Assembly: GCA_016217555.1 (NCBI GenBank)
Contig: JACRHW010000006.1
Coordinates: forward strand, 18,153 to 82,152
Direction of reading: 5' to 3'
Source: Parcubacteria group bacterium
Lineage (GTDB): Bacteria > Patescibacteriota > Minisyncoccia > UBA6257 > JACRHW01
DNA: 64,000 bases
Within the stretch, counting starts at the first letter, position 1. The number at the start of each line of letters is the position of its first letter. The translations under genes were made by a program, and so were the position numbers. A model generated the notes under the pieces. It worked only from the letters and a program-made list of their open reading frames with translations. It did not search any database and was not told the DNA's origin. Positions 1 to 64,000 of this stretch are shown in pieces.

Positions 1-59
1 ACAAAGATTCTTGAGGGAAATAGTGTGGAATAATATCCTGAAAGGAGGAGGGCGTTGTC

Positions 60-227
60 ATGGCATATAAGGCAAGGAAGACTGAACACTCTGGTCCCAA
101 AAAGGGGCGAGGGGCTTATTGGGGTCGTAAGCAGATTGCAAAAAAAGAAAGTAATAAGAAGCGTCGTGAAGATGGCAAAAAGATTGTTTTAGATGTGGGG
201 GGAGGGTATGATGATGGACTTGAATGA
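60..227 (+). CDS. hypothetical small Lys/Arg-rich protein (55 aa)
   Basis: ATG at 60 preceded by AGGAGG (43-48); below ORF-track cutoff; overlaps start of next ORF. Confidence 0.25.
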   Translation: MAYKARKTEHSGPKKGRGAYWGRKQIAKKESNKKRREDGKKIVLDVGGGYDDGLE

Positions 228-483
228 GGTGAAAATGTTTTATGATCCACATCCTGGTTTTGCTGGTGCAGCAATTGCTATTCCACACGAAGTGAGGCGA
301 GTTGCAAATGAGCTTAATGGTAACATGGTGTCGTTGGGTGAGGCGGTGGCGAGAATTCAGGCGGTTACAAATGGCAAGGTTGAGGTTGTTGAAAGATATC
401 AATTTATTGCTCTTCATCTTAAGCAAATAGTTTTTGGTATCCAATGCGAGCATTATTTTCGTGTTATACGCTATCATTCATAA
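193..483 (+). CDS. hypothetical protein (start may be Met6-8 at 208-214)
   Basis: ORF track; followed by T-run terminator-like sequence at about 505-530. Confidence 0.35.
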   Translation: MWGEGMMMDLNEVKMFYDPHPGFAGAAIAIPHEVRRVANELNGNMVSLGEAVARIQAVTNGKVEVVERYQFIALHLKQIVFGIQCEHYFRVIRYHS

Positions 484-530
484 AAATAAGTAGAATTTCA
501 ATCTCGCACTGATATGCGGGATTTTTTTAT

Positions 531-585
531 CCCTTGAAAACTGTGGGCGCCATTATGACATGGCATAATGGCAAGGTGCAGCTTG
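531..585 (+). repeat. conserved motif CCCTTGAAAACT..GGGCGCCATTATG(A/C)CATGGCATAATGGC, copy 1 of 2 (24-bp near-palindrome 549-572)
   Basis: Near-identical block at 45656-45735; both copies lie just downstream of a T-run terminator and upstream of a + gene. Confidence 0.6.
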
Positions 586-674
586 TTCCCATGTGGTGTA
601 ATGGGTGGAAGCCTGGGGGATTTATTTTGGCATTCGACATTTGATATTTTGCGTGTTATTTTTTATATAGTTCG

Positions 675-1058
675 TTGAAAACAAAAAGGAGGATTCAAAA
701 AATGAGAAAAAGGGTGTACAAAAATGAAACTCCCATTGATGCTGAAATGGAGGTTCTTAGGCTTCTTATTGGTGAGTGGAATGATCGTACTGTTCGTAAA
801 TTGTACACAAGAATAGGGGAGGAACCTTATCTTGAGGTTGCAATTTGCACTTCTGGATATACGGGAGATATGTACACGCGCAGTGATTACTATAAAATAG
901 CCCGCGCCATTGTTTTGTTGTTGAGAAATAATGGATATGTGGAGGGAACGCCCTATTGGGGTTACACCGATTATACTGAACTTCGTGTGAGTGAATATGG
1001 GAAAGAAGCATTTTATAAGTTTGTAAAGAAACGACGCGAAGGGGAGAAGGGAGAATAG
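675..1058 (+). CDS. hypothetical protein
   Basis: ORF track 127 aa; no recognisable motifs. Confidence 0.4.
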   Translation: MKTKRRIQKMRKRVYKNETPIDAEMEVLRLLIGEWNDRTVRKLYTRIGEEPYLEVAICTSGYTGDMYTRSDYYKIARAIVLLLRNNGYVEGTPYWGYTDYTELRVSEYGKEAFYKFVKKRREGEKGE

Positions 1059-1403
1059 TATGTTGTACTCTCAGTTTCAGAAAGTTCACGTACGTCGCCC
1101 CACATTTATTGATTGGTTTTTGAATCCATCCCTTGCTTTCATTCGTCATAATTTTAGTAAACGGGAAGGTGTCATCATTTATAAGGAAAGAGGAATGTGT
1201 AGTAATGCTTACCTCTATACTGTGTTATTCTGTCTTGGCGAAAAACATAAGACTGTGTGTTTTTTCGAGGATGAACTAGAGTCCCTTTAATAGTACGTCG
1301 TCACTCATGGCGGCTTTTTTATTTTTAAATTGAGCCTGTACAAATAGAATAATCTATGTTATTTTTCTTGTAGCTCAATAAAAACTGTTTTAGGAGGACA
1401 AAT

Positions 1404-1745
1404 ATGGTTACAGGACATATGTTAGTTACCTTTCATATTCCGTGGAATGATTATGTTGCTTCTCAAGGAGCTATGGAGCATGTAGGTACGTTTTTAAAAA
1501 GTTATGGTGTTCTTTCGGTGAGGACAGCAGATAGCATGCTCATTGTAATAGGGTCCGAAGGTTATAAAGAGAGCTTTCAGACAATGACGTTTGAGGCATT
1601 GCTTTCTGGTAGTAAAGAAGATGCTCAAGTAATGATTGATAATCTTTTTAAAACTGGACGGATTCCATCAGGAAGAGAGTGGCAGGTTCTTTATCGTTGT
1701 GCCGGGGAAGATGATGTAAAGAGCTTTCGAGGGGAGGAGGTGTGA
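1404..1745 (+). CDS. hypothetical protein
   Basis: ORF track 113 aa; GGAGG upstream of ATG. Confidence 0.4.
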   Translation: MVTGHMLVTFHIPWNDYVASQGAMEHVGTFLKSYGVLSVRTADSMLIVIGSEGYKESFQTMTFEALLSGSKEDAQVMIDNLFKTGRIPSGREWQVLYRCAGEDDVKSFRGEEV

Positions 1746-1864
1746 TATGGATTAGGAATTGATAAGATAGTCGATTACTTTTTTGGGTAACAAAATATAT
1801 GAGACCTCGCAATGAGGCCTTTTTTATTTTATAATTTGTATACCTAAGAAATTAAGTATCAAAT

Positions 1865-2323
1865 ATGGAACAATGTATTTTTTGTAGTATTGCAAAGGGG
1901 GAGATGTCGGCACATGTAATTTGGGAGGATGAGAGGCACATGGCGTTTCTTTCTATTTTTCCCAATACGGAGGGATTTTCGGTAGTGATTACCAAAGAAC
2001 ATTATCCGAGTTATGCTTTTGATCTCCCTGAGAAAGTGCTGGAAGGTTTAGTTATTGCTGCACGAGAGGTGGCAAAGAGGTTGGATGGTGCATTAGAAGA
2101 TGTAGGAAGGACAGGAATGATGTTTGAGGGGTTCGGCATAGACCATGTTCATGCGAAGCTTTTCCCCATGCATGGAACGAAGATGGATAATTGGAAGGCG
2201 TTGAAATCAAATGTAGATAAATATTTTGATCAATACGAGGGATATATTTCATCGCATGATTATAAACGCGCAGATGATGAGGTGTTAGCAAAATTAGCTA
2301 AAAAAATAAAAGGAATGTCATAG
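1865..2323 (+). CDS. HIT-family (histidine triad) nucleotide hydrolase/transferase
   Basis: N-terminal CIFCSI zinc-ribbon-like motif typical of HIT proteins; DHVHAKLFP histidine-triad-like motif. Confidence 0.7.
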   Translation: MEQCIFCSIAKGEMSAHVIWEDERHMAFLSIFPNTEGFSVVITKEHYPSYAFDLPEKVLEGLVIAAREVAKRLDGALEDVGRTGMMFEGFGIDHVHAKLFPMHGTKMDNWKALKSNVDKYFDQYEGYISSHDYKRADDEVLAKLAKKIKGMS

Positions 2324-2329
2324 CAAAGG

Positions 2330-2510
2330 AGACACACCCCATCTCACCTTCACTAGAGATTTCGTTTTGGATAAATAATCTACATTTGTTTAACGTAAAA
2401 TTATTAACTCGTTCCTACGGAACTCAAACAGAATAATTTTTCTACAAATGTATTCTTATTTATCACCAAAACTCCATCATGTCGCTCAGGTGAGATGGGG
2501 TGTGCTCTAG
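2330..2510. repeat. approx. 180-bp element closed by a perfect 19-bp inverted repeat (ACACACCCCATCTCACCT / AGGTGAGATGGGGTGTG) with nested internal hairpins
   Basis: Seen directly; sits between convergent HIT (+) and NRAMP (-) genes. Confidence 0.55.
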
Positions 2511-2550
2511 ACGACAATTTTGTTTGAATGCATCCACGACCAGTCTTTTC

Positions 2551-3825
2551 TTAAAAACTGGTTATAAAAAGGGCGAGGGTGGCGAGGAACATAATAATGG
2601 CGATGCTAATTCCAAGGAGATTTTGTAGTGGGGAGTTCGTATGACTTCCCATTATTTTTTTATTGTTGCAGATAAGAAGTATAAGAAGAATAAGGGGGGG
2701 TGCGATAATACCGTTTAGTACTGCAGTATAGTAGAGCATTTTGAAAGGAGGAATACCAAGCATGTTTATAAATACCCCTATACCCGTAGCGGCTATGATA
2801 ACTCCATAAAAATGTTTTGCTTCCTTGAAGGTGAGAAAGAGTCCTGCCTTCCACCCGACAGCCTCTGCAACAGCATAAGCAATTGATCCCGCAAGGATAG
2901 GAACGGCGAGGAGTCCCACCCCTATGATTCCTAATGTAAATAAGAGGGAGGCAAAGTTACCAGCAATGGGGCGTAACGCCTCCGCTGCCTGAGCGGCAGT
3001 ATCGACAGCGAATATTCCCTGCGGTTGTAATGCGGATGCGGCGGTTGCTATGATAAAAAACATGATCAGGTTTGAGAAGAACATTCCCATGATCGTATCA
3101 GTGTGAAGGTGGTTGATCCCCCTTTTTGATATTTTTGGTTTTCCCTCTCCAATTCCTGTAATAACTCCTGCTTTGATTTCTTCCTCTACCTCTTCATCGG
3201 CTTGCCAGAAAAAAAGATAAGGGGATATAGTAGTACCCAATACCGCAACAATGTTTAATATGTATTCTTTTTCAAAAGAAAAGTGGGGTAGTACTGCCGC
3301 ACGGAGGAGAGCTCCCCAATCTTGTCGTACAAAAAGTGCACTTGCAACATAGGCGAAGAGCGAGAAGGCAAAATATTTTAAAAACTGTGCATAGCGAGCA
3401 TAGGGAACAAAAATCTCAAGAATAAGGACAAAGGCGGTAAACCCGATGAGAAGACTCAGGAAGGGAAGAGATGGAAAAAGAAGTTGGCTTGTTGCAGCCA
3501 TCGCGCCCAGATCAGCCCCAATATTAATAGTGTTGGCAATGAAGAGGAAGCCTACTGCGCTATAGAGAAGTATTTTTGAATAATGTTTTTTAAGAATTCC
3601 TGAAAGACCATTGCCTGTTACAAGCCCAATACGGCCACACATTTCTTGGAGGGCGATCATAAAGGGAAGTGAATAGAGGGGTGTCCAGAGTTGAGAGAGT
3701 CCAAACTGTGCACCTGTTTGTGCGTAGGTGGCAATTCCGGAGGGATCATCGTCAGCTGCGCCCGCAATAAACCCAGGTCCTATTTTTTTAAAAAACGTAG
3801 TAAAGAAATTTTTATTTTGTTTCAT
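2551..3825 (-). CDS. mntH: NRAMP-family divalent metal (Mn2+/Fe2+) transporter
   Basis: GPGFIAGAADDDPSGIATY motif (Nramp DPGN region); multi-TM; start placed at third Met of the ORF (MKQNKNFF). Confidence 0.8.
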   Translation of the reverse strand: MKQNKNFFTTFFKKIGPGFIAGAADDDPSGIATYAQTGAQFGLSQLWTPLYSLPFMIALQEMCGRIGLVTGNGLSGILKKHYSKILLYSAVGFLFIANTINIGADLGAMAATSQLLFPSLPFLSLLIGFTAFVLILEIFVPYARYAQFLKYFAFSLFAYVASALFVRQDWGALLRAAVLPHFSFEKEYILNIVAVLGTTISPYLFFWQADEEVEEEIKAGVITGIGEGKPKISKRGINHLHTDTIMGMFFSNLIMFFIIATAASALQPQGIFAVDTAAQAAEALRPIAGNFASLLFTLGIIGVGLLAVPILAGSIAYAVAEAVGWKAGLFLTFKEAKHFYGVIIAATGIGVFINMLGIPPFKMLYYTAVLNGIIAPPLILLILLICNNKKIMGSHTNSPLQNLLGISIAIIMFLATLALFITSF

Positions 3826-3934
3826 ATATAGTTTCTTGAAGTATAACATGTAGCGAAAAAGAGAAGTCTGTCGACAAATCAACGAAATATGCTTTACTTA
3901 ACTTAGCACAAAAATCCCAAGGGGGAATTATAAA

Positions 3935-4393
3935 ATGAGTATACCAAACATCATCAAGATCGACCGTACGAAGCCTTTCGATCCCGAAATCTTCATCGGC
4001 AAGGAGTGGGGTTTCTGGAAGGGTCCGATTGATGGCAATGGTCTCGAGAGACTTATTGGTAAGCGGGATGACGATTTGCGGCAACGCTTTGGAGATACAC
4101 TTACTGTGGAACGTATCGTTGAAGAGACAAGTAAGATGTATCATATCTATTTTCTTATTCCTGTGGGGGCAGCGGGTGGCCATGACAAGGATATGTATCG
4201 AAGATGGGTTGGGCTGCTCGGTCAGCGCAATGTAATTAGGGTATCGGATCCAGCGGTAATTTGTGAAGTTATCGCAACGGTCATTGCTCGTGAAAAGGGC
4301 GTAATAGAAAGTGATGTATCTAATGTTGATGTACTAAGAAAGCTTGGATTTGATACAAAAAAAGCGCGTCTCGTTGCACACTCTTTTGGGTAG
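3935..4393 (+). CDS. stand-alone homolog of the C-terminal domain of the two downstream vWA proteins
   Basis: KMYHIYFLIPVGAAGG..RRWVGLLGQRNVIRVSDPAVICEVIATVIA aligns with KRYHLFHIIPEGGDN..RRSWMGLLGEDHVFTLSDPALVSAIISTTI (4579-5499) and with the C-terminus of 8066-9031. Confidence 0.6.
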   Translation: MSIPNIIKIDRTKPFDPEIFIGKEWGFWKGPIDGNGLERLIGKRDDDLRQRFGDTLTVERIVEETSKMYHIYFLIPVGAAGGHDKDMYRRWVGLLGQRNVIRVSDPAVICEVIATVIAREKGVIESDVSNVDVLRKLGFDTKKARLVAHSFG

Positions 4394-4578
4394 GTTTTAA
4401 ACATGGCGGCCGCTCTTATTGCGGCTTTTTAATTTCTCAAATAAAAATTATCTTTGGTGTATCGAAAAGAGTCCAAGGGGTAATTTGACGAGAATGTTTT
4501 GGTATGGTAAAGTTGTCTTGATTTCCGTAAGGTATTTCCTTGCGGGGATTTGAAAACAGAAAAAAGGAGAAAGACAAA

Positions 4579-5499
4579 ATGGGTGGAGGAAGTTGGAACA
4601 CTGACGCATATGCAGAGACAACACGTGGAGCAAGTGCTTTTAAGTATAGTGATCAGGTGCGACAACAGAGGCCGAGTGAACGGAAGGCTCATGGCGAACT
4701 TGATCCGTACGGACTTACCGTGCGTGAAAGTAGGGATAGTGAAGAACATCCTCTTTCAAACCCAGTTATGCTATGTCTTGATGTAACAGGTTCGATGGGG
4801 AAGGTGGTCTATGGACTTCGCGATGGACTTGGAGATCTTATGGGGACATTGCTTGCGGGTGAGTATGTTTCCGATCCACAACTTCTGTTTTGTGCGATTG
4901 GCGATGCGGGTCGCGGAGATCGTGTTCCATTCCAAATTACTCAATTCGAGTCTGATTTGAGAATTAATGATCAGCTTACCAAGGTGTTTATTGAGGGCGG
5001 TGGTGGTAATAACATGGAGTCATATCAATTTTATTTCTATGCCGCCGCATATCACACCGAGATTGATTGTTTTGAGAAACGTGAGAGGAAGGGATATCTA
5101 TTTTCCATTGGTGATGAGGCGCCCTATCCAGAAGTCAATCAAAATGAAATTTTGAGAATCTTCGGTGTACAACTTCAGGGTAATATTCCAATTACGCGGG
5201 TGGTTGAACAGGCGAGAAAGCGCTATCATCTTTTTCATATTATCCCAGAGGGTGGAGATAATTTTAGTAATTCCAGCATTCGTCGTTCGTGGATGGGTCT
5301 TCTTGGGGAGGATCATGTATTCACTCTCAGCGATCCCGCTCTCGTTTCAGCGATTATCAGCACTACCATTGGTATGAACGAAGGTAAGATTACTCTCGAA
5401 GAGGGTCTTCGTAGGCTTGATCAGAAGATTGATGGGCACGGTAAGGCAAGTGTGGAGAATACTCTTAAGCCATTTGCCCGAGTTCTTGGTGTAGCGTAG
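4579..5499 (+). CDS. von Willebrand factor A (vWA) domain protein, TerY-like, paralog A
   Basis: MIDAS-type LDVTGSMG, FIEGGGGNNMESYQ and IGDEAPY motifs; AGGAG SD 8 nt upstream of ATG 4579. Confidence 0.75.
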   Translation: MGGGSWNTDAYAETTRGASAFKYSDQVRQQRPSERKAHGELDPYGLTVRESRDSEEHPLSNPVMLCLDVTGSMGKVVYGLRDGLGDLMGTLLAGEYVSDPQLLFCAIGDAGRGDRVPFQITQFESDLRINDQLTKVFIEGGGGNNMESYQFYFYAAAYHTEIDCFEKRERKGYLFSIGDEAPYPEVNQNEILRIFGVQLQGNIPITRVVEQARKRYHLFHIIPEGGDNFSNSSIRRSWMGLLGEDHVFTLSDPALVSAIISTTIGMNEGKITLEEGLRRLDQKIDGHGKASVENTLKPFARVLGVA

Positions 5500-5564
5500 T
5501 GGTAATAGGTTGATGGACTCGCAGCGACGAGTCCGTTTCTCTAAATGGGAAGGAGGGGTTTGTT

Positions 5565-6917
5565 GTGCAAAGGGTTTTTCTTACCGCAGATCTTGGATTT
5601 GGTGATGGGGGGAAGGGATCAATTGTTGATTATCTTGTTCGTCGTGAAAGGGCAGGAACTGTGGTGCGTTACAACGGTGGAGCGCAGGCTGGTCACCATG
5701 TAGTATTGTCTGACGGACGAAGTCATGTGTTTTCTCAGTTTGGAAGTGGTGCATTGGTGGATGGTGTAAAAACGCACCTCTCACGTTTCATGCTTATTGA
5801 ACCGATTGCGATGATGGATGAGTCACGTCGTCTAAAGGAGCTTGGGTGTGATGACGCGTTTTCTCGTGTCACTATCGACAGGGATGCCCTTCTTATCACT
5901 CCATTTCATGTCGCTGCGAATCGACTTATTGAAATGGCTCGAAATAAAGATAGGCATGGAAGTTGTGGTATGGGTATCGGTGAGACAATGGAAGATTTTC
6001 TTGAACTTGGACTAGGAGCACCACACATTCATGATTTATTTGATCAAACTTGTCTCGTGGAAAAGTTTCGACACATTCAGGCAAGAAAGAGGGAGAAAAT
6101 ACGCGATGTTCTCAATGAACTTCCCTCTTCAAACGAGGTGTCGTCACTTCTCGCTTATTTCGACAGTGCCTATGATTTTAACCATTGGCTTTCTTTCTAT
6201 GCACATTTTTTGGAGTTGGTCACTATTGTCGATGGATCATATCTCGGGGAAGGCTTAAAAGACGAAACAGTTGTATTCGAAGGTGCACAAGGTATCCTAC
6301 TTGATCAGATGTATGGATTTTCTCCCTATAATACGTGGACTGATATTACATTCAATAATGCACAAAAACTTCTTGATGAGGCTAGATATGATGGTGGTGT
6401 GAAACGTATTGGAATTATGCGTGGATATTTTACTCGTCATGGAGCAGGTCCCTTTGTTACAGAAGATGTCCAGATGACAGATTACTTTATTGATGTGTGC
6501 AATAAAAATAATGCATGGCAGGGTGGATTTCGTGTTGGGCATTTTGATATGGTTGCACTTCGCTATGCACTGGATGTCATCGGCGGAGTGGATGAATTGG
6601 CGATTACAAATCTTGATCGGATAATCAGTTATGTTGGGAAGGTAAAAATTTGTACCCAATATACTATTGGTGAAGAGGTCGTTTCTAGGTTAGGGGTCGC
6701 ACGACCCACAAGCGTTGCACACCAAGAGAGACTTACCGCCCGTCTCATGAACGCCGTGCCATTGTATACCGAAGAGTATCCTTGTAGAGGTACGAAAGAC
6801 ACCATTAAATATGCTAAAAGGCTTGGTGAACTTTCTGGCGTATCTCCCACAATTATTTCTTTTGGACCCACCGCAGAAGATAAAATGCTACTCAACACAT
6901 TTCTGGCAATACACTAG
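5565..6917 (+). CDS. adenylosuccinate synthetase (PurA)-family ligase, divergent paralog
   Basis: GDGGKGSIVD (P-loop, cf. GDEGKGK), YNGGAQAGHH (cf. GGNNAGHT), GSCGMGIGE (cf. GTTGRGIGP), FEGAQGILLD (exact PurA motif), FTRHGAGPF; but PurA loop GATTGRRRRTGW is replaced by NNAWQGGFRVGH; GTG start after AGGAGG. Confidence 0.75.
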   Translation: MQRVFLTADLGFGDGGKGSIVDYLVRRERAGTVVRYNGGAQAGHHVVLSDGRSHVFSQFGSGALVDGVKTHLSRFMLIEPIAMMDESRRLKELGCDDAFSRVTIDRDALLITPFHVAANRLIEMARNKDRHGSCGMGIGETMEDFLELGLGAPHIHDLFDQTCLVEKFRHIQARKREKIRDVLNELPSSNEVSSLLAYFDSAYDFNHWLSFYAHFLELVTIVDGSYLGEGLKDETVVFEGAQGILLDQMYGFSPYNTWTDITFNNAQKLLDEARYDGGVKRIGIMRGYFTRHGAGPFVTEDVQMTDYFIDVCNKNNAWQGGFRVGHFDMVALRYALDVIGGVDELAITNLDRIISYVGKVKICTQYTIGEEVVSRLGVARPTSVAHQERLTARLMNAVPLYTEEYPCRGTKDTIKYAKRLGELSGVSPTIISFGPTAEDKMLLNTFLAIH

Positions 6918-7034
6918 AGAACGGAACCGTACGATACGTACGGTTTTATATTGCACAAAACATATTTGACACTCAGAGCAAGTGTGCTATTCTTTTAAAG
7001 GTTATTTGACAAAAAGAAAGGAGCGTGAGGAGTC

Positions 7035-8042
7035 GTGAAGGATTTCTACAAAATTCTCGAGGTAAGTCCTGGTGCGAGTCAGGCGGTTATCGAAGCGGCG
7101 TATAATACTCTCATAGAGCAGAGGCATTTAGGGAGGGATAGTGGTGAGTTAGAAATTACTGATTTTCATGAAGCATTTGAAGTTCTCTCAAGTCCTATAA
7201 GACGTAGAAAGTATGATACAGAAAGAGGAGATTTACTGGGAAAAGTAATTCAGGGGACGAGTGGAGCATACCGTGTCATAGAACGTATATCTGCAGGAAA
7301 ATTTTGGCATACCTATCGTGGAGAACATATTCTCCTCGGGAAATCAGTATGCATTAAACACGCGATGTTTGTTTCTGCTGTTTTCGAGGAAAAGCTTCTT
7401 CGGGAGGCACGTGTTATTTGGGATATTCGGCACTATTCTATTCCTGTCGCGCGTGATATTATTCGGCTTGAGGATGGAAGCCTGGCGCTCGTGATGAGCT
7501 ATATCGAAGGGAAGACCCTCGCTACTATTATTCGAGAGCATGGTTCGCTCGATTCTGAACATGTGGCTTGGATTGCAGAGAGAGTCCTCAATGTATTAAA
7601 TTATCTCCACGATGAAGGTGTCGTACACGGAGATGTGCAGCCGGCTAATGTAATTGTTCAGGCGTCTTCACACCGTTTAGTACTTGTAGATTATGGGCTT
7701 GCACTCGTGAAGCCAACTGAAAAATCAGGGGTTGATGGATTTACGCCACTTTTTGCTTCTCCTGAGGCGAAGGGTGGGGGGCCACTTCTTCCGGAATCTG
7801 ATTATTTTTCTCTTGGTATGATGATGATATATGCCTTGCTTGGTGAAAAGATTTTTTTGATTGATCAAAAAATACCAGCAAATGTGCCATCGGCGCTTCG
7901 TGAATTTATTGAACGGCTCATTGTGTCAGAATTACATCTTCGCCCTGATCGAGAAAAAGAAGATCTTTTTGAAACGATCCAAAAGGTGCGGAAGCAGGTC
8001 TTTGGTCGTCGTCGTTCTGAGATGAAACTGCTTCTCGTCTAA
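7035..8042 (+). CDS. J-like domain (HPD motif absent) fused to Ser/Thr protein kinase
   Basis: N-term DFYKILEVSPGAS..HEAFEVLSSPIRRRKYD is J-domain-like with HPD replaced by HLGRD; kinase motifs VCIK (VAIK), HGDVQPANVIV (catalytic loop), VDYGLA (DFG), ASPE (APE). Confidence 0.75.
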   Translation: MKDFYKILEVSPGASQAVIEAAYNTLIEQRHLGRDSGELEITDFHEAFEVLSSPIRRRKYDTERGDLLGKVIQGTSGAYRVIERISAGKFWHTYRGEHILLGKSVCIKHAMFVSAVFEEKLLREARVIWDIRHYSIPVARDIIRLEDGSLALVMSYIEGKTLATIIREHGSLDSEHVAWIAERVLNVLNYLHDEGVVHGDVQPANVIVQASSHRLVLVDYGLALVKPTEKSGVDGFTPLFASPEAKGGGPLLPESDYFSLGMMMIYALLGEKIFLIDQKIPANVPSALREFIERLIVSELHLRPDREKEDLFETIQKVRKQVFGRRRSEMKLLLV

Positions 8043-8065
8043 ACCAAAAAGGAGGTAGGGTCGCT

Positions 8066-9031
8066 ATGTCAGAAGGTGCAGACTATGAACGATCGAGTTC
8101 TTGGGTACCAAATCATGATTTTCGTGAAGAGCGGAGAAAGTATGAGGAACGTGCAGTAAGAGTGCGCATAGAGGAAGAAAGGAAGCCAGCTGTTTCAAAA
8201 ACCCATTCGGTGTGGGTTCCTAGTATTTCGACGACAAGCTCAAGACCTCTTATTGTAATTTCTGACGTAACGGGATCTATGGGACGTTGGCCTGCGGTTA
8301 TGGCTGGAAAACTTCCTTATCTTTATCACGAAGCAAGGGATATGTATTTGGGGGAAGATGTTGAAATATGCTGGATGGCGGTTGGTGATGCCTACGCTCC
8401 CGATAATTATCCTCTTCAAATAAGACCCTTTGCGGGAAATCGAGAGATTGTAGCCTCTCGATTAAAGGAGTTGTTCATTGAGGGTGGTGGTGGAAGTGAT
8501 GTTACAGAGAGTTATGAGCTTGCTGCTTTGTATCTCCTTCACAATTGTACTACCCCGAATACGGGAGATTCGAAACCTGTCGTGATTTTTATCGCTGATG
8601 AGCAACCATATGATTTTATCCCAGTAGATAAGGCAAAAAATGTTGCCGGAGTTACTTTGCAAAAGAGGACAAGCACTAAGGAAGTGTTCGCGAAACTCCA
8701 AGAACGATTTGCAATATATCTTGTCAGGAAGCCTTATGGAGATAATCTTGGTCGGAAAAACGAAATGGATGAGGTTAATCGGGTGATTTATCAAGCATGG
8801 GTAAAACTTCTTGGTTTTGACCATATCGCTAGTCTTCCTGATGCAGAACGGATCGTTGATGTTATCTTTGGTATTCTCGCAGCTGAAGTTGATAAGGAAG
8901 AAGAATTTCGTGGAGAAATTGAAAGACGCCAACGACCTGAGCAAGTTACGTCGGTATATAAGGCTCTTGAGACTATTCATCGGAGGTTGAAACCAGATGA
9001 AGAGACGCGTCAAGCAAAACCACTTCTTTGA
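8066..9031 (+). CDS. vWA domain protein, TerY-like, paralog B
   Basis: ISDVTGSMG, FIEGGGGSDVTESYE and IADEQPY motifs; C-terminal domain shared with 3935-4393 and 4579-5499. Confidence 0.75.
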   Translation: MSEGADYERSSSWVPNHDFREERRKYEERAVRVRIEEERKPAVSKTHSVWVPSISTTSSRPLIVISDVTGSMGRWPAVMAGKLPYLYHEARDMYLGEDVEICWMAVGDAYAPDNYPLQIRPFAGNREIVASRLKELFIEGGGGSDVTESYELAALYLLHNCTTPNTGDSKPVVIFIADEQPYDFIPVDKAKNVAGVTLQKRTSTKEVFAKLQERFAIYLVRKPYGDNLGRKNEMDEVNRVIYQAWVKLLGFDHIASLPDAERIVDVIFGILAAEVDKEEEFRGEIERRQRPEQVTSVYKALETIHRRLKPDEETRQAKPLL

Positions 9032-10103
9032 TGGGTTGAAAAAGATTGGGTCCCTTGATAAGAGGGGCCCTCTTCATTTGCTGGTTACCCTTTGGCCTAG
9101 TTTTCCTCACTTTTTTGCCTTTGCAAACGACGAGCGGCTTGCTGGAATTCGTTTGAATAGCGCAATGATGGATAACCCAGAGCTAGAAAAAGAGCTTGAA
9201 CTCATTAGTAGCAATCGAAGTAATATTACTGTCCCTCTTTACTTTGATGTGAAGGGTAGACAGCTTCGTGTTGCGGAAGTGCTTGGGGATTCAGAAACTC
9301 CCTATCTCGATATTTGCCTTAATCACTCCATTGAAGTTCGTACCCCAACGACGGTGCTTTTCAAAGCAGGCGCCGATGGTGCGCGTTTACTTGCAATAGA
9401 AGAGGGCGGATATCGTTTAGTGTTTGATGGGGGGCCAATGTACCGCGTAAAACCCGGTGAGTCACTTCATGTTCTTGACCATAACCTTGAGGTGTTGGGG
9501 TCACAGTTTACGGATGCTGAACTTCATAAGATTGAAACTGTTCGAAGGGCTGGATTCACGAGATACTTTTTGTCGTATGTAGAGTCTCAACGCGACGTTG
9601 ATGAGTTTCTTGAGCTCGTTGGTCGCGACGCAGAAGTTTGGTTAAAAATTGAAAACCAAAAAGGATTGTCATTTGTAAGACACGAATTTCGCAAACGTCC
9701 AAACCTTACTCTTGTTGCTGCCCGCGGTGATCTTTATGTTGAGCTCGCTGGGTGTGAAATTTTGGATGCGTTGCGGCTTATCATAGATCGAGATCCTAAG
9801 GCGTGCGTTGGTTCACGGATTCTTCTCTCGACGATTCATGATGTTATTCCTCTCAATGTTCTCGATGAATTGCATTACCTTATTAATAAGAACAGCGAAT
9901 CTTGTACGGGTCTCAAGGCATTACTCTCCGAGGTGCAGGACGATAGGCCGTCATGTGCTGACCTATCAGACCTGGCATGGCTTTACGATCTTGGATATCG
10001 AAACATAATGCTTTGTGATGAGCTATGCCTTAAGGAACGATGGTTGGGAAAAGCCATCAATGTGTTCGATGAATTTAGAACAAGTTTAGAAAATAAAAAA
10101 TAA
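8997..10103 (+). CDS. pyruvate-kinase-like (PK/PEP-utilising) TIM-barrel enzyme lacking the C-terminal PK domain
   Basis: FDVKGRQLRV (cf. DTKGPEIR), IRLNSAMMD (cf. RLNFSHG), WLKIENQKGL (cf. KIENQEG), LVAARGDLYVE (cf. MVARGDLG); 35-nt overlap with upstream vWA gene. Confidence 0.65.
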   Translation: MKRRVKQNHFFDGLKKIGSLDKRGPLHLLVTLWPSFPHFFAFANDERLAGIRLNSAMMDNPELEKELELISSNRSNITVPLYFDVKGRQLRVAEVLGDSETPYLDICLNHSIEVRTPTTVLFKAGADGARLLAIEEGGYRLVFDGGPMYRVKPGESLHVLDHNLEVLGSQFTDAELHKIETVRRAGFTRYFLSYVESQRDVDEFLELVGRDAEVWLKIENQKGLSFVRHEFRKRPNLTLVAARGDLYVELAGCEILDALRLIIDRDPKACVGSRILLSTIHDVIPLNVLDELHYLINKNSESCTGLKALLSEVQDDRPSCADLSDLAWLYDLGYRNIMLCDELCLKERWLGKAINVFDEFRTSLENKK

Positions 10104-10106
10104 AGT

Positions 10107-10141
10107 AAAAACCCCAATAAGGGGTTTTGTTTTTGATTTTT
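10107..10141 (+). terminator. Rho-independent terminator
   Basis: AAAACCCCAATAAGGGGTTTTGTTTTTGATTTTTT directly after stop of 8997-10103. Confidence 0.65.
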
Positions 10142-10194
10142 TATTGTGGTCGACATATACTGTCGGTAGAACATTTAAATGGAGGTGAAGTGTA

Positions 10195-10434
10195 ATGGTA
10201 TGGTTTCTCATACTTTGGTGCCTTTTGGGATATTGGGTAATTGCGGTACTCGCACGGTGTAAGGTGAAGAACGAAACGGGTAGTTGGGATGTGCTTGATA
10301 AGTGCATAGGTATCATTTTTATGTGGTTTGGAATTCTTATGCTGTATATGTCTATGGAATATATTGTCGCGCATGGGGATAAAGACTGTTTTGTTCATCC
10401 CTTGTGGAACTGGCCATGGTATAGTAAAAAGTAA
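10195..10434 (+). CDS. small membrane protein (2 predicted TM helices)
   Basis: ORF track; hydrophobic MVWFLILWCLLGYWVIAVLA. Confidence 0.4.
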   Translation: MVWFLILWCLLGYWVIAVLARCKVKNETGSWDVLDKCIGIIFMWFGILMLYMSMEYIVAHGDKDCFVHPLWNWPWYSKK

Positions 10435-10475
10435 TATGGTAGCTCGGGAATACCCGAGTTTTTAATTTCACCACA

Positions 10476-11258
10476 ATGAAGCAAAAAATTAAAATTTTAT
10501 TTTTTGATATTTTGACTCCTGATTTAAAGCAGCGGGAGCTTTTTAATAGGGAGATTTATAGAGGAAGTACCTATTCAGAGGTTACAAGGCAGATGGTGGG
10601 TTTGAAACCAGAAGAATGGGTATACTGTGATGCAACACAGAGTGTATTTCCTGAGGATGTTGAACAGTTTGACGGGGTGATTATTGGCGGTTCGACGGGG
10701 GATCCTGTTCCAGGATACGAAAAGCCATGGATAAAAAAGACGTATCCTTATATTAGAAAAATCGTAAAAAAAGGGATTCCACTTCTTGGTATTTGTGGTG
10801 GTCTTCAGTTCACTGTGCGAGCCTTAGGGGGTGAGGTGATTTTTAATCCCAAAGGGAAGGAGTTCGGGACGATACGTGTTGAGGTGACTAAGGAGGGGAA
10901 GAGCGACCTGCTCTTTAAGGGTCTTCCAAAAAGTATTTGGTTTCAATCCAACCATAAGTGCATAGCAAAGGAACTTTTGCCAGAATGGAAATTGCTTGGT
11001 TCATCAGAAATGTGCGAGCCTCAGGCTATTGGAATAGGCGACAAGGTGCGTCTCCTTCAGTTTCACCCTGAGAAAAAATCAGCGCACCTTAAGCATCTCG
11101 TGCGTATGAAGAAGGCGGCCTTTTTTGAAGATGGATTTTTTAAGGATGAAAAGGCAGTAAAAAAGTTCCTTGCTTCAATAAAGAACACAGATCCCGCAGG
11201 CAAAAAAATTCTCCGTAATTTTATCGCACACTTCGTGTTTCCCAATAAGCATCGCTAG
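10476..11258 (+). CDS. class I glutamine amidotransferase-like (peptidase C26 / GATase1) enzyme
   Basis: Nucleophile elbow GICGGLQ and C-terminal LLQFHPE (His-Glu of triad). Confidence 0.75.
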   Translation: MKQKIKILFFDILTPDLKQRELFNREIYRGSTYSEVTRQMVGLKPEEWVYCDATQSVFPEDVEQFDGVIIGGSTGDPVPGYEKPWIKKTYPYIRKIVKKGIPLLGICGGLQFTVRALGGEVIFNPKGKEFGTIRVEVTKEGKSDLLFKGLPKSIWFQSNHKCIAKELLPEWKLLGSSEMCEPQAIGIGDKVRLLQFHPEKKSAHLKHLVRMKKAAFFEDGFFKDEKAVKKFLASIKNTDPAGKKILRNFIAHFVFPNKHR

Positions 11259-11380
11259 TCATTACTACTAGATGGTATGCTGCATCATACCACCCACACC
11301 TTTTTGATAGCTATCTAGATTTGTGCTACATTGTGTGTTATGTTTTGTGCAGTTCTTTGTCTCACTAAGGAGGGTTCTCA

Positions 11381-11618
11381 AGTGACGCTTATGAAGTTCA
11401 TTGAGAAACACAAACTCTCTGACACCACAGATTTGAGTCAAATTCCTCTTGTGCATCCCAAGACAGGAAAGAAGATTTATGTAGTTTCATCATGGTTTTC
11501 TGGCTTTTGGTATCGGCGGAAACCAGGAAGTGTTGGTCGCGTATACCCCTATCAGTACTACGGATCTTTGCTGGAACTTGAAGTTCATCCCGATGCCGAT
11601 GCGCAAAAAAAGAAATAA
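11381..11618 (+). CDS. small hypothetical protein (about 78 aa from the GTG start)
   Basis: AAGGAGG SD then GTG/ATG; lies between GATase1 and the GCS2 genes. Confidence 0.3.
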
Positions 11619-11820
11619 TTTTTTAAAGATAGTCGCAGATGACACCATGCGGCTTTTGTTTTTGTTGACGAGATTGACGAACAAAAGAACTTAGCGTATA
11701 AAGAAGATAATATGGAGCAACAGAAATATACATTTACGTATTGGTTTAGCTTTAGACTTCTCTCGGGGAAGGGGACTTTTGTTGCAACACGTGGGTAATA
11801 CCTAAATATTGTAACTATAT

Positions 11821-11855
11821 AAAAAGCCTCTTCCCTGGAAGAGGTCTTTCGTTTT
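11821..11855. terminator. bidirectional hairpin terminator
   Basis: GCCTCTTCCCTGGAAGAGGTC stem flanked by A-run and T-run. Confidence 0.4.
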
Positions 11856-11924
11856 ATGCCAGGGCGAAAACGTTCTGAGTGTAATCGAAGGATTATTCTT
11901 CTGGGAACAGTACTTTGAAAAAAA

Positions 11925-12005
11925 GAGCACGCCTTTGCCCCTAGGGGCTTCGGCGAGGCAAGGTCCGCCTGCGTTAAAACTGCGGCGAGGCAAGGAAGGG
12001 GGAAA
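11925..12005 (+). promoter_or_regulatory. GC-rich structured 5' leader with direct repeat GGCGAGGCAAGG x2 and palindrome GCCCCTAGGGGC
   Basis: Seen directly; unusually GC-rich for this genome; immediately upstream of the GCS2 gene. Confidence 0.3.
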
Positions 12006-12012
12006 GATATAA

Positions 12013-12777
12013 ATGACTGAAACTACACTTCCTGAATTTTTGGGAAAGTTTGATTTTCGCGATGAGCTTACGGGATATGTGGGTATCGAGCGTGAACATT
12101 TTCTTGTCGATCGACATGGTATTCTTGTGCCGAGATCAAAGGATTTTTTGGATGCCATTAATGATCCACGCTGGACGTATGAACTTTCGGCGTGTCAGGT
12201 GGAGGACAGAACGAATCCACAGAGAGAAATAGGAGCGATTAAGCTTGAGCTTCTCGAGAACGATAACAACGCAAAGCTGTGTGCAGAAAAGTTAGGAATA
12301 TGTGTGATAAATAAAGAGGTTCAAGACAAGGATATGCCACTTGAGGTGTATCCCGACCCACGTTACTTGGAAATAGTACGTAATATTGATCGCGAACGTT
12401 TATGTTCTGCATGTCGTGTGACGGGGACGCATATCCACATAGGTGTCTCAGATATGATGAGTGCAATTGCTACCTATAACTTGTTACTTCCTTATCTCGA
12501 AGAGTTGTGCGAACTTGGCGACCACTCGGATGGAGAGCGGTTGAGACTCTACAAAACCATGGCAACATTTTGGAAACCTGAGCGATATAGAAATGTTCAT
12601 GAACTTTTCAAGGTGGCCACATTGCGTGGCTTTGCTGATAATCCAAGAAATTGTTGGGATCTCATACGCATTAGTAGACATGGGACGATTGAGCTTCGTA
12701 TGTTTGGAGTTACTGATCACGTTGACGAGGTGCTCATGTGGGTGTCTCGTATCAAAAAAATCCTGCCGCTCCGGTGA
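12013..12777 (+). CDS. GCS2/YbdK-family carboxylate-amine ligase (glutamine-synthetase fold), short form
   Basis: GIEREHFLVD, TGTHIHIGV and TIELRMFG motifs. Confidence 0.6.
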   Translation: MTETTLPEFLGKFDFRDELTGYVGIEREHFLVDRHGILVPRSKDFLDAINDPRWTYELSACQVEDRTNPQREIGAIKLELLENDNNAKLCAEKLGICVINKEVQDKDMPLEVYPDPRYLEIVRNIDRERLCSACRVTGTHIHIGVSDMMSAIATYNLLLPYLEELCELGDHSDGERLRLYKTMATFWKPERYRNVHELFKVATLRGFADNPRNCWDLIRISRHGTIELRMFGVTDHVDEVLMWVSRIKKILPLR

Positions 12778-12840
12778 GAGCGATGAATCTCTCGAAAGAG
12801 AAATTCATCACCCTGAGGGGCGGAAAAGGAGGAGGGTGCT

Positions 12841-14238
12841 ATGTTGGATAAGGACAAGGTAGAAAAGAATGAAAGAGAAATGCACGAATCGTTTTGTGAG
12901 AAGGCACGAGAGCTGATTATGCAAGAGGAGCAGTTTAGGAAACCAGAGGGTACTCAGCTTGTGGGGTTTGAGTCAGAGGTGGCGCTTGATACAAAGCACC
13001 TTGAGGTGAGTGAACTTGAGGCGACACGCGATGCAATTATTCACGAAGTAGGTGAAAGTGCAGACATTGAACTTGGTGCAGGACAGATTGAGGTAAGAAC
13101 TCCGCCGTTTGATATTCTCGCCGAGGAAGGTTTTCGACAACTTCTTACGGTATACAGAAATGAGTTTGCAAAAGTATGCCATGCAGCACACAAGCGAAAT
13201 ACGCAAATTATGCGAGTAGGCGCAAATCCCTTTTTGCCTATCAAAGATACGCCGAGGACAAGTAAGCCAAAATACACACAAGTCCCGGATTTCTATAACA
13301 CCCATCGTGGGTGTCATGTCGACACACATATTGGTCTCGGAAATACACAAATCAATATTGGATTCGCCGAAGTTGTTTCTTTGTTTCAGTCTTTTCAGAT
13401 TAATATAGAGGCACGATCATTTCGTGATGCTATCGATAAGATGAATCGATCATTTGTGGTCGCACCTTACCTTTTGGCTCTTTCTGGGAATGCTCGGTAC
13501 TTGAATTGTATCGATACTCACTTGAATGATATGCGTATGATGGCGTGGGAGAAGAGCCACGATACAAGAATGCAGGATGTTCGTGTTCTTTCTTGGGAGA
13601 GAAGTTTCGATATGCGTAGTAATGAGGACGTACGTAATGGCAAATTACTTCGTATTGGATTGCCGGAACGATACTTTGAAGATATGAAAGATTACCTTGT
13701 ACGAGCAGGACAATTTCCTTTTATTCTTCACAATCCAGAGGCAACACTTCAGATTGCTATTGGCATGACGTGGCTTGATACGCGTGTGAAATTTATTGGT
13801 GATGCTTGTGTCGTCGAACTTCGTATCCTTCCCACCCAACCCTCTATTGAGGAAGAAGTGGCACTTATGTTTTTTTACATCGGTTGGCTCGTTGATGCAC
13901 AAATACGAGGTGAGAAACTTCTCCCTATCAATTTCGTTCGTGAGAATAGGCTTTCTGCTATGATGTACGGTGTACATAGGCCCATGTGGTTTATGTCCGA
14001 CGCAAATGAATGTGAGCAATTGCAGGCGTTTGAGGGTATTACTCGTGAAATAGAGAGAGCGTGGCGCGGTCTTAGACATCTCGGACTTGATCAATTGTTT
14101 CATGCCGGACTTCTTCATCTCACCCCTGCCCTTACATCACCCTCTGATAGACTTGGGAAGATTCTTGCACATGATGGTGAATGCATTCCCGCAGAACGGA
14201 TGAGACAGGCACTTAAGGAAGCTATGATGTTGTTTTAA
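12841..14238 (+). CDS. GCS2-like carboxylate-amine ligase, large paralog
   Basis: GFESEVAL, QIEVRTPPF and CHVDTHIGLG motifs; GGAGGAGGG SD. Confidence 0.5.
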   Translation: MLDKDKVEKNEREMHESFCEKARELIMQEEQFRKPEGTQLVGFESEVALDTKHLEVSELEATRDAIIHEVGESADIELGAGQIEVRTPPFDILAEEGFRQLLTVYRNEFAKVCHAAHKRNTQIMRVGANPFLPIKDTPRTSKPKYTQVPDFYNTHRGCHVDTHIGLGNTQINIGFAEVVSLFQSFQINIEARSFRDAIDKMNRSFVVAPYLLALSGNARYLNCIDTHLNDMRMMAWEKSHDTRMQDVRVLSWERSFDMRSNEDVRNGKLLRIGLPERYFEDMKDYLVRAGQFPFILHNPEATLQIAIGMTWLDTRVKFIGDACVVELRILPTQPSIEEEVALMFFYIGWLVDAQIRGEKLLPINFVRENRLSAMMYGVHRPMWFMSDANECEQLQAFEGITREIERAWRGLRHLGLDQLFHAGLLHLTPALTSPSDRLGKILAHDGECIPAERMRQALKEAMMLF

Positions 14239-14243
14239 TTTTT

Positions 14244-14280
14244 AAAGACGAGGAAATCCTCGTCTTTTTCTTTTCTTTTT
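14244..14280 (+). terminator. Rho-independent terminator
   Basis: AAGACGAGGAAATCCTCGTCTTTTTCTTTTCTTTTTT. Confidence 0.65.
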
Positions 14281-14305
14281 TGGATGCCAGGATTATGATG
14301 TATTT

Positions 14306-14656
14306 ATGATAGACATTTCTAAAATTACAGACTATTTATATCTAGGTTCACAGCCGGAGCTTGAGGGATATAAGTATCTTGAGGATAACGGTGTGAAGTT
14401 AGTTATTAATATGCGTCTCATGCACCCACTCTTTAGAGATGTTGCGCCTGTACCTATTGAGATTTTACGTTTGCGTACTTTTGATGCGCCACTTTTTCCT
14501 ATTCCTGTGATGGCATTAGTGCGGGGAGTAGAAACAGCTCTTCCCCATACTAAAAATGGTGGAAAGGTATTTACGCATTGTAAGGCAGGAGTGCATCGTT
14601 CTGTTGCCATGGCATCGTCTATCCTTATTGGTATGGGACATACATCTTTGTTATAA
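14306..14656 (+). CDS. Cys-based protein phosphatase (dual-specificity/PTP-like), short
   Basis: Active-site HCKAGVHRS (CX5R) with upstream Asp in TFDAP. Confidence 0.7.
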   Translation: MIDISKITDYLYLGSQPELEGYKYLEDNGVKLVINMRLMHPLFRDVAPVPIEILRLRTFDAPLFPIPVMALVRGVETALPHTKNGGKVFTHCKAGVHRSVAMASSILIGMGHTSLL

Positions 14657-14665
14657 TGAAAAAAT

Positions 14666-14941
14666 ATGAACACACTCTATTATTTTATTGGGTTTGGGGT
14701 ATTGGGTGGCGTGGTTCGCGCACTAGTGGGGATCTCGAAGTATTATGAGAAAAATAAAAAAGAGAAGAGAATTCGCTTTGGCTATCTTTTCTTTTCGCTT
14801 TTAGTTTCTGCTTTGGTGGGTGGAGTCGCGGGGGCACTCGCAGGATATGATTGGCGGTTTGCGGTAATTGCGGGATATGCAGGAGCCGACTTTTTCGAGG
14901 GACTTTATAAGATACGTATGAAACAGGGTTTTGAGATATAA
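14666..14941 (+). CDS. small membrane protein (2 TM, Gly/Ala-rich)
   Basis: ORF track; hydrophobic segments. Confidence 0.4.
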   Translation: MNTLYYFIGFGVLGGVVRALVGISKYYEKNKKEKRIRFGYLFFSLLVSALVGGVAGALAGYDWRFAVIAGYAGADFFEGLYKIRMKQGFEI

Positions 14942-14955
14942 AGAGGTAAACATAA

Positions 14956-15062
14956 GATAACCATACCAATATACGAATGATACTAATACTACAAATCAAT
15001 ACGAATATCGTACGTATTCGTAACCATTCGTATCATTTGTATGGATTCGTATATTAGTATTT
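14956..15062. repeat. 107-bp imperfectly palindromic element (TACGAAT/ATTCGTA-rich, centred on CGTACG), copy 1; exact reverse complement of 34528-34634
   Basis: Base-by-base comparison of both copies. Confidence 0.85.
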
Positions 15063-15072
15063 TGATTGATAT

Positions 15073-15921
15073 ATGAAACCAAACATTGGTGCACACGTGT
15101 CTGCTTCCGGCGGACTTTTTAGGGGTATAGAGAATGCACAGGCGATTGGTGCGGAGTGTCTTCAGCTTTTTGGTGCCTCTCCTCAGCAATGGGTGGCGAG
15201 GATGCCGAGCGATGAAGATTTCGCAAGATTTAGGGAGGCTCGTAAAAAAAGCGGTATTGGTCCTGTCTTTCTACATGCGGCCTATCTTCCTAATCTTGCA
15301 ACGGCTGATCACGGTATGTACGAGAAATCGATTAAGAATCTCTCTGAGCATCTTGCTATTGCAGAACGTATGGGGGTGGAGGGGCTCATTTTTCACGTAG
15401 GATCAGGAAAAGAGGCACCCAAGGAAGAGGCGATTAAGAAGGCAGTTCTCGGCATGAAAAAAATTCTAAAAGTTGTTCCTGGAAAAACAATGCTTATTAT
15501 GGAAAATTCTGCAGGAGGGGGGCAGAAGTTGGGGTCAAGCGCGCACGAGATGGGATTGATGTTGAAGGGTGTTGATTCGGGGCGCATTAAAATATGTATT
15601 GATACCGCGCACGCATTCGAAGCAGGAACCGTGGAGGGGTATACCAAGGAACATGTCAAACAATTTTGTGATGAGTGGGACAAAGAGATAGGGCTAGAGA
15701 ATGTTGTTGCACTCCACGTAAATGATTCTAAAACGGTATTTAATTCTCACCACGATCGGCATGAAAATATTGGCGAAGGATATATTGGACTTGAGGGGTT
15801 CAAAAACATTGCTGCAGAAAAACGACTACACAACAAGGCATGGATTTTAGAGGTTCCTGGTTTTGACGGCAACGGACCTGACAAGAGAAACGTAGATATT
15901 CTCAAATCTTGTTTTAAATAA
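15073..15921 (+). CDS. nfo: endonuclease IV (AP endonuclease)
   Basis: MKPNIGAHVSASGGL..ECLQLF Nfo N-terminus; TIM-barrel xylose-isomerase-like. Confidence 0.85.
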   Translation: MKPNIGAHVSASGGLFRGIENAQAIGAECLQLFGASPQQWVARMPSDEDFARFREARKKSGIGPVFLHAAYLPNLATADHGMYEKSIKNLSEHLAIAERMGVEGLIFHVGSGKEAPKEEAIKKAVLGMKKILKVVPGKTMLIMENSAGGGQKLGSSAHEMGLMLKGVDSGRIKICIDTAHAFEAGTVEGYTKEHVKQFCDEWDKEIGLENVVALHVNDSKTVFNSHHDRHENIGEGYIGLEGFKNIAAEKRLHNKAWILEVPGFDGNGPDKRNVDILKSCFK

Positions 15922-15948
15922 AAAACTTCGCGTATGAGCGAAGTTATA

Positions 15949-16293
15949 TTAGTTAAAAAGTGAGGAGGTGTGTTTTTGTGTGAAAGCGGTTTCTACTATT
16001 TCAAAGGTTGGTTCTTTCGCGTGCCGATCGACGGTTCCTTGTTTGTCGATAATCTTTGCTCGTCTCGCAAGATCACGAAGATTATAGTAGTGTAGTCTAT
16101 GTATTTTTCCGTGAATGTTCAATTCTATCCAGCTTTTTGATTCGATCTGTTCGAGAGTAATGGCGTCTTCTCGTACCAACCTAAGGAGCGTATCCCAAAA
16201 ACAAATAAAGACCTTGGAGAATTGTTCAAACTGTTCATATACCAAATTACAGATGACGACTCGAAACATGCCACTATTCCGAAAAGTACACAT
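15949..16293 (-). CDS. hypothetical protein (possibly the 3' part of a frameshifted gene with 16374-16736)
   Basis: ORF track; adjacent same-strand ORF in another frame. Confidence 0.3.
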   Translation of the reverse strand: MCTFRNSGMFRVVICNLVYEQFEQFSKVFICFWDTLLRLVREDAITLEQIESKSWIELNIHGKIHRLHYYNLRDLARRAKIIDKQGTVDRHAKEPTFEIVETAFTQKHTSSLFN

Positions 16294-16373
16294 GCGGAAA
16301 TCGAAATGAGGGGTTTAAAAGATCACTGCGTGTTTTGATGAAACACACAGGAACCATAGCTGTGTGCAAAGAC

Positions 16374-16736
16374 TCATAAAGTGCAGGAATAAGGTTGCGG
16401 GGGGAGCGTTGCAAGATGTAAACGCTGTGATTCGTCTTTAATATCAAGCAATACGATGATATAGGGATAATCGAGAGGAAGCACCCTATTACACTTCTCA
16501 ACGATAGCACTGATAAGAAGTATATGAAGTACCGGATCTTCTAATCTTGAATGTTCGGGGTAGAGTGCTTGAAATTGAGAAATCGCTTGTCTCGCCAAAT
16601 GTGCGGCAACCACATTAAATGCACCAAGAGATCTTTTTCTTAATTCATCCCTATACTCTTCAAGGATTCTAACGAGCCCCTCAAGTATTTTGGTATTAAA
16701 ATTTTCAAGGATACGCAAATACTCTTCTTTTTGCAT
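16374..16736 (-). CDS. hypothetical protein
   Basis: ORF track 120 aa. Confidence 0.35.
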   Translation of the reverse strand: MQKEEYLRILENFNTKILEGLVRILEEYRDELRKRSLGAFNVVAAHLARQAISQFQALYPEHSRLEDPVLHILLISAIVEKCNRVLPLDYPYIIVLLDIKDESQRLHLATLPPQPYSCTL

Positions 16737-16837
16737 ACAAACACCTTCTTTGCGGTTTATGTGTTATGTACTATCGACACCATACCATAGTATTACGGTG
16801 TCTTGTCAATCATTGCAGGCGCTGTTTTGAAACACAA

Positions 16838-16905
16838 TATTCCCTGAGCGAAGTCGAAGGGTTTCCTTAGAGAAAGGTAGGCCTTCGACAAGCTCAGGCA
16901 CTAGC
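16838..16905. repeat. hairpin repeat CCTGAGCGAAGTCGAAGGG..GCCTTCGACARGCTCAGG, full copy (second full copy 49325-49392; half copies near 44635 and 53283)
   Basis: Seen directly; stem conserved, loop differs between copies. Confidence 0.6.
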
Positions 16906-16970
16906 ACACATGTATTTCCTAAACTGAAACGAGATGCTAATAAAAAGTATTTTTCTCATTTTGTGTTAGA

Positions 16971-17618
16971 ATGTTTTGTATGGATAAAGAGGATTTGAGG
17001 GGGCGAAAAAAGAGGGCCGCAAAGATATTCGGGACGCTTAAGAAGTTATTTCCAGATGCAGGGATGATGCTCAAATATTCCAATAACTGGGAGCTTCTTG
17101 TTGCGGTGATGCTCTCGGCACAATGCACTGATAAACAAGTAAATAAGGTAACCGAGGCGTTGTTTAAGAAATACAAAACTCTTGAGGATTATCTGGGGGC
17201 TAGTCTAAAACAGTTTGAGAAGGACATTTATTCTACGGGTTTTTATCGCAGTAAAGCAAAACATATTCTTGCGGCAGCGAAGATGGTGAAGGAAAAATTT
17301 AGCGGTAAGATTCCCCGGACGATGGAAGAAATAATGTCCTTACCTGGAGTGGCACGAAAGACAGCAAATGTGGTGTTGGGGAATGCATATGGTATAGTTC
17401 TTGGTATTGCTGTCGATACACACGTAAAACGTCTTGTGGGGGTACTTGGGTTGAGCAACCATACAGATCCAAATAAAATAGAACAGGATCTCATGGAAAT
17501 TATTCCTAAAAAAGATTGGTTTGTTATTGCTTATCGATTGATAGAATATGGGAGAAATTATTGTCCAGCAAAGCGCCACAAGCACGAATTATGTCCTCTT
17601 ACAAAAATAAAAGTTTAG
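16971..17618 (+). CDS. nth: endonuclease III (DNA glycosylase/AP lyase)
   Basis: LLVAVMLSAQCTDKQVNKVT HhH region; C-terminal Cys cluster NYCPAKRHKHELCPL. Confidence 0.85.
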   Translation: MFCMDKEDLRGRKKRAAKIFGTLKKLFPDAGMMLKYSNNWELLVAVMLSAQCTDKQVNKVTEALFKKYKTLEDYLGASLKQFEKDIYSTGFYRSKAKHILAAAKMVKEKFSGKIPRTMEEIMSLPGVARKTANVVLGNAYGIVLGIAVDTHVKRLVGVLGLSNHTDPNKIEQDLMEIIPKKDWFVIAYRLIEYGRNYCPAKRHKHELCPLTKIKV

Positions 17619-17643
17619 ATACAGAATGTTAAAGTTGTAAGGT

Positions 17644-17812
17644 ACGTGGTATTTTGAATTATGAGACATGAATTCCTCACACGCGAGAATGCCCAGCGGC
17701 ATTCTCGCTCTCTCCACAAGCGCTTCATTGTCAACCCAACTCATTACCATTCGGGGTTGACAACACCCTGCTACGCGCTTGCGGAAGGGTTCGAAATTCA
17801 TGTCTCATAATT
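17644..17812 (+). mobile_element. MITE-like structured repeat, family 1, copy 1 (TIR TTGARTTATGARAYAT; core GCGCTTCATTGTCAACCCAACTCATTACCATTCGGGGTTGACAACACCCTGC)
   Basis: Perfect terminal IR GAATTATGAGACATGAATTC; two internal hairpins; homologous copies at 19898-20057 (inverted) and 23049-23190. Confidence 0.7.
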
Positions 17813-17863
17813 CAAAATGGCCAAGGTATACGAGCTATAAGATACTAAAATATAATAATACAC

Positions 17864-18715
17864 ATGGAACCATTTAAAGATTTTAAAAATAGATTTAAGT
17901 TGCTAGTAAGTAAACATCGACATTTAGTTGTAAATACTTTATCCAATATATTTACAATGAGATTAATTGGAAATAAAACCCATGGAGATTTAGCTGAAAT
18001 AGGTATAGCCGAATTTATTAATCAGTTTATGTATGATTTTAAAAGTATACATGTTGGGAAAGACCTTTTTCGGGCAAAAGAACGTGAGGAGGATATTGTA
18101 ATTATTAACGAGGTTACGAAATCACAATTCCCAGTTGGTTTAAAAGCCTATGGAGATGGTCCATTACAACTCTCAACCGACAGTGATTAGAAGATGTTCC
18201 CTTATCTTGAACAACAAGGTAAGGATATCACGGATAAGAAGAGGATAACTAAAATTTTTGCATCACAGGCGTTTTCTGAATTTAACAATATCAATGTCAT
18301 GCCTCTTATTTATAATGAGAAAAAGAAGCAGTGTAATATAATGATTTTTGACCATGAAAAAGCTATTAAACAGACGGCACGAATTCTTTATATAGGATTA
18401 GGAAAAAGTCATGGGGGCAAAAAGACTGGTAAATCTAGAATGCATCCAATCTTTATGTTTTTAGATAACAAGAGCAATTATATTTGTGAAGTTCGTTATG
18501 GTGGGGCATCAGCAAATGCTCTTCAGAGGGGACTTTGGACGCATACAAGAAATGCTATTTCTTTTTTTGATAGCCTTACAAATGGCTGGATTGATTATTC
18601 ACATAATCACACTTTGGTAAAATTATTTGGTCTAGCATTAAATAGTACGGAAAAAAGCCATAAAGAAGTTAATATACTTTTACAAAAGGATATTGATAAA
18701 TTGAAACAAACTTAG
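17864..18715 (+). pseudogene. putative type II restriction endonuclease interrupted by a single in-frame TAG (18188-18190); the two ORFs 17864-18190 and 18194-18715 are in the same frame
   Basis: Frame arithmetic on the sequence; combined 283 aa; PD-(D/E)xK-like EDIVIINEVTK; adjacent Dam-like MTase. Confidence 0.5.
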
Positions 18716-18716
18716 T

Positions 18717-19883
18717 ATGTCCAAGAACTTATTTAATGAGAAAGATTTTTCTGGGATAAAAACTCAAGGCATTAAATATGCTGGTTCCAAACTCAAAATA
18801 ATCCCTTACATTTTGGAGAGTATCAAAGATTTAGAAATCAAAACAGTATTGGATGGGTTTAGTGGTTCTACTAGAGTAAGTCAAGCTTTTGCTCAAGCTG
18901 GTTATGATGTTACCTCAAACGACATTGCTCATTGGTCTGAAGTATGTGCAAAATGTTTCTTGTTGTATGATAAAGACAAAAAATATTACCAAAACATAAT
19001 TGATGAACTCAATACTCTTGATGGTTATAATGGTTGGTTTACAACTTACTATGGAGGAGGTGAGGTGATGGACGTAAAAATGCCCTTTCAAATTAAAAAC
19101 ACAAGGAGGCTGGACGCAATAAGAGATCGCATTGAGGAATTGAAATTAAATGACATTGATAAATCTGTCATCTTAACAAGTTTACTTTTTGCACTGGATG
19201 CAGTAGATAGTACGCTAGGCCACTTTGTGTCGTATCTTTCTAAATGGTCTAAACGTTCCTATAATGATTTATATTTAAAACTCCCTGATTTGAAAGAAAC
19301 AATTGGTAATCACAACGTCTTAAGAGAAGATATTTTTAAAGTGGTAGAAAATGACTATTTCGATCTTGCGTATTTTGACCCCCCCTATGGCTCTAATAAT
19401 GAAAAAATGCCCCCAAGTAGAGTCAGATATTCATCCTATTACCATATATGGACGTCAGTGGTTAAACACGATAAGCCGGTTCTTTTTGGTAAGGTAAATA
19501 GAAGAGAAGATAGTAAAGATCTTGTTTCAGCTTCTGTGTTTGAGGAGTTCAGAAAAAACAATAATGGAAATTTCATTGCCATGGAAGCAATAAGAATGCT
19601 TATTCAAAATACTAAAGCAAGATACGTATTACTTTCTTATAGTTCCGGAGGAAGAGCGACAAAAAAAGAACTTGAAACAATTCTCAATGAAACAGGAAAA
19701 GTTCTAAAAATTATTGAAATTGATTACAAGAAAAATATTATGGCAAGTATGCGTTGGACAAACGAGTGGTTAAACTCAAATGATGCACATAAGGAATACC
19801 TTTTTTTGATGGAAAAGACTCAAAAAAATTATAAAACTCCCCCAAAAAATCCTTATGCAACAATTCAATCGCACTTTTCATAA
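18717..19883 (+). CDS. N6-adenine DNA methyltransferase, Dam-like (D12 class)
   Basis: Motif I LDGFSGS and motif IV FDPPYGS in alpha-group order. Confidence 0.8.
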   Translation: MSKNLFNEKDFSGIKTQGIKYAGSKLKIIPYILESIKDLEIKTVLDGFSGSTRVSQAFAQAGYDVTSNDIAHWSEVCAKCFLLYDKDKKYYQNIIDELNTLDGYNGWFTTYYGGGEVMDVKMPFQIKNTRRLDAIRDRIEELKLNDIDKSVILTSLLFALDAVDSTLGHFVSYLSKWSKRSYNDLYLKLPDLKETIGNHNVLREDIFKVVENDYFDLAYFDPPYGSNNEKMPPSRVRYSSYYHIWTSVVKHDKPVLFGKVNRREDSKDLVSASVFEEFRKNNNGNFIAMEAIRMLIQNTKARYVLLSYSSGGRATKKELETILNETGKVLKIIEIDYKKNIMASMRWTNEWLNSNDAHKEYLFLMEKTQKNYKTPPKNPYATIQSHFS

Positions 19884-19897
19884 TATGAGCTAAAAGT

Positions 19898-20057
19898 TGA
19901 GTTATGAAATATAAATTTCGAACCATTCTGCAGGTGCGGAGCAGGGTGTTGTCAATCCTTCGCTTTGTGCGAATTGGATTGACAATGAAGCGCTTTCGGA
20001 GAGAGTGAAAATACCGTTGGGTATTTTCACGTGTGAGGAATATATATTTCATAATTC
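19898..20057 (-). mobile_element. MITE-like structured repeat, family 1, copy 2 (inverted orientation)
   Basis: Reverse complement matches copy 1 core with compensatory substitutions in both hairpins. Confidence 0.7.
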
Positions 20058-20079
20058 AACCATACAACAAACACTTATT

Positions 20080-20304
20080 ATGAAAATAGTCGTTACTGCA
20101 AAACCAAATGCCTCAAAGGATAAGGTGGACAAAATCGATGAGACGCTTTATGTTGTTTCTACGCGGGCATATCCTCGTGATGGCAAGGCGAATAAGGCGA
20201 TTATTGAACTTCTTGCAGAATATTTTCATGTGGCAAAATCATGTATTACTATTACATCAGGACACACTTCACACCGAAAGGTGATTGAGGTGATAGGGTT
20301 ATGA
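20080..20304 (+). CDS. DUF167/YggU-family protein
   Basis: MKIVVTAKPNASKDKV..AYPRDGKANKAIIELLAEYF..ITSGHTSHRKVIEV; the ORF-track start at 20005 lies in the repeat. Confidence 0.55.
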   Translation: MKIVVTAKPNASKDKVDKIDETLYVVSTRAYPRDGKANKAIIELLAEYFHVAKSCITITSGHTSHRKVIEVIGL

Positions 20305-21542
20305 AAAAACAATTTCGATCGTTTGCTCCTGTTTTTGTTACCGTTTTTTTGGATGTATTTGGGTTTGGGCTTGTTATTCCTATTCTCGCCCCTTTATTTT
20401 TTGATCCAACGGGAGTTGTTCATGCCACCTATTCGCATACGTCACGAAGCTTGATGTTTGGGCTTATGCTTGCGCTTTATCCTTTTGCGCAGCTTTTTGG
20501 TGCACCATTTTTGGGTGCTCTTTCTGACAAAATAGGAAGAAAAAAAGTGATTCTTCTTTCTCTCCTGGGGTCGTTTTTTGGATATATTCTTTTCGGGTTT
20601 GGTATTGTCGTACATCGAGTATCACTGCTATTCGTAAGCCGTATCTTAAGCGGTTTTATGGGGGGGAATATTGCGGTGGCGTGGTCTTCTCTTGCCGATG
20701 CGAGTAGTAGTGAAGAGGAAAGGGTAAAGAATTTTAGTCTTATGGGGGTTGCCTATGCACTAGGGCTTATCATAGGACCCCTTGCGGGTGGGAAGCTTGC
20801 GGATGTAGAGATTAGCACCTGGTTTACTTTGGCGATGCCTTTTTGGGTTGCTGCTACACTGAGTTTTTTAAATATAATATTTGTGGCACAGGCGTTTCAG
20901 GAAACACTACGGCGTTTTGTTTCAAAAAAAGTTGACTGGCTTACTGGATTTCGTAATGTAGCACGGGCGTACCATCTTCCTCGTTTGCGTGTTCTTTTTG
21001 TTGTTATTTTTTTACTTTTTTTTGGGCTTAATATTTTTATGCAATTTCTTCAGGTATTTCTTGTTGAGAAGTTTCACTTTTCAGAATCACAAATAGGAGA
21101 TTTGTTTGGGTATACAGGACTTTGGATTGTCGTTGCTCAGGCGGGTCTTACCCGACTTCTGGCGATGCGCATGCGAGCGGAAACGGTTTTGAAGTATGCA
21201 ACATTTTTTTTGGGTGTTTCTTTTCTCGCCCTTCTTCTTCCCGAACGATCGTGGATTCTTTTCATTGTCTCTCCCTTTATTGCAATTTTTTTTGGGGTGA
21301 TGCAGCCCAATGCAACATCTCTCCTTTCTGATTTAGGGGGTAGGGAGGCACAAGGTGAGGTGTTTGGTATCGCACAATCGATACAGTCCTTGGCACAGAT
21401 GATCCCTGCCCTTTTGGGTGGAATTTCACTTTCATTTCATGTAGCTATTCCTATTATTCTCGCTGCGTGTGCGAGTTTTGCAGCATGGGGGGTATTTATT
21501 CTATTTTTTAAAGAGGAAGGTACTGGTCGTCCTAGAAGCTAA
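20301..21542 (+). CDS. MFS transporter (drug:H+ antiporter-like)
   Basis: 12-TM architecture; motif A GALSDKIGRKKV. Confidence 0.8.
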   Translation: MKKQFRSFAPVFVTVFLDVFGFGLVIPILAPLFFDPTGVVHATYSHTSRSLMFGLMLALYPFAQLFGAPFLGALSDKIGRKKVILLSLLGSFFGYILFGFGIVVHRVSLLFVSRILSGFMGGNIAVAWSSLADASSSEEERVKNFSLMGVAYALGLIIGPLAGGKLADVEISTWFTLAMPFWVAATLSFLNIIFVAQAFQETLRRFVSKKVDWLTGFRNVARAYHLPRLRVLFVVIFLLFFGLNIFMQFLQVFLVEKFHFSESQIGDLFGYTGLWIVVAQAGLTRLLAMRMRAETVLKYATFFLGVSFLALLLPERSWILFIVSPFIAIFFGVMQPNATSLLSDLGGREAQGEVFGIAQSIQSLAQMIPALLGGISLSFHVAIPIILAACASFAAWGVFILFFKEEGTGRPRS

Positions 21543-21566
21543 TTCCTAAAAGCTATAAGCTCATAC

Positions 21567-21890
21567 ATGATTTCATATGATGATTTTAAAAAAGTAGAGT
21601 TGCGAGTTGCGAAGATTGTCTCTGCCGAGCGCGTAGAGGGTTCAGAGAAGTTATTAAAATTGCAGGTAACCCTCGGGGATGAAGTAGAGAGGCAAATTCT
21701 TGCCGGAATAGGAAGACGATATGAACTTGAAAAACTGATAGGAAAAGAAATTATTATTGTTGCAAATCTCGAGCCGCGTAGTCTTATGGGGTTTGAAAGT
21801 CATGGGATGCTTTTGGCCGCTGAAGGCGAAGACGGTCCGGTGTTACTTACCGTAGATCAAGAGGTGAAACCGGGAAGCGGAATTAAGTAA
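21567..21890 (+). CDS. tRNA-binding domain protein (CsaA/Myf-like)
   Basis: VELRVAKIVSAERVEGSEKLLKLQV..GMLLA OB-fold tRNA-binding signature. Confidence 0.7.
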   Translation: MISYDDFKKVELRVAKIVSAERVEGSEKLLKLQVTLGDEVERQILAGIGRRYELEKLIGKEIIIVANLEPRSLMGFESHGMLLAAEGEDGPVLLTVDQEVKPGSGIK

Positions 21891-22041
21891 CAAAGAAGAT
21901 GGAAAAAATTGCGAAAAATGTGAAAACGGTATATAACGTGGATGAGGTATTAGTTTGTTAGCTATTAGGGATTAGGACGTTTTGATGTTCTAATACACTA
22001 GCCCCTAAAAACTAAAACCTAACATACTAACGTACTGCGCC

Positions 22042-23049
22042 ATGATTACACGTATTGGTATTGATTTGGGGACGGCAAACACACTCGTGTTTGTTCCGAA
22101 GAAGGGCATTATTATCAATGAGCCTTCTATTGTGGCGATCAATTTGAAGACTCGTGCGGTCCTTGCGGTGGGTAAGGAGGCAAAGGATATGTTAGGAAGG
22201 ACACCCGATGATATAGGTGCCTATAAGCCGCTCAAGGATGGAGTGATCGCTGACTATTATATTACGAGATCAATGTTGAAATATTTTATTAACAAGGCAA
22301 CGGGGTTTACCTTGTTTAAACCCGAAGTTGTTATCTCTGTTCCTGCGGGTATTACTTCGACGGAAAGAAGGGCGGTAATTAATGCTGCTGAGGAGGCTGG
22401 TGCGAAAACGGTGTATGTTGTGAAGGAGCCGATTCTCGCGGCACTGGGGGCTGGAATTCCTATCAACTCTCCATCGGGTAATATGGTTGTAAACATCGGT
22501 GGAGGAACAACTGAAGTTGCGGTTATTTCTTTGGGGGGTATTGTGGCATCATCTTCTCTTCGCATTGCGGGAAATAAATTTGATCAGGCAATTGCGGATT
22601 ACGTAAAGAAAAAATATCTTCTTGCGATTGGCGAACAGATGGCAGAAAGGATTAAGATAGAGGTAGGTTCGGCGATGCCAGTAAAAACAAAATTAGAAAT
22701 GGAGATACGAGGGAGGGATTTAGTAAATGGTTTTCCTCAGGTAGTTACCATCCATTCTAATGAGGTTGCCTCAGCAATATCTGATTTGCTTCTCGAGATG
22801 GTGCACACCATCAAAGAAGTGTTTAATGATACACCGCCAGAACTTGCTGCTGACGTTATGGATAAGGGGATTATCGTAAGTGGGGGAGGTGCACTCCTTA
22901 GAAATATTGATGAGTATATCAAGCGCATGACGGGTGTTTCTGCTTTTTGTGTTGAGAACAGTCTTTATTCTGTGGCAAATGGGGCAGGTATCGTTATTAA
23001 TCATCTCGATACCTATCGTAGAGCGCTCGTCACAAAACGATTCAAATAA
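22042..23049 (+). CDS. mreB: rod-shape determining actin homolog MreB (paralog 1)
   Basis: IGIDLGTANTLVFV..NEPSIVAI; actin-fold phosphate and adenosine motifs. Confidence 0.85.
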   Translation: MITRIGIDLGTANTLVFVPKKGIIINEPSIVAINLKTRAVLAVGKEAKDMLGRTPDDIGAYKPLKDGVIADYYITRSMLKYFINKATGFTLFKPEVVISVPAGITSTERRAVINAAEEAGAKTVYVVKEPILAALGAGIPINSPSGNMVVNIGGGTTEVAVISLGGIVASSSLRIAGNKFDQAIADYVKKKYLLAIGEQMAERIKIEVGSAMPVKTKLEMEIRGRDLVNGFPQVVTIHSNEVASAISDLLLEMVHTIKEVFNDTPPELAADVMDKGIIVSGGGALLRNIDEYIKRMTGVSAFCVENSLYSVANGAGIVINHLDTYRRALVTKRFK

Positions 23050-23190
23050 AATTTGAGTTATGAAACATCTCTTTCTCACTCTCCCCGCAAACGCTTCGTT
23101 GTCAACCCAACTCATTGTGATTCGGAGTTGACAACACCCTGTTTCGCGTTTGCAGAATGGTTCGTAATAGATGTTTTATAGCTCAAGGAT
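23049..23190 (+). mobile_element. MITE-like structured repeat, family 1, copy 3 (5' hairpin deleted)
   Basis: TIRs GAGTTATGAAACATC / GATGTTTTATAGCTC; core CGCTTCGTTGTCAACCCAACTCATTGTGATTCGGAGTTGACAACACCCTG. Confidence 0.6.
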
Positions 23191-23204
23191 ATTAAGTATT
23201 ATTT

Positions 23205-23984
23205 ATGAATTCTTTATTTATCGGTAATACATACGCGCGAAATGCGATTACTGAGTATTTTAAGCCTTCCGGAGTACGGAGCTGTGTTTTGTATGGGTTG
23301 AAGGGGCTTGGGAAGTTTACTTTTTTACGTGAGCTTGTGCGCGTGCATGGAAATCAGTGTATCGTTTTAGATACTAGTCTTACCATTCAAATGATGCGGG
23401 AGATAAAACATTTTGCTTCTTTAAGTCAACGGGGGCAGGTGGTGTGTATCCTCGATAATGTGGACACCATGAACGAAGAGGCGCAATCAGCTTTTTTGAA
23501 GACTCTTGAAGAAGCGCCTCATATGGTTTTCTGTATTATTACAAGCAATCTTGATGCACTATTACCTACCATACAATCGAGAATCCCTGCTTTTTATTTT
23601 TCTCCTTGTACTAGTGGGGAGATGAAAGCATTTATTGATGGGCTTGGATCCCATGCAGAGGAAGAGAGAACATTAATAATAAAATACAGTGCGGGGAGAC
23701 CTGGAATTGCTAATGGGTTGGTGGCAAATATAAAAAAACTATGGGAGTTAGATCGTAGTATTTCTTTTCTCTCAGACCCTAACATATATAAACGGCTCCA
23801 TTTTTTTCATGAGTATGGTATACCGCTTTTTGGGGAAAATCCGGAACAATTTATTGATGCGTGTATTTTTTCTTTTGCTCAAAACGATACACAACGAATC
23901 AAAGATGTACTAGAGCTTAAACGAATACTTGATTCAAATGTAAATCCAATATTTCAATTTGAACACTATCTCGCAACACACTAA
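23205..23984 (+). CDS. holB: DNA polymerase III delta' subunit-like clamp-loader protein
   Basis: GLKGLGKFTF P-loop-like, FLKTLEEAP (cf. LKTLEEPP), TIQSRI (SRC motif). Confidence 0.6.
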   Translation: MNSLFIGNTYARNAITEYFKPSGVRSCVLYGLKGLGKFTFLRELVRVHGNQCIVLDTSLTIQMMREIKHFASLSQRGQVVCILDNVDTMNEEAQSAFLKTLEEAPHMVFCIITSNLDALLPTIQSRIPAFYFSPCTSGEMKAFIDGLGSHAEEERTLIIKYSAGRPGIANGLVANIKKLWELDRSISFLSDPNIYKRLHFFHEYGIPLFGENPEQFIDACIFSFAQNDTQRIKDVLELKRILDSNVNPIFQFEHYLATH

Positions 23985-24688
23985 TGGATAAGGCGTTATT
24001 TATTATTTTTTTTATCGTTGGTGTTGGTACGGTTTTGTATTTTACCCCGTTCCTTGTTGGGGGGTTGGGATTTAAGGTAAATAATAATATTATCCGCGAG
24101 CCAGCGAATATTTTTTATTCCTTTGATGGTGGAAAAACTATCAGGGAGGGTGAAGTTCGTGTGGGGGTTTTTGGGAGGCCTAACCCAGAGATTACTTCGT
24201 TTGCGTTTGATCCATCTGATGCAGAAATTGTGTATGCAGGAACACGTGGTGGTGGTATGGTAATGAGCGATGATGGGGGGAGGAGCTGGTATGGATTTAG
24301 TGATCCTAAACAAGTGATTGCCTCGAATGACATTGTTGAAGATGTTTTTGTGCCGGCACCAGATCGAATTGTTGTGGTAATACATAAGGCGGGAACTTAC
24401 GTCGTATATGAGACGATGAATAGTATGAAAACGGTACATGAACTTGCACGATTTAAAGAAAAAGATACTTCTTCTCTCGAAACGTTTCTTGTGAGTGGGT
24501 TAGAGCTTAGGAGAGAAAATGTGAGTATTGCAAAAACGCCCGAGCGTATGCAGTTAGCACTTGCTGCCGTGATTCAGACATCGGGGGATACTCTTACTTC
24601 AACTTTTGGAGAGATGGGCATAAGTATGGGTGTGGTTGCCATTGATCCGCTTAACAGAAGCCATATTATTATCGGTCGCTCGAAATAA
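23984..24688 (+). CDS. hypothetical membrane-anchored protein
   Basis: N-terminal TM; ORF track. Confidence 0.4.
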   Translation: MDKALFIIFFIVGVGTVLYFTPFLVGGLGFKVNNNIIREPANIFYSFDGGKTIREGEVRVGVFGRPNPEITSFAFDPSDAEIVYAGTRGGGMVMSDDGGRSWYGFSDPKQVIASNDIVEDVFVPAPDRIVVVIHKAGTYVVYETMNSMKTVHELARFKEKDTSSLETFLVSGLELRRENVSIAKTPERMQLALAAVIQTSGDTLTSTFGEMGISMGVVAIDPLNRSHIIIGRSK

Positions 24689-24833
24689 ATTTTTGCGGGA
24701 ATGACAGAAGAGTAAAGGAAAAATAAATTGGTTAACTAGAGATGGTATAAAAAGACCTTGATAGGATGAAAGAGATCCCTGTTTTCTATTTTGGCTCAAA
24801 TGAGTATGGCGGAAAAAAGGTTTACTAAAAAAT

Positions 24834-26066
24834 TTGCGTAGTAGTGAAAGAGGGATTAGAATAGAATTATGCATCAAAGTATTTTTATTTTTTATGAAGT
24901 TTGAATTTCTTTTTGGAAAAAAATCGGAACCACCAAAACGCGAATCTACTCCAGAGGAAAAGGAGGAGTTAAGAAGGCGCGTTGAAGCTGAGCGGTTACA
25001 AGATGAGACGGAGGCGTTGGCGCGCGCAGAGGAGCTTGCGAGTGATCCAAAACGTCGGGCAGAGGCGCGTATTAAAGGTGGCGAGGAGGCAGAAGAGGCT
25101 CGAGGGGTGTTCGAGTCTTTGGAACTTGAGGAAAAAGATGCTTTTTTTGAAGAGGTTCGTAGAGAAGCGGGGGAGGTGACATATCCTGAGCTGGGATTTC
25201 ATGATTTTTATTTATCTAAAGAAGAGATGGGAGAGTATAGAGACCCTAATATTGAGGACCAAAGAAGGAAGGAGCTTCGTAATAGTAGTATTGTACGCCG
25301 TGCTGCTGCACTTGCTATGGAGGTAAAAGGTACGGAAGATAAGACGGAGAGAGTTAGAAAGGAAGAGGTGTTGTACAGAGTTTTAGAAGAACGGATTTCT
25401 CAGGTAAGTGAACTTGCTGATGAGGGGAAGAGAATAGATGCAATGAAAAATATATTGGGTGCTATTGGAGCGCTTGGAAGAGAGCATTCGAGTAGTATCC
25501 TTAAGGGTCTTTTACGTGATAAGGCTTTTCGAGTACTTGTCACGAAAGACGATGGCATATTTCAGAAGGTTGCGGTGATGTTTGAATATATCCCACGAGA
25601 ACATGTTGTGACACTTTTAGAGAATCTCGCTTCGGGAGAAGGAATTAAGGATAAGAAAACGAGAGATGCACTTGCTGCACTTCCGGGACGATTTAAAGAA
25701 CATGTTAAGGAGGTTGGGGAGGCAGAAGTTGCGCGTTTACAGCAGGAGATTGAGAGTGGGGTTGTGAATGGTGCCGAGCTTCGCGAGATTGAACATAAGG
25801 CAAAAAGGCGTGCAGAACTTGTTGACAAATTTGCTCTTACAGAAAAGAATCGCAATGCTAGTTTAAAATGGCAAAAGTTTGGGGATAGTGTAATGGGGGG
25901 AATGGCGAAGGTGGGGGTTGGAGGATTGAATGTTTTGAAGTGGGGGGCATTAAGTGTGGGTGCACTTGCCGCTATTGCTGTTCTTGGTCCTATTGCGCTT
26001 GGAATTTTTGTAGCAAAATATATCGTCGAAAATGGATTAAAGGGTGCGGGGAGGGGAAAACACTAG
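24834..26066 (+). CDS. hypothetical Glu/Lys/Arg-rich coiled-coil protein with C-terminal TM segments (start possibly Met21 at 24894)
   Basis: ORF track; composition. Confidence 0.4.
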   Translation: MRSSERGIRIELCIKVFLFFMKFEFLFGKKSEPPKRESTPEEKEELRRRVEAERLQDETEALARAEELASDPKRRAEARIKGGEEAEEARGVFESLELEEKDAFFEEVRREAGEVTYPELGFHDFYLSKEEMGEYRDPNIEDQRRKELRNSSIVRRAAALAMEVKGTEDKTERVRKEEVLYRVLEERISQVSELADEGKRIDAMKNILGAIGALGREHSSSILKGLLRDKAFRVLVTKDDGIFQKVAVMFEYIPREHVVTLLENLASGEGIKDKKTRDALAALPGRFKEHVKEVGEAEVARLQQEIESGVVNGAELREIEHKAKRRAELVDKFALTEKNRNASLKWQKFGDSVMGGMAKVGVGGLNVLKWGALSVGALAAIAVLGPIALGIFVAKYIVENGLKGAGRGKH

Positions 26067-26072
26067 ACCTAT

Positions 26073-26372
26073 ATGAGTTGGGATTTTTTGGCATTTGTAC
26101 CAAATGAGATTTTGGATCAATTCAGCAATAAAATGCTGCATATTCTTTTGAATCGTTCTTTTGCGAGGCTGTATGAGCTATTGCCTCCTGATGACAAAAA
26201 GCGATTTGATGAATTTCTTAAGATTGATAAAGTAAATGAGGATGAACTTTTACGACGTACCTCATTTTTGGAACAACACAGCGTGGCATTTAAAAAGGTG
26301 CTTCTTGAGGAGGCGCATGCAATAGAACAAGAATTCGCTCAGTTTATAGAACAAGAAGAAAATAAAAAATAA
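26073..26372 (+). CDS. hypothetical protein
   Basis: ORF track. Confidence 0.3.
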   Translation: MSWDFLAFVPNEILDQFSNKMLHILLNRSFARLYELLPPDDKKRFDEFLKIDKVNEDELLRRTSFLEQHSVAFKKVLLEEAHAIEQEFAQFIEQEENKK

Positions 26373-26374
26373 AT

Positions 26375-27394
26375 ATGGACGGGCAGACACCATTACCACC
26401 GGTTTCTCAAAATAGTTTGTTTTCGAGATGGAATACCTTACAAACAAGGAAGACTGCTTATTATATGATGCTTGGTTTAATCGTTGTTGTGGTTTTTTAC
26501 TCCTTTTATGCCATTGGAACACAGGTAAGAGGCCCTGTTACAAAAACTGAAGTAGTGGGTGATAAAACCCCCGCACCTTTGTTTGGTAAGGAAAAATCTC
26601 CTTTTGTGGACACCGTACGGCGTGGAGCAAGTAGCACTATTCCACAAAGGACAGTAGGGGCTGGTGATTCGTTTAGAGTGGTTCAAAAATCTATCGGAGC
26701 ATGTAGTGGATTAGTACCAGAGGGGTGGAGTGCTTTTTCCTCTTCGCATTCTGATGCTGTTGATTTTGTAAGTTCTGACAAAACAATGTATGCGGGTTAT
26801 GGAGCTCTTGGGGTTAATCCTGCGTTTCAGGTGTATGATGCAGAGCTTTATAGTGCAGCGCCAGAGGTGTCTGTCAAGCGCTTTGGTGATCTCATTATAA
26901 GTGGTACGTTCGGTGACGGAAGCAAGCTATTGTATACCAATGATTACAATCAACAGGTGGGTGAATATACGTTACGATCGCTTGAGTCGCAGGGAAGTAA
27001 GGGGGTCGTGTTTTATCGCACATTTCCTGGCGATGGAATAAATTATAGTTATGCCGAAGTTGCGCGTTTTGCTTTTGCAAAAAAGCAGGTGTGGAATGTA
27101 AAGGGAGAACTTGTTGCACGTGTTGCTGCCTCCCTAAGTTGCAGTGTTCAATTTTCACCAAGTGACCAGGCGGTTGTCGGAGGAGGACCGAAGGACAAAT
27201 CTACAAAAGATGAAAATGGGAACGAGTATGGATATAATCCGCAGCTTGGGACTGAATATGTTCACGATGAAAATGGGACAAATTACCTAGTAAGCCCCAG
27301 CAACAGTTGGTCAGAAACGGGACCTTCTGGGGCGGGATACTACAAGTCAACGAATACGGGATGGGAGATGCTGAAGCCTGGTCGGTCAGACTAA
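26375..27394 (+). CDS. hypothetical secreted/membrane-anchored protein
   Basis: N-terminal TM (YYMMLGLIVVVVFYSFYAIG); ORF track. Confidence 0.4.
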   Translation: MDGQTPLPPVSQNSLFSRWNTLQTRKTAYYMMLGLIVVVVFYSFYAIGTQVRGPVTKTEVVGDKTPAPLFGKEKSPFVDTVRRGASSTIPQRTVGAGDSFRVVQKSIGACSGLVPEGWSAFSSSHSDAVDFVSSDKTMYAGYGALGVNPAFQVYDAELYSAAPEVSVKRFGDLIISGTFGDGSKLLYTNDYNQQVGEYTLRSLESQGSKGVVFYRTFPGDGINYSYAEVARFAFAKKQVWNVKGELVARVAASLSCSVQFSPSDQAVVGGGPKDKSTKDENGNEYGYNPQLGTEYVHDENGTNYLVSPSNSWSETGPSGAGYYKSTNTGWEMLKPGRSD

Positions 27395-27397
27395 TTT

Positions 27398-27531
27398 AAA
27401 ACCTACTTCTTTGGCGAACTGCTTCGTTGCACACTGCGATACTCCTTCGCTGTATCATCTGAAATACAGCTCAGTCTGTTTCTCATGTGCGCCTCGCATT
27501 TCATCCAAATAAGTAGGTTTTTGATTTACTT
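27398..27531 (+). repeat. structured repeat family 2, copy A (core CGAACTGCTTCGTTG..GCTGTATCATCTGAAATACAGCTCAGTCTGTTTCTC..GCATTTCAT)
   Basis: Homolog at 41251-41373; closing 16-bp helix differs completely in sequence between copies. Confidence 0.65.
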
Positions 27532-27730
27532 CTTTTCGCGCTTTATCCAAATATATACGTCTTGTCGAATCCAGATTAGACCGGTTTTTTCTTGCCTGAA
27601 CATAAAAAATGAGTATAATCAAGGGACATGAATCCTGTTAGAAGTCGCGCTTGCTACTGCATAATGAGATAAAAAGGGTAATGAATAATTATTAATTTTA
27701 ATATAAATAAGTTGGTTTGCGATTTTTTGA

Positions 27731-28831
27731 TTGCAATCTACCTCTAACGGGATGAAAAAGAAGGTATTTGTTGCTATGTCGGGTGGGGTTGATTCCTCGG
27801 TTGCTGCCGCGCTCCTTGCGAAGCGTGGTTTTGATGTGGTGGGTGTGTATATGAAGTGTTGGTCAGAGGATAATCCTTGTGCAATAAGCGATGAAGCAGA
27901 TGCACATCGTGTTGCAGCGCTTCTTAAGATACCTTTTTATACGTTTGATTTTGAGAAAGAATATGCAAAGAAAGTCGTGGGGTATATGGTGAAGGGGTAT
28001 CAAGACGGGATTACGCCAAATCCCGATGTAATGTGTAATCGTGAAATTAAGTTTGGTCTTTTTTTAAAAACTGCACTTCGTTGGGGGGCTGATTACATTG
28101 CGACGGGGCACTACGTCAAAATGCAAATCTCAAAATGCAAATCTCAAAATGATAATGAAAAATTAAAAAATATTTATAATTTATATCGAGCTAAAGATAT
28201 AAACAAGGATCAGTCATATTTTCTTTGGACACTGACTCAGGAACGGCTTAAGTATTGTTTATTTCCAGTTGGAGGTTATGTGAAGCCGGAGGTGCGCGCC
28301 ATGGCAAAGAAGTTTGGATTACCTACTGCTAGCAAGAAAGATAGTCAGGGTATTTGTTTTCTTGGTCAGGTAAAAGTTGACGATTTTTTGGAGAAGAGAT
28401 TGTTTGGTGTTGAGTCCGGCTCTATTTGCACACTAGATGGTAATGTGGTGGGGGAACATCGGGGTGCAGAACTTTATACTATGGGTCAACGACATGGGCT
28501 TGGCATTGGGGGGGATGGCCCTTATTTTGTAGTTAAAAAGGATATAAAAAGGAATATTGTGTATGTTGCTAAAGGAGATGATCCTGTGCATTTTAAAAAG
28601 GAACTTGTAGTAAAAAAGGTGCATTGGATAAGCGACGTTCCGATTGTTGGCCCAACCAAAGTGCTTTGTCGAACAAGGTATCGCCAACCACTTGTTCGTG
28701 CTACTATTACGCCAAGGGGTAGGAGTGGGATATGTGTGCTATTTGATATGCCACATCGATCAGTTACTCCTGGCCAATCCGTTGTATTTTATACGGGGAA
28801 AAAAATGTTGGGAGGGGGAGTAATAATTTAG
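27731..28831 (+). CDS. mnmA: tRNA-specific 2-thiouridylase
   Basis: PP-loop VFVAMSGGVDSSVAAALL; NKDQSYFLW; contains in-frame 14-bp tandem repeat at 28117-28158. Confidence 0.85.
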   Translation: MQSTSNGMKKKVFVAMSGGVDSSVAAALLAKRGFDVVGVYMKCWSEDNPCAISDEADAHRVAALLKIPFYTFDFEKEYAKKVVGYMVKGYQDGITPNPDVMCNREIKFGLFLKTALRWGADYIATGHYVKMQISKCKSQNDNEKLKNIYNLYRAKDINKDQSYFLWTLTQERLKYCLFPVGGYVKPEVRAMAKKFGLPTASKKDSQGICFLGQVKVDDFLEKRLFGVESGSICTLDGNVVGEHRGAELYTMGQRHGLGIGGDGPYFVVKKDIKRNIVYVAKGDDPVHFKKELVVKKVHWISDVPIVGPTKVLCRTRYRQPLVRATITPRGRSGICVLFDMPHRSVTPGQSVVFYTGKKMLGGGVII

Positions 28832-28849
28832 ATTCTAGATTCCCGTTTT

Positions 28850-30673
28850 ATGGAGATAAGAAATTTTTGTATCATTGCGCATATCGATCATGGAAAGTCT
28901 ACGCTTGCAGACCGCTTTTTGGAATTGACAGGTGCTGTTGAGAAGCGAAAGATGCGAGAGCAGTTTCTAGATCAGATGGATTTGGAGCGGGAGCGTGGGA
29001 TTACAATAAAATTACAACCCGTTCGTATGGTATACAAGCTATTATTTAAAGTTAGAAATTTGAAATTAGAAATTCTAGATTCAGAACAAGAATTCGTATT
29101 GAATCTGATAGATACCCCTGGCCACGCAGATTTCGCTTACGAGGTGTCTCGTTCACTTCTCGCTGTTGAGGGGGCTATTCTACTTGTTGATGCGACACAG
29201 GGGATACAGGCACAGACATTGGCAAATTTTAATTTTGCAAAAAAATGTGGGCTTACTATTATTCCCGCACTTAATAAAATTGATATGCCTGTGCATGATT
29301 TTGATGCACGCATTCTTGAGCTTGCGCATCTTGTGGGTACCGATGTAAATGATGTGAAGCTTATTTCTGGAAAGACAGGCCAAGGGGTGCTTGAGCTGTT
29401 AGATGAGGTGGTAAAAAAAGTTCCTCCTCCCGCGAGAGATCCATCGAAGCCGAGTCGTGCACTTATCTTTGATTCCCATTTTGATAACCACCGGGGTGTT
29501 ATCGCAAACGTGAGAGTTCTTGATGGCATATTTAAGCCGTGGGAACGTATTGTTCTATTTCAGAATGACAAGGATGCTGAAATTATGGAGGTGGGGCATT
29601 TTAAACCAGCTATGGAAAAAGTAGATGAGATTGTTGCTGGGGAGATAGGGTATATCGCCACCGGCATTAAGGATCCCGGTGTGGTTCGTGTTGGGGATAC
29701 GATTGTTTTGAAGCGTGATTTTGAAGCAAAAAAAGTTGCTCCATTTCCAGGTTACGAGGAGCCTCACCCTATGGTATTCGTTTCTTTTTATCCCGATTCC
29801 GCAGATGATTATCTAGATCTTCAAAAGTCACTTTCGAAGCTCAAGTTGAATGATGCCGCGCTTTTTTATGAGCCTGAACAGTCTCTTATTTTTGGACGTG
29901 GATTTCGTGCAGGGTTTCTTGGCTTGCTTCATCTCGATGTTACTATTGAGCGGTTGAAACGTGAATATAATATTGTAACGATTGTTACAACCCCCTCGGT
30001 GTCGTATCAGCTTGTTATAAAAGACGGTACCGTGCGCACCATTTATCGCGCTTCTGATTATGATGATAGTGGAGATATTTTGGAGATACGAGAGCCGTGG
30101 GTGGATCTTGAGATTCTTACCCCAAAACAGTATTACGGAAGTATTTTGTCACTTGTTGATAACTATCGTTTAGAAGTTGGTAATGTTGATAGTTTGGGAG
30201 ATGCACAGGTCGTTCATTTTAAAGCCCCTCTCGCTGAAATTATTATCAATTTTTATGATGCACTCAAGAGTATTTCTCAGGGCTATGCCTCTATGAGCTA
30301 TTCTTTTACAGAATATAGAACGGGGGATTTGGATCGGCTTGACGTGGTTATCGCGGGAGAACGATTTGACGGATTTTCAAGAATCCTTCCAAAGAGTAAG
30401 ATAGAAAGAGAGGCGCGCGCAGTCACTGAAAAGCTTAAAGAGCTTTTGCCGCGAGAAAATTTTTCTGTTGCTATCCAGGCAATAGTAGGAAGTCGTATTG
30501 TGGCACGCGAAACGATCCCCGCTCTCAAAAAAGACGTTACAGGGTATTTGTATGGGGGTGATAGAAGCAGAAAAATGAAACTTTGGAAGAAACAAAAAGA
30601 GGGAAAGAAAAAGCTTAAGCAGTTCGGAAAAGTAACCATCGAACCGCATGTTTTTTACGAGGTATTTAAATAA
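28850..30673 (+). CDS. lepA: elongation factor 4
   Basis: AHIDHGKSTL, DTPGH, NKID G-motifs; LepA C-terminal domain; about 12-aa insertion vs E. coli LepA between ITIK and NLIDTPGH. Confidence 0.9.
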   Translation: MEIRNFCIIAHIDHGKSTLADRFLELTGAVEKRKMREQFLDQMDLERERGITIKLQPVRMVYKLLFKVRNLKLEILDSEQEFVLNLIDTPGHADFAYEVSRSLLAVEGAILLVDATQGIQAQTLANFNFAKKCGLTIIPALNKIDMPVHDFDARILELAHLVGTDVNDVKLISGKTGQGVLELLDEVVKKVPPPARDPSKPSRALIFDSHFDNHRGVIANVRVLDGIFKPWERIVLFQNDKDAEIMEVGHFKPAMEKVDEIVAGEIGYIATGIKDPGVVRVGDTIVLKRDFEAKKVAPFPGYEEPHPMVFVSFYPDSADDYLDLQKSLSKLKLNDAALFYEPEQSLIFGRGFRAGFLGLLHLDVTIERLKREYNIVTIVTTPSVSYQLVIKDGTVRTIYRASDYDDSGDILEIREPWVDLEILTPKQYYGSILSLVDNYRLEVGNVDSLGDAQVVHFKAPLAEIIINFYDALKSISQGYASMSYSFTEYRTGDLDRLDVVIAGERFDGFSRILPKSKIEREARAVTEKLKELLPRENFSVAIQAIVGSRIVARETIPALKKDVTGYLYGGDRSRKMKLWKKQKEGKKKLKQFGKVTIEPHVFYEVFK

Positions 30674-30759
30674 CAGAATCTGGAAGCTAAAATCTAGAAA
30701 AATGGACGGTTTTTTAAAAACTTCCAGATTCTAGTTACTAGATTCTAGATTCCCGTTTT

Positions 30760-31116
30760 ATGCAAAGGTTTCAAATATTTTTACGTTGGTTGCCGATCGT
30801 GAGCCTTCTTTGTGTTGGGATTCTTGTGGGGCATGAGGCGTGGAAACGATATGAAAATTATGCAAGTCTCAAGGAAAGACTTGGTATCCTTGAGGCCGAA
30901 ACAAGAACAATTACCAATGAGAATCGTAGTATTGCAAAACAAATCGAGTGGTATAATGATCCCACCCACCTTGAAGAAAAAGCTAAAAAAGAACTTAATC
31001 TTAAAAAGGAGGGGGAGGAGGTTATTGTTATTGTTGGTAATACTGCCGTTTCTACATCTATTCCAAGTTCATCAAAGAAGCAGGAGGATAAAAAAAGATG
31101 GTGGAATATTTTTTAA
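30760..31116 (+). CDS. septum formation initiator (FtsB/DivIC-like)
   Basis: N-terminal TM followed by coiled coil (LKERLGILEAETRTITNENRSIAKQIEWY). Confidence 0.5.
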   Translation: MQRFQIFLRWLPIVSLLCVGILVGHEAWKRYENYASLKERLGILEAETRTITNENRSIAKQIEWYNDPTHLEEKAKKELNLKKEGEEVIVIVGNTAVSTSIPSSSKKQEDKKRWWNIF

Positions 31117-31157
31117 GACTGTGTAAGAATTGATTCAGTTGTCTATAACAAAAAAAT

Positions 31158-32519
31158 ATGGAAATTAAAAATGATATTTTTCGTCAATATGATATGCGGG
31201 GGGTGTACCCCGAAGGTATTAATGAGTATGTTGCCTATGCAGTGGGAATTTCTATTATTTCGCATCTGAGGCTTAAAAAACCAAAGGTACTTGTAACATA
31301 TGATGCACGCAAATCATCGCGCCCACTTATGCGTGCGCTTGTGTATGGACTTACAGAGGCGGGTGCAAATGTTGTTTGTGGGGGACTTTCTACGACACCT
31401 ATGCACATGTTTCTTGTTGCAAAATATAAATACGATCTTGGGATTATGGTTACTGCGTCACATAATCCTGCACAATTTAATGGGTTTAAAATTAATGTAA
31501 AAGGCGCCAGGCCTTTTTATGGGGAGAAGTTACAAGCTTTTGGTGAGGTATTAATGAAAAAGAATATAGAGTATCCCGCAGAGGCTGTTCAAGCGCTACA
31601 GATACAAGAGAAATCTTATCTTTCTGCATATGTAGATTTTATTATAAAACATCTCCCGCGGGGTATTTCAAAGAAAAAAGTGGTTATCGACCCCTCGCAT
31701 GGTGTTGCGGGTATGGTGCTTAAGGAGGTTGCAAAGAGAAAGAGGCTTACTAATTGGATATTTGTGGCCGATACTATTGATGGAGATTTTTCCGTGCATG
31801 GACCAAATCCGCTTATGTCTGATGCTTTTTCGAAATTTCGTGCAGCGGTACGAAAATATAAGGCTGATTTTGGTGTTATTTTTGATGTAGATGCTGATCG
31901 TGTTTTCTTTCTTCTTTCAGGGTATAAAGAGTATGTGCCCTCAAGTGTTGCCGGCTTTCTTATGGCGCGTACCTATGTTAAGCAAATTCCTCATTCAAAA
32001 ATTCTTTATGAGGTGCGAGCTGGGACGTTGCTTAGAGATGAACTTTTGAATATAGATGCTCGTCCCACTCTTGTCCACGTAGGACATCCTTATTTTAAAG
32101 ACGGTATTCGTAACGAAAAAGCGCCATTTGGGTTTGAGCTTTCAGGGCATTATTATTTTAAGGAATTCTTTTCTGTTGACTCTGGCATTTTTGCGTTTAC
32201 AAAGTTTTTAGGAGCTTTTGTGAAGGAAAAACATGAATTTAAAAAAGAGCTTCTTGTATTCGCAAAAAAACCACATTCACCAGAGATAAATTATGTAGTA
32301 AAAGATAAGGAGGCTGCAATGAAACAGGTGGAAGCGGTTTTTGGTGTAGGGAATAAGGTTTCTCATTTCGATGGACTTTCTATCGAGGCGAAGGATTTTT
32401 ATATTAATATAAGACCCTCTGGCACCGAAGATCTTATTCGTCTTAATGTTGAGGCAAAAAACAAACACATGCTTCGTAGCATAATAAAGCAAATAGAAAA
32501 AGTTATTTCTGGCTCATAA
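31158..32519 (+). CDS. phosphoglucomutase/phosphomannomutase family
   Basis: Active-site TASHNPAQFNGFK. Confidence 0.85.
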   Translation: MEIKNDIFRQYDMRGVYPEGINEYVAYAVGISIISHLRLKKPKVLVTYDARKSSRPLMRALVYGLTEAGANVVCGGLSTTPMHMFLVAKYKYDLGIMVTASHNPAQFNGFKINVKGARPFYGEKLQAFGEVLMKKNIEYPAEAVQALQIQEKSYLSAYVDFIIKHLPRGISKKKVVIDPSHGVAGMVLKEVAKRKRLTNWIFVADTIDGDFSVHGPNPLMSDAFSKFRAAVRKYKADFGVIFDVDADRVFFLLSGYKEYVPSSVAGFLMARTYVKQIPHSKILYEVRAGTLLRDELLNIDARPTLVHVGHPYFKDGIRNEKAPFGFELSGHYYFKEFFSVDSGIFAFTKFLGAFVKEKHEFKKELLVFAKKPHSPEINYVVKDKEAAMKQVEAVFGVGNKVSHFDGLSIEAKDFYINIRPSGTEDLIRLNVEAKNKHMLRSIIKQIEKVISGS

Positions 32520-32563
32520 GACTACCGTCTAAAAGCTAACAGCTATAAGCTAATACCTAATGT

Positions 32564-33136
32564 ATGGATCGTCTCGTTGTTGATATCGAAACAAAAAACA
32601 CCTTTCAGGATGTGGGAGGGGAACATAATATTCATAAACTCAACGCTTCATTGGTAGGTGTGTATTCGTATAAAAAAGATATGTATTTTGGACTTGAAGA
32701 ACACGAGTTTGGTCGGCTTGATGAGCTATTTCGAGGGGCAGAACTTATCATCGGATTTGCAACTAACCGGTTTGATATACCAATACTTCGGAAGTATACA
32801 AAAGTAGACATTAAAAGAATTAAGTCGCTTGATATGTTTGAGGAGGTACAGAAAAAGTTAGGGCGTCGTGTGGGGCTTGGGGTGCTCTGTGAAGCAAACT
32901 TAAAGATTGGAAAAACAGGGCATGGGCTTGACGCGATTGAATATTATAAAAATGGAGAAATCGAGAAGCTCAAAAAATATTGCCTAAATGATGTAAAAAT
33001 TACAAAAGAGTTATATGAATTCGTATTAGATAAAAAGAAACTTTTTGTGCCTGATAAGTATAATCCCCCCGGTGTTTTTTTTGATTTCGACTGGGCCTGG
33101 TCGCTACAGACGAGTTCTCAAGGTATGTTATTTTAG
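32564..33136 (+). CDS. RNase H-like fold 3'-5' exonuclease (YprB/PolB-exo-like)
   Basis: VVDIETK..IGFATNRFDIPIL acidic motifs. Confidence 0.45.
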   Translation: MDRLVVDIETKNTFQDVGGEHNIHKLNASLVGVYSYKKDMYFGLEEHEFGRLDELFRGAELIIGFATNRFDIPILRKYTKVDIKRIKSLDMFEEVQKKLGRRVGLGVLCEANLKIGKTGHGLDAIEYYKNGEIEKLKKYCLNDVKITKELYEFVLDKKKLFVPDKYNPPGVFFDFDWAWSLQTSSQGMLF

Positions 33137-33296
33137 TAAGGTTGTTAATATACTCTTTTTTTCAAATCTCTCACCATGCCTATCCCCGCCCATAGACTCT
33201 TCGATTAATACAACAAAAGATACCCAACCTCTGTAGAGAAGAAGGTGGATCAGGTATTGAAGGAGGCGGGGAAGGGAAAGAAGGATCATAAAGAAT

Positions 33297-33701
33297 ATGA
33301 TCTCGAGGAGAGTATCAAAGAACTCGAACAACGTCTCGGACTATGCAAAAGCAATGCTCAAGAGTCCTTTATTCATCCCCAGCAACAAAGAAGAAATCAC
33401 CCTCGTCCGTCTCACCGTCGCTGATCTTGGGTTCAAGGAGGGAGCCAGGTACAAGGATATCATCGCTCGAGCTAAGGAATTAGGTCTCGACTACTGTCCT
33501 GCAGAGGTCGGTCCTCAACTCCGTCTTCAGTATCAGGATCAGCCAAGTGGCGAGTGGCTTCGCATTGCGACGAAGCCCATCATCGGCCCCAACAACATCC
33601 CGAGCGTCTTCTCGCTGGGACACGGTGTCGGCGGCTTGTGGTTGGACGACGATTGGGTGGGACTCGGCAGCGAGTGGTACCCATATGTGATTGCACGATG
33701 A
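33297..33701 (+). CDS. hypothetical protein, compositionally atypical (GC-rich)
   Basis: Visibly higher GC and G/C-ending codons than neighbours. Confidence 0.4.
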   Translation: MISRRVSKNSNNVSDYAKAMLKSPLFIPSNKEEITLVRLTVADLGFKEGARYKDIIARAKELGLDYCPAEVGPQLRLQYQDQPSGEWLRIATKPIIGPNNIPSVFSLGHGVGGLWLDDDWVGLGSEWYPYVIAR

Positions 33702-33976
33702 TGAATGGTGCAAGGTGTACCACATAGGTTTCTAGTATTTCACGGATGGTATGATACAGCATACCACTGTAATAAATTAGCATTCTCCGATAGTTCCGAA
33801 TACAATATGATATGTGTACATAGAGGAATGGTACAAAAATTTGAATAATGGGAAGAGAACATATACAATGAAAATAATAAATTAACGAGCTTATGGCTTT
33901 TAGCTAATAGCTTCTAGGATAAAAAAATATAGGATGGGATCCTAAAAGCTAACAGCTAGAAGCTAAAACCTGAGTT

Positions 33977-34516
33977 ATGGATTATATAAAACAATTTGAA
34001 GTATGGCTTAAGAAATCGCTTGAAGAATTTACACACGAAGTGCGGTCTATTAAGGCTGGTCAGGCCTCGCCCGCACTTGTCGAGGACGTGAGGGTGTCGT
34101 GTTATGATGGGCAGGTAATGCAGCTTAAACAAATTGCTGCTATTTCTGTGTCTTCTTCGCGAGAACTTCTTGTACAGCCCTGGGATAAGACTCTTATTAC
34201 TAACATTACTAAAGCACTTGCTGATCTCCCGGGAGGTATTCAGGCGACACCCAACAAGAATGTAGTTCGTCTTACCCTTCCTATGCTTACCGAAGATCGT
34301 AGAAAAGAATTTATTAAACTTGTGCACAATAGTGTTGAGACAACACGCATACGAATGAGAAAAGAGCGGGATGAGATTAATAAAAAAATTGATACTATTG
34401 CGGCTGAGGATGAGCGGTTTCGTACGAAAGAACGTATTGATGAGGTAATGAAAAGTGCTCAGAAAGATATTGATGAGGTTGCGGCACAAAAGGAAAAGGA
34501 ACTTCTTTCATTTTAG
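33977..34516 (+). CDS. frr: ribosome recycling factor
   Basis: Full-length RRF similarity (VRSIKAGQASPALVEDVRV..LTEDRRKEFIKLV). Confidence 0.9.
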   Translation: MDYIKQFEVWLKKSLEEFTHEVRSIKAGQASPALVEDVRVSCYDGQVMQLKQIAAISVSSSRELLVQPWDKTLITNITKALADLPGGIQATPNKNVVRLTLPMLTEDRRKEFIKLVHNSVETTRIRMRKERDEINKKIDTIAAEDERFRTKERIDEVMKSAQKDIDEVAAQKEKELLSF

Positions 34517-34527
34517 TATGTAATTTG

Positions 34528-34634
34528 AAATACTAATATACGAATCCATACAAATGATACGAATGGTTACGAATACGTACGATATTCGTATTGATTTGTA
34601 GTATTAGTATCATTCGTATATTGGTATGGTTATC
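34528..34634. repeat. 107-bp palindromic element, copy 2 (inverted relative to 14956-15062)
   Basis: Exact reverse-complement match. Confidence 0.85.
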
Positions 34635-34644
34635 CAAAGATATA

Positions 34645-35706
34645 ATGACTATTTTTATTTCAGTATTGATTTTGGGATTTTTGGTGGTGATCCACGAGCT
34701 GGGGCACTGTATTGCTGCGAAACGTGCGGGGGTTTTAGTAGAGGAGTTTGGTGTCGGGTTTCCTCCACGCCTGTTCTCTGTTAAGAGGGGGGAGACGGTG
34801 TATAGTTTTAACCTATTGCCACTAGGGGGATTTGTGAAAATTTATGGTGAGACGGAGGAGTTTAAAGATAATCCAAGAAGTTTCGCTTCGAAGAATATTG
34901 GGGTACGAACAGGTATTGTTTTTGCTGGGGTGTTCATGAATTTTATCATAGGAATGCTCCTTCTTGTTGTTTCCTACAGTATCGGGTTTCCCAGCCCGGT
35001 GGTGAATGAAAATGAGGCATTTATTCAAAATCAGTCTCTTACCATCGTTCGAGTGTTACCTAATACTCCCGCCATGAACGCGGGGCTCAGGGATGGTGAC
35101 GTGATCACAGCACTTAATGGAAAAGGAGTCGATGCGACGGGGTTTCGAGAGTTTGTGAATGATCATAAAGGGAACGGGGTTGCTATTACCATAGAACGTG
35201 CAGGGGAGAAGAAAATGATTTTTGTCGCTACACGCAAAGAGTATCCAGCAAACGAAGGATCTGTTGGTATTGCACTTGTCGACCAAGGAATGCTGCGCTA
35301 TCCACTACATCTTGCCGTTGTGCATGGTGTAAAAGACAGCTTTGTTATTGTGGGAAAAATTGTCGCAGCTTTTGCGGGCCTTTTATCTGGGATTTTACAT
35401 GGTGCAGTAAATAGGGATGCGGTAAGCGGTCCCGTTGGTGTTTTTGTCTTGGCGGGGCATGCAATCCAAAGTGGTATCCGATACGTACTCCCGCTTATTA
35501 TTCTTATTACCTTTAATCTTGCTGTTATGAACGTACTTCCTCTTCCCGCACTTGATGGAGGAAGAATCTTCTTTTTTATACTCGAAAAAATCAAAGGCAA
35601 ACCAGTATCAAGTAAGATAGAAAATATTATTCATGGAACGGGATTTGTACTTCTTATAGTCCTCATGCTATTTTTAACCGTCGGTGATATTAAGCGTTTC
35701 TTTTAA
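34645..35706 (+). CDS. rseP: RseP-type site-2 protease (M50) with PDZ domain
   Basis: HELGHCIAAK zinc motif in first TM; PDZ region; start moved to ATG 34645 because the ORF-track start lies inside the repeat. Confidence 0.8.
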   Translation: MTIFISVLILGFLVVIHELGHCIAAKRAGVLVEEFGVGFPPRLFSVKRGETVYSFNLLPLGGFVKIYGETEEFKDNPRSFASKNIGVRTGIVFAGVFMNFIIGMLLLVVSYSIGFPSPVVNENEAFIQNQSLTIVRVLPNTPAMNAGLRDGDVITALNGKGVDATGFREFVNDHKGNGVAITIERAGEKKMIFVATRKEYPANEGSVGIALVDQGMLRYPLHLAVVHGVKDSFVIVGKIVAAFAGLLSGILHGAVNRDAVSGPVGVFVLAGHAIQSGIRYVLPLIILITFNLAVMNVLPLPALDGGRIFFFILEKIKGKPVSSKIENIIHGTGFVLLIVLMLFLTVGDIKRFF

Positions 35707-35720
35707 CAGAACTTACCTAT

Positions 35721-37013
35721 ATGTATGTTAGTAAACTAGCTTTTCGGACAAAAAAAGAAAATCCGTCTGATGAATTTTCCCCAGGCGCACAACTTCTTGT
35801 TCGTGCCGGTTTTGTAGAGAAAAATTTTTCTGGAGTGTATACCTATCTTCCTCTTGGACTTAGGGTGCTTAAGAATGTCGCTGCTCTCATACGAAAAGAA
35901 ATGGATGCGATAGGGGGGCAGGAGCTACTTATGCCTGCGCTTACCCCAAAGGCGATATGGGATATATCGGGTAGGTGGGAGGTACTTGGTGATATTTTAT
36001 ATAAGCTTAAAGATGGACAGGACAAAACTCTTTCGCTTGCACCCACACATGAGGATGTTTTAAGTGCGATAATGGTGCACCATCTTTCTGGAAATGATCG
36101 TTTACCAATTTATTTGTATCAGATTCAGAATAAGTTTCGTGATGAGCCACGTGCCAAATCAGGACTTATCCGCACGCGGGAATTTTTAATGAAGGATCTC
36201 TATAGCTTTAACGCTTCAGTTGATGACTTAAATAAATTTTATGAAATAGTGAAAGAGGCATATGTGCGCATTTTTAAAGCATGTGAGGTTAAGGCGTATG
36301 TGACTCAAGCATCTGGTGGTACGTTTTCGAAGGAGAATTCTCATGAGTTTATGGTAGAGTCTTCCGCGGGAGAAGATAGGGTGCTTGTATGTTCAGAATG
36401 TTCCTTCGCTAAGAATATGGAAGTAGTGAATGACGAAAAACAACAGGGGTGCGATGAATGTAAAAAAAGCACAATGCAAGAAATTAAGGCGGTAGAGGTG
36501 GGGAATATTTTTAAGCTTGGTACAAAATTCTCAGAGGCTTTTGGGTTGTACACTACAAATGAGGAGGGAGATAAAGTGCCTGTTGTGATGGGTTCCTATG
36601 GAATAGGATTAGGAAGAATTATGGGAACAATTGCGGAGGTCAGTTCTGATGATCATGGACTTATTTGGCCTACCGTCCTTGCACCTTACCACATATATCT
36701 TGTTCCGCTTGAAAAGTCTGGTGTGGATCTAGGTAATGTAACTGAGATAGCGCAGAGAATATATAAGGATTTACAAGAGAGTGGTTTCGATATACTATAT
36801 GATGATCGTGAAAAGTCGGCAGGTGAGAAGTTTGGAGACGCCGACATCTTGGGAATTCCGTTGAGACTTGTCGTTTCGGAGAAGACCCTTAAAGAGAATT
36901 CGGTTGAGATAAAAGAAAGGAAAACAGGGAAGATAACTCTAGTACCAGTTGGTTTAGTTACGGAGTTTGTAGGGCATTTTATGGTTTCAGGATCGCAATA
37001 CGTTGTAAATTAA
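35721..37013 (+). CDS. proS: prolyl-tRNA synthetase (no insertion/editing domain)
   Basis: Class II aaRS motifs; N-terminus aligns with bacterial ProRS (LLVRAGFVEK..YTYLPLGLRVLKNV). Confidence 0.85.
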   Translation: MYVSKLAFRTKKENPSDEFSPGAQLLVRAGFVEKNFSGVYTYLPLGLRVLKNVAALIRKEMDAIGGQELLMPALTPKAIWDISGRWEVLGDILYKLKDGQDKTLSLAPTHEDVLSAIMVHHLSGNDRLPIYLYQIQNKFRDEPRAKSGLIRTREFLMKDLYSFNASVDDLNKFYEIVKEAYVRIFKACEVKAYVTQASGGTFSKENSHEFMVESSAGEDRVLVCSECSFAKNMEVVNDEKQQGCDECKKSTMQEIKAVEVGNIFKLGTKFSEAFGLYTTNEEGDKVPVVMGSYGIGLGRIMGTIAEVSSDDHGLIWPTVLAPYHIYLVPLEKSGVDLGNVTEIAQRIYKDLQESGFDILYDDREKSAGEKFGDADILGIPLRLVVSEKTLKENSVEIKERKTGKITLVPVGLVTEFVGHFMVSGSQYVVN

Positions 37014-37122
37014 AAAGTCAAAATTCAAAACGCAAAACTTCAATCTAAAAACTTGAAACTTAGCAGTTTTGGGTTTTTAGTTGTAGTTTTGATGTTTGAA
37101 TTTTAAGTTTTGATTTTATTTT

Positions 37123-38172
37123 ATGTCTTTATTTCATAACGATCTTGGTATTGATCTTGGTACGGCGAACTCCCTTGTCTATATAAAAGGGAAGGGTATT
37201 GTTTTGAACGAGCCTTCTGTTGTTGCGATTAATCAAAAAACGGGACATCTTCTTGCGGTGGGAAGAGAGGCAAAGCAGATGGTAGGGCGTACACCAGGCC
37301 ATATTGTTGCTATAAGGCCTCTTATCAATGGGGTTATTTCTGATTTTGAAATTACGCAAGAGATGTTACGCCATTTTTTGAAGAAATCGCAGGGAAAGAT
37401 GTGGGGGCTTTTTAATAAACGAAATCGTGTGGTGATCGGGGTACCTTGTGATCTCACTGAGGTGGAGCGTAAGGCTGTTGAGGACGCGAGCCGAAACGCA
37501 GGGGCAAAAGAGGTATATCTTGTCGAGGAACCTCTTGCAGCGGCTATTGGAATGCGACTGCCCATTCATGAACCTGTCGGTAATGTGGTGATTGATATAG
37601 GAGGGGGTACCTCTGATATTGCTGTAATTTCGCTTGGTGGGATTGTCCATTCAGTAAGTCTTAAGGTCGCTGGAGATCGTTTCAATGAAGATATTACGCG
37701 TTACGTTAAAGAGAAGTGCAAGCTTTTGATTGGAGAACCAACAGCCGAAGAAATAAAAATGACTATTGGTTCGGCATATGATATCCCAGAGGTGGAAGAG
37801 CAGGAAATGTCTATACAAGGAAAAGATATGACGACGGGGCTTCCACGAGTAAGTACGGTAGAAACACGTGAAGTGCGCATGGCGCTTCAGAAATCTCTTG
37901 AGCTTCTTGTGGCGGCTGCAAAGAGTACTATTGAAAAGAGTCCTCCAGAGCTTGTTGGGGATCTTATGGAGCGTGGTATTTATTTAAGTGGGGGAGGGAG
38001 TTTATTGCGGGGCATTGATGTGCTTATAGAGCGAGAGATTGGGGTGCCTGTACATATTACAGATGATCCGCTTACTACTGTAGTGCGTGGTACGGGTATT
38101 ATTATTGAAAATCTCGACACCCTTCGCCCTATTCTTTTGAACGAAAAAATTCCTAAATCAGCCATAGGATAG
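37123..38172 (+). CDS. mreB: MreB (paralog 2)
   Basis: LGIDLGTANSLVYI..NEPSVVAI; followed by mreC, mreD, mrdA. Confidence 0.85.
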   Translation: MSLFHNDLGIDLGTANSLVYIKGKGIVLNEPSVVAINQKTGHLLAVGREAKQMVGRTPGHIVAIRPLINGVISDFEITQEMLRHFLKKSQGKMWGLFNKRNRVVIGVPCDLTEVERKAVEDASRNAGAKEVYLVEEPLAAAIGMRLPIHEPVGNVVIDIGGGTSDIAVISLGGIVHSVSLKVAGDRFNEDITRYVKEKCKLLIGEPTAEEIKMTIGSAYDIPEVEEQEMSIQGKDMTTGLPRVSTVETREVRMALQKSLELLVAAAKSTIEKSPPELVGDLMERGIYLSGGGSLLRGIDVLIEREIGVPVHITDDPLTTVVRGTGIIIENLDTLRPILLNEKIPKSAIG

Positions 38173-38189
38173 ATAGTATCGTAGTATCT

Positions 38190-38939
38190 ATGAAGTCTTT
38201 TTTTATTACTATAGTAAGTGCGTTGTTTGTGGTTGCACTTGTTGTTTATTTCCTCCCTCTTTCGACGGGTGTTTTCAGGTTAGCATCTCGTTTACCCCTC
38301 AGAGCTTATTTTTATCTTACGTTGCATCCAAGAGAAGTTCTTTCCCTATATGAAAAGAAAAATGAGATAAATAATGAAACAGAGGAGAAAGAACACCTCA
38401 TTACGTCCCTTACTGAAGAGAATACTATTCTTACCTCGGCACTTGAATATAAGAAGAATGCGAAAAAAAAGATAATTATGGCAGAGGTGACCGGGTATAC
38501 TGCAGACCCATTTTTAAAAATGATAACTATTGATCGCGGGAAGGATGCAGAGTTAAAAGAGGGTATGCCTGTTGTAGATGAGCATGGATTATTGTTGGGG
38601 AGAGTAGACCAGGTATTTAAAGACAGGAGCTTTGTGAAACAGATAGAGAGTCCCGATGTCGAATTTTTAGTGCATTTTGAAGGGATGGGTGCCAAGAATG
38701 ATTTTATTGCGCGAGGTATGATTAACTATGTCATGGGCACAAAGATACAAAAGGGTGATTATGGGGATAGCGTCCCTGTTGTAACCTCTGGTCTTGATGG
38801 GAAGTTTCCACCAGGATTATTGGTGGGTGAAGCAGGAACATTTACTCTGAGTAAGGATCAGACATTTATTGTATCAGTTATTAAAACAGACAATGAGCCC
38901 AAAAAGCAGGTTTTTATCATTACAGAAGTCGCATATTAA
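38190..38939 (+). CDS. mreC: rod-shape protein MreC
   Basis: N-terminal TM, coiled coil, C-terminal TSGLDGKFPPGLLVG. Confidence 0.7.
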   Translation: MKSFFITIVSALFVVALVVYFLPLSTGVFRLASRLPLRAYFYLTLHPREVLSLYEKKNEINNETEEKEHLITSLTEENTILTSALEYKKNAKKKIIMAEVTGYTADPFLKMITIDRGKDAELKEGMPVVDEHGLLLGRVDQVFKDRSFVKQIESPDVEFLVHFEGMGAKNDFIARGMINYVMGTKIQKGDYGDSVPVVTSGLDGKFPPGLLVGEAGTFTLSKDQTFIVSVIKTDNEPKKQVFIITEVAY

Positions 38940-39375
38940 TACAGTTTCTGTGCTTGTGGTATTTCTTTGCGCAGTGTTTTTAAATTTATTTTTTTTACAT
39001 CTTAACATAGGTATCCGAATAGATTTATTTTTTTTATTTTTTATACAATATTGGTTGGTGGGAATGTGGAGTATTGTGTTTTCCATTGCCCTATTTTTTA
39101 CAGAACTGCCTTTTATACACCATATCGGTGTGTTGGGAATGAGCTATGCACTGTTTGTCATTATTGCGAGCATGTCGGTGTATAATATGCGCCATACTAT
39201 TTTTGTACTCATCCTTATGTTTTTCTTGGGAGAGACATTGTTTTTTTTATCATATAGCATTGGGGTGGGACTTTCCTTGAATTATGCCTTTTTTGTCGTC
39301 AAAACTATTAGTGTTCACGCTCTTGTTTTTATTCCTTTGGCTTTTTTGAATTCACATTTTTTGTATGAGGAATAA
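38896..39375 (+). CDS. mreD: probable MreD (polytopic membrane protein; start uncertain)
   Basis: Position between mreC and PBP2; hydrophobic. Confidence 0.4.
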   Translation, partial: SPKSRFLSLQKSHINTVSVLVVFLCAVFLNLFFLHLNIGIRIDLFFLFFIQYWLVGMWSIVFSIALFFTELPFIHHIGVLGMSYALFVIIASMSVYNMRHTIFVLILMFFLGETLFFLSYSIGVGLSLNYAFFVVKTISVHALVFIPLAFLNSHFLYEE

Positions 39376-41251
39376 CTCGGATAACTATAGAGAGGACTTT
39401 GACGTGGAGAATATTTTTCTTGTAAGTGACAAGGACTTTATCGACGATCGCGTTGAGATTCCTTTTACGCAACATACGACTAGTTCAGCCCTCGTCATTG
39501 CGCTGCTTACCCTCGGTTTGTTTATTGCACAGACTACATATCTCAATGTTGTGAAGGGGGGCACATTTGAAGAAATATCGCTTGGAAATTCAGAAAATGT
39601 TGAGTATGTTGACGCTCCGAGGGGTATTATTAAAGATCGGTTCGGGGAAGAAATCGTAGGTAATAAGACAGGATTTGATCTTGTTATTTATGGAAGTAAG
39701 CTTCCTAAGACCAATGATGAATTTAATGGAGTTGTGAATAAAATTTCTGAACTTACAGGAATGACTAAGGATGTGGTGCGTATATTCATGAAAAATGCGC
39801 AAGAAAAACAAATTAGAGAAGCAGTGCTGATTCACAATATGGATACACAAAAGGCACTTGTATTTCAATCAATTACTTTGCCCGGTGTACGTGCGCGCGA
39901 ACGATATATGAGGGATTATCTGTATCCAGAGGCTCTTGCTTCTGTGACGGGATATGTGGGGCTTGTAAATGAGGCCGATCTTAAAAAAGGAAAAGATATA
40001 CAAAACGATGACTATGTGGGAAGAGCTGGGATAGAGCAGTATTATGAAATGATGTTGCGTGGCGAACGAGGAAAACGAATCATAAAACGTGATGGGCAAG
40101 CGGGTGAGGGGGTTACTATCCTTCCTCCAAAACAAGGGAATGATGTCACGCTTACGATCGATGGGGGGTTACAGAGATACATGTATGAACGACTGCAAGA
40201 GGCACGGCGTACTCTACACACCGATGGTGCTGTTGGTGTGGTACTTGATGTGCGCAACGGAGAAATCCGTAGTCTTGTAAGTCTTCCTGGATACGATCCT
40301 TCGTGGTTTCTCGATTCTGCACACGAGGCTCAGATTAATGAAGCATTCCAGAGTAGACTTCACCCGCTTTTTAATCGCGCGATTTCTGGAACGTATTCCC
40401 CTGGTTCTACTATAAAACCAATGATGGCATTTGCTGCGTTGCGGGAGGGGGTTATCACGCCAACTACTATTGTTGCGGGTCATGAAGGGGTGCTCGTAGT
40501 ACAGAATCCTTATCATGCTGATCAGCCTTCTCTTTTCCGTGATTGGAAGATTCATGGCGACCTAGATGTACGTAATGCGATTGCAGAATCGGGAAACATT
40601 TTTTTCTATACTGTTGGAGGAGGAGCCTATGGTATTAAGGGGCTTGGTGCTACAAAAATAAAACATTATTGGGAATTGTTTCGTTTGGGTGAGAAGACTG
40701 GAGTTGATTTGCCTCAAGAGGTATCGGGTTTTCTCCCTTCTCCAGAATGGAAGGAAAAAACGTCTAAAACAGCATGGAGAGTGGGAGATACCTATAATAT
40801 AAGTATAGGTCAAGGCGATCTTCTCTTGACGCCGATACAAATCATGCGTTATATTTCTGCTATCGCGAACAAGGGGTTTGCGGTACAACCCCATATCGTA
40901 AAGAATTCGACACGAGAAACCCTAATTCCTTTGGAGACGCTACAGGATTCAGAGACACAATGGTTTGATGTGGTACATGGTGGGATGAAAGCTGCTGTTT
41001 CATCTCCACATGGCACCGCTCACCTCCTTTCTGAAATTCCTGTTTCTATTGCGGCAAAGACGGGGAGTGCTCAAATTAATTGGAATACAAAAACTAATGC
41101 ATTGTTTGTAGGATTTGCTCCCGCAGATAAATCAGAGATCGCAATTCTTATCCTTATTGAAAATGCCCAGTCTGCTTTATTAAATGCAGTACCAGTAGCT
41201 AAGGATGTATTAGCTTGGTATAATACTAATCGTGGTTTCCAAAAAGAATAG
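39365..41251 (+). CDS. mrdA: penicillin-binding protein 2 (transpeptidase)
   Basis: SxxK motif GSTIKP; PBP dimerisation and transpeptidase regions. Confidence 0.8.
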   Translation: MRNNSDNYREDFDVENIFLVSDKDFIDDRVEIPFTQHTTSSALVIALLTLGLFIAQTTYLNVVKGGTFEEISLGNSENVEYVDAPRGIIKDRFGEEIVGNKTGFDLVIYGSKLPKTNDEFNGVVNKISELTGMTKDVVRIFMKNAQEKQIREAVLIHNMDTQKALVFQSITLPGVRARERYMRDYLYPEALASVTGYVGLVNEADLKKGKDIQNDDYVGRAGIEQYYEMMLRGERGKRIIKRDGQAGEGVTILPPKQGNDVTLTIDGGLQRYMYERLQEARRTLHTDGAVGVVLDVRNGEIRSLVSLPGYDPSWFLDSAHEAQINEAFQSRLHPLFNRAISGTYSPGSTIKPMMAFAALREGVITPTTIVAGHEGVLVVQNPYHADQPSLFRDWKIHGDLDVRNAIAESGNIFFYTVGGGAYGIKGLGATKIKHYWELFRLGEKTGVDLPQEVSGFLPSPEWKEKTSKTAWRVGDTYNISIGQGDLLLTPIQIMRYISAIANKGFAVQPHIVKNSTRETLIPLETLQDSETQWFDVVHGGMKAAVSSPHGTAHLLSEIPVSIAAKTGSAQINWNTKTNALFVGFAPADKSEIAILILIENAQSALLNAVPVAKDVLAWYNTNRGFQKE

Positions 41252-41373
41252 AATCCATGCATTTAGCGAACTGCTTCGTTGTAGGCTCCGATACTTCTTC
41301 GCTGTATCATCTGTAATACAGCTCAGTCTGTTTCTCGCCTACGCCTCACATTTCATCTAAATGCATGGATTCT
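41251..41373 (+). repeat. structured repeat family 2, copy B
   Basis: Closing helix GAATCCATGCATTTAG / CTAAATGCATGGATTC around the conserved core. Confidence 0.65.
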
Positions 41374-41421
41374 AAAGCGACAAGATTGTTAAAAGTTTAA
41401 TATCTAGGGTAATATACATGT

Positions 41422-41877
41422 ATGAAAAACTATTACATTACAAAAGAACGTCTTGCTGAAATAAAGTCAGAGCTCGATCACTTAAAAAAGGTGAAACGTG
41501 TTGAAATTGCTGAGCGCCTTGAACGTGCAAAAGAAATGGGAGATCTTTCTGAAAATGCGGAATACTCCGAGGCACGCGAAGCACATACAAAGCTTGAAAC
41601 TCAAATTGCCGAGTTCGATGATCTTATTAAAAATGCGACTCTTATTAAGAGGCATCAAGCACAAAAGGTGGAGCTTGGTTCTATGGTGACAGCAAGTTAC
41701 AAAAATGTAACCAAGAAACTGACTGTGGTTGGTTCTGATGAGGCCGATCCTTTAAGGGGACTTATCTCAAATGAGTCGCCTATGGGCAAGGCATTTATGG
41801 GTAAGACAACAGGTGATGTTGTGGAAATTACAACGCCGGGAGGCAAAGTAAAATATACTATTGATACTATAGAGTAG
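41422..41877 (+). CDS. greA: transcription elongation factor GreA
   Basis: Coiled-coil N-domain with DLSENAEY; FKBP-like C-domain. Confidence 0.85.
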   Translation: MKNYYITKERLAEIKSELDHLKKVKRVEIAERLERAKEMGDLSENAEYSEAREAHTKLETQIAEFDDLIKNATLIKRHQAQKVELGSMVTASYKNVTKKLTVVGSDEADPLRGLISNESPMGKAFMGKTTGDVVEITTPGGKVKYTIDTIE

Positions 41878-41979
41878 TAATTAGCTTTTAGGGGTTAGCT
41901 TGTTAGGATGAAATGTGTTAAGTCTGTTTTCTTGTTTCAAGTTCTAAAACCTAACAAACTAATACACTAATTCCTAACC

Positions 41980-43428
41980 ATGTTAGACGATATTATTCAT
42001 GAACGAAAAGAAAAACGAAATCATCTGACTAAGGAGGGTTTTTATCCCTATCCGCCGGATGTGGTAAGGTCTCATTCGTTGAGTGCGGTGATTCAAAACT
42101 TTTCCCAATTATCTGAAGGCAAGACGGAAGTATTTTTGGTGGGAAGAGTGCTGGGGATGCGTGATCAGGGAAATCTTATATTTCTTGATATTGTGGATGA
42201 AGAGGCAAAATTTCAAGCGGTAGTAAAAAGTGATAATTGTACTGATTTCGAATTATATAAAAAAAATCTCGATATGGGAGATTTTGTGGAGGTGTCAGGT
42301 ACTCTTTTTACAACAAAACGTGGAGAGAAGAGTATTGAGGTGCTTGCGATGCGTATTATTGCAAAATCATTACGGCCACTTCCTTCTGCTTTTTATGGTA
42401 TCGAAGACACCGAGACACGTTTGAGACAGCGCTATCTTGACCTCATGTTGAATCAGGATGTTCGTGCACTCTTTGTCAAGAAAAGCATTTTTTGGAATAC
42501 ATTTCGTGACATATTACGCACCTCGGGTTTTCTTGAGGTTGAGACACCTGTCTTAGAGCCAACCCCTGGTGGGGCTGATGCGGAGCCATTTGTAACGCAC
42601 CACAATGCGCTTGATACTGATTTTTATCTTCGCATTTCTCCGGAGCTTTCACTAAAACGGTTGTTGGTGGGGGGATTTGAAAAGGTGTTTGAGATTGGAC
42701 GTATTTTTAGAAATGAGGGGATTGATGCCGAGCATCTTCAGGACTACACCCAGATGGAATTTTATTGGGCTTATTCAAATTACGAGGAGCTTATGGAGTA
42801 CTTAGAAAAAATGTATAAGAAGGTTATTGAGGCAACGACAGGGAGTCTCACAACACAATGGCATGAGCATGAAATACAATGGGGTGGCGCATGGCCCAAA
42901 GTAGAATATTTTGAAATTTTTAAAGAAAAAGTTGGGCTTGATTTGGAGATAGCAACAGAAGACGATTTAAGAAAAAAAACACAACACGAAGGAATTAAAT
43001 TAGAAAACAATGTTGGAAGGGGGCGTCTTATTGACCTTTTGTTTAAGAAAATTATTCGCCCGCACCTTATTCAGCCCCTATTTCTTATTGATCCACCCGT
43101 TGATATTGAACCGCTTGCAAAACGTAAACCCGGCCATCCTCATCAGGTAGAACGTTTGCAGATAGTTGCCTGTGGGACAGAGCTGGGAAAAGGTTTTTCA
43201 GAGTCTAATGATCCCGTAGATCAACGTTTGCGTTTTGAGGAGCAGATGAAACTTCGTGAAATGGGGGACAAGGAGGCACAGCATCTCGATGAAGATTTTG
43301 TCGAGGCGCTTGAGTATGGCATGCCCCCCGCTGCAGGGTTTGGTGTCTCTGAGCGCTTATTCGCGATTCTCATGGACAAACCAGTTCGTGAAACCGTCTT
43401 CTTTCCCCTCATGCGTAGAAAAGAATAA
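41980..43428 (+). CDS. lysS: lysyl-tRNA synthetase (class II)
   Basis: OB-fold N-domain; motifs FLEVETP, GRIFRNEG, class II motif 3. Confidence 0.9.
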   Translation: MLDDIIHERKEKRNHLTKEGFYPYPPDVVRSHSLSAVIQNFSQLSEGKTEVFLVGRVLGMRDQGNLIFLDIVDEEAKFQAVVKSDNCTDFELYKKNLDMGDFVEVSGTLFTTKRGEKSIEVLAMRIIAKSLRPLPSAFYGIEDTETRLRQRYLDLMLNQDVRALFVKKSIFWNTFRDILRTSGFLEVETPVLEPTPGGADAEPFVTHHNALDTDFYLRISPELSLKRLLVGGFEKVFEIGRIFRNEGIDAEHLQDYTQMEFYWAYSNYEELMEYLEKMYKKVIEATTGSLTTQWHEHEIQWGGAWPKVEYFEIFKEKVGLDLEIATEDDLRKKTQHEGIKLENNVGRGRLIDLLFKKIIRPHLIQPLFLIDPPVDIEPLAKRKPGHPHQVERLQIVACGTELGKGFSESNDPVDQRLRFEEQMKLREMGDKEAQHLDEDFVEALEYGMPPAAGFGVSERLFAILMDKPVRETVFFPLMRRKE

Positions 43429-43454
43429 ATTTGTCATTCTTGCATTCATCTTTG

Positions 43455-43500
43455 TCGTTCCCGCGACCTGTGGTGAGCTTAGTCGAATCAAGGCGGGAAT
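43455..43500. repeat. hairpin repeat TTCCCGCGACCTGTGGTGAGCTTAGTCGAATCAAGGCGGGAAT (direct copy at 44443-44492; related hairpin 47188-47258)
   Basis: Seen directly; copies flank the minus-strand methyltransferase gene. Confidence 0.6.
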
Positions 43501-43559
43501 CTAGGGTGGGGGGTATCCCTACGGTACCAAGAGGCTAATCTCGCTAACGAGCTAATTAG

Positions 43560-44429
43560 TTATTTCATTGTCCATCGTGCACAAACACCTGCCGGGAGGA
43601 GGTTTGTACTATCTTTGATTGGGAGGCAGAGTTCATTTCCTTCTGCAATGCCGCGACTATCAAGTATTGAATTTAAAATATTTTTTAATACTGTTGCGCT
43701 AAAACCACTCCCTGCATAGGAGCTGATGAGGAAGAACAATGGTTCATTGGAGAGAAGGTGGATTAGTTCGTTTACGAGTGGATAGAGCATTTTTTCTATC
43801 TTCCATACCTCGCCTTGTGCACCTCGGCCAAATGGTGGTGGGTCCATGATAACGGCGTCGTATTTGATGCCACGCTTTATTTCTCTTTTTACGAATTTTA
43901 AAACATCATCAACGATATAGCGCATGGGCTTATCTTCTAAGCCATTCAGGGCAACGTTTTGTTTTGCCCACGTTGTCATTCCTTTTGAGGCGTCTACGTG
44001 GCATACTTCGGCACCCGCAGAGAGACACGCAACGGTAGCAGCGCCCGTATAAGCAAAAAGGTTTAACACCCTTATTGGTCTTTTCGCATTTTGTATGAGT
44101 TTCATCATCCAATCCCAGTTTACGGCTTGTTCGGGGAAGAGACCCATATGTTTGAAGTCTGTCGGCTTAACTATAAATTTTAGATTTTTATAATGTAGGG
44201 TGCTTTCTGTTGGTGCGCAATTTTTCCATTCCCAGTATCCGCCACCTTCTTTTCGAATATAAGTACCATCTGCGCTGTCCCAGAGTTCTGGTTTCTCTTT
44301 GGGCCAGAGAACCTGTGGATCTGGACGTGCAAGAACAAGGCCGTTTTCTATAGCGCCCCATTGTTCAAGCTTCTCACCATCTCCAGAGTCGAGAAGGGTG
44401 TATTGTTCCCAATCATTAGCAATAAGCAT
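43560..44429 (-). CDS. class I SAM-dependent RNA methyltransferase, RlmI-like catalytic domain
   Basis: VLNLFAYTGAATVACLSAGA SAM-binding motif; DPPPF. Confidence 0.6.
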   Translation of the reverse strand: MLIANDWEQYTLLDSGDGEKLEQWGAIENGLVLARPDPQVLWPKEKPELWDSADGTYIRKEGGGYWEWKNCAPTESTLHYKNLKFIVKPTDFKHMGLFPEQAVNWDWMMKLIQNAKRPIRVLNLFAYTGAATVACLSAGAEVCHVDASKGMTTWAKQNVALNGLEDKPMRYIVDDVLKFVKREIKRGIKYDAVIMDPPPFGRGAQGEVWKIEKMLYPLVNELIHLLSNEPLFFLISSYAGSGFSATVLKNILNSILDSRGIAEGNELCLPIKDSTNLLPAGVCARWTMK

Positions 44430-44442
44430 AGTTTTTTGTTAT

Positions 44443-44492
44443 TCCCGCGACCAGTGGTGAGCTTAGTCGAACCAAGGCGGGAATCCAGCGCA
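44443..44492. repeat. hairpin repeat, second copy (see 43455-43500)
   Basis: TTCCCGCGACCAGTGGTGAGCTTAGTCGAACCAAGGCGGGAAT. Confidence 0.6.
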
Positions 44493-44509
44493 TCTTAGTA
44501 TATCGCTCC

Positions 44510-44612
44510 CACCCAGACCAACACTCGTCTACAAGGAGGTGACCTTAACATCCTCCCCATCAGAGCGATAACACTTGACTCCTCCTTGAGGACTCGTTTA
44601 TGGTCTGGGTGG
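44510..44612. repeat. approx. 100-bp element closed by 17-bp inverted repeat TCGCTCCCACCCAGACCA / TGGTCTGGGTGGGAGC, followed by a half copy of the CCTGAGCGAAGTCGAAGGG hairpin
   Basis: Seen directly; analogous IR-flanked module plus half hairpin at 53140-53310. Confidence 0.5.
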
Positions 44613-44812
44613 GAGCCCTATTTGATATATTATTTCCTGAGCGAAGTCGAAGGGCTTTCTGGTGGTATGATGTATCATACCAGCCAGGAATTTAGGTTTT
44701 TAACTGATATTTATTTCTACCATAAAGTTCAAATTATGTACATAATTGACGCATTTTGTTGATTATGCTACAAATTTATTGTATCTAGTACCTTGAAAAG
44801 GAGAACAAGAAA

Positions 44813-45265
44813 ATGAATGATGTAAAAGAATTGGTGATTCAGCTTCCTACGATGTCCACCGGGAATGTACCACAAACGAGATCGTTTAGGTGGTGTGCGG
44901 AGCTACATAAGGCGTTAAGACCCCTGTCCAAATATAAGGTACAAGACGGTAGTCGAGCAGTAAGTGTTGAAGTTGCTGCTGGTTATAGTGTAATCGCACA
45001 TCTCAACAGGTCATTTGAAGAGACAACTGATTGGAATTTTGAGGATCAAATAAAAGATTTTATTTGCCGGGCTTTGCTGTGTAATTCTTCAGCGACTTAT
45101 TGTGGTGTTGTTTATTTTGGCTTAGCAGACTTTCTTGGTGATGCCGCTGGTGCGCGAGAGAAGTTTGCGCGCGTGATTGCACACCTTGAGGAGCATGCTG
45201 TGCCACAAGTTGCGCCGGAATACGTTACAAATGCTCTCGCAGCATTACAAGGAAAGGAGGTGTAG
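44813..45265 (+). CDS. hypothetical protein
   Basis: ORF track; AGGAG SD. Confidence 0.4.
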   Translation: MNDVKELVIQLPTMSTGNVPQTRSFRWCAELHKALRPLSKYKVQDGSRAVSVEVAAGYSVIAHLNRSFEETTDWNFEDQIKDFICRALLCNSSATYCGVVYFGLADFLGDAAGAREKFARVIAHLEEHAVPQVAPEYVTNALAALQGKEV

Positions 45266-45441
45266 GGAAATGGCTATAGTAACAGGGGTAATTCTTTTTC
45301 TTGGCGGGATTTATATTGACGAGAAAGGTAATCATATTATTGGTACAGTACTCTCTAGTATTGGTGGTTTTATTATCGGATGGAATTGGCTTTGATAGGC
45401 AACCATGATGTTTCTAAATTGAGAAAAGGAGGTGAAGGGTG

Positions 45442-45618
45442 ATGTTTTTTAGTAGGCTATGTCTTCTTTTTGTTAATGGTATTTTTCTCTTCTTGGGTGG
45501 GTGGGCATTTGTGGAAGCTATAAAGCTATTTCCTAGTGTAGAGTCCGCTAGTTATTTTGCTGTCAGTGCAGGTCTAATTATGTTTTGTGGACTGTTTCAT
45601 CTTATTCTCGATCGATAA
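45442..45618 (+). CDS. small hydrophobic protein (58 aa, 2 TM)
   Basis: AAAGGAGGTG SD 7 nt upstream; followed by terminator at 45632-45655. Confidence 0.35.
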   Translation: MFFSRLCLLFVNGIFLFLGGWAFVEAIKLFPSVESASYFAVSAGLIMFCGLFHLILDR

Positions 45619-45655
45619 GTTAATAATCAAGGGCCTCACATGAGGCTTTTTTTTA

Positions 45656-45735
45656 CCCTTTGAAAACTACAGGCAGAAGGCCGTAGATGGATGGGCGCCA
45701 TTATGCCATGGCATAATGGCCAAGCGTCAGCTGAA
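45656..45735 (+). repeat. conserved motif with perfect 24-bp palindrome GCCATTATGCCATGGCATAATGGC (45697-45720), copy 2
   Basis: Matches 531-585; same position relative to a terminator. Confidence 0.6.
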
Positions 45736-45872
45736 GGATCTCTGGTAAGTGCAAAAGCGAGAGATCCTTCGTTTCACTCGGGATGACGGGTTATTTTTTT
45801 GACGATTTACTAGGTCTGGTAGTATGATAGTAGGGATCGAAAAAGGTTTAGAAATTAGGAATTTTTTATTTT

Positions 45873-47213
45873 ATGTTAGATATAAAATTTATTAGAGAAC
45901 ACGTGGAGGAGTTAAAAAATGCTATTAAAAATAAGAGCATTGATTTAGATATTGAAGAACTTTTAAAGAGCGACAGGGAGCACTCAAAATTGCTTCAGGA
46001 GATGGAGGGATTAAAGGCAGAAAAGAATGAGTTGAATGAAAGTATGAAAAAGGCGAAGACTGACGACGAGCGCAAGGAGATTATTGAAAAAGGAAAGAAA
46101 ATAAAGGAGAGCCTAGATGAGCTTGAACCACGTTATAAGGAGGTAAGCCTTGCACTTAAGAGTTTGATGGTGAGAGTTCCTACAATTCCGTCGAAAGATA
46201 CTCCTATTGGAAAAAATGGCGATGATAATGTTGAGATCTCAAGGTGGGGGGAGCAGAAGAAATTTGATTTTACTCCGAAAGACTATATACAACTTGGAAA
46301 AGATCTCGATCTTGTTGATATGGACAAAGGTGCAAAAGTTGCGGGATTTCGAGGGTATTATTTAAAAAATGAAGGGGTAACTTTGGTGATGGCGATGATG
46401 ATGTACGCTATCAATAAAATGATAGAAAAAGGATATAAGCCGTTTATTCCCCCAACACTTGTAAATGGTTTTCCTCTTTTTGGAAGTGGGTATTTTAAGG
46501 GGTTGGAATACAATCCAGAGATAGATGAAATTTATCAAATAGCATCTTCTGATAAGGAGGTGACGGGAGAGATAAGTAAGGATAAGAAGTTTTTGGTGGG
46601 TACAGCAGAACCTTCGCTTTTGGCATATTATTCTGATGAGGTGTTGAAGGAGGAGGATCTTCCTATAAGGTCTTTTGGGTTTAGTCAGTGTTATCGAAGT
46701 GAGATTGGAAGTTATGGAAAGGATACGAAGGGCATGTACCGCGTGCACGAATTTATGAAGGTTGAGCAGGTGGTTATTTCAAAAGCTGATGTAGAAGAAT
46801 CTACAAAGCTTCAAGAAGAGATGGTGGCGATTGCAAAAGAGATTCACGAGGAGCTTGGTTTGCCTTATAGGGTAATTCAACTTTGTACAGGTGATATGTC
46901 CGCGGGTAAGTATCGTGCATTTGATATTGAGGCGTGGTTGCCGGTGTCTAACCGATGGGCAGAGACGGGTTCGGCAAGTAATTTTGTTGACTGGCAGGCA
47001 AGAAGACTTAATGTGAAATACATCGGTAAAAACGGAGAAAAGAAGTTCGCTTATCTTTTGAATGACACAGCTCTTCCAAGCGTTCGCCCGTTCTTGGCCA
47101 TTCTCGAGAATTATCAGCAAAAAGATGGGTCGGTATTGGTGCCCGAAGTATTGCAAAAATATATGGGAGGTAAAAAAATTGTTACTGTCATTCCCGCGAA
47201 GGCGGGAATCTAG
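45873..47213 (+). CDS. serS: seryl-tRNA synthetase
   Basis: N-terminal coiled coil; class II core motifs. Confidence 0.9.
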   Translation: MLDIKFIREHVEELKNAIKNKSIDLDIEELLKSDREHSKLLQEMEGLKAEKNELNESMKKAKTDDERKEIIEKGKKIKESLDELEPRYKEVSLALKSLMVRVPTIPSKDTPIGKNGDDNVEISRWGEQKKFDFTPKDYIQLGKDLDLVDMDKGAKVAGFRGYYLKNEGVTLVMAMMMYAINKMIEKGYKPFIPPTLVNGFPLFGSGYFKGLEYNPEIDEIYQIASSDKEVTGEISKDKKFLVGTAEPSLLAYYSDEVLKEEDLPIRSFGFSQCYRSEIGSYGKDTKGMYRVHEFMKVEQVVISKADVEESTKLQEEMVAIAKEIHEELGLPYRVIQLCTGDMSAGKYRAFDIEAWLPVSNRWAETGSASNFVDWQARRLNVKYIGKNGEKKFAYLLNDTALPSVRPFLAILENYQQKDGSVLVPEVLQKYMGGKKIVTVIPAKAGI

Positions 47214-47248
47214 TAGTAATATTTTCTGGATTCCCGCTTACGCCAGGA

Positions 47249-48394
47249 ATGACAGTATATTTTATTATGTCTTCAAGACTTGGGTTAAGGACGTGGATTG
47301 AGATAAACAAAAAAAATCTTTTTCACAATATCGATCAATTCAAATCTCTTTTAAAGAAAGAGACGAAGTTTGGTGCGGTCATAAAATCAAATGCTTATGG
47401 GCACGGGCTTTATACTATTGCGAATCTTGTTAAGGACAAGGTAGATTGGTTTTTTGTAGATACGTTTATAGAAGGATTACATTTACGTGAAGCTGGCATA
47501 AAAAATCCAATTCTCGTGCTCGGGTATACGCTCCCCATTCATTTTGAGGCGGCCGCTCTTAATAATGTTAGCCTTACTATTTCTCAATTTGAAGGACTGA
47601 AGCACGTGGTTCGTATGAAGAATTTCCCAAAAATTCACCTTAAGTTTGATACGGGGATGCATCGGCAGGGATTTTACAAAGAACAGCTGTCGAGTATTAC
47701 ATCGTGTATTGCTCGAGTGCCTTCGTGTATTGAGGGGGTATATACTCACCTAGCTTCTGCTAAGGATTTCAATTACCCTCATTATACAGACAAGCAATTA
47801 CGTATTTTTGGGCAAATAACCAAAGAATTTAGTAAGGAAAAATATCCGGGTATTCTTTATCATGCAGCCGCATCTGGTGGTGTAATTGTTTCTCCAGAAA
47901 GTCATTTTGATCTTGTGCGTGTCGGTATGGGGCTTTATGGGTATTATCCCTCTGCGGAAATAAAAGATCAGATGATGACACTCGCACCTAAAAAAATAAC
48001 GCTCAGACCAATACTTTCATGGAAGACATTAGTTTCTGAGGTGAAAAGCGTCGAGGCGGGGGAACCCATAGGATATGACCTCACAGAATATCTTCCCCAA
48101 AAAACAAATATTGCCATTCTGCCTATCGGATATTGGCACGGGTATGACCGTGGGCTTTCTTCGGTAGGTGAGGTGCTTGTTGGTGGAAGGAGATGTCGTC
48201 TGTTGGGAAGAGTATCTATGGATATGATTACGGTAGGAGTCGGAAGGGCTCGTGTGGGAGATGAGGTTGTGTTGTTAGGGTCATCGGGGAAAGAAATAAT
48301 CTTGGCAGATGAGATGGCGCGAAAAATAGGAACAACTCCTTACGAAGTTCTTACAAGAATTAATCCACTGATTGAGCGAATTGTAGTACAATAA
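47249..48394 (+). CDS. alr: alanine racemase
   Basis: PLP-lysine motif AVIKSNAYGHG. Confidence 0.85.
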   Translation: MTVYFIMSSRLGLRTWIEINKKNLFHNIDQFKSLLKKETKFGAVIKSNAYGHGLYTIANLVKDKVDWFFVDTFIEGLHLREAGIKNPILVLGYTLPIHFEAAALNNVSLTISQFEGLKHVVRMKNFPKIHLKFDTGMHRQGFYKEQLSSITSCIARVPSCIEGVYTHLASAKDFNYPHYTDKQLRIFGQITKEFSKEKYPGILYHAAASGGVIVSPESHFDLVRVGMGLYGYYPSAEIKDQMMTLAPKKITLRPILSWKTLVSEVKSVEAGEPIGYDLTEYLPQKTNIAILPIGYWHGYDRGLSSVGEVLVGGRRCRLLGRVSMDMITVGVGRARVGDEVVLLGSSGKEIILADEMARKIGTTPYEVLTRINPLIERIVVQ

Positions 48395-48483
48395 AGGAGC
48401 TTATAGTTTTTAACTGTTAGCTTCTAGGGGTGCACGAGCTATGGATCTCTAAAAGCTAGGAGCTATAAGCTAATACCTAATGT

Positions 48484-49308
48484 ATGAAAGCCTATGTTCC
48501 GCAACATATTCGTACACAAGATACGAGGCGCAAACGTCTGCGTTTTTCTTTTTTTCTAATTTTGGGAATGTTCCTTTTGAGTGGGGTAATCTATGGCGTG
48601 TTTTTTAATCCAAAACTTCTTGTGGCCAATATCACTATTTCAGGTTTTGATCAATCTCTTGCTACACAATTTCAAGATGCAATGAGGACTAAAAAAATCT
48701 TAAAAGGATTCGTTCCTTCAAATAATCTTCTTTTTATAGATAAAGGTGATTTTATTTCTGTTGGAGACCAATATCCAGAGATTAAAAATGTTGTTATGCA
48801 AAAGGATTATAGAAATGCTCGTCTTGATTTTAGTGTTACCACGCGCAAACCAGAGGGGTTGTGGTGTGGGGAGAGGGAGGGGTGTTATGTATTTGATACT
48901 GATGGGGTAATTTATATAAAACAAGAGATGAATGTTGCCTCGAGTTCTTTTTCGCTTGTTATTGAAGATTCAAATCGATTTCCTACACTTCTTTCTCCTG
49001 TTCAAAACGAGAATATATCAACAAAAAAAATACGAGACGGCATAATAACACCTGAGTTGATTTCGGTGTTTAAGGGTCTATTGAATATATTTAAAGAAAA
49101 TGGAGTTTCTATAAAAACTATTATTAGGAGGACGGAAGCAGATAATATCGTACTTTTGGAGACCAATGATGAGCACATTTTCTTAATTGATGGAGGGCGT
49201 AGTGCTGAAGACAGTATGCGCGACTTTTTACTTGCAAAAAATAAGATTGATTTTCAGAAGATAACGTATGTAGACCTAAGAATTCCAGGACGCGTGTATT
49301 ACAAATAA
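48484..49308 (+). CDS. FtsQ/DivIB-like cell division protein (POTRA)
   Basis: N-terminal TM plus POTRA-like region; genomic context. Confidence 0.45.
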   Translation: MKAYVPQHIRTQDTRRKRLRFSFFLILGMFLLSGVIYGVFFNPKLLVANITISGFDQSLATQFQDAMRTKKILKGFVPSNNLLFIDKGDFISVGDQYPEIKNVVMQKDYRNARLDFSVTTRKPEGLWCGEREGCYVFDTDGVIYIKQEMNVASSSFSLVIEDSNRFPTLLSPVQNENISTKKIRDGIITPELISVFKGLLNIFKENGVSIKTIIRRTEADNIVLLETNDEHIFLIDGGRSAEDSMRDFLLAKNKIDFQKITYVDLRIPGRVYYK

Positions 49309-49324
49309 TGCTGTTTAGAGAGAC

Positions 49325-49392
49325 AATATTCCCTGAGCGAAGTCGAAGGGTTTCCTTTTGAAAAAGTGGGCCTTCGACAGGCTCAGGCAATA
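49325..49392. repeat. hairpin repeat CCTGAGCGAAGTCGAAGGG..GCCTTCGACAGGCTCAGG, second full copy
   Basis: Matches 16838-16905 with a different loop. Confidence 0.6.
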
Positions 49393-49467
49393 GTAACAAC
49401 TTGATTTCACTTTTTTAGGTTGTTGATCTATACTATATACATAGATTACCGTTTTTAAAAAACCACT

Positions 49468-49959
49468 ATGCAAGAAACACAACCCAATCTCGAAGAGCAA
49501 ATTGCCGCACTTCAAAAGCAGCTAAGAGAAAAAAATGAACAACTTGGGAAGGAGGTAGAGGTTGCTCAAGAGGTCCCACAATCAAAAGAGGTCCCTCTTG
49601 AGACTGTTCCGAGTAGCGTAGAAACGGTTGCGAAGGAGCCTGGTCCTCCTGTCCCTTTGCCACCCAAGCCCCTCTCTTCAAAAGAATCTTTTCCTGATGA
49701 GTGGCGATTCAAGGGCCCCCGCAACGCACCCAAACCGTCCTATGAATCACCAGACCTTGCGCCACTCCTACTTCCTTTTCAAACAGATATAAATAATATG
49801 CAGGTAGATAAAGATCATAATGTTTTTTCTCGGGCGTTGTTGGAAGAAGTAAATAAGGCAATGCTTACTGACAATCGAGCTCTTGTAGATGCACTACACG
49901 ATTGGCTTGTTGAAAAAAAACCAGAGCTCGTTAAGTTTTTTTGTGAAGGCGTAGAGTAA
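49468..49959 (+). CDS. hypothetical Pro-rich protein
   Basis: ORF track. Confidence 0.4.
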   Translation: MQETQPNLEEQIAALQKQLREKNEQLGKEVEVAQEVPQSKEVPLETVPSSVETVAKEPGPPVPLPPKPLSSKESFPDEWRFKGPRNAPKPSYESPDLAPLLLPFQTDINNMQVDKDHNVFSRALLEEVNKAMLTDNRALVDALHDWLVEKKPELVKFFCEGVE

Positions 49960-49966
49960 CACACAA

Positions 49967-52468
49967 ATGCTCCCTTTCATTTTTATCACAATTTTCATTG
50001 TTATATTAGGAATCACTATCACGGGTTTTGTGATGCTTTCGCGTTTTCGAACGAAGGGTGCTATGGCGCGCGGGCTTGATATGTCTCTTTTTTCAGTGCG
50101 TGTTCCGCGCGAATTTGCGAAAGAAGGAGGGAAGGGGGGAGAGCAACAACAAAAACAAGAAAGAGATGTTATTTCTGTGACAGAACAGATGCTTTCTGCG
50201 ATGAGCCATGTTCATACTAAGGGTACGTGGCTCACGAAGGTTCTTTATGGAGAGCCTTATATCATTTTTGAAATCGGGGTACATCACATTGGCGAGGAAA
50301 TTCATTTTTACGTGGCGACTCCCAATAGCTATTCAGAGCTTATTGAAAAACAAATCAATTCTTTTTATCCTACTGCAGAGATAAAATTAGCCGTGGATTA
50401 CAATATATTTAATCCACATGGTGCGAGCGCAGGAGCGTATCTAACTCTTAAAAGTAGCCCTATATTGCCATTTCGTACCTACCAAGTTCTTCCTACTGAT
50501 CCTGTAGGTGCGGTGCTCACCACCATGTCAAAGCTTGAATCAGAGGGTGAAGGGGTTGCTCTCCAGGTACTTGTACGCCCTTCACATAAAAAAGATATTC
50601 AAAAAAGAACTTCAAAAGTGCTTAAAGAGCTTCAGAAGGGGGCCTCATGGGGGGAGGCATTAAAAAAGGCAGGAACGACATTTGTTGGAGACATAGCAAA
50701 AGAATTTAGTAAGGCACTTAATCCGCTTGATTCTCCATCAGAACAGAATAAGCCAGAGGAACAACGTCAGGTGCTTAAGCATTACGAAGATCTTATTAAG
50801 GCGGTGGCAAGCAAGGCTTCAAAACCAATATTTGACGTAAATATACGAGTTGTTACTTCTGCTTCAATGGAATCTAAGGCAGAGGAGTTATTGCGTGATG
50901 TATCGAGTGCATTTGTACAGTTTGAGGGGCCTGATATGAATGGATTTCGTTCTGTGAAACAAAATGGAAAAAGCCTTGAAACGTTTACGCGTGACTACTC
51001 CTTTCGTATTTTTAATGAAAAGTACGCTATGTATCTTTCAACGGAAGAAATTGCAAGTTTTTATCATTTTCCACTTCCTACTACTGCAACACCACGCGTA
51101 AACTTTCTTAAGGCGAAAGCCGCAGAGCCTCCTCCAAATCTTCCCAAAGAAGGAATTATTTTGGGGGCAAATACCTATCGTGGGGTTGAAAAACTTGTTC
51201 GCCTCACTCCAGAGGATCGTCTAAGACATCTTTATATTATTGGACAGACGGGTACGGGGAAATCATCTCTTTTAAATCGCATGGTTAAGCAAGACATTGA
51301 TGCGGGTGAGGGGGTATGTATTATTGATCCTCATGGACCTTTTGCGGACGCGGCTATTACTTACGTACCGAAAGAGCGCGCAGATGATGTGATTTGGTTT
51401 GATCCGGGTGATACTACGCGCCCGGCTGGGTTAAACTTTTTAGATATTGATCCTACGAAACCACGCCAGAAGACCGATGCGATTGATGGGTTTTATAAAG
51501 TGTTAAAAGCGGTCTATAAAGATCAGCCAGAAGGATTTGGTCCTCTCTTTGAGAAATTTTTTAGATATGCACTCATCCTCCTTCTCGATGATTATGCAAA
51601 CGAAATTCCTACAATTGCTGATATCTCTCGCGTGTTTGCTGATGAGGAGTATAGAAATCTTAAGCTAAGTCGAGAAACAAAAGGGGATGTAATACGTTTT
51701 TGGAAATATGAGGTAGCAGGAATGTCGGGTGACTGGTCGCTTCCTAACATGTCTGGATATGTTACCGCTAAATTTGCCCAGTTTCTTCAAAACGATTATA
51801 TTCGTCCTATTATTACGCAACAAAAGAGTGCTTTTAATTTTAGAGAGGTAATGGACCAGAAGAAAATTCTTATCGTAAAGCTTTCAAAGGGTATCATTGG
51901 AGATCTCAATTCGAACCTTATTGGTATGATCATGATCCAAAAAATCTTAACTGCCGCATTTTCTCGTGCGGAGGAGTCATCTGAAGCGATGGCGAAATTA
52001 CCCCCCCTCTATCTTTATATTGATGAGTTTCAAAACTTTGCAACGGACGATATTGAGACTATTCTTTCAGAGGCGAGGAAATATAAATTAGGTATGACGA
52101 TTGCTCATCAGTTTATAAAACAGATTCCTGAAAAGATTATACACGCGATTTTTGGCAACGTCGGATCTGCGATTACATTTCGTATAGGAGAAGAAGATGC
52201 AATTTCAGAGGTAGTAAAGACAAAGTTTAGTCCCGTATTTGCTCCAGAAGATATGGTGGGTCTTGATAATTTTAATTGTTACGTAAAGATGCTTATTGAG
52301 GGAGCGGCGGTTCGCCCTTTTAATATGCAGTTTAATTACCTAGCAACTCAGAATATCGAACGAGGGGAACAAATTAAAGAACTATCGCGTATGAAGTATG
52401 GGCGCGATCTTGCAGAAGTGGAGCAGGAGTTTCTCGATAAACAAAAATACGAAGAACCAGAAGCGTAG
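49967..52468 (+). CDS. TrwB/TraD/VirD4-family (type IV coupling protein-like) membrane-anchored P-loop ATPase
   Basis: N-terminal TM; Walker A GQTGTGKSSLL followed by IIDPHG (cf. TrwB GATGTGKS...IVDPNGD); Walker B LYLYIDEF. Confidence 0.6.
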   Translation: MLPFIFITIFIVILGITITGFVMLSRFRTKGAMARGLDMSLFSVRVPREFAKEGGKGGEQQQKQERDVISVTEQMLSAMSHVHTKGTWLTKVLYGEPYIIFEIGVHHIGEEIHFYVATPNSYSELIEKQINSFYPTAEIKLAVDYNIFNPHGASAGAYLTLKSSPILPFRTYQVLPTDPVGAVLTTMSKLESEGEGVALQVLVRPSHKKDIQKRTSKVLKELQKGASWGEALKKAGTTFVGDIAKEFSKALNPLDSPSEQNKPEEQRQVLKHYEDLIKAVASKASKPIFDVNIRVVTSASMESKAEELLRDVSSAFVQFEGPDMNGFRSVKQNGKSLETFTRDYSFRIFNEKYAMYLSTEEIASFYHFPLPTTATPRVNFLKAKAAEPPPNLPKEGIILGANTYRGVEKLVRLTPEDRLRHLYIIGQTGTGKSSLLNRMVKQDIDAGEGVCIIDPHGPFADAAITYVPKERADDVIWFDPGDTTRPAGLNFLDIDPTKPRQKTDAIDGFYKVLKAVYKDQPEGFGPLFEKFFRYALILLLDDYANEIPTIADISRVFADEEYRNLKLSRETKGDVIRFWKYEVAGMSGDWSLPNMSGYVTAKFAQFLQNDYIRPIITQQKSAFNFREVMDQKKILIVKLSKGIIGDLNSNLIGMIMIQKILTAAFSRAEESSEAMAKLPPLYLYIDEFQNFATDDIETILSEARKYKLGMTIAHQFIKQIPEKIIHAIFGNVGSAITFRIGEEDAISEVVKTKFSPVFAPEDMVGLDNFNCYVKMLIEGAAVRPFNMQFNYLATQNIERGEQIKELSRMKYGRDLAEVEQEFLDKQKYEEPEA

Positions 52469-52470
52469 GT

Positions 52471-53136
52471 ATGGAAAAAATAACAATTCAGACGAGTGAC
52501 GGCGTTGGTATCATAGGCGATTATTATGTCCCAAGCGCAGGGAGTCCAAGAGGGATTCTTTTGGTGCACATGATGCCCGTCACCAGAGAGTCGTGGAAAT
52601 TACTCGCCAAGAGGCTTCAGAGCAGTGGGTATCACGTACTTGCGATTGATTTGCGAGGGCATGGAGGGTCACCTGGTGGTCCCGAAGGGTATAAGACATA
52701 TACTGACGAACAACATCAAAAAAGTATTCTTGATATTGAGGCGGGTGTAGAGTTTTTAAAAACAAAAGGTGTTGCAGAAGACCATCTGTCACTTATTGGC
52801 GCTTCGATTGGCGCAAATCTTGTATTACAGCATGCGGCACAGCATGGAATAAAGAATATTGTTCTTTTGTCTCCCGGGTTTGATTATCATGGTATAAAAT
52901 CTGGCCCCTTGGTTCAGAAACTCAAAAATGGTCAGCGTGTATTTTTTATCACCTCGCAAGATGATGATCGAAGCGGGGGGAACAACGCAGAGATGAACCA
53001 GCTTCTTTTTGAACGTACCTCAGACGCTGTAGATAAGAAAATCCTTGTTTATAAAGAAGCAGGGCATGGTACTGATATGTTTGACAAAGAGGATCCAGAT
53101 CTCGAAGAGGAGATCATCACATGGCTTACTGGGTAA
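52471..53136 (+). CDS. alpha/beta hydrolase (dienelactone hydrolase-like)
   Basis: Nucleophile elbow GASIG; 3-nt spacing to upstream gene. Confidence 0.65.
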   Translation: MEKITIQTSDGVGIIGDYYVPSAGSPRGILLVHMMPVTRESWKLLAKRLQSSGYHVLAIDLRGHGGSPGGPEGYKTYTDEQHQKSILDIEAGVEFLKTKGVAEDHLSLIGASIGANLVLQHAAQHGIKNIVLLSPGFDYHGIKSGPLVQKLKNGQRVFFITSQDDDRSGGNNAEMNQLLFERTSDAVDKKILVYKEAGHGTDMFDKEDPDLEEEIITWLTG

Positions 53137-53139
53137 TAG

Positions 53140-53262
53140 GACGTACGCATTCGGCGTATTTCTTCGTTAAACCTTGCGGTGCTCGACGCAGTACTTCTTA
53201 TGTACAGCTTACTCCGCTCCTCGGGTTTTCCTCGAACTCCATCCGAATGCGTACGCCCTAAA
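53140..53262. repeat. approx. 120-bp element closed by 17-bp inverted repeat AGGACGTACGCATTCGG / CCGAATGCGTACGCCCT
   Basis: Seen directly; followed by half copy of the CCTGAGCGAAGTCGAAGGG hairpin at 53283. Confidence 0.45.
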
Positions 53263-53369
53263 TATGTCTCTTCTTTTTAATAGTCCCTGAGCGAAGTCGA
53301 AGGGCTTTCTATGCGATTGCAGGGCAGATTGATAGTGTGGTACAGTGTTTAAGGTAATTTGTGATAAAT

Positions 53370-53443
53370 TGCCGGATCGTCTAAAGGTAGGACAGCGGCC
53401 TTTGAAGCCGTGAATCTTGGTTCGATTCCAAGTCCGGCAGCCC
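53370..53443 (+). tRNA. tRNA-Gln (anticodon UUG)
   Basis: Manual fold: acceptor TGCCGGA/TCCGGCA (U1:A72), U8, D-arm GTCT-AAAGGTA-GGAC, anticodon arm GCGGC-CTTTGAA-GCCGT, variable GAAT, T-arm CTTGG-TTCGATT-CCAAG, discriminator G; 3' CCC rather than an encoded CCA. Confidence 0.8.
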
Positions 53444-53464
53444 AAAAATAGAAGAATAAAAATT

Positions 53465-54178
53465 ATGAAACTTTTTCTGACAGCAAATAGATTTCTAAAT
53501 ACTCCTCTTGAAAAGGATTTTTTGGAGTTAGTTGGCGACAGGACAAATCTAAAAGTAGCCATCATACCAACTGCTGGTGATCCGATTGAGTGGATTCCAG
53601 AAAGTGAAGGCGGTAAGGTCTATAAAGCAAAATTACTTCCTAACAAGAGCGAGGAGAGCATTGGGTGGCTAGAATCATACAAGGGCGGGTGGGAGAAGAG
53701 AGGGCATAGCGTCGTGTTTGTGGATTTAAAGGAAGATGGAGATGAGATAAAGAAAAAGCTAGAGAGTGTGGATGTTATAGACGTAGGTGGAGGTGATGTA
53801 AATTGGTTATTGGATTGGGCAAAAAAATCTAAATTCAGTGAATATTTAAAAAGTCTTCTTTTGAAAGGCGTTGTATACACGGGATCAAGCGCAGGTAGTA
53901 TGTTAGTAAATCCAGATATAGGTTTTACTTGGTGGGGACCAGAGGAGAAGTGGGAGGGGATGGACCACGTCGGGTTAGGAATAGTTGATTTCATATTTCA
54001 ACCTCTACATGGAGGAAATGACGAGGAGAAAACAAAAAATCTTATTGAGAGAAAAAAACATTTACAATCTCTGGTTGACTATCCATGGAAGATTTATTTG
54101 GTAGGAGATGGACAAGCAATTAAGGTTAATGGTGACAAAATCGAACATATTGGGGAGGGGTTGAAAAAATCCATTTAA
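53465..54178 (+). CDS. peptidase S51 (dipeptidase E/cyanophycinase-like) family protein
   Basis: IPTAG and GSSAGSMLV motifs; the ORF-track start at 53417 overlaps the tRNA, so ATG 53465 is used. Confidence 0.5.
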   Translation: MKLFLTANRFLNTPLEKDFLELVGDRTNLKVAIIPTAGDPIEWIPESEGGKVYKAKLLPNKSEESIGWLESYKGGWEKRGHSVVFVDLKEDGDEIKKKLESVDVIDVGGGDVNWLLDWAKKSKFSEYLKSLLLKGVVYTGSSAGSMLVNPDIGFTWWGPEEKWEGMDHVGLGIVDFIFQPLHGGNDEEKTKNLIERKKHLQSLVDYPWKIYLVGDGQAIKVNGDKIEHIGEGLKKSI

Positions 54179-54182
54179 GCTT

Positions 54183-54443
54183 ATGGTTAAAAAAGAGATT
54201 GCTTCTGGTGTGGTACATAAATTGCCTGCGGATTTAGGAAAGATTCTTATTTCTAGTCTAGTATTGCGGAGGGCGTGGGAGGATATCACACTACTCGCGC
54301 GTAACGAGTGGATTTGCTGGGTTGAATCAGCAAAGAAACCGGAGACAAGGAACCGTCGGATCGAAAGAGCCCGTATCGGACTTATTGAAGGAAAGCGCCG
54401 ACCTTGTTGTTGGGCCGGTTGTCCTCATCGCCAAAAGCAGTAG
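54183..54443 (+). CDS. YdeI/OmpD-associated-like small protein
   Basis: EWICWVESAKKPETRNRRIERA resembles the YdeI family C-terminal signature. Confidence 0.4.
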   Translation: MVKKEIASGVVHKLPADLGKILISSLVLRRAWEDITLLARNEWICWVESAKKPETRNRRIERARIGLIEGKRRPCCWAGCPHRQKQ

Positions 54444-54469
54444 TGTGATTTTTGTGATATTATTTATCA

Positions 54470-55372
54470 ATGAAAGAAGATAAGAAGGTTCTTCAACATT
54501 ATTTAGAGTTTAGTACTTATACCTATCCAGGTTTATATCAAGATGGATTAAAAAATGATCTTCCGGATGATATTAGAGAAATTGGTCTTTTGGTGCGTAA
54601 AAATTTTATTCATCGTAGTACTCTCGCTGGAGGGAATACTGGCACTAATGCGGATTTGAAATTTGGAGATATAACAAAGGTTCCTTGGTGGAGACAACCC
54701 GAAGACGATGTTTTGGTTACTACTACTGCAATGCTTGCAGAACTGTATAGGCGAGATGGTCGTGGTTTTGTTGCAGATAGAGAGCCGCAAGATAAATTGG
54801 TTCTTACCTGTCGTTTTGTTGCTATCATGATGGCAAGTATTTTGAAATCAAAAGGCGTTCCAACACGAGTACGATCTGGTAACGCATCGTATTTTGACAT
54901 GGGTAAGCTTGGTAACGTAAGCACTGACCACTGGATTAATCAATATTGGAGTGGACAAGAAAATCGTTGGGTAACAATCGATGTCGACGGAAGCCTAAGT
55001 TTAAGTGATAGTTTTGATCCGTACGACATTCCTGATGGAAAGTTTGATTTTCCTGGTGAAGCATGGCTTGGTATTCGTGTCGGAAAACTTGATCCGCAAC
55101 ATTTTCATAATGGTAATGGCCAACGAGGTGCCATTGTTGTTCTATGGTCATTATTTTATGATTTTCATTGTTTAATGAACAATGAAATTATATATGTTCA
55201 TGGGCCGATGTATGGCCGTTATGAAAAATTTAATAATCTTACAAAAGAAGAATTTGAAAAGATTGATAATCTCGCGCGACTTATGCAGGAACCGGATAAA
55301 AATTTTGATAAGCTTATAGATATATGGGAGTCTGAAAAGGATTTTAGATTACTTGTGGGTGGTCTTTTGTAA
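54470..55372 (+). CDS. transglutaminase-like cysteine protease superfamily protein
   Basis: LTCRFVAIMMASILKSKGVPTRVRSG ... DHWINQYW ... IDVD resembles the Cys-His-Asp core. Confidence 0.45.
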   Translation: MKEDKKVLQHYLEFSTYTYPGLYQDGLKNDLPDDIREIGLLVRKNFIHRSTLAGGNTGTNADLKFGDITKVPWWRQPEDDVLVTTTAMLAELYRRDGRGFVADREPQDKLVLTCRFVAIMMASILKSKGVPTRVRSGNASYFDMGKLGNVSTDHWINQYWSGQENRWVTIDVDGSLSLSDSFDPYDIPDGKFDFPGEAWLGIRVGKLDPQHFHNGNGQRGAIVVLWSLFYDFHCLMNNEIIYVHGPMYGRYEKFNNLTKEEFEKIDNLARLMQEPDKNFDKLIDIWESEKDFRLLVGGLL

Positions 55373-55374
55373 TA

Positions 55375-57336
55375 ATGTTTTTTAAAAAATTAAAGACGAT
55401 GGAAGAAGAAAAGAAGAAAAATAGTGTTAGGGGGGTTATTGGCATAACCGTGAAGGGGGTGGGGTATGTTACGACCACTGAACCGGGTGAGGATATTCTT
55501 ATAGAGCCTCAGTTTTTGAATACTGCCTTGCATGGTGACGAGGTGGAGATTTCTTTGTTTCCTTTAGTAGAAGAGGAGAAGACAAGCGGAGAGGTGGTGG
55601 GTATTATAAAAAGAGCGAAAACAGAATTTGTGGGGACAGTGGACAAGAGAGAGGGGGCTAGTATCGCCTTTGTGCTTCCCGATGACAAGAAGATGTATAA
55701 GGATATTTTTTTGTCACCTGCTGAATCGAGAAAGGTACACAACGATGGGAAGGTTCTGGTGGAGATTAAAAAATGGGATGATCCAAAAAGGAATCCTGAG
55801 GGGAGAGTTATAAAAGTACTTGGCAAGAAGGGGGATAACAACGTTGAAATGGAATCTATTGTGCTTGAGAAGGGATTTCAAATTAAGTTTCCAAAAAATG
55901 TGGAAAAGGAGGCGAATGCACTGGGAAAACGATCAAAACCCATATCAAAAAAAGAAATTGTAGGAAGAAGAGATTTTAGAAATGTTACTACATTTACTAT
56001 CGATCCTGCAGATGCAAAAGATTTTGATGATGCTATCTCTTTTCAAAAAAAATCTGACAATATTTTTGAAATTGGGGTGCATATTGCTGATGCTTCCTAT
56101 TATGTAAGAGAAGGGAGTGCTGTTGATAAAGAGGCTAAGCATCGAGGGGTTTCTATCTATTTAGTAGATAGAACCATTCCTATGTTGCCAGAGGTGCTGT
56201 CTAATGATATTTGTAGCCTCAATCCACAGGAGGATAAATTGACGTTCTCGGCAGTGTTCACTATGGGGGCAGATGCTATTATTTCTAATGTTTGGTTTGG
56301 AAGGACGATAATCCATTCAAATAAGAGATTCGTTTATGAAGAGGCACAAAAGGTTTTGGATGATAAGGGGGGTGTCTATTATGATGAGCTGAATGCTTTA
56401 AACAAATTAGCACATATTTTTAGGGAAAAGAGGAGGAGTGCGGGGGCACTAGATTTTGAAAAAGAAGAGGTCAAATTTGTACTTGATGTGGCAGGAAAGC
56501 CATTGCACGTTATTCAAAAGCCACGGCTCGATATACACAAACTTGTTGAAGAGTTTATGATTTTGGCTAATAAAGAAGTTGCTACCTACCTTGGGGGTGA
56601 GGTGAAAAGAATACGTAAGGGAGCTTCTATCTACCGTGTCCACGATGTGCCCAAAAAGGAGTCTATAAAAGACCTTTTGTTTCTTTTGAGGACATTGGGT
56701 CACGAGATAGAATCTGAGGGTGGGAGTATTTCATCAAAAGAATTAAATAATCTCTTTGAAAAAATTAAAGGAAGTACTGAGGAGGTTCTCATAAAAACAG
56801 TTGCTATGAGATCTATGGCGAAGGCGGTGTATTCTATAAACAATATTGGTCATTATGGACTAGCTCTCGAAAATTATACGCATTTTACCTCTCCCATCAG
56901 AAGATATGCTGACATCTTGGTGCATAGAATTCTCGATAAACATCTCAGAGGAGAATATTTAAATGACATGGAGGTTGAATGGCTTCATAGCTTTGCTGTT
57001 GCCTTATCTGAGCGAGAGGTTGGTGCGGTGGAGGCGGAGAGGTCTTCTATTGCTTATAAACAGGTTGAATATATGATGGATAAAATAGGAAATGAGTATG
57101 GGGGAGTAATTTCTGGTATTACAAATTTTGGAGTGTATGTTGAGGAGTTGCAGACCATGGCGAGCGGGATGGTGAAGTTTAAAGACATGACGGATGATTT
57201 CTATGTGTTTGATAAGGCAAGCTCCTCTCTTATAGGAGAAAAACATAAGAAAAAATACTCTATTGGAGACCGCGTAGCAATAAAAATTATCGCAGCCGAT
57301 CTAGAAAGAAAAACTTTAGATTTCGCATTTGTTTGA
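55375..57336 (+). CDS. rnr: ribonuclease R / RNase II family exoribonuclease
   Basis: Cold-shock N-domains; RNB catalytic motif VHIADASYYV; C-terminal S1. Confidence 0.85.
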   Translation: MFFKKLKTMEEEKKKNSVRGVIGITVKGVGYVTTTEPGEDILIEPQFLNTALHGDEVEISLFPLVEEEKTSGEVVGIIKRAKTEFVGTVDKREGASIAFVLPDDKKMYKDIFLSPAESRKVHNDGKVLVEIKKWDDPKRNPEGRVIKVLGKKGDNNVEMESIVLEKGFQIKFPKNVEKEANALGKRSKPISKKEIVGRRDFRNVTTFTIDPADAKDFDDAISFQKKSDNIFEIGVHIADASYYVREGSAVDKEAKHRGVSIYLVDRTIPMLPEVLSNDICSLNPQEDKLTFSAVFTMGADAIISNVWFGRTIIHSNKRFVYEEAQKVLDDKGGVYYDELNALNKLAHIFREKRRSAGALDFEKEEVKFVLDVAGKPLHVIQKPRLDIHKLVEEFMILANKEVATYLGGEVKRIRKGASIYRVHDVPKKESIKDLLFLLRTLGHEIESEGGSISSKELNNLFEKIKGSTEEVLIKTVAMRSMAKAVYSINNIGHYGLALENYTHFTSPIRRYADILVHRILDKHLRGEYLNDMEVEWLHSFAVALSEREVGAVEAERSSIAYKQVEYMMDKIGNEYGGVISGITNFGVYVEELQTMASGMVKFKDMTDDFYVFDKASSSLIGEKHKKKYSIGDRVAIKIIAADLERKTLDFAFV

Positions 57337-57398
57337 TTAAAGTTAGTAGAGATGATATATAAACTCCGTGTTCTTTGACACACGAAAGGAGAAAACAC

Positions 57399-59246
57399 AT
57401 GGCAAAAAATAGTACAGGAGCTGAACATGTTCGATGGGATCTCGGTATTTTATACTCTGGTCTCGATGATCCACAAATAGATGCAGACGTGCATACGCTT
57501 GTCGAGAAGTGTAAAAATTTTTCGATAGTTTATAGAGGAAAACTTCGAGAAACACTTTCTGGAGCGATTTTAGATTATGCAGAAATGAGTATGCTTCAAG
57601 ACAAGATAATGCTTTTTTTGTATTTAAACCAAAGTACAAACGTTGCCGATGTTGCCATAAAAGCGAAAATTGCTGAAGTAGAGAGGATCATGAGTGAAAT
57701 TTCGGGTGAGTATATGACCTTCTTTATGATTGAACTTGTCGCACTAGACGATGAAGTACTTACCAACTGTTATGCGACGAATCCTCTTGTCGCTCGGCAT
57801 CGTTCGTGGATTGAGCATTGTCGAGTTTTCAAACCGCATCTATTAAGTGAACCTGTTGAATCCGCGCTTATTAAACGTTCACCTTTTGGATCAGGTGCGT
57901 GGAGTGAATTCTTTGATGAATTAGAAGCGGACATCGAGGGAGAATTCCAAGGAGAAAAAAAGACACTTACGGAGCTTCTTCACTTACTTTCTGAATCTAA
58001 AAATAAGGATGAAAGAACCAAACTCCTCCAGGTTATTAATGACAGTCTCAAGGGTACGTTTGCTAAGTATTCAGCACAGACATTGTATATGGTTGCTGGG
58101 GCTACTTCGGTTGAAAATCGTGAGCGTTCTTATAAGCACCCTATGGAAGGGGCCAATAAATCGAATCAAATACCGGATACTGTCGTTGATGTTTTACACG
58201 AAACAGTAAATAGAGTGGCTGGTCCTCTTGCAAGACGCTATTATCGTCTTAAGGCTGCACTTTTGGGCCTACCTATTTTGGGATGGGGTGACCGCAATGC
58301 GCCCATGCCTTTTTCTGATACAACAACTATTCCTTTTGATACTGCGAAGGGGATCGTACTTGCGGCGTATGAAAGTTTTAGTCCAACATCAGCAGAGCTT
58401 GTAAAAACATTTTTCGATCAAAACCATATTGATGCCCCAGGGATTAGGGGTAAACGTGGGGGTGCCTTTAACTACTCTGTGGTTTTGCCGGGCAGTACTC
58501 CCGTGTCTTATGTGTTTCTCAACTATCTTGGTTCAAGTCGGGATGTTATGACACTTGCTCATGAGTTGGGTCATGGGGTGCATGGATTACTTGCGGGTAA
58601 GGCGCAGGGGGCCCTTATGTTTCATGCTCCTACTGCCTACTGTGAAACTGCTTCTGTGTTTGGGGAGATGACAACATTTAACTTTCTCAAGGAACAGCTT
58701 GTTCTAGAAGGGGATAAAAAGTCTCTTCTCGCGCTTGTTATGGGAAAAATAGATGATGTGATTAATACAGCCGTGAGGCAGATTAGTTTTTCTAATTTTG
58801 AGCGGAGACTGCATGGCATGGACTCGTCATATCAAACATGGAGTGAACCAAAGAAGTTTTCTGTGGAGGAGTTAAATGTTCTTTGGCTTGAGACGACAAA
58901 AGAGCTCTACGGAGTCGACGGAGATGTATTTACTTATGAAAATGCAGACCATCTTTGGTCTTATATCTCCCATTTTCATAGACCATTTTACGTTTATGGG
59001 TATGCATTTGGAGAACTTCTTACACAAAGTCTTTATGCAAAGCAAGCTGTGATTGGTGATCGTTTTGAACCGCTTTATCTCGATCTTCTAAAATCTGGAT
59101 CTACAAAAAATGTTATCGAATTACTTGCTCCGTTTGGCCTTGATCCCACAAGGGAAACATTTTGGGTTGACGGTATTGATAATGGTTTGGGAGCAATGGT
59201 TCTCAAGGCTGAAGCATTGGCACACGAATTAGGGCTTTTGCATTAA
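57399..59246 (+). CDS. pepF: oligoendopeptidase F (M3B)
   Basis: Zinc motif HELGHGVH; start at Met9 preceded by AAAGGAG. Confidence 0.85.
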   Translation: MAKNSTGAEHVRWDLGILYSGLDDPQIDADVHTLVEKCKNFSIVYRGKLRETLSGAILDYAEMSMLQDKIMLFLYLNQSTNVADVAIKAKIAEVERIMSEISGEYMTFFMIELVALDDEVLTNCYATNPLVARHRSWIEHCRVFKPHLLSEPVESALIKRSPFGSGAWSEFFDELEADIEGEFQGEKKTLTELLHLLSESKNKDERTKLLQVINDSLKGTFAKYSAQTLYMVAGATSVENRERSYKHPMEGANKSNQIPDTVVDVLHETVNRVAGPLARRYYRLKAALLGLPILGWGDRNAPMPFSDTTTIPFDTAKGIVLAAYESFSPTSAELVKTFFDQNHIDAPGIRGKRGGAFNYSVVLPGSTPVSYVFLNYLGSSRDVMTLAHELGHGVHGLLAGKAQGALMFHAPTAYCETASVFGEMTTFNFLKEQLVLEGDKKSLLALVMGKIDDVINTAVRQISFSNFERRLHGMDSSYQTWSEPKKFSVEELNVLWLETTKELYGVDGDVFTYENADHLWSYISHFHRPFYVYGYAFGELLTQSLYAKQAVIGDRFEPLYLDLLKSGSTKNVIELLAPFGLDPTRETFWVDGIDNGLGAMVLKAEALAHELGLLH

Positions 59247-59251
59247 AACAA

Positions 59252-59282
59252 AAAGAGGCGATAAGCCTCTTTTTTCTTTTGT
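59252..59282 (+). terminator. Rho-independent terminator (bidirectional)
   Basis: AAGAGGCGATAAGCCTCTTTTTTCTTTT. Confidence 0.65.
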
Positions 59283-59819
59283 CTATTTGTTTTTTGTTTT
59301 TACCCCGTTAGAAGCAGAACGCCCAGCGGCTTGCCGCGTGGATGAATGCGGTTTATTTCTAGTGAACGCGGGGTTGAATGCTCCGCGTGAGCTTCTAACG
59401 GGGTTTACTGGTTCAGAGAGATATGCACTCAGTCGTTCATAGACGATGCCTGTTAATCTTCTTGAGACCTCCCTTTTTTTCCAAAATGAGTTGCTATCTG
59501 AAACATCCTTTTTTTGAATTTTAGTTAATTCACGAATAGTCATATATCGTTCGTGTCCAAGGTCAGTATTTGATTTTATATTAATATCTTCTAGCCCCTG
59601 GTAAATTTTTCGTAGATAACCATATTTTGTGATGATATCTAATTCTTGGTTTACCCTTGAACGATTCGAAATACCCTTTGAAAGAACTGCGTCATGTTCG
59701 ATGTGTTCAATGAAATCATGGATAGCTATAAACAAATCAAAACCCGCTGGTGTCTCCAAAACTCCTTTAAATTTCCTGTCTAAATCAAGTTTTCTCTGGT
59801 TCAACGCTTTCATGTGCAT
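59283..59819 (-). CDS. hypothetical protein (3' end runs through a 100-bp hairpin; doubtful)
   Basis: ORF track only. Confidence 0.2.
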   Translation of the reverse strand: MHMKALNQRKLDLDRKFKGVLETPAGFDLFIAIHDFIEHIEHDAVLSKGISNRSRVNQELDIITKYGYLRKIYQGLEDINIKSNTDLGHERYMTIRELTKIQKKDVSDSNSFWKKREVSRRLTGIVYERLSAYLSEPVNPVRSSRGAFNPAFTRNKPHSSTRQAAGRSASNGVKTKNK

Positions 59820-61009
59820 ATTCTACCACAACTATTTAAAAATAGCCAGAAAAGCCATTTTCGTATTTTTGTCGACTTCACAAGAGATTTTAATACCCGA
59901 GGTGTAACTATCAAGATCGACCCTTCAATGATTACATCCACTTGACATACTTGTTTATTTGAATACAATAAGAGAACAAACAATGATAAATAGTAGAGAA
60001 CAATTTCACGGCTTTTGAGGGATGGGTTTTTTATATACCCTTCTGTATGCCGCTGTTCTCCTAGAAGCGGTATTTTTTTAGCTCGTTAGCTCGTTAGCTC
60101 GTTAGGAAATCCTAAGAAGCTCATAAGCTAGGAAGCTAATCGGAAGATGATGGTGAGGACTGATGTTTGAAAAGTGAACGTAATTTCGTAGATCGCATTT
60201 TCCCATCGATCGGCCTCACAATATTTTATTATGAGGAGAATCGAAGGGTATATTTTAAAGATCAAACGATTTCCCCAAGTCCTTGCATGTAGTCGTAAAA
60301 GACGATGGCAAGGCTATTGTATGAAATACACCCTTCCAGGTGTCATGCAATAAATCCCGTTAGAGACAGAGGCATTGCGAGTCTTCGTGGTCTCTAACGG
60401 GATAAATATCTATCTGGTTGGATACGGGTAATAATAAGGGCACACGGTGGATGCCTAGACACTAAAAGGCGATGAAGGACGTAGCGTAGCTGCGATAAGT
60501 CTCGGGGAGGTGCGTAGCAACCTTTGATCCGGGAATTTCCGAATGGGGCAACCCAACACAGCAAACCTGTGTTACATGACTACTTGATAGCATGTGCAAA
60601 CCCGCTGAAGTGAAACATCTCAGTAAGCGGAGGACAAGAAAAAATTTTTTATTTCCTTAGTAGCGGCGAGCGAAAAGGAAACAGCCTAAACTTATCGATT
60701 TGAAGCAATTTAAATTGGTAAGGGTTGTAGGGGAAAACACTTTTTAACTTTTTAGTTTTTAGTCTTCTGGTCTTTACTGATCAGAGGCTAAAAGCTAAAA
60801 GCTAAAATAAAGAGTTACAAAATAATTTTTTAGCTGAATCTGTCTGGAAAGCAGAGCCAAAGAGGGTGATGGCCCCGTAAGCGAAAAGAAATTATCTCTT
60901 GTTTTTTAATCTTCTGAGCAATTGGAAGGTATCCCTAAGTACACCGACAAACGCAAGCGTTGGTGGAAGCATCCCACACTACAGGGAAAGGCTAAATACT
61001 TTTAGTGAT

Positions 61010-61046
<37 letters not shown>

Positions 61047-61176
61047 TAGGCCGGAAGGTCGGTGAAATAGAACCTGAAACCGTGTGCTTACAAGGAATCG
61101 GAGCTCGCCGCAAGGTGAGTGACGGTGTGCCTATTGAAGAATGAGTCAGCGAGTTATTTTGCATTGCTCGTTTAAC

Positions 61177-61237
61177 CCCGCCCTCTGTGCGTGTAGTTCT
61201 TTTTTCAAAGAAAGGAAACGTGCTTAGAGGGCGGGGG
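61177..61237 (+). other. IVS-like hairpin insertion in 23S with stem CCCCGCCCTCT / AGAGGGCGGGG
   Basis: Absent from E. coli alignment; same stem sequence as the insertion at 61819-61917. Confidence 0.5.
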
Positions 61238-61818
61238 GAGGCAGAGCGAAAGCGAGTCTTAATAGGGCGTAGCATTATCAGCTCTTTAGCTCTTTAGTCT
61301 AATAGTTTAATAGAATTTCTAATGAGCTAGCGGATTAATCGGCTAATGAGCTTATATTGCAGGCAGTGCGAAACAGACCCGAAGCCGGGTGAGCTTGCCG
61401 TGGCCAGGATGAACTTCGACGAAAGTCGAAGAGAGGTCCGAACCGGTTGGTTGTGCAAAACCTTCGGATGAGTCGCGGCAAGGAGTGAAAAGCTAATCGA
61501 ACTCGGTAATAGCTGGTTCTCTCCGAAATAGTTCTAGGACTAGCCTTGGGACAACTACGTGTGGGGGGTAGAGCACTGGATGATTGGTAAAGGGCTTCGG
61601 CTCGGCCGATCAATCAAACTCCGAATACCCATACGACTATCCCGGGAGTTAGACTGTGGGGGCTAAGCTCCATGGTCAAAAGGGCATGAACCCTGATCTT
61701 CATCTAAGGTCCCTAAATTTAGACTAAGTGTAAAGGAAGTGATAAGCCGAAGACAGATGGAAGGTTGGCTTAGAGGTAGCCATCCTTTAAAGAGTGTGTA
61801 ACAACTCACCATCATATC

Positions 61819-61917
61819 CCGCCCTCTAAGCTCTTTGATTTTTGTTTAATTTATATGACGAAGATTAAAGCAGATTAAGAGGATAATGCCCTAAATCGAA
61901 GGGCATAGAGGGCGGGA
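61819..61917 (+). other. IVS-like hairpin insertion in 23S with stem CCCGCCCTCT / AGAGGGCGGG
   Basis: Absent from E. coli alignment; nested GCCCTAAATCGAAGGGC hairpin. Confidence 0.5.
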
Positions 61918-62742
61918 TTGGCTCATTGCGCCCAAGATTTATCGGGACTAAGTCTAATACCGAAGATAAGAATTTCAATGTTTTATTACATTGATCTGGT
62001 AGGAGAGCATTTCAAGTGCTGCGAAGGTTGATTCGTGAGGACGACTGGAGCGCTTGGAAGAGAGAATGCTGATATGAGTAACCACAAGCACGATGAGAAT
62101 TCGTGCCCCCGTAAATCCAAGGTTTCCGTGGCAATGGAAGTCAGCCACGGGTTAGGCGACCCTAAGGCAATGGTGAAAACCGCAGCCGATGGACAGCCGG
62201 TTAATATTCCGGCCCTCTACTATAACGTTCGATGGAGTGACGGAGGAAATAAGTGGGAAGGGATCAATGGTTATTCCCTCATTGGAGTCAAGAGCTGTGC
62301 ACTAGGCAAATCCGGTGCACTACCTTTCATGGTGAAGTTCGGACTTTGAAGATAGCTTGGATTATATCTAAGCAATTCCCGTGAAGAGCCTTCCGAGAAA
62401 ACCTTCTAAGAGTTAAGGTATAGTGGATTCGTACTGTAAACCGACACAGGTGGATGAGGCGAGTAGCCTCAGGGGAACGGGTGATTTCTCGTTAAGGAAC
62501 TCGGCAAAAAAGCGACCGTAACTTCGGGATAAGGTCTGCCCCGCGCAAGTGGGGCCGCAGCGAAAGTTTCCCTAGCGACTGTTTACCAAAAACACAGCTC
62601 CCTGCTAACTCGTAAGAGGATGTATAGGGGGTGACGCCTGACCAATGCGAGAAGGTTAACGGTGCAGGTGTGTGCAGCAATGTACATGCTTAGTGCCCGA
62701 AGCCCTCGTCAATGTCGGCGATAACTATAATCGTCCAAAGGT

Positions 62743-63012
62743 GAATTGCATTGCCTTTGTAAAATCTAGCTATATGCTGGAAACTCTGAAGTATCCGGTA
62801 CTACTTGAAAAAGTAAAAATGTATCCGGTGCAGACAACCAGCAGGAAAGATTTCATGGTTTTTATGCTATGAAAAATCCTCAGAGACTACACGCTAGATC
62901 CGCTAGTTTGCGGAAAGACATAGTCCGAACTCTATGGCGACATAGAGAGATAGGCAGAAATGTTCTATCCAGAATCATGGAGATTTGTTTCCAGATTCTA
63001 GTAACATAATTG
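62743..63012 (+). other. probable group I intron at 23S position 1931 (E. coli numbering)
   Basis: Removal restores ..CCAAAGGU|AGCGCAACUCCUUGUCGGG (cf. CCUAAGGU|AGCGAAAUUCCUUGUCGGG); 5' exon ends in U paired to IGS GCCUUUG (7-bp P1 with U-G); intron ends in G. Confidence 0.6.
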
Positions 63013-63506
63013 AGCGCAACTCCTTGTCGGGTAAATTCCGACGTGCATGAATGGCGTAACGACTGGGGAACTGTCTCAACGAGAAGCCCGGTGAAAATGC
63101 GACACCAGCGAAGACGCTGGTACCCTATAGCGGGACGAAAAGACCCCGGGAGCTTTACTGTAGCTTGATATTGGGTTTACGTCTTAACTACGTAGCGTAG
63201 TGAGGAGAGGTTGAAGGTTCGATTTCGGTTGGACTGGACTCGTCAATGAAACACTCATTTTTTAAGATGTATATTCTAACCTTTACGGAAAAACCGTGAG
63301 GGGACAGTGTCTGGTGGGCAGTTTTCGTGGGGCGCGATCCTCCCAAAGAGTAACGGAGGAGTTTATCAAGGTCAGCTTAGCTTGGATGGAAATCAAGCTG
63401 GACGTGTAAAGGCACAAGCTGGCTTAACGGCAAGGCATACAAGCCGCGCCGATGCGAAAGCAGAACTTAGTGACCCGATGGTCCTTTGTAGAAAGGCCTG
63501 AGACAT

Positions 63507-63542
<36 letters not shown>

Positions 63543-63673
63543 GGTCCGAGAGTCCCTATCGACGACCAGGTTCGGCACCTCGATGTCGGCTCATCTTATC
63601 CTGGGACTGAAGAAGGCCCCAAGGGTTTGGCTGTTCGCCAATTAAAAAGATACGCGAGCTGGGTTCAAACCGT

Positions 63674-63973
63674 TAAGAGACTAATTTCATGTATTTGAGA
63701 TTGATTTTGGTTTTTTAACAGTTTGAACCCCGAGGACAAAGACATAATAACGGCGGCATCTAAACAGTAATGTTTGGTGAAAAGCTAACTAATATCGGTG
63801 AAATCCTTATACAATCAATGAGGACAATACCGAGGGAACGCTTCCAAAAGAAGTAGCCCGTAGAGACTTATACGTTAGCCATCCTTAATGTGAGGATGAA
63901 GATATAGTCCAATGCACATAGTAATATGTGGAAATCCTTCTTGGTTTAAAATATCCATAGAAGGACTAACATG
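63674..63973 (+). other. probable intron (group I-like) at 23S position 2593
   Basis: Removal restores GGGUUCAAACCGU|CGUGAGACAG (cf. GGGUUUAGAACGU|CGUGAGACAG); 5' exon ends in U, insert ends in G; internal GUUUGAACC complementary to exon GGUUCAAAC. Confidence 0.5.
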
Positions 63974-64000
63974 CGTGAGACAGGTTGGTCTCTATCTGCT

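Follow-up and report, generated by a model that had tools for sequence, protein, structure and literature searches.

Gao et al. reportedly presented TerY-P in 2020 as a stand-alone defence system. The TerY-P triad is composed of a TerY-like vWA protein, a PP2C phosphatase and a Ser/Thr kinase (Anantharaman, Iyer and Aravind 2012, as relayed in PMC11090510), and the literature ties the triad to enzymes predicted to make nucleoside-like metabolites. The locus analysed here, located in a 64-kb stretch of DNA (the window), shares this tie with TerY-P, and in both a stand-alone MIDAS vWA gene neighbours a gene for a Hanks-type kinase within a conserved cassette of small size. However, where the TerY-P kinase has a C-terminal zinc ribbon or OB fold, the kinase here has a J domain at its N terminus, and in one cassette type (cassette A) it is a pseudokinase. 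The place of the third, invariant partner is taken by an enzyme (PurA-like or PK-like) and not by a phosphatase, and the vWA proteins form a distinct family, with an N-terminal tail and a C-terminal helical domain of their own. The TerY-P-like triad proposed in an earlier note must hence be abandoned: PP2C and TerY are absent from the locus, none of the TerY, Pfam and PADLOC models recognises the vWA proteins, and the Cys-phosphatase is truncated and not co-conserved.

In the MoxR–vWA ternary and GTPase-centric systems (Kaur, Burroughs, Iyer and Aravind 2020, PMC7159879), as here, a vWA adaptor accompanies an NTP-using protein, kinase domains are often inactive, there are links to DnaJ/Hsp70, and the occurrence is enriched in actinobacteria and chloroflexi; but the present cassettes have no MoxR AAA+, DO-GTPase, GAP1 or variable effector/adaptor domains, the protein that uses NTP in them is a paralogue of a metabolic enzyme whose active site is intact, and lytic phages carry the cassette. 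The ARG-centred ADP-ribose systems of actinobacteria and planctomycetes (Iyer, Burroughs and Aravind 2022, PMC9503650) combine a Nudix/WYL regulator with a vWA 'peptide-binding chaperone'. The association of a Nudix-HTH regulator, a vWA protein and a nucleotide-processing enzyme is common to both, but the conserved core described here contains no ADP-ribosylglycohydrolase, rhodanese-phosphatase or REase, and its enzyme is a PurA paralogue. As in NrtR regulons, whose NrtR proteins respond to ADP-ribose (PMC2330246), an NrtR-type Nudix-wHTH gene adjoins most bacterial copies, and as in the phage pathways NARP1/2 (bioRxiv 10.1101/2024.02.11.579819) and NARP3 (PMC13464706), Nampt/NMNAT genes are found beside or inside some phage copies; the described regulons and pathways, however, include no vWA protein, PurA-like enzyme or J-domain kinase, and the 64-kb window contains no NrtR, Nampt, NMNAT or other NAD genes. 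Finally, the PurA-like enzyme has the fold and the GTP-dependent core (Asp13/Lys16, His41, Gln224 and the guanine-specificity Asp) of PurA and PurZ and, like PurZ, is a phage-borne paralogue with changed specificity. The literature searched yielded no account of what either cassette does.

Bases 4579-10103 are occupied by two conserved paralogous adaptor–enzyme cassettes, side by side, each joining a metal-binding adaptor to a changed version of a core enzyme, and the remaining genes of the 13-gene locus are ordinary neighbourhood (Table 1). Cassette A comprises vWA1 and the PurA-like ligase; cassette B comprises the J-like Ser/Thr kinase, vWA2 and the PK-like protein, in this order. These were the only conserved blocks among about 190 related loci, and hundreds of bacteria and large phages have them, often beside genes of NAD salvage. 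Every ORF and domain call was confirmed, including those of the GATase1 enzyme and the two GCS2 genes, and the coupling of a vWA/kinase signalling part to non-canonical nucleotide enzymes that the earlier note had perceived is kept far beyond the source genome. The core is conserved elsewhere and its enzymes are not the canonical housekeeping ones (on a Daviesbacteria contig, cassette B and an ordinary PurA with the motifs GDEGKGK and TTGRPRR are found together), and therefore the note's own objection, that of an unconserved locus with housekeeping purA and pyk, does not apply to the core. The 35-nt gene overlap is real, involves vWA2 and the PK-like gene, and recurs elsewhere (29 nt in L172). 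The NRAMP gene is on the minus strand, and the co-directionality claimed is uninformative because nearly all genes of the window lie on the plus strand. The spacing is not uniformly tight: 372 nt (10103-10476) and 754 nt (11258-12013) separate some neighbours, and terminator-like hairpins are present (Table 1). The window is otherwise ordinary chromosome (MreB, HolB, MnmA, LepA, Nfo, Nth).

Table 1. Positions of the features within the window.
Feature	Position	Strand	Basis or remark
HIT protein	1865-2323		domain call confirmed
NRAMP transporter	2551-3882	minus	domain call confirmed
Stand-alone C-terminal-half copy of vWA1 family, 152 aa	3935-4393	+	BLASTP, phrog_2971
Terminator-like hairpin upstream of vWA1	4408-4426	+	likely 5' limit of core unit
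vWA1, MIDAS-type vWA adaptor	4579-5499	+	annotation, alignment, AF2 model, Foldseek, phrog_2971, motif counts
PurA-like GTP-dependent ligase of cassette A	5565-6917	+	Pfam, NCBIfam, alignment to E. coli PurA, 77-locus alignment
Promoter-like site	6966-6993		before cassette-B kinase
J-like domain + Ser/Thr kinase fusion, first gene of cassette B	7035-8042	+	Pfam, homologue identity, residue counts
vWA2, paralogous vWA adaptor of cassette B	8066-9031	+	similarity to vWA1, phrog_2971, gene order
PK-like protein, pyruvate-kinase A (TIM barrel) + B domains	8997-10103	+	AF2, Foldseek, motifs
Hairpin directly 3' of PK-like, terminator-like matches on both strands	10108-10128	+	likely 3' core limit
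Terminator-like hairpin	10441-10460
Terminator-like hairpin	14244-14267
Imperfect palindrome	14955-15065		fold z=-2.75
Inverted second copy of palindrome	34520-34635

The start of vWA1 is most likely the ATG at 4579 rather than the TTG at 4540, and the public annotation P0121 also begins at MGGGSW. The MIDAS motif (DVTGSM) is present in vWA1, and the two vWA proteins, which do carry DVTGSMG, are indeed paralogues, with 29% mutual identity (BLASTP), an integrin-type vWA fold (AF2 model of vWA1 against integrin/vWA domains, Foldseek E~5e-7) and matches to phrog_2971 (E=1e-51 for vWA1, E=1.6e-23 for vWA2). The N-terminal tail of vWA1, of about 55 residues, is conserved (MGxGxW ... RESRDSxEHP) yet predicted to be disordered. 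A stand-alone copy of the shared C-terminal domain does exist, since the 152-aa protein aligns to vWA1 residues 215-284 (BLASTP E=6e-15) and weakly matches phrog_2971; it has no match in Pfam and, given the terminator-like hairpin just after its gene, may or may not belong to the cassette. The vWA1 family, with at least 587 matching stretches in species-representative genomes, is biased to Actinomycetota, Planctomycetota and Chloroflexota. The PurA-like gene lies immediately 3' of vWA1 in 78 of the 80 species-representative genome loci, the other two being cut by a contig end, and in 77/80 viral loci from IMG/VR, a set in which some "viral" contigs (300-675 kb) may have a cellular origin. Both families are present in equal counts in 218 sequenced phages (202 of Mycobacterium, 10 of Rhizobium, 6 of Vibrio, Vibrio phage Va1 and Rhizobium phage RHph_Y65 being annotated examples), and across 159 loci their pairwise distances correlate with r=0.94. 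The order in Bixzunavirus is kinase – vWA – 88 aa – PurA-like, and the vWA protein of these phages harbours an intein within the conserved strand GYxF|IGDE, which is taken as a sign of the importance of the cassette to phages. Copies are also found on Rhodococcus and Agrobacterium plasmids. AbiEi/AbiEii adjoin one locus.

The PurA-like protein scores 211 bits with Pfam Adenylsucc_synt, but falls far under the family cutoffs of NCBIfam purA (181 bits, cutoff 402) and PurZ (41.9 bits, cutoff 300); PHROGs places it in phrog_1211. Replacement of the aspartate-binding Arg loop, already seen in the earlier note, was corroborated by alignment to E. coli PurA (TTGRRRR to WQGG-FR) and extends to the whole subfamily. 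In the 77-locus alignment the loop that in PurA holds Thr300, Thr301, Arg303 and Arg305 reads WQG-aFR, and both aspartate-binding arginines are lost across the family. The IMP 5'-phosphate contacts are replaced as well, Thr129 by Cys, with Arg143 gone; GTTGRG becomes HGsCGmG, with the Cys kept in ≥60% of the 77 sequences and in every row shown. The same alignment retains GDaGKG (Asp13, Lys16), His41, FEGAQG (Gln224), SxGP and Asp333, the guanine-specificity Asp. Judging from these residues, the protein appears to be an altered enzyme, not a dead one. Also unlike PurA and PurZ, it is paired with a vWA protein, and no DatZ, MazZ or DpoZ context was seen around it. Among the loci, L086 carries a canonical PurA, and Streptomyces and its relatives possess a normal purA. 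The PurA-like enzyme of cassette A is a neofunctionalised PurA paralogue, and the PK-like protein of cassette B a divergent pyruvate kinase.

The truncated pyruvate-kinase-like barrel of the earlier note proved to be a true A+B pyruvate-kinase fold without the C domain. The AF2 model (pLDDT 87) retrieved exclusively pyruvate kinases among its top-50 PDB matches (Foldseek E~1e-17, TM 0.6-0.68, 13-17% identity), while the sequence score is weak (24.7 bits against the NCBIfam pyruvate-kinase cutoff of 306). The KIEN and ARGDL motifs align to pyruvate kinase and the N-terminal pattern RLN/DxKGxQxR is retained. The PK-like family consists of 1226 clusters, and all those with a lineage name are Patescibacteria. 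The order J-kinase – vWA2 – PK-like was held in 22/22 Patescibacteria or viral loci. The J-like::Ser/Thr kinase fusion was verified (Pfam DnaJ 33.6 bits, Pkinase 101.6 bits). The kinase, 47% identical to those of other cassette-B loci, has an intact catalytic loop (HGDVQPAN, DYG) and HLG where HPD is expected, the J domain of cassette kinases having HPD in most copies. The catalytic residues were all canonical in the cassette B kinases (5/5). A J-domain pseudokinase usually accompanies cassette A, although the cassette A of the window has no kinase of its own; in these kinases the catalytic Asp was replaced in 101/101 (by Ala in 90) and the Asn by His in 93/101, with the beta3 Lys and the DFG Asp retained. 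Gating of the output by phosphorylation of the vWA proteins can thus not be a general rule.

Of the genome loci, 64/80 have an NrtR-like NUDIX+NrtR_WHD gene next to cassette A, as do 10/80 of the viral loci; it is upstream and co-directional in every locus whose order was read. Nampt is present in 8 of the 66 non-redundant viral loci, and the order in L099 is NrtR – vWA – NMNAT/Nudix – Nampt – PurA-like – J-kinase. In the Rhizobium phage, genes for a PRTase and an NMNAT/Nudix protein lie 3-4 kb upstream, and in Patescibacteria loci an NadE–NMNAT fusion adjoins a PK-like paralogue. The regulator preceding cassette A and the phage Nampt/NMNAT genes therefore make a role in the NAD and adenine pools the most likely one: tentatively, the cassettes would be regulated adaptor–enzyme modules acting in the homeostasis of purine and NAD nucleotides or in conflict, and cassette A would serve to restore or reshape the pools of adenine and NAD nucleotides as NAD+ is consumed. 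Each mechanistic step is drawn from gene order and residue conservation. The vWA protein would be the obligatory partner of the enzyme of its cassette and, by means of its MIDAS site and its tail, disordered but conserved, would scaffold it, activate it or present its substrate. Regulation would fall to the J-domain (pseudo)kinase, which would phosphorylate in cassette B and, in most cassette A copies, bind and recruit DnaK. The PurA-like enzyme would still activate with GTP the 6-oxo group of a purine nucleotide whose 5' end is bound differently from that of IMP, and would transfer the purine to a non-aspartate nucleophile; in the simplest case, direct amination would yield an adenine nucleotide. 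The PK-like protein would perform a phosphotransfer of the PEP type. Large phages may use the cassette during infection, possibly as counter-defence, and bacteria may use it under NrtR control. Against the nucleotide-pool role count several observations: in the window, cassette A lacks its own kinase, the J domain lacks HPD, vWA1 lacks the usual [RK]L C terminus and NrtR, Nampt and NMNAT are missing; NAD-salvage genes accompany a minority of viral loci only; a simple salvage enzyme has no obvious need of a vWA protein and a J-pseudokinase; and the conservation of the PK-like protein (55-60%) would fit a housekeeping enzyme.

Alternatively, the cassettes could form an NTP-dependent conflict (defence) system, in which the PurA-like protein would be a GTP-driven switch or an effector (GTP/IMP drain, toxic or alarmone nucleotide), with the vWA protein as the binder of an invader or of a modified host peptide and the J-pseudokinase as the recruiter of Hsp70. 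PurA is among the P-loop GTPase-fold enzymes, and the theme is like that of the vWA/GTPase/Hsp70-DnaJ/inactive-kinase systems of multicellular bacteria (PMC7159879) and of the Nudix-HTH and vWA systems centred on ADP-ribose in actinobacteria and planctomycetes (PMC9503650); the phyletic bias, the AbiE neighbours and the plasmid copies point the same way. Such a system is nevertheless unlikely, given that a variable effector/toxin domain and MoxR are absent, that the vWA, PurA-like and PK-like proteins all lack a PADLOC match, that the genome position conserved in the 202 Bixzunavirus phages is contrary to a suicide module, that most neighbours are metabolic or housekeeping genes, and that the sequences are highly conserved, not fast-diversifying. 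It is quite unlikely that the enzymes are simply housekeeping ones, a working Patescibacteria pyruvate kinase, with kinase and vWA control in place of the allosteric C domain, and a salvage adenylosuccinate synthetase. The loss of both aspartate-binding arginines and Arg143 family-wide, the coexistence with a canonical PurA, the low score and identity of the PK-like protein to known pyruvate kinases, the two PK-like paralogues within a single locus (L088) and the carriage of cassette A by phages all oppose this reading, despite the retained pyruvate-kinase motifs, the ordinary chromosomal surroundings, the lack of a canonical purA or second PK within the 64-kb window, and the occurrence of the PK-like protein, named pyruvate kinase in some sources, in very many Patescibacteria lineages at 55-60% identity.

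The PurA-like enzyme could also be a protein-directed ligase, attaching a purine nucleotide via N6 to the N-terminal glycine amine of the vWA protein after Met removal; the glycine amine would stand in for aspartate, and handling of the protein so modified would be the task of the (pseudo)kinase and DnaK. Remodelling of the aspartate pocket is seen family-wide, 115/120 vWA1 family members start with MG, most of them with MGxGxW, and the first 54 residues are conserved though predicted disordered. Fusions at the N terminus are rare, since for nearly all of the best 150 representatives the alignment begins at residue 1, and vWA2, the partner of the PK-like protein, starts with MSE instead of MG. 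This support is purely circumstantial, and to our knowledge there is no precedent for purine attachment to a protein N terminus by PurA-like chemistry. The conserved N terminus could equally be a docking peptide, and the C terminus is conserved too ([RKH]L in 94/120), which suggests termini that are recognised rather than catalysed upon; protein ligation is highly unlikely. Scarcely credible, and already contradicted by the neighbourhood data, is a single TerY-P-like pathway of all 13 genes, as the earlier note had it, whose product would be a gamma-glutamylated or amidated purine nucleotide and whose output would be gated as the vWA proteins are phosphorylated and dephosphorylated. The genes are adjacent in the window, and the order vWA2 – PK-like … GATase … GCS2 – GCS2 – DSP – TM91 recurs in L088 (PK-like 75% identical) and GCS2a – GCS2b – DSP in L174, the L008 contig stopping at GATase. 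However, this synteny is limited to these two or three close relatives (65-87% identity), with BipA and Fic genes interrupting the block in L088. GATase, GCS2a, GCS2b, DSP, the 91-aa membrane protein, HIT and NRAMP were found in none of the 80 genome and 80 viral cassette-A loci nor in the 21 other cassette-B loci; about 180 other loci with cassette A or B lack the extra genes. Moreover, the hairpins and the two gaps split the region, setting the flanking genes apart from the core, most PurA-linked kinases lack the catalytic Asp, and nothing supports a glutamylated or amidated product. The phosphatase is of the CX5R type, as the note had it, a DSPc protein with HCKAGVHRS, but its 116 aa lack about 35 C-terminal residues of a 150-aa homologue. 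The 107-bp palindrome said to end the locus is present, though imperfect and of about 105 bp; it has a second, inverted copy, and is therefore a dispersed repeat and not the mark of a locus end.

The window contains two conserved, paralogous adaptor–enzyme cassettes, each pairing a vWA protein with a catalytically plausible, non-canonical enzyme. Cassette A consists of vWA1 and a PurA-like ligase, and cassette B of a J-like Ser/Thr kinase, vWA2 and a pyruvate-kinase-like (PK-like) protein. The open reading frames and domain calls of the earlier note were upheld by domain searches (see the table), the motif DVTGSMG is present in both vWA1 and vWA2, and proteins identical to those of the window bear the locus tags HZA35_00890 and HZA35_00910 in a Parcubacteria-group MAG. 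The grouping of thirteen genes into one tightly spaced, co-directional unit, proposed in the same note, was not borne out. Almost all genes of the 64-kb window are on the plus strand, so that co-directionality is uninformative, and NRAMP lies on the minus strand; gaps of 372 nt 3' of the PK-like gene and 754 nt 3' of the GATase gene break the block. Terminator-like sites number 26 in the region against 11.3±3.6 in shuffled sequences, and transcription probably runs in the units vWA1–PurA-like–kinase–vWA2–PK-like, GATase, GCS2a–GCS2b and DSP–TM91.

Genes and terminator-like hairpins of the region (positions of the whole stretch)
Feature	Position	Remark
HIT protein	1865-2323	
NRAMP transporter	2551-3882	minus strand
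152-aa protein	3935-4393	matches C-terminal half of vWA1, E=6e-15
vWA1	4579-5499	
Adenylsucc_synt (PurA-like) protein	5565-6917	
DnaJ+Pkinase fusion	7035-8042	
vWA2	8066-9031	
PK-like protein	8997-10103	
Class-I GATase	10476-11258	
GCS2 ligase	12013-12777	
GCS2 ligase	12841-14238	
DSP-type Cys phosphatase	14306-14656	
91-aa membrane protein (TM91)	14666-14941	
Terminator-like hairpins	4408-4426, 10108-10128, 10441-10460, 14244-14267	

Neighbourhood comparison separates the cassettes from the other genes. GATase, GCS2a, GCS2b, DSP, TM91, HIT and NRAMP are missing from the other ~180 cassette-bearing loci; they recur solely in two close relatives (L088 and L008) and in a 3-kb contig with GCS2a–GCS2b–DSP, and are most aptly regarded as lineage-specific neighbours. 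Metagenome scans with GCS2b gave no match in the first round and, in the second, one 3-kb contig carrying GCS2a–GCS2b–DSP. In L088 the PK-like protein is 75% identical to that of the window and BipA and Fic genes are inserted within the block, while the L008 contig stops at GATase. The pathway first flagged is thus for the most part neighbourhood noise, and the target for testing becomes sharper.

Cassette A is mobile among bacteria, plasmids and large phages. A vWA1-family profile run against one-genome-per-species collections gave at least 587 matches, among them Streptomyces, Kitasatospora, Frankia, Micromonospora, Actinomadura, Tepidisphaeraceae/Phycisphaerae, Chloroflexota, Saccharibacteria and Sungbacteria. 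The PurA-like gene lies directly 3' of vWA1 in 78 of the 80 genome loci retrieved, the contig end cutting the other 2, and the two genes are adjacent in 77/80 IMG/VR viral contigs. Among phages the pair was found in 202 of Mycobacterium, 10 of Rhizobium and 6 of Vibrio, with equal counts for both proteins; all 202 Mycobacterium phage genomes matching either family carry both (the examples examined being Bixzunavirus), and public annotation places a 'hypothetical protein' beside a 'PurA-like adenylosuccinate synthetase'. Rhodococcus and Agrobacterium plasmids also bear the pair. Pairwise distances of vWA1 and PurA-like proteins are correlated across 159 loci (r=0.94), and a J-domain kinase-like gene accompanies them in 67/80 genome loci, 34/80 viral loci and also in Bixzunavirus.

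The vWA1 family is discrete. At E≤1e-3 it has 2326 representatives among 1.84 billion, and the alignment starts at residue 1 in nearly all of the best 150. Foldseek matched the AlphaFold model of vWA1 to integrin beta-I and other vWA domains, and the MIDAS motif DVTGSM is found in 118/120 members. The N-terminal tail is conserved yet predicted to be disordered, and contains RESRDSxEHP; the C terminus is [RKH]L in 94/120, from which the window protein (…LGVA) differs. Inteins are usually located at essential, conserved sites, and the Bixzunavirus vWA gene carries one in the conserved GYxF|IGDE strand. The vWA homologue of Mycobacterium phage DrPhinkDaddy (gene 259; L091, 4951-6732) has 593 aa, with an intein-like insert (C...HN|C) that splits the GY(L)F|IGDE strand beside the MIDAS site; genes 258-261 of this phage form the block kinase–vWA–88 aa–PurA-like. 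Several further representatives of the family match the profile in two stretches.

The PurA-like enzyme was compared with E. coli PurA and within an alignment of the subfamily from 77 loci. The P-loop Asp13/Lys16, His41 and Gln224 are kept in at least 90% of the 77 members (GDGGKGS, GGAQAGH and FEGAQG in the window), and so are, in the subfamily, the guanine-specificity Asp333 and SxGP. The aspartate loop (Thr300, Thr301, Arg303, Arg305) is replaced, from TTGRRRR to WQGG-FR in the window and WQG-aFR family-wide. The contacts to the IMP 5'-phosphate (Thr128, Thr129) are also changed, GTTGRG having become GSCGMG in the window and HGsCGmG in the family; ≥60% of the 77 sequences, and all rows displayed, have the Cys of this loop. 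The third such contact, Arg143 of the partner subunit, has no aligned Arg. Scores against PurA models stay below cutoff (NF002223, 181.5 bits versus 402; TIGR00184, 167 versus 396). The loop replacement and the non-canonical nature of this PurA-like enzyme, both proposed from the sequence at the outset, were confirmed. A canonical PurA occurs alongside cassette B in at least one Patescibacteria contig. A PurZ identity is ruled out by score (NF038379, 41.9 bits versus 300, over the N-terminal 140 residues only), assignment to either PurA or PurZ failing on both score and active-site residues; the PHROG name '2-aminooxy adenylosuccinate synthetase' is a family-level label, and neither DatZ, MazZ nor DpoZ occurs among the conserved neighbour clusters of cassette loci. 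Judged by its residues, the enzyme is altered, not dead. Because its catalytic core is kept while the aspartate loop and 5'-phosphate contacts are changed, it would retain GTP-dependent activation of a 6-oxopurine, with a nucleophile other than aspartate and a substrate whose 5' end is bound differently.

The kinases of the two cassettes differ. Those of cassette A lack the catalytic Asp in 101/101 cases (Ala in 90) and have His for the catalytic Asn in 93, so that from sequence they are J-domain pseudokinases, or atypical kinases at best; the beta3 Lys, the DFG Asp and the J-domain HPD, the tripeptide that stimulates Hsp70, are mostly retained. The window kinase shows canonical catalytic residues (VCIK, HGDVQPAN, DYG) and belongs to cassette B; it is 47% identical to other kinases of that cassette. 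Its N-terminal DnaJ-like domain scores over the Pfam DnaJ cutoff (33.6 bits) but has HLG at the HPD position (7035-7230), and no C-terminal extension follows the kinase domain. HPD itself is found in 4/5 cassette-B kinases and most cassette-A kinases.

The order J-kinase–vWA2–PK-like, with a tight or overlapping vWA2/PK-like junction, was found in 4 independently chosen contigs and in 17/17 complete IMG/VR loci; complete Patescibacteria genomes, CP066690.1 among them, also carry cassette B. Since the kinase belongs to this order, the window carries a kinase-less cassette A directly 5' of cassette B. The PK-like family comprises 1226 clusters, and all clusters with a lineage name are Patescibacteria, at 55-60% identity to the window protein. 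The earlier description of a truncated pyruvate-kinase-like barrel was corroborated by structure prediction: the AF2 model (pLDDT 87) has the A-domain TIM barrel with an inserted B domain and stops after the barrel helices, without the C-terminal allosteric domain (368 aa; family 304-409 aa). All top 50 PDB matches are pyruvate kinases (E~1e-17, TM 0.6-0.68, 13-17% identity), which rules out an HpcH/CitE-type aldolase or a PEP-mutase. The KIEN and ARGDL motifs, for the catalytic Lys and the Mg ligands, align to pyruvate kinase, but the TIGR01064 score lies far under its cutoff (24.7 bits versus 306) and N-terminal K+/PEP-site residues were matched by eye only. Patescibacteria viruses may carry cassette B too, because the gene content around it in a Logan contig (SRR35552088_117832) is phage-like, with many short ORFs and HNH, EF-G-like and R2K ATP-grasp genes.

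The main signal of a link to NAD and ADP-ribose is an NrtR-type NUDIX+NrtR_WHD regulator, which adjoins cassette A in 64 of 80 genome loci and 10 of 80 viral ones; in the loci whose gene order was read, it immediately precedes the cassette in the same direction, and none was found in the 64-kb window. Members of the NrtR family let go of DNA upon ADP-ribose binding, and their regulon includes the unexplained genes nrtX–nrtY (PMC2330246); these are unlikely to be cassette A, since Proteus and Hahella have them too and they are arranged divergently to nrtR. Neighbour clustering was run on locus subsets, spurious antisense or alternative-frame ORF clusters of high-GC genomes being discarded; recurrent neighbours in viral loci include Nampt (8/66 non-redundant loci), NMNAT–Nudix and NrtR, together with Ro60-like, RNA-ligase and Thg1-like genes. 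A 416-kb contig has the order NrtR–vWA–NMNAT/Nudix–Nampt–PurA-like–J-kinase, and in Rhizobium phage RHph_Y65 a PRTase and an NMNAT/Nudix gene lie just upstream of the pair. The actinobacterial NrtR-like proteins (L016, L081) have a complete Nudix box, GX5EX7REUXEEXGU, in contrast to characterised NrtRs, which are catalytically dead; a Chloroflexota version (L033) is degenerate, RIVDQKAG. In Vibrio phage Va1 (L089, 4209-4859) a 216-aa protein of phrog_1017, function unknown, is encoded ~1.1 kb upstream of the vWA–PurA-like pair; by eye it resembles a YbiA/NADAR-type domain, and it would be another candidate ADP-ribose link. In three further Patescibacteria loci (L001, 4544-16052; L006; L007) vWA1–PurA-like has on its 5' side genes for a protein of 222 aa, a classical AAA+ ATPase of 659 aa and another vWA protein, and on its 3' side an 811-aa fusion of NadE (CN_hydrolase + NAD_synthase) to an NMNAT-like domain and then a PK-like paralogue; PRPP synthetase, nucleoside deoxyribosyltransferase, DHH phosphoesterase and DNA ligase genes lie in the vicinity in L001.

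Comparison with known systems sets the module apart. The TerY-P triad has PP2C, a TerY-type vWA and a kinase fused C-terminally to a zinc ribbon/OB fold (PMC11090510). Resemblance to it, claimed from the sequence, does not hold beyond the vWA fold itself: no PP2C domain was detected in the 20 ORFs scanned (675-17618), vWA1 had no Pfam, NCBIfam or PADLOC match, vWA2 matched VWA_2 alone and under cutoff (E=0.007), and the kinase carries its DnaJ-like domain at the other end. The sole phosphatase of the claimed locus is the truncated Cys-type DSP, which is not co-conserved. A MoxR–vWA ternary system is ruled out as well, there being no MoxR-family or other AAA+ gene at the window locus; the 659-aa protein upstream in some Patescibacteria loci is a classical AAA (PF00004), not MoxR. 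No description of the vWA + PurA-like + J-kinase module was found in the literature searched, including that on NrtR, NARP1/2, NARP3, NAD–ADPr, NTP-conflict and CoCoNuT, the trace being limited to 'PurA-like' labels in phage genome announcements.

The reading tentatively preferred, at somewhat less than an even chance, is that the vWA proteins would be obligatory partners of their enzymes, that the J-domain (pseudo)kinase would regulate the vWA–enzyme pairs or recruit DnaK, and that the module would rebuild or remodel adenine and NAD nucleotides while NAD+ is consumed. The alternatives have lower probability. An NTP-dependent conflict system, with the PurA-like enzyme as switch or effector, is unlikely. 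In its favour, the module is similar in theme to the vWA/GTPase/Hsp70/inactive-kinase systems (PMC7159879) and to the Nudix-HTH + vWA ADP-ribose systems (PMC9503650); against it, PADLOC gave generic kinase matches alone, and none of its defence models fitted the proteins vWA, PurA-like, PK-like, GATase or GCS2. Unlikelier still are housekeeping enzymes under unusual regulators; this would be most plausible for the PK-like protein, and for the PurA-like enzyme it has to be set beside the lost aspartate loop. There is a slight chance that the vWA protein has a purine ligated to its N-terminal glycine. The vWA1 family begins with MG in 115/120 (consensus MG(S/G)GxW; sets P0121-P0240 and P0361-P0510), and the PK-linked vWA2 proteins begin with MSE, not MG. 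The original thirteen-gene pathway is very improbable, its enzymes beyond the cassettes being shared with close relatives and missing elsewhere.

Beyond the preferred reading of nucleotide rebuilding by vWA–enzyme pairs, a broader and doubtful proposal would combine a new PurA-like chemistry (one-step amination of a 6-oxopurine nucleotide without aspartate or PurB, or ligation of purine C6 to the vWA N-terminal glycine) with a new class of ADP-ribose/NAD-responsive module containing vWA and a J-domain pseudokinase; it would restore nucleotides or signal, would be common to bacteria and large phages, and would have the kinase–vWA–PK-like triad as a parallel second instance. Cassette A presents a PurA paralogue with an intact core and no aspartate site, tied to a private vWA partner across hundreds of bacterial species, plasmids and phages. 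If its function were worked out, a new purine-nucleotide reaction would probably come to light, a common unexplained phage gene block would gain a role, and the phage–bacteria conflict over NAD+ depletion and reconstitution could acquire an adenine-nucleotide arm. Among the Patescibacteria operons that lack an explanation, the kinase–vWA–PK-like triad is one of the more conserved, and it bears on how energy metabolism is run or regulated in these reduced organisms.

Some features of the surroundings deserve mention. In close relatives (L088, L174), GATase…GCS2–GCS2–DSP–TM91 make up a short block of conserved synteny; in L088 (8247-14793) it comprises GATase, GCS2 proteins of 257 and 461 aa, DSP and a 91-aa holin-like membrane protein, with a 728-aa Fic inserted. 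The window DSP keeps HCKAGVHRS (CX5R) and scores over cutoff with PTP-NADK (32.2 bits); it is ~35 C-terminal residues short of its 150-aa L088 homologue and the next gene begins 9 nt downstream, and therefore its C-terminal helices are apparently deleted and the gene may be decaying. The HIT protein has HVHAK instead of the histidine triad HxHxH, the third His being replaced by Lys. An imperfect palindrome of ~105 bp (14955-15065), at which the locus had been thought to end (14956), has a second, inverted copy 19.5 kb away (34520-34635); being a dispersed repeat, it is ruled out as locus boundary or terminator. It is made of four ATTCGTAT/ATACGAAT boxes, and both copies are intergenic, one ahead of nfo (15073) and the other ahead of the gene at 34591. 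Its octamer occurs 12 times versus 2.4 expected; the element might be an array of regulator-binding sites or a small mobile repeat. Finally, GC content dips to 0.337 at 18001-20000, versus ~0.41 elsewhere in the window, over a D12-class N6-adenine DNA methyltransferase gene (18717-19883) and an unannotated 173-aa ORF, a region that may have been acquired as a small island or be what is left of a restriction-modification system.

Follow-up and report, generated by a model that had tools for sequence, protein, structure and literature searches.

Two identical copies of a 107-nt palindromic element face each other across a 19.5-kb block of genes, which raises the question of whether the pair is an inversion switch or the product of something simpler. 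The answer for this locus is mostly deflationary: the two elements are recent insertions of a small, mobile-looking palindromic repeat, and the inverted pair they form is no designed switch. The window, meaning the whole 64-kb stretch of DNA analyzed, which comes from a Parcubacteria (CPR) MAG, holds only these two copies, one at 14956..15062 on the plus strand (copy 1, orientation A, with the ATACCAAT end leading on that strand) and the other at 34528..34634, with orientation A on the minus strand (copy 2). They are, as the earlier note claimed, a perfect inverted pair, reverse complementary at 107 of 107 positions, and an exact match of this length within 64 kb is far beyond chance. Identity ends sharply on both sides of the 107 nt, and longer arms of 123 nt at 94% identity consist of the 107-nt core plus chance flank.

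Each copy is an imperfect palindrome built from TACGAAT and ATTCGTA units with its center near CGTACG, just as first described. The palindromic cores lie at 14963..15060 in copy 1, where the arms are made of TAC-N-AAT heptads, and at 34530..34627 in copy 2; the 107 nt are asymmetric about the palindrome, with 7 extra nt on one side and 2 on the other. TACGAAT occurs in the two copies at 14972, 15000, 34539, 34558, and 34568, and ATTCGTA at 15016, 15026, 15045, 34584, and 34612. Read in order, the heptads of copy 1 are ATACCAAT, ATACGAAT, ATACTAAT, CTACAAAT, and ATACGAAT, mirrored by ATTCGTA three times, ATTTGTAT, and ATTAGTAT. The outermost tier, ATACCAAT against ATTAGTAT, has a C.A mismatch that is common to subfamily members L045, L055, L078, and L036, loci that were not chosen for it. 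The mirrored arms span ATACCAATATACGAAT to ATTCGTATATTAGTAT, and terminal inverted repeats are thus present. Within one copy the inner part of the arms is only ~70% complementary, and because the two 107-nt copies are exact all the same, an already imperfect sequence must have been copied as a unit. As RNA, the plus strand folds at -38.4 kcal/mol (z -4.1) for copy 2 and at -28.2 kcal/mol (z -2.6) for copy 1.

The element is short, below the ~500 bp that bounds a MITE, and non-coding, and it lies wholly between neighboring genes. Upstream of copy 1 is a 91-aa ORF without a Pfam match (14666..14941, plus strand), the final gene of a GCS2-like ligase/DSP phosphatase locus, and 10 nt past the copy is the start of nfo, encoding endonuclease IV (15073..15921, plus strand; Pfam AP_endonuc_2, 7.5e-40; identical to MBI5420863.1). 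Copy 2 begins 11 nt after the stop codon of frr, the gene for ribosome recycling factor (33977..34516, plus strand; Pfam RRF, 2.6e-39), and 10 nt past the copy starts a gene for an rseP-like site-2 protease with M50 and PDZ domains (34645..35706, plus strand). The bracketed block from nfo to frr had been described as housekeeping genes, which fits most of it; a D12 DNA methyltransferase and several ORFs without a Pfam match are also found there.

Close relatives have the same gene order and lack the element at either site. The spacer between frr and rseP is 128 nt in the window vs. 6, 12, and 7 nt in relatives (L155, L156/L157, and L158/L159), where the empty sequences read ATGTAA, ATGTAAGCAATA, and ATAAACA and RseP identity is 81, 81, and 68%. 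In relatives, nfo is preceded by a NUDIX gene or a small ORF, with no more than 19 nt and no hairpin before it (Nfo identity 85, 84, and 69%). The empty spacers at both sites indicate that both copies are lineage-specific insertions. No target-site duplication was found at either copy when the flanks were checked and compared with the relatives' empty sites; copy 1 is flanked by AAACATAA and TGATTGAT and copy 2 by ATGTAATTTG and CAAAGATA, and these contain no direct repeat. The missing duplication, the asymmetric 107 nt, and the count of just two copies in 64 kb are counterpoints to mobility.

The earlier note proposed that the 19.5-kb segment might be inverted by recombination. The geometry, two identical 107-nt repeats, inverted and flanking a segment, was confirmed, and identical inverted repeats of this length are long enough for homologous recombination, so that the pair could support RecA-driven inversion; synteny, GC skew, and the gene content gave the proposal no support. 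In the synteny comparison suggested with it, genes inside and outside the block were collinear and co-oriented with those of relatives at 65–68% identity, so that assembled order and strand agree with relatives on either side of copy 2, and the assembled orientation was the only one found among the relatives. The main genes are all on the plus strand, and GC skew is uniform, at +0.19 within the block and beyond it. Together with the order of the genes, strand and skew show that the assembled orientation is the ancestral one. Pfam scans of the block genes and flanks returned no invertase or recombinase gene, and family members elsewhere are scattered singly and do not form bracketing pairs. Any inversion between the copies would come about incidentally through RecA, and it would probably be selected against, since ~20 co-oriented genes would be turned against their neighbors. 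We regard a functional or recurrent switch for the nfo–frr block as highly improbable. Equally remote is an assembly artefact, in which the repeat was collapsed or duplicated or contigs were joined chimerically at copy 1. Assemblers do mis-join contigs at repeats, and copy 1 sits at a synteny break, since relatives lack the GCS2/phosphatase locus upstream of nfo. Against this, unitigs from Logan (k = 31, run SRR12113407) carry unique flank plus 29–30 nt of the repeat at three of the four edges, ending at 14985, 15034, and 34557, and because these independent unitigs break inside the repeat, the repeat and its boundaries are present in the reads. The copy 2 junction agrees with relatives, and typical reads are longer than 107 nt, as is the k = 141 used for sister MAGs (a value inferred from contig names).

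The element is not confined to this pair, as it might have been; its family occurs at more than 150 other loci. A scan of one-genome-per-species contigs with the pattern TACGAAT N1-6 TACGAAT N6-12 ATTCGTA listed more than 117 loci, and the labels among the matches listed include ~75 Patescibacteria, 17 Omnitrophota, and 10 Bacteroidota. These loci and the window hold 141 clusters of at least five units, compared to 0 in shuffles of 60 of the sequences. A pattern for the subfamily ends added 33 metagenome loci; both scans covered genomes other than that of the window. With 26 independent members of the subfamily as input, an nhmmer profile recovered both window copies (E = 2e-17). Other MAGs have several copies per genome, and within-genome copies are more alike than between-genome copies: identity of at least 90% was reached by 12 of 126 within-genome pairs vs. 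19 of 9465 between-genome pairs (p = 3e-11). BLAST gave no match in plasmid or phage records, and viral carriage amounted to one viral contig, which does not account for movement between phyla. Rfam and the literature searched (for the motif, for palindromic or MITE repeats of CPR/Patescibacteria, and for rRNA insertions) contained no description of the element. In gathering mode, Rfam models matched neither the window nor any of six element-rich loci, and in E-value mode the element matched only sub-threshold AT-rich miRNA hairpins. The family is large, found across several bacterial phyla, and apparently undescribed.

The earlier note had also suggested MITE copies or binding-site arrays, and both ideas fit a multi-copy family of mirrored TACNAAT units whose window copies are absent from relatives. 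We think that the 107-nt element is probably a mobile palindromic repeat of the same kind as MITEs, REPINs, and ERIC elements, non-coding and non-autonomous, and moved by a protein whose existence we infer. Under this model, one already imperfect master sequence would recently have been copied, in opposite orientations, into two very short spacers, the one ahead of nfo and the one separating frr from rseP, and the two identical copies would merely happen to bracket 19.5 kb. The heptads may be recognition sites for a trans-acting mover (a transposase or recombinase, or a hairpin-binding enzyme), and the hairpins may for the most part be a side effect of mirroring such arrays. The insertions would be tolerated because little harm comes from a hairpin between cistrons or at an rRNA helix tip. 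No transposase-like gene recurs beside the elements in ~0.87 Mb of loci, where clustering of 872 ORFs returned housekeeping neighbors only, and the loci examined contained no full-length or autonomous element with the same arms.

What is conserved across the family is a mirrored array of TAC-N-AAT heptads spaced ~8 nt apart. In 370 mirrored unit pairs, unit positions 3, 5, and 6 are at least 98% invariant, and position 4 differs between arms in ~24% of the pairs with no excess of compensated changes; one-nucleotide linkers are Watson-Crick in 23 of 67 cases vs. 26.8 expected. This independent variation of central base and linkers between arms places the conservation at the level of the motif. 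Compensated changes are found at the three bases outside the outermost units and at unit positions 1, 2, and 7, so that pairing does appear to count at the foot of the hairpin. A host function could explain the near-invariant C..AA across phyla equally well, which is another counterpoint to mobility. One locus, L065, in which two arms seem to lie 1 kb apart, was set aside as a large fold-back, probably an assembly chimera.

Two readings would have the host, and not a mover, maintain the family. One is an RNA hairpin selected for processing or stability in operons and rRNA precursors (an RNase III site or 3'-end protector, for instance), which, being palindromic, would work in either orientation. 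Placement suits it: 91 of the 141 clusters lie within co-directional gene pairs, at a median of 9 nt past the stop codon and 18 nt ahead of the next start, and in 23S rRNA the TACGAAT hairpins lengthen the terminal loops of helices, exactly at the helix tips, as do known excised intervening sequences. The stems have a median of 31 pairs, the changes at the hairpin foot are compensated, and a hairpin occupies the junction downstream of dnaB in three genomes, L044, L045, and L080 (DnaB identity ~51–62%), although by our estimate such same-junction coincidences are about as frequent as chance would produce for 117 loci. Orientation is random, with the sense strand folding better in 44 cases and the antisense in 46, G.U vs. 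A.C mismatches on the sense strand numbering 106 vs. 111, and subfamily polarity relative to genes standing at 9:7; RNA-level strand selection was rejected, as the sense strand has no advantage in folding or G.U. With the central unit base and linkers uncompensated, no U-tract, and close relatives that do without the element at both window sites, we judge the RNA hairpin rather unlikely. Intrinsic termination was examined and rejected, the 8 nt after the stem containing a mean of 2.4 T and only 5% of cases having at least 5; neither window copy has a terminator-like site, and a promoter reading was dropped when no promoter-like signal was found.

The second host-based reading takes the units as double-stranded DNA binding sites for a conserved protein (ribbon-helix-helix or nucleoid-associated, polymerizing on 7–8-bp repeats) that serves regulation or chromosome organization instead of mobility. 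The 8-nt period, the nearly invariant C..AA core, the free central base, and the arms that vary independently would all be expected of such arrays, and the 8-bp metbox arrays of MetJ and the heptad arrays of the pSM19035 omega protein resemble them. The units occur almost solely in mirrored, hairpin-forming sets, however, with 141 mirrored clusters vs. ~29 one-sided ones, several of which are long-loop hairpins, nested insertions, or contig-end cuts. Binding arrays also sit poorly with the six copies within a single 23S rRNA gene (L117), the exact duplicate copies, and the empty sites in relatives. Carrier genomes also contain numerous further mirrored arrays whose units are unrelated, so that many different proteins would be required in ~1 Mb of genome, and we consider this reading improbable. 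Nested insertions of GC-rich mini-hairpins in L018, L079, and L112, the insertions into 23S rRNA loops, the random orientation, and the likeness of within-genome copies all favor the mobile repeat.

Returning to the mobile repeat, a broader proposal can be made tentatively, and we hold it to be possible but doubtful: the mirrored TAC-N-AAT hairpins may constitute one widespread, undescribed mobile family in Patescibacteria, Omnitrophota, and Bacteroidota, recognized by one conserved candidate protein. In ultra-small bacteria such a family would also give rise to rRNA expansions or intervening segments, and it would be one flavor of a general class of mirrored short-unit hairpins with which the intergenic spacers of these genomes are filled. 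The family is a short module conserved nearly to the base across genomes labeled as at least three phyla; in extremely compact genomes it fills the spacers between cistrons, and it is also found at 23S rRNA helix tips. If mobile, the family implies an enzyme that moves hairpins in organisms thought to be poor in mobile elements; if selected by the host, it points to a shared factor that binds nucleic acids. There are practical consequences as well, as the family breaks short-read assemblies of CPR genomes (here, the Logan unitigs), and its hairpins can pass for structured RNAs or regulatory sites.

Among known systems, TIGR arrays consist of two alternating 8–12-nt repeats with 9-nt variable spacers beside a Nop-domain Tas gene, and what they have in common with the present family is short periodic repeats that standard repeat finders overlook in CPR-type genomes (PMC12045711). 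We rejected this identity on architecture: the element has no spacers and no Tas gene, its layout is mirrored, and its neighbors are nfo, frr, and rseP. A 77-bp inverted repeat of Porphyromonas gingivalis is unrelated, having TACGAAT only once, at its end (PMC3969353). The multi-site ends of Mu and Tn7, MetJ metboxes, and omega heptads have several direct short sites per arm, mirrored, with sequence and not pairing conserved, but these are analogies only, because no cognate protein, conserved terminal dinucleotide, or duplication was found here. Rickettsia palindromic elements and the 23S intervening sequences of Salmonella, Leptospira, and Campylobacter are likewise palindromes tolerated in structured-RNA genes, but they belong to other sequence families and hosts.

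Closer parallels are found among small intergenic repeats. Correia elements, MITEs of Neisseria, are ~100–150 nt, nearly all inverted repeat, and lie beside genes as co-transcribed hairpins; they differ in duplicating a TA target and having IHF and promoter motifs, whereas neither duplication nor promoter-like signal was found here. REP/REPIN sequences, which are mobilized by RAYTs (Y1 HUH transposases), are also multi-copy intergenic hairpins with two inverted halves forming a long stem, no target-site duplication, and a conserved mismatch that gives the hairpin polarity. Their halves are palindromes of 20–40 nt, whereas TACNAAT arms are direct heptad arrays, and the external GTAG of REPs is missing, CTAC/GTAG occurring here only within the paired outermost unit. 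RAYT genes are typically flanked by REPs, and no RAYT or transposase-like gene adjoins any copy in the 64 kb of the source genome or the pieces of up to 8 kb from others. The ERIC/IRU elements of Enterobacteriaceae and Vibrio are similar in being imperfect palindromes of ~100–127 nt that lie in both orientations in transcribed spacers between genes, that some genomes have and others lack at orthologous sites, and for which no transposase is known. Their sequence is unrelated and without periodic heptad arrays, and they are confined to a few gamma-proteobacterial families, whereas the TACNAAT family is found in genomes labeled Patescibacteria, Omnitrophota, and Bacteroidota.

The 107-nt palindromic element occurs in the window at 14956-15062 (copy 1, between a 91-aa ORF and nfo) and at 34528-34634 (copy 2, between frr and an rseP-like site-2 protease gene). 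As an earlier note on this DNA had proposed, the two are reverse complements of each other across all 107 nt, and identity stops sharply at either end. The description of each as an imperfect palindrome also held, with cores at 14963-15060 and 34530-34627 and, in either copy, TACGAAT units in the left arm and ATTCGTA units in the right arm. RNA folding of the + strand gave -38.4 kcal/mol (z -4.1) for copy 2 and -28.2 kcal/mol (z -2.6) for copy 1. In an independent assembly of run SRR12113407, short unitigs stop 29-30 nt within the repeat at three edges, as a k=31 graph does when the repeat is real and bounded just here. The window has a GC content of 41%, nearly all of its main genes lie on the + strand, and its proteins include ones identical to MBI5420886.1 and MBI5420863.1, from a MAG labelled 'Parcubacteria group bacterium'.

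Comparison with relatives indicated that both copies are insertions. The gene order frr-rseP-proS-mreB-mreC-PBP2-greA is kept in relatives with RseP 81%, 81% and 68% identical, where the frr-rseP spacers are 6, 12 and 7 nt long (ATGTAA, ATGTAAGCAATA and ATAAACA); the window spacer is TATGTAATTTG, the 107 nt and CAAAGATATA. In relatives with Nfo 85%, 84% and 69% identical, a NUDIX gene or small ORF ends no more than 19 nt upstream of nfo, and no hairpin was found there. No direct repeat borders either copy. Ahead of copy 1, the locus at 12841-14941 encodes a GCS2-like ligase, a dual-specificity phosphatase and the 91-aa ORF, unlike the NUDIX gene or small ORF found upstream of nfo in relatives (L161-L164), which places copy 1 at a synteny break.

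The block bracketed by the pair includes nfo, nth, a D12 DNA methyltransferase gene, yggU, an MFS transporter gene, mreB, holB, mnmA, lepA, divIC, a phosphoglucomutase-family gene, an exonuclease-like gene and frr, along with several ORFs without a Pfam match, and Pfam matches of the block genes revealed no recombinase. The proposal that the pair might drive inversion of these 19.5 kb found no support: neither synteny with relatives, gene strand nor GC skew gave any sign of it. In tblastx comparisons with the 68% and 65% relatives, block genes (22042-24454 and 33974-34516) and genes outside the block (34645-43428) keep their order and strand, and GC skew is +0.19 to +0.20 within the block and +0.18 to +0.19 outside, so the assembled orientation is the long-term one.

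Two other differences in gene content lie within the block. About 9.3 kb separate a 234-aa gene from frr (~24800-33700), comprising three ORFs without a Pfam match, mnmA, lepA, divIC, the phosphoglucomutase-family gene, the exonuclease-like gene and one further unknown ORF; in the relatives L158 and L160, frr comes almost immediately after the counterpart of the 234-aa gene. A segment of ~2.4 kb (17654-20059), encoding two small ORFs and the D12-class N6-adenine DNA methyltransferase, lies between imperfect inverted repeats of ~160 nt that are 83-84% complementary, a third copy of which is found at 23073-23186. This segment looks like an inserted mobile cassette, as nth is followed directly by yggU in the relative L163.

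The element family is not confined to the window; absence elsewhere was part of what the earlier note said would count against its reading. A scan of one-genome-per-species contigs for TACGAAT N1-6 TACGAAT N6-12 ATTCGTA recovered at least 117 stretches, where we estimate ~20 chance matches across the whole collection. Among the matches listed, about 75 carry Patescibacteria/CPR labels (including Moran-, Jorgensen-, Uhr-, Kaiser-, Sungii-, Collier-, Roizman- and Gottesmanbacteria and 'Saccharibacteria'), 17 are labelled Omnitrophota, 10 Bacteroidota (one on a 919-kb contig) and a few Gammaproteobacteria or Bdellovibrionales. The loci of these matches and the window together hold 141 mirrored clusters with five or more units; no such cluster appeared when 60 of the sequences were shuffled. 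When a second scan used the ends of the window element (ATACCAATATACGAAT N40-70 ATTCGTATATTAGTAT), 33 metagenome loci matched, and a profile built from these independent members of the subfamily hit the window only at the two copies, both at E=2e-17. Only one viral contig matched the family, and the plasmid and phage records searched contained no match.

Members sit tightly between ordinary housekeeping genes, at median distances of 9 nt after the upstream stop and 18 nt before the next start; the flanking genes are co-directional for 91 of the 141 clusters, convergent for 14 and divergent for 11. No transposase-like family recurs among the adjoining genes. The members were ruled out as terminators, since the 8 nt downstream of the stem average 2.4 T family-wide, and no terminator-like or promoter-like site was found within copy 1 or copy 2. 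Across the family, A is frequent in the 8 sense-strand nt preceding the hairpin (mean 4.2 A; at least 5 A in 55%), such that the antisense strand would read a hairpin and a T-tract; this may come simply from TAA stop codons and A-rich gene ends. In L044, L045 and L080, whose DnaB proteins are ~51-62% identical, hairpins of different subfamilies occupy a shared junction downstream of dnaB, which could be a coincidence or could point to a hot spot or to retention over a long time. In a long-read MAG (L065, 3280-4540), a small membrane-protein gene is enclosed by a large, almost perfect fold-back; this was considered as a full-length element and rejected, and it is probably an assembly chimera.

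Some members lie inside rRNA genes. One 23S rRNA gene (L117; DAIDAM010000002.1, 2798-7152) contains six family hairpins, and alignment to the Rfam model put two of these in helix terminal loops, at model positions ~160-169 and ~282, where loops of 8 and 6 nt become 125 and 128 nt long, or ~120 nt longer. TACGAAT-unit hairpins were also found inside 23S rRNA genes at L053, L061, L133/L140/L145 and L138/L146, and some 23S hairpins have outer GC-rich layers of the CGCTTCGC/GCGAAGCG type. The window's own 23S rRNA gene (60424-63724) contains a group I intron (62733-62947), and a second group I intron match (63736-63931) lies just beyond its 3' end. Small GC-rich hairpins (CCTGCC...GGCAGG type) are inserted within the TACGAAT elements of L018 (~3785-3822), L079 and L112, which makes them a small repeat family nested inside a second one.

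Unit starts are most commonly 8 nt apart (range 7-11). Comparison of 370 mirrored unit pairs showed at least 98% invariance at positions 3, 5 and 6 (C..AA) and ~8% variation at positions 1, 2 and 7, the latter with many compensated double changes. At position 4 the arms differ in ~24% of pairs, through 78 single, 12 uncompensated double and 5 compensated double changes. Single-nucleotide linkers pair in 23 of 67 cases (26.8 expected by chance), and at the three positions just beyond the outermost units complementary bases occur in 91, 82 and 73 of 140 (46, 50 and 52 expected). Inner arms in the window subfamily agree little better with their own partners than with those of other members (0.70 vs 0.62). 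Constraint therefore acts chiefly on the sequence of the heptads within each arm and on closure at the foot, and not on pairing throughout.

Orientation relative to transcription is random: the better folding strand is sense in 44 cases and antisense in 46, G.U and A.C mismatches number 106 and 111, and the subfamily has a polarity, set by a conserved C.A mismatch, that runs 9:7 relative to genes. An RNA-level palindromic hairpin serving processing or stability is possible, with the closed foot to be set beside this strand balance and the mostly uncompensated changes at position 4. A DNA-binding-site array is likewise possible. What fits best is a non-autonomous mobile palindromic repeat, given that an imperfect sequence was copied exactly, that relatives have empty sites, that members take either orientation to genes, contain other small hairpins and are inserted in rRNA loops, and that two copies from one genome are more alike than two from different genomes. 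The mirrored heptads, free to vary at their central base, would then be sites recognised several times over by a protein acting in trans; at the loci examined no such protein was found, nor a target duplication or an autonomous partner.

The same genomes, the window included, are rich in further mirrored hairpins built from other short units, suggesting what looks like a general class of which the TACGAAT hairpins may be one flavour. Intergenic examples in the window, at 21891-22041, 30674-30759, 33887-33979, 37014-37122, 41878-41979 and 48395-48483, use units such as AGCTAA, CTAAAAC (also CTAA(A)AC), AGAATCT and CAAAAC, and the other loci hold 34 further mirrored hairpins with yet other units; units outside the window include CTAATT, AAAGTC and CGGATT. 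The window also carries four copies of a GC-rich hairpin repeat, CCCTGAGCGAAGTCGAAGGG ... CCTTCGACAAGCTCAGG (16821-16904, 49310-49393, 44624-44660 and 53274-53310), and two two-copy repeats, one 87% identical (27410-27510 and 41262-41362, the latter inside a long intergenic hairpin at 41252-41421) and one 86% identical (43442-43504 and 44426-44488).

The TACGAAT family matches no Rfam model, and we found no description of it in the searched literature. The suggestion of MITE copies or binding-site arrays fits a multi-copy family with mirrored heptad arrays; the target duplication of MITEs is absent, as are the palindromic halves with GTAG ahead that define REP sequences. Its closest analogues are the ERIC, REPIN and Correia elements, and the 23S rRNA copies most resemble Rickettsia palindromic elements and 23S intervening sequences.

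Follow-up and report, generated by a model that had tools for sequence, protein, structure and literature searches.

The window, a stretch of 64 kb, carries between nth and a DUF167 gene an insertion block of about 2.46 kb (17619-20079), which is absent from the closest relative. The block consists, in this order, of 32 nt, a first copy of a non-coding repeat named family 1 here, 45 nt, a restriction gene, a methyltransferase gene, 12 nt, a second copy of the repeat and 19 nt. The restriction gene (17864-18715, plus strand) matches a Type II restriction endonuclease (PADLOC REase_II, PDLC03568). It contains an in-frame TAG at 18188-18190, in codon 109 (CAA/Gln in intact homologues), with its two halves covering positions 6-109 and 113-276 of the 281 of the model, and judging by this reading frame the endonuclease was probably inactivated recently. 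The methyltransferase gene (18717-19883, plus strand) is intact and predicted to encode a D12-class N6-adenine DNA methyltransferase (Type II MTase; PF02086, 1e-20; PDLC03342, 7.7e-137). By these matches, the pair qualifies as a genuine restriction-modification (R-M) cassette with the adjacent REase and MTase genes of a Type II system, and its GC content is 30-35% compared with 40-45% in the flanks.

Measured from closing helix to closing helix, copy 1 of the repeat lies at 17651-17818 (covariance model 181 bits, E=2.8e-41) and copy 2 at 19896-20060 (157 bits, E=1.4e-35), while a third copy was found at 23052-23187 (121 bits, E=6.7e-27), inserted alone at the junction of mreB and holB. All three are located within 6 kb of the 64 kb window, the fold-favoured strand being the minus strand in copies 1 and 3 and the plus strand in copy 2, which is thus inverted. 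The initial annotation had placed these three copies only a few bases away, and the two pairs of compensatory hairpin changes quoted between copies 1 and 2 are present in the sequence as written. The core with two hairpins that it ascribed to every copy was seen in copies 1 and 2 (in copy 1, P6 at 17683-17708 and P5 at 17728-17763); copy 3 is a deletion variant without the first of them, P6, so that about 29 nt are missing when it is aligned. The closing helix P1 of copy 1 is perfect over 24 bp (17651-17674 and 17795-17818) and that of copy 2 pairs at 91% over 22 bp (19896-19917 and 20039-20060), P1 being shared at 73-78% among the window copies. The terminal motif TTGARTTATGARAYAT occurs seven times in the window where 0.75 matches are expected, a number reached in none of 100 shuffles, and the copies fold far better than shuffled versions of themselves (z = -11.3, -8.9 and -5.9 for copies 1, 2 and 3). 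The peptide SWVDNEA, attributed earlier to the repeat, is indeed what results when the conserved hairpin stem AGTTGGGTTGACAATGAAGC is translated. The orientation in which the element had first been read has to be reversed, the structurally selected strand being the reverse complement.

Family 1 comprises at least 30 distinct copies, about 27 of them beyond the window, in a small clade of Parcubacteria-like genomes and in groundwater metagenomes. The set of 30 was built from the copies in GTDB genomes, to which metagenome copies were added; the 16 true genome matches come from two MAGs of the candidate phyla radiation (CPR) and one contig that is probably misassigned, and each genome carries several copies. 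Chance pattern matches were discarded, namely four in high-GC genomes (L004, L005, L007, L019) and 16 among the 35 metagenome loci, and a weak model match (L006:3778-3929) belongs to another structured element. A second repeat of the window, family 2 (27398-27521 and 41251-41372), is a separate family and no distant member of the first, as only a generic outer stem aligns (11 bits). No match to Rfam 15 was obtained at the gathering threshold for the whole window or at E<=10 for 17500-23400, none was found in phage and plasmid collections by BLAST of the element or in IMG/VR by a pattern scan, and literature searches on repeats, MITEs and structured RNAs of CPR/Patescibacteria brought up nothing relevant. 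Family 1 is an undescribed family.

Each element is non-coding, about 165-195 nt long, and consists of the closing helix P1, sharply confined to 20-25 bp, around a conserved three-way-junction core. The core is formed by a long arm, P2-P3-P5, and by the short hairpin P6. The long arm carries a bulge rich in purines, AGCAGGGUG, and a stem, UUGUCAA/UUGACAA, both of them invariant in sequence. Among the 30 distinct copies, 96.3% of the pair cells hold standard pairs, compared with 34-46% in slid controls, and 34 of the 56 pairs changed on both sides, a level reached in none of 500 shuffles. Covariation was found in all helices, the analysis having been run on an 18-sequence version as well; the P5 tip varies in length and its insertions themselves pair. 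P1 has a median identity between copies of only 0.49 (0.24-0.70) while its pairing is kept, compared with a median of 0.84 in the core, which is about five times more conserved. Nevertheless, the P1 arms share a degenerate consensus, with termini UUGAAUCA...UGAUUCAA, and are inherited at orthologous sites. Evolution has thus preserved the folded shape rather than the exact sequence. The initial annotation had proposed a selected structure instead of a decaying repeat, and the paired and doubly changed positions bear this out; the wider search with a covariance model that it suggested yielded further copies, with covariation far above the controls. Chance similarity, or a duplicated intergenic segment decaying without structural selection, might have been imagined from three copies confined to 6 kb of the window, but with 30 distinct copies across several genomes and metagenomes, and with pairing and covariation unmatched by slid controls and shuffles, this explanation can be considered refuted.

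The same strand folds better in all 18 copies tested (sum -1431 versus -1190 kcal/mol), and its unpaired positions are purine-rich. On this strand, G·U exceeds A·C by about 4:1 in either gene orientation (57:14 in P1, 9:2 in P6 and 21:6 in outer P1). Because the G·U excess follows the element strand, one strand folds as RNA or as single-stranded DNA. A mutation bias of replication or transcription was rejected as the origin of the wobble asymmetry, which tracks the element strand both ways and opposes the local GC skew.

Comparison with related genomes provided further insight into how the copies came to their sites. In the closest relative, nth and DUF167 overlap by 4 nt and the block is missing, so that the empty site predicted at this junction does exist. 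At the second site, a 155-nt insertion (23050-23204), composed of AA, copy 3 and 18 nt, separates the mreB stop from the holB start, while in two relatives the genes overlap as TAATG without any insertion. Given these empty sites, all three window copies are lineage-specific insertions, and the filled and empty junctions show that family 1 has moved within this lineage. The insertions fall between translationally coupled essential genes and leave both reading frames intact. The occupancy of sites also turns over among close genomes: one genome carries family 1 at the lepA 3' site where another has a different hairpin (flanking proteins 85-94% identical), and a window site orthologous to a family-1 site is occupied by a different family. 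Neither the 30 copies nor the two filled-versus-empty comparisons showed a target duplication of at least 4 nt, a search that duplications of 1-3 nt would escape. That the core might insert into hairpins already present in the host, or make inverted target duplications, was considered and dismissed: both empty sites are gene overlaps without a palindrome, and the P1 arms follow a common degenerate consensus and are passed on at orthologous sites. Once in place, copies may last: orthologous copies remain 87-92% identical beside proteins of 54-94% identity, those of L001 and L008 reaching 87% next to proteins of 54-57%, and between two genomes a whole intergenic module has been inverted.

The neighbours of the copies are ordinary housekeeping genes, among which the copies are scattered. 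They start 0-9 nt after stop codons, some end 11-13 nt before the next start codon, and the fold-favoured, G-rich strand mostly runs antisense to the genes next to it. No dedicated promoter for this strand was found, promoter-like matches (22 versus 18 expected) and terminator-like sites being at background level. Within about 8 kb around each copy, no transposase, RAYT, integrase or reverse transcriptase was seen, which is weak evidence of absence, no Y1 transposase was present among about 40 neighbouring ORFs scanned, and no parent IS with matching ends occurred on any element locus. In L012, a GIY-YIG ORF next to the element was considered as a mobilising nuclease and rejected, as it occurs once and has no relation to the ORF in the corresponding position of L001.

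Copies 1 and 2 had been described as bracketing exactly the R-M genes. They do bracket them, but with spacers of 45 and 12 nt inside, and another 32 and 19 nt belong to the block outside. The further suggestion, that the cassette arrived or moves as a unit, is not supported as put, and the element is no part of a vehicle of the cassette: in other Patescibacteria, the cassette recurs with about 82% DNA identity at three further junctions of housekeeping genes, without family 1, copy 3 was inserted alone, and the core of copy 1 is closer to that of copy 3 (identity 0.86) than to that of copy 2 (0.80). Homology of the cassette to other genomes ends about 7 nt before the start codon of the restriction gene and inside the methyltransferase gene. 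Because the cassette occurs elsewhere without the element, the two are probably associated by coincidence, as independent mobile entities that share one permissive junction; the flanking copies either came in together with the cassette or settled later at the junctions that it had created.

Taking all this together, we lean towards regarding family 1 as a population of non-autonomous mobile elements resembling REPIN, ERIC and Correia repeats, with the opposite, inverted architecture. The copied unit would be the whole hairpin, P1 plus the conserved core, moving via a single-stranded intermediate of the G-rich strand, with a slight leaning to RNA over single-stranded DNA. In P1, pairing would suffice, serving to bring both ends together, and the invariant core could be the recognition target of a trans-acting protein encoded elsewhere in the genome. 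Copies would then persist for long periods by vertical inheritance, their helices drifting by compensatory changes around a fixed core. Most resident copies may be transcribed together with the gene upstream, as part of its 3' untranslated region, and a stem of at least 22 bp placed there could influence how the mRNA is processed or how stable it is. As for the R-M cassette, it would be a separately mobile unit that landed between nth and DUF167, and the copies flanking it lineage-specific paralogues and no vehicle.

Several points speak against such a mobile element. Invariant purine-rich loops in a junction of several helices are rather what one meets in a functional RNA than in a transposase substrate, and the retention of orthologous sites and the conserved core could equally reflect a host function. 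No intermediate of excision or insertion was seen, no mobilising enzyme was found within about 8 kb of the copies, and an RNA of the fold-favoured strand would have to be made from a mostly antisense strand for which no dedicated promoter was found. It is conceivable, though in our view unlikely, that the copies are multi-copy structured non-coding RNA genes serving the host, for example as protein-binding or catalytic RNA, transcribed from the G-rich strand, possibly divergently from the promoter of the next gene, with P1 as a stem for processing or closure. The strong covariation throughout the helices, the G·U bias intrinsic to the element strand, the purine-rich unpaired positions, the P5 tip with its pairing insertions and a core much more conserved than P1 would all suit such an RNA, as would orthologous copies at 87-92% identity beside proteins as low as 54%. 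On the other hand, it would have to do without a conserved promoter or terminator and, in some copies, with a start codon only 11-13 nt away. Both orientations are found, even by inversion of a whole module, new copies appear between coupled essential genes, sites are interchangeable with unrelated hairpin families, a copy without P6 is tolerated, and the distribution is narrow. We also consider, quite tentatively, that family 1, perhaps with the similarly built family 2, may represent a new class of CPR nucleic-acid element, either a self-spreading structured RNA or the substrate of an undescribed single-strand mobilisation enzyme. As an RNA, it would be a three-way junction with an invariant bulge of purines, closed by a duplex of about 22 bp, and would have an activity such as self-processing or protein recruitment; as an enzyme substrate, it would be recognised by its conserved internal core instead of its ends.

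The strand-specific fold and the lack of a detected target duplication are also compatible with a folded single-stranded-DNA recombination site, like integron attC or REP, for a tyrosine or HUH recombinase, whose inverted copies delimit the R-M cassette. In attC, the folded form is the bottom strand, the complement of the cassette sense strand, and in family 1 it is mostly the strand complementary to the sense strand of the upstream gene that folds; the copies start right after stop codons, and the bracketed R-M genes form a block wholly absent from a relative. This origin is nevertheless improbable, as no integrase or HUH gene was seen on any element locus, the copies are scattered among housekeeping genes without forming an array, their termini do not fit the attC R boxes except in copy 2, by chance, no known hairpin substrate of a recombinase comes near the complexity of the core, and the R-M cassette moves elsewhere without these sites. 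The initial label was MITE-like, but even less can be said for a MITE of the classical DDE-transposase kind, in which copies 1 and 2 would form a composite transposon that brought the R-M genes as one unit; we consider this very improbable. Family 1 is short, non-coding and multi-copy (165-195 nt, 30 copies) with presence/absence polymorphism at two empty sites, its ends resemble terminal inverted repeats of 22-24 bp, copies 1 and 2 are inverted around a cargo of foreign GC, and the closest relative lacks the whole block. Yet neither the block nor the solitary copy shows a target duplication, the terminal sequences are only 24-70% identical between copies while still paired, unlike a transposase-binding end, and no autonomous parent element, be it IS or transposase, was seen. 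In addition, the R-M homology ends just before one gene and inside the other, and copy 1 has its closer core relative in copy 3.

CPR genomes are tiny and tightly packed, and their non-coding RNAs and mobile DNA are little known. In such genomes, family 1 is a covariation-supported structured element outside Rfam that inserts between translationally coupled essential genes without breaking either, and it reverses the usual design of bacterial repeats, the interior being conserved and the ends drifting while they stay paired. An enzyme recognising the core would imply a mobilisation mechanism so far unknown, and a functional RNA would amount to a new RNA class. Under either reading, the covariance model is a ready marker of genome dynamics in groundwater Parcubacteria.

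Compared with known systems, family 1 has the covariation-supported structure of an Rfam-type RNA family without matching any curated family of Rfam 15. With mobile insertion cassettes and other MITE-bounded units it shares passenger genes between inverted non-coding repeats, in a block absent from a relative; it differs in that no target duplication was found, the flanking copies are not mutual closest relatives and the passenger moves without the repeats. Like attC sites, it conserves structure more than sequence, folds on one strand and lies directly after stop codons, and as attC sites delimit mobile gene cassettes, two of its copies bracket the R-M genes. However, attC sites are simple hairpins with conserved R''/R' boxes at their ends and a variable centre, set in tandem arrays by intI, none of which applies to family 1; among the copies, only copy 2 fits R'' (RYYYAAC) and R' (GTTRRRY), with GTTGAGT...ATTCAAC. 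ERIC/IRU and Correia (NEMIS) elements of Enterobacteria and Neisseria are imperfect palindromes of 100-170 bp, intergenic, transcribed and present in both orientations, forming long RNA hairpins, and family 1 would resemble them in this; Correia stems have been reported as RNase III substrates. Those elements keep their terminal sequences and are rod-like, whereas the ends of family 1 drift around a three-way junction, and Correia elements duplicate a TA target while no duplication of 4 nt or more accompanies family 1. We know of no strand-specific wobble bias of this kind described for ERIC or Correia. REPINs and REP sequences are short, extragenic, multi-copy hairpins, usually located just downstream of genes, largely vertical and long-persisting; they lack the classical signature of terminal repeats and target duplication, a single-stranded intermediate is thought likely, and compensatory changes across the hairpins of these mobile repeats have been described (PMC3116915). 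Family 1 resembles REPINs in its extragenic hairpins, its compensatory changes and its long vertical persistence. It differs from REP sequences in having no GTAG-type head motif and, within about 8 kb of the copies, no visible RAYT gene as in REP-RAYT systems. Above all, REPINs have conserved ends (REP 20-25-mers) and a variable middle, whereas in family 1 the ends vary and a multi-branched middle of about 120 nt is conserved.

All three copies of the non-coding repeat family 1 described in the initial annotation were found in the window, which derives from a Parcubacteria-group (CPR) bacterium, at 17651-17818 (copy 1, with perfect inverted ends of 24 nt), 19896-20060 (copy 2, inverted, with 22-nt ends matching at 91%) and 23052-23187 (copy 3, lacking the first hairpin), and the compensatory substitutions quoted for copies 1 and 2 proved to be correct. 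The terminal motif occurs seven times in the window against 0.75 expected, and copies 1 to 3 fold much more stably than shuffled sequence, with z-scores of -11.3, -8.9 and -5.9, respectively. Scanning GTDB species genomes with the core pattern (the interior enclosed by the closing helix P1) revealed 16 true matches: nine contigs from one MAG labelled Saccharibacteria, six from a Parcubacteria MAG and one binned as Woesearchaeota (L020, JACRKM010000122.1). The latter, which encodes a bacterial-type topoisomerase I, is probably CPR sequence placed in the wrong bin rather than a case of cross-domain transfer; the P1 of its element and that of L027, a copy from a JGI metagenome, share 95% identity. 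A covariance model, as the initial annotation had proposed, added a second copy on each of two contigs, and further copies came from several groundwater and other metagenome samples, giving 30 distinct sequences from all sources. Rfam 15 yielded no match, not even with the cut-off relaxed to E<=10; phage and plasmid records and IMG/VR yielded none either, nor was the family found in literature on repeats, MITEs and structured RNAs of CPR/Patescibacteria.

Described on its better-folding strand, the element consists of a closing helix, P1, with a sharply defined length of 20-25 bp, a long arm (P2-P3-P5) bearing an invariant, purine-rich bulge of nine bases, AGCAGGGUG, and a short hairpin, P6. 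The UUGUCAA/UUGACAA stem of the long arm is invariant in sequence, and the tip of the arm varies in length among copies, with insertions that pair. Over the 30 copies, standard pairs make up 96.3% of pair cells, as opposed to 34-46% when partners were slid by 1-3 columns; both partners have changed in 34 of the 56 pairs, and no observed measure of pairing or covariation was reached in any of 500 shuffles. Selection on structure, as first claimed from the sequence, is thereby strongly supported, and chance similarity is excluded. Most of the variation falls in P1, with a median identity between copies of 0.49 (0.24-0.70) compared to 0.84 in the core, which evolves about five times more slowly, and 94% of P1 cells are paired despite this divergence. 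The termini formerly regarded as semi-conserved therefore constitute a fast-drifting, compensated helix, which is the opposite of what is expected for a transposase-binding terminal repeat.

In all 18 copies tested, the reverse complement of the orientation used in the initial annotation folded better, with summed energies of -1431 versus -1190 kcal/mol. On this strand, G·U and A·C combinations number 57 and 14 in P1, 9 and 2 in P6, 12 and 2 in P2+P3, and 21 and 6 in outer P1, which evolved independently in each copy. The P1 ratio is 15:4 where the element lies antisense to its neighbours and 6:2 where it lies sense, so the bias tracks the element whichever way the neighbouring genes read, contrary to the prediction from the local positive GC skew of the gene-sense strand. 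Unpaired positions of the favoured strand are also rich in purines. From these results together, one particular strand is selected for folding, as RNA or single-stranded DNA.

Every copy is intergenic, amid ordinary housekeeping genes including nth, mreB, holB, mnmA, lepA, obg, ychF, tgt, topA, yebC, dnaX, tsaC, khpA and others, and none adjoins a transposase, RAYT, integrase or reverse transcriptase. For most copies, one specific end lies 0-7 nt past the stop codon of the gene reading into the element, and the opposite end faces a longer spacer, often of about 150 nt. Of the copies located between co-directional genes, 11 have the fold-favoured strand antisense and four have it sense; promoter- and terminator-like motifs occur at the copies at background level only.

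Comparison with relatives uncovered empty sites. The closest relative, whose MFS transporter is 88% identical, wholly lacks the 2.46-kb block of copy 1, the restriction endonuclease and methyltransferase genes and copy 2, and its nth and DUF167 genes overlap by 4 nt; this is the empty junction that the initial annotation had suggested looking for. As DUF167 lost its translational coupling to nth with this insertion, copy 2 might provide it with an outward-reading promoter, judging from a promoter-like TTCACG, 18 nt, CATAAT in its outer arm (20026-20055) pointing to DUF167. A second empty site comes from two relatives, with HolB 71% and 68% identical: there, the stop codon of mreB and the start codon of holB overlap in TAATG, where the window has 155 nt, made up of 2 nt, copy 3 and 18 nt, and keeps both reading frames intact. 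At the site 3' of lepA, one MAG carries a family-1 element and the other a hairpin element of another kind, although the flanking proteins are 85-94% identical. A whole intergenic module of about 290 nt, composed of a family-1 element and an adjoining unrelated hairpin, ACCAAGATCGG...CGATCTTGGT, has opposite orientations at the loci L003 (2558-2844) and L017 (3163-3452) of two related genomes, whose flanking genes are collinear. Direct target duplications of at least 4 nt were found neither at any copy nor at either insertion footprint. The window copies form their own clade with a P1 identity of 73-78%, so P1 is included in the unit that gets copied. Persistence under constraint is indicated by orthologous copies kept between the two MAGs; in one pair, the element DNA is 87% identical, the adjacent proteins only 54-57%, and the surrounding intergenic DNA is not alignable.

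The proposal that cassette and elements move as a unit holds only in part: the block is missing in the relative, but the same gene pair occurs without family 1 in three other contexts, namely between bipA and CMAS, between ftsA and ftsZ, and in an island bearing an integrase. DNA homology to the window cassette begins about 7 nt 5' of the endonuclease start codon and ends inside the methyltransferase gene. In the core, copy 1 resembles copy 3 (0.86) more than copy 2 (0.80). The cassette therefore moves independently of the element. Copies 1 and 2 either arrived on a longer stretch of donor DNA or, with at least equal likelihood, colonised the two new permissive junctions later. The cassette has a GC content of 30-35% (flanks, 40-45%), and its intact methyltransferase occurs at 80-88% identity in many Patescibacteria lineages. 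The two putative endonuclease reading frames are halves of a single Type II enzyme, interrupted by an in-frame TAG (18188-18190) at codon 109, which is CAA (Gln109) in intact homologues; being otherwise 89% identical to these, the enzyme was probably inactivated recently.

Further intergenic repeats lie in the window. Family 2 (27398-27521 and 41251-41372) forms rod-like hairpins some 125 nt long. Their interior is conserved, the outer and inner stems are specific to each copy and compensated, and the fold is 10-12 kcal/mol more favourable on the strand that lies antisense to the genes on either side. One of the two copies occupies the exact site at which the relatives' loci L010 and L002 have family 1. 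Close by, a conserved sigma-70-like promoter, TTGCCTGAACATAAAAAATGAGTATAAT, precedes a conserved leader, CAAGGGACATGAATCC..., in the window (27590-27640), L010 (~3695-3745) and L002 (~55-105), in the latter two upstream of mnmA. It may represent a small RNA or a leader that has escaped annotation; Rfam has no match at gathering threshold. A third family comprises four copies (16821-16904, 44624-44660, 49310-49393 and 53274-53310) of a simple hairpin, CCCTGAGCGAAGTCGAAGGG...CCTTCGACAAGCTCAGG, with a length of about 60 nt. An AT-rich segment of about 107 nt with many TACGAAT-like motifs occurs twice (14956-15062 and, inverted, 34528-34634), and the identity of the two copies suggests that the segment was duplicated very recently or is a mobile unit. 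Short repeats of type CTAAAAGCTAACAGCTATAAGCTAA lie in both orientations at 21531-21569, 32528-32566, 33880-33979 and 48390-48486, and related strings, AGCTATAAG, also adjoin family-1 copies. In the 23S rRNA gene (60424-63931), group I introns are matched twice, at 62733-62947 and at 63736-63931, the latter lying just past the point where the match to the rRNA model ends.

The best-supported reading, which we favour somewhat beyond even chances, is that family 1 is a non-autonomous mobile repeat with a lifestyle like that of REPIN or ERIC sequences and an inverted design. Its conserved interior would presumably be recognised by a trans-acting factor, pairing would be the sole requirement on P1, insertion would make no target duplication, and the selected species would be the single-stranded form of one strand. 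The main rival, a multi-copy RNA with a host function, is possible though clearly less probable: the junction architecture, the purine-rich loops and the conservation at orthologous sites speak for it, but no promoter was found, both orientations are seen, sites are interchangeable with other elements, insertion took place between coupled essential genes and deletion of P6 is tolerated. We consider an attC-like or REP-like single-stranded-DNA recombination site unlikely, and a classical composite MITE more unlikely still; the original MITE label agrees with insertions at sites that are empty in relatives, but not with drifting ends and the lack of target duplication.

For a mobile repeat of this kind, compensatory change has a precedent among bacterial hairpin repeats in the REPINs (PMC3116915). 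REPINs have conserved ends and a variable middle, whereas in family 1, which comes from a poorly explored lineage, the interior is conserved and the ends drift.

Follow-up and report, generated by a model that had tools for sequence, protein, structure and literature searches.

The stretch of DNA analyzed here (the window; 64,000 nt) comes from a metagenome-assembled genome (MAG) of a member of the Parcubacteria (CPR), deposited in GenBank as "Parcubacteria group bacterium" with locus tags HZA35_. Nine proteins of the window were traced to this MAG by exact look-up, on a contig of 82,818 bp, and DNA run SRR12113407 contains the same organism. A G+C content of ~41%, the placement of nearly all genes on the same strand, and the absence of a 16S gene upstream of the 23S gene are CPR-like genome features, and the LSU exons of the window find their best matches among CPR loci. 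The 23S rRNA gene is of the bacterial type and lies on the plus strand, starting at 60424 and running past the window end at 64000 (LSU_rRNA_bacteria, 1884.6 bits; alignment with the E. coli 23S gene). Upstream of it lie genes for RNase R (55375 to 57336) and an M3 oligoendopeptidase (57375 to 59246) and a 178-amino-acid (aa) open reading frame (ORF) on the minus strand. Neither a 16S gene nor tRNAs were found directly upstream, between 55375 and 60423, so that the rRNA genes do not seem to be linked.

The feature under study interrupts the 23S gene at 62743 to 63012. A reading made earlier from the sequence alone (the sequence-only reading) had placed a 270-nt insert at these coordinates, after 23S position 1931, and pairwise alignment with the E. 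coli 23S gene returned a single 270-nt insertion with exactly these ends. The E. coli strain used as the reference is 4 nt short upstream of the insertion point; in canonical numbering, anchored on the modified positions Psi1911/1915/1917 and m5U1939, the insert follows U1931. It is flanked by …UAACUAUAAUCGUCCAAAGGU upstream and AGCGCAACUCCUUGUCGGG… downstream, with U62742 as the last nucleotide of the 5' exon and A63013 (E. coli A1932) as the first nucleotide of the 3' exon. The last nucleotide of the insert is G63012, corresponding to the terminal G (omega G) of group I introns. The alignment thus agrees with the earlier claims that excision restores the conserved exon sequence, that the 5' exon ends in U, and that the insert ends in G.

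The same 23S gene contains other insertions. Four were identified by comparison with E. coli. Those at 61177 to 61235 and 61818 to 61916, in the 5' half of the gene, form long hairpins (z-scores of -6.1 and -5.5) that have a GC-rich basal stem in common (CCCGCCCUCU… …AGAGGGCGGG), and they look like paired RNase III-type intervening sequences. Such sequences are known in 23S helices 25 and 45. Two AU-rich insertions of ~104 and ~82 nt, at 60737 to 60840 and 61270 to 61351, probably represent expansion or intervening sequences; in the first, three GCUAAAA repeats pair with UUUUUAG repeats in a long hairpin.

Further downstream, a second ORF-less group I intron of 300 nt occupies 63674 to 63973, after U2593, with its boundaries fixed by the conserved exon sequence. 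Rfam Intron_gpI matches it with 63.4 bits at 63736 to 63931. Position 2593 is the classic I-CreI site. Introns at LSU/2593 are of the IA3 type (PMC6125680). A canonical short P1 is available to this intron, in which C63670-U63673 pair with G63753-G63756 and a U·G pair stands at the splice site; the guide side sits in an ACGGCGG motif that is conserved in relatives. The intron also contains, 45 nt in, a stretch (63718 to 63730) complementary to the 5' exon GGGUUCAAACCGU (63661 to 63673), with 12 of 13 positions paired and a perfect run of 10 bp. The same long exon-binding stretch (ACGGUUUGAAUCC) is found in the CPR relatives L144, L195, L163, L178, L130, and L031, and it might extend P1, offer an alternative pairing, or guide folding. 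We rejected the idea that this 13-position pairing, which places a U·A pair at the splice site, is an aberrant P1, since the ACGGCGG motif provides the canonical U·G P1 in all relatives.

Group I fold of the insertion at position 1931

The sequence-only reading had interpreted the 270-nt insert as a group I intron and had named an Rfam Intron_gpI covariance search as a way to check this. That search (RF00028) gave 65.9 bits, above the gathering score of 50 (E = 1.7e-14), with the full model (positions 1 to 253) aligned to 62733 to 62947. The single-sequence fold of the insert had a z-score of -4.7 relative to shuffled sequences, and together with the Rfam E-value this puts the insert far beyond chance expectation. 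The minimum-energy fold of the insert alone did not recover P3, P4, or P7, however, and it was therefore dropped as a model of the intron structure in favor of comparative folding. For this we built an alignment of the window intron and 17 relatives at the same position that also lack an ORF (18 sequences in all) and derived a consensus with RNAalifold, which gave P1, P3, P4, P5/P5a/P5b, P6/P6a, P8, and P9; the P7 pseudoknot and P9.1 were added by hand. Standard pairs filled 94.9% of the 1,267 cells of the consensus fold, versus 33 to 39% when the 3' partners were slid by one to three columns. Compensatory changes on both sides were present at 47 of the 72 consensus pairs in this alignment, and values as high were not obtained in any of 500 column shuffles. 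Of the 72 pairs, 70 form in the window sequence; one of the other two falls in an alignment gap, and one is a U·U where P8 meets its loop. The core of the window intron is thus complete. The P3-P7 core that a group I identity had led the sequence-only reading to expect can accordingly be folded, with P3, P4, P5, P6, P7, P8, P9, and P9.1 all formed.

All elements of the fold lie on the plus strand. The 5' strand of P1 (62736 to 62744) consists of the last 7 nt of the 5' exon and the first 2 nt of the intron, and its 3' strand (62751 to 62759) includes the internal guide sequence GCCUUUG (62753 to 62759; nucleotides 11 to 17 of the insert). The earlier description of a guide located 10 nt into the insert and forming a 7-bp P1 was correct: the guide pairs with the exon sequence CAAAGGU (62736 to 62742), and pairing of 62743-62744 with 62751-62752 extends the helix to 9 bp. 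The U62742·G62753 wobble at the 5' splice site is invariant, being present in 18 of 18 aligned introns. At the other end, a G before AGCG closes the intron in 14 of the 18. A candidate P10 strand, UUGCAUU (62746 to 62752), is predicted from the sequence to pair with AGCGCAA of the 3' exon (63013 to 63019); this pairing is weak (six of seven positions pair, with one internal C×A mismatch), and its register differs in relatives. P2 is absent, P1 and P3 being separated only by UAAAA.

P3 is formed by 62765 to 62770 and 62893 to 62898 (6/6 pairs in the window), and five of its six pairs show compensatory changes among relatives. The P4-P5 domain (62776 to 62842), which is also backed by covariation and whose pairs all form in the window, comprises P4 (62776-62780/62838-62842), P5 (62785-62787/62832-62834), P5a (62791-62801/62821-62831), and P5b (62802-62804/62813-62815), so that P5/P5a/P5b span 62785 to 62834. 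It is followed by P6 (62843-62846/62877-62880), which carries the P6a hairpin (62851-62856/62869-62874), the whole occupying 62843 to 62880. The 5' strand of P7 (62883 to 62889) consists of G62883, a bulged A62884, and GACUA (62885 to 62889), and it pairs with 62921 to 62926, just after J8/7 (AAGACA), to form a pseudoknot with P3. All six P7 pairs form in the window, and two of them show compensatory changes among relatives; by analogy with group I introns of solved structure, G62885-C62925 is presumed to be the guanosine-binding pair. P8 is a hairpin at 62899 to 62914 (62899-62903/62910-62914). The 3' part of the intron folds into P9 (62930 to 62947; 7 bp with a GCGA tetraloop at 62937 to 62940), P9.1 (62950 to 62968; a GAAA tetraloop at 62957 to 62960 and a bulged U62963), and P9.2 (62971 to 62999; 62971-62976/62994-62999 and 62978-62983/62988-62993), the last of these taken from the single-sequence fold.

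Relatives of the intron and its endonuclease-bearing sibling

We scanned one genome per species across bacteria and archaea for the 5' exon followed within 3 to 33 nt by GCCUU, and we found at least 120 loci with introns at position 1931 (L1931). The window intron is homologous to more than 120 L1931 introns; it is 73% identical over 233 nt to the intron at locus L018, and L022 and L012 are similar. Among the matches listed, the insertions fall into two size classes, ~250 to 330 nt and ~620 to 750 nt, and both share sequence after P1 with the window intron (GCCUUAGUAAAAUCUGGCUAUAUGCUGGAA…). The hosts listed include many Acidobacteriota, Proteobacteria, Chloroflexota, Chlamydiota, Nitrospirota, Gemmatimonadota, Actinomycetota, and others, which points to a much wider occurrence of L1931 introns among non-CPR bacteria than the "few species" of the older literature would imply. 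Such introns are also known from Thermotoga, Simkania, and Chlamydomonas chloroplasts. In a Spirochaetia MAG (L076), the longest ORF of a 729-nt L1931 intron (115 aa) matches the YCII-related domain (PF03795, 5e-10) instead of a homing endonuclease; group I introns do not usually carry such a gene.

One exon-guide pair is informative with regard to the fit between intron and host. The exon position equivalent to E. coli U1926 is an A in the window (A62737), and the guide nucleotide opposite, U62758, matches it. The search pattern left this pair free. Over the at least 120 scanned loci and the window, exon A was accompanied by guide U in all five cases, which among the matches listed were three CPR lineages (L039, L089, and L100), the window itself, and one locus labelled only "bacterium" (L031). 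Exon U was accompanied by guide A at 111 of 115 loci among the matches listed, and the other four guides had G or U. The guide sequence thus covaries with the exon variant of the host.

The sequence-only reading had described the insert as lacking an ORF, and the longest ORF that we found within it, of 46 aa, has no Pfam match; no homing endonuclease was found in the window intron. The relatives of 620 to 750 nt encode single-motif LAGLIDADG_1 proteins (E = 1e-22 to 1e-25). We considered whether the 46-aa ORF might be a gene remnant and rejected this, as its likeness to the ORFs of the relatives (…NPQRLH…) is the translated P6-P7 core. Without an encoded endonuclease, the intron is no longer autonomously mobile.

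We found the closest relative by scanning metagenomes for the exon and guide variant of the CPR type, a search that returned 73 loci. This locus, L141, is a 1,451-nt contig from a Hainich groundwater metagenome (ERZ1292633), and its 3' exon is identical to that of the window at 344 of 348 positions (~99%). Its L1931 intron is much longer than that of the window, at 729 nt. We compared the two introns by BLAST blocks because a global MAFFT alignment misplaced blocks. The two agree at each of the first 33 nt (33/33; P1 to P3), and over the last 141 nt they show 17 differences (88% identity). All 15 of the differences that could be assessed are in unpaired or loop positions or keep the pair intact. 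They include two double compensatory changes: C62903-G62910 in P8 is U-A in L141, and G62979-C62992 in P9.2 is A-U. The simplest reading of this pattern is that the intron fold is still under purifying selection.

The additional length of the L141 intron is due to coding sequence. L141, L110, and others have an ORF-bearing insertion of 440 to 460 nt between positions ~107 and 130 of the window intron; in L141 the ORF encodes a 162-aa LAGLIDADG_1 protein (6.2e-22), starts in P5b, and occupies the P6 loop, in the exact place held by the P6a hairpin (62851 to 62874) in the window. When the L141 endonuclease was used as a query in tblastn, only 13 residues were found in the window (62812 to 62850), where the ORF overlaps the ribozyme core, and this 13-codon stretch is still present in the window only because it is part of that core. 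In endonuclease-bearing relatives, the P5a-P4-P6 strands encode the LAGLIDADG N terminus (…SGADNQQER…; window 62812 to 62850, L141 intron positions 102 to 590), a dual-coding stretch that specifies a protein segment as well as part of the RNA fold. Read most simply, the data point to one element that exists with and without its endonuclease gene among very close relatives, with the window carrying the version without it.

L141, which is read on its reverse strand, differs from the window in another respect. The 374 nt that precede its L1931 intron might be taken for plain exon, but alignment revealed a separate, ORF-less intron at position 1917 (L1917; 123 to 360, 238 nt, P1 AACUAU/GUAGUU), followed by a 14-nt mini-exon (AAUCGUCCAAAGGU) and then by the L1931 intron (375 to 1103). 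This twin arrangement was present at 15 metagenome loci, and the window does not have the L1917 intron. The P4-P5 region of the window intron (62776 to 62846) is 96% identical over 70 nt to P4-P5 of the L141 L1917 intron (plus strand, 1226 to 1294), versus a match over only 33 nt to the L1931 intron of L141 itself. This similarity suggests that domain exchange or site switching may have taken place between the L1917 and L1931 intron families. Near-identical P4-P5 regions at the two sites were also seen elsewhere, between L135 (1917) and L158 (1931) and between L163 (1917) and L159 (1931).

Classification among known 23S introns

The claim that 1931 is a known group I insertion site agrees with the literature, CPR bacteria included (PMC11270868, PMC6125680, PMC1995217). 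[quoted passage not shown] In that survey, 1931 is site 23IS7, which includes the I-ShaI intron, and about one-third of the CPR group I insertions have no annotated ORF. The window intron resembles those CPR 1931 introns in clade, site, Rfam family, and the association of its relatives with LAGLIDADG_1; it differs from the 691-nt I-ShaI intron in being only 270 nt long and ORF-less, although the absence of an ORF is not unusual (PMC11270868). Archaeal introns at LSU/1931 were found with an IB4 model and those at LSU/2593 with an IA3 model (Nawrocki et al. 2018, PMC6125680). The LSU/1931 IB4 introns of DPANN and other archaea share the site, several have similar sizes (~280 to 330 nt), and canonical group I folds were predicted for them, but their hosts are archaeal and the host here is bacterial (PMC6125680). 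L1931 introns were further described as having no P2 and a complex P5 region (Haugen et al. 2007, PMC1995217), and the Synechococcus C9 introns at this site have both properties, as does the window intron. Introns of the Synechococcus C9 kind often stand alongside L1917 and L2593 introns in one gene; the Synechococcus C9 copies carry LAGLIDADG genes, whereas the window has L1931 and L2593 introns, both ORF-less, and no L1917 intron.

The intron therefore belongs to the L1931 lineage, and we apply the IB4 subgroup label (GISSD) on the basis of homology and site, following PMC6125680. Because its site, fold, and host clade match the published descriptions, it is a further copy of a known kind; CPR group I introns at 23S positions 1917, 1931, and 2593 have already been catalogued, and the copy in the window is an ordinary member.

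Proposed splicing pathway and alternative explanations

Taken together, the data are very likely best explained by an L1931-lineage group I intron that splices by the standard pathway, lacks an endonuclease, and is retained because it has to be spliced. We found no departure from the standard group I pathway and propose that pathway here, its steps being inferred from what is established for group I introns. The precursor rRNA would fold to form the P3-P9 core, and an external guanosine would dock at the G-site in P7 (G62885-C62925, beside the bulged A62884). This guanosine would then attack the bond after U62742, which the guide (62753 to 62759) would present in the U·G wobble. The terminal G63012 would next take the G-site, with the 3' exon aligned through the weak P10 (62746-62752/63013-63019). 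Joining of the freed 5' exon to A63013 would restore the helix 69-71 sequence of domain IV and release a linear intron of 270 nt. The predicted ligated junction joins …CCAAAGGU to AGCGCAAC…, which can also be written as …AAUCGUCCAAAGGU joined to AGCGCAACUCCUUG…. On this proposal, the window intron would match the intron of a close relative except that its P6 loop holds no LAGLIDADG gene, and it has most likely been kept intact only because splicing is required for the 23S gene to give a working ribosome.

An endonuclease-less intron might instead be kept for a host-level reason, such as a throttle or checkpoint on ribosome assembly, or, in a related version, might have been rebuilt by exchange of P4-P5 with an L1917 intron. 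The organism may have only one rRNA operon. We regard such readings as unlikely; purifying selection on the fold once the endonuclease gene had been lost, and the mosaic pattern as well, would be expected just as much of a purely selfish element that has to splice for its host to survive.

It is also conceivable that the group I intron at this position has decayed, is no longer spliced, and stays in the mature 23S rRNA as an expansion of domain IV. The L1931 intron of Simkania was reportedly described as unspliced by Everett and colleagues in 1999, and this would be a published precedent for retention; moreover, the endonuclease gene, the loss of which usually precedes ribozyme decay in the intron life cycle, is gone from the window. 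Decay is difficult to reconcile, however, with core helices that are all intact (70/72 pairs), with differences from the closest relative that spare the pairs and include compensatory doubles, and with a guide that tracks the host exon at a site in the conserved helix 69-71 region. The reported absence of CPR rRNA insertions from transcripts (PMC11270868) also argues against retention. Given an intact and selected fold, we consider retention in the mature rRNA to be quite improbable.

The possibility that an intron from a co-occurring strain or species was joined to these 23S exons during assembly has to be weighed because the sequence is a MAG, in which rRNA genes are often break or chimera points. 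The intron is a mosaic relative to the sibling contig L141, and an independent Logan assembly, a 2.6-kb contig with the neighboring upstream ORF, ends before the rRNA gene. Nevertheless, both exon junctions are exact, guide U62758 fits the unusual exon A of this host, a combination seen only in CPR-type exons among the matches listed, and the sibling contig, from another study, has an identical intron 5' end at the same site. Since the guide fits the exon variant of the host and the sibling shares the junction, a chimera is hardly plausible. Finally, the IVS-like long hairpins elsewhere in the gene indicate that rRNA insertions are tolerated in this organism. Even so, an intervening sequence of the RNase III type, which would be excised with no joining of the exons and leave a fragmented 23S rRNA, is highly improbable here. 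The insert is not a simple long hairpin on a helix tip but a multihelix, pseudoknotted fold with a group I covariance match, P1, the P7 pseudoknot, a terminal G, and homology to endonuclease-carrying group I introns.

The endonuclease-free, splicing-dependent group I intron that we favor carries little weight on its own, because introns at 1931 with and without LAGLIDADG genes have already been documented in organelles, several groups of bacteria, archaea, and specifically CPR bacteria. For annotation, the 23S gene of this MAG consists of three exons within the window, and the introns must be removed for phylogeny or probe design. The window and L141 together form a natural pair, one ORF-less and one endonuclease bearing, with exons that are ~99% identical, in which the cycle of homing-endonuclease gain and loss can be viewed. 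If the exchange of P4-P5 with a neighboring L1917 intron is true, the L1917 and L1931 introns of CPR bacteria would make up one recombining pool.
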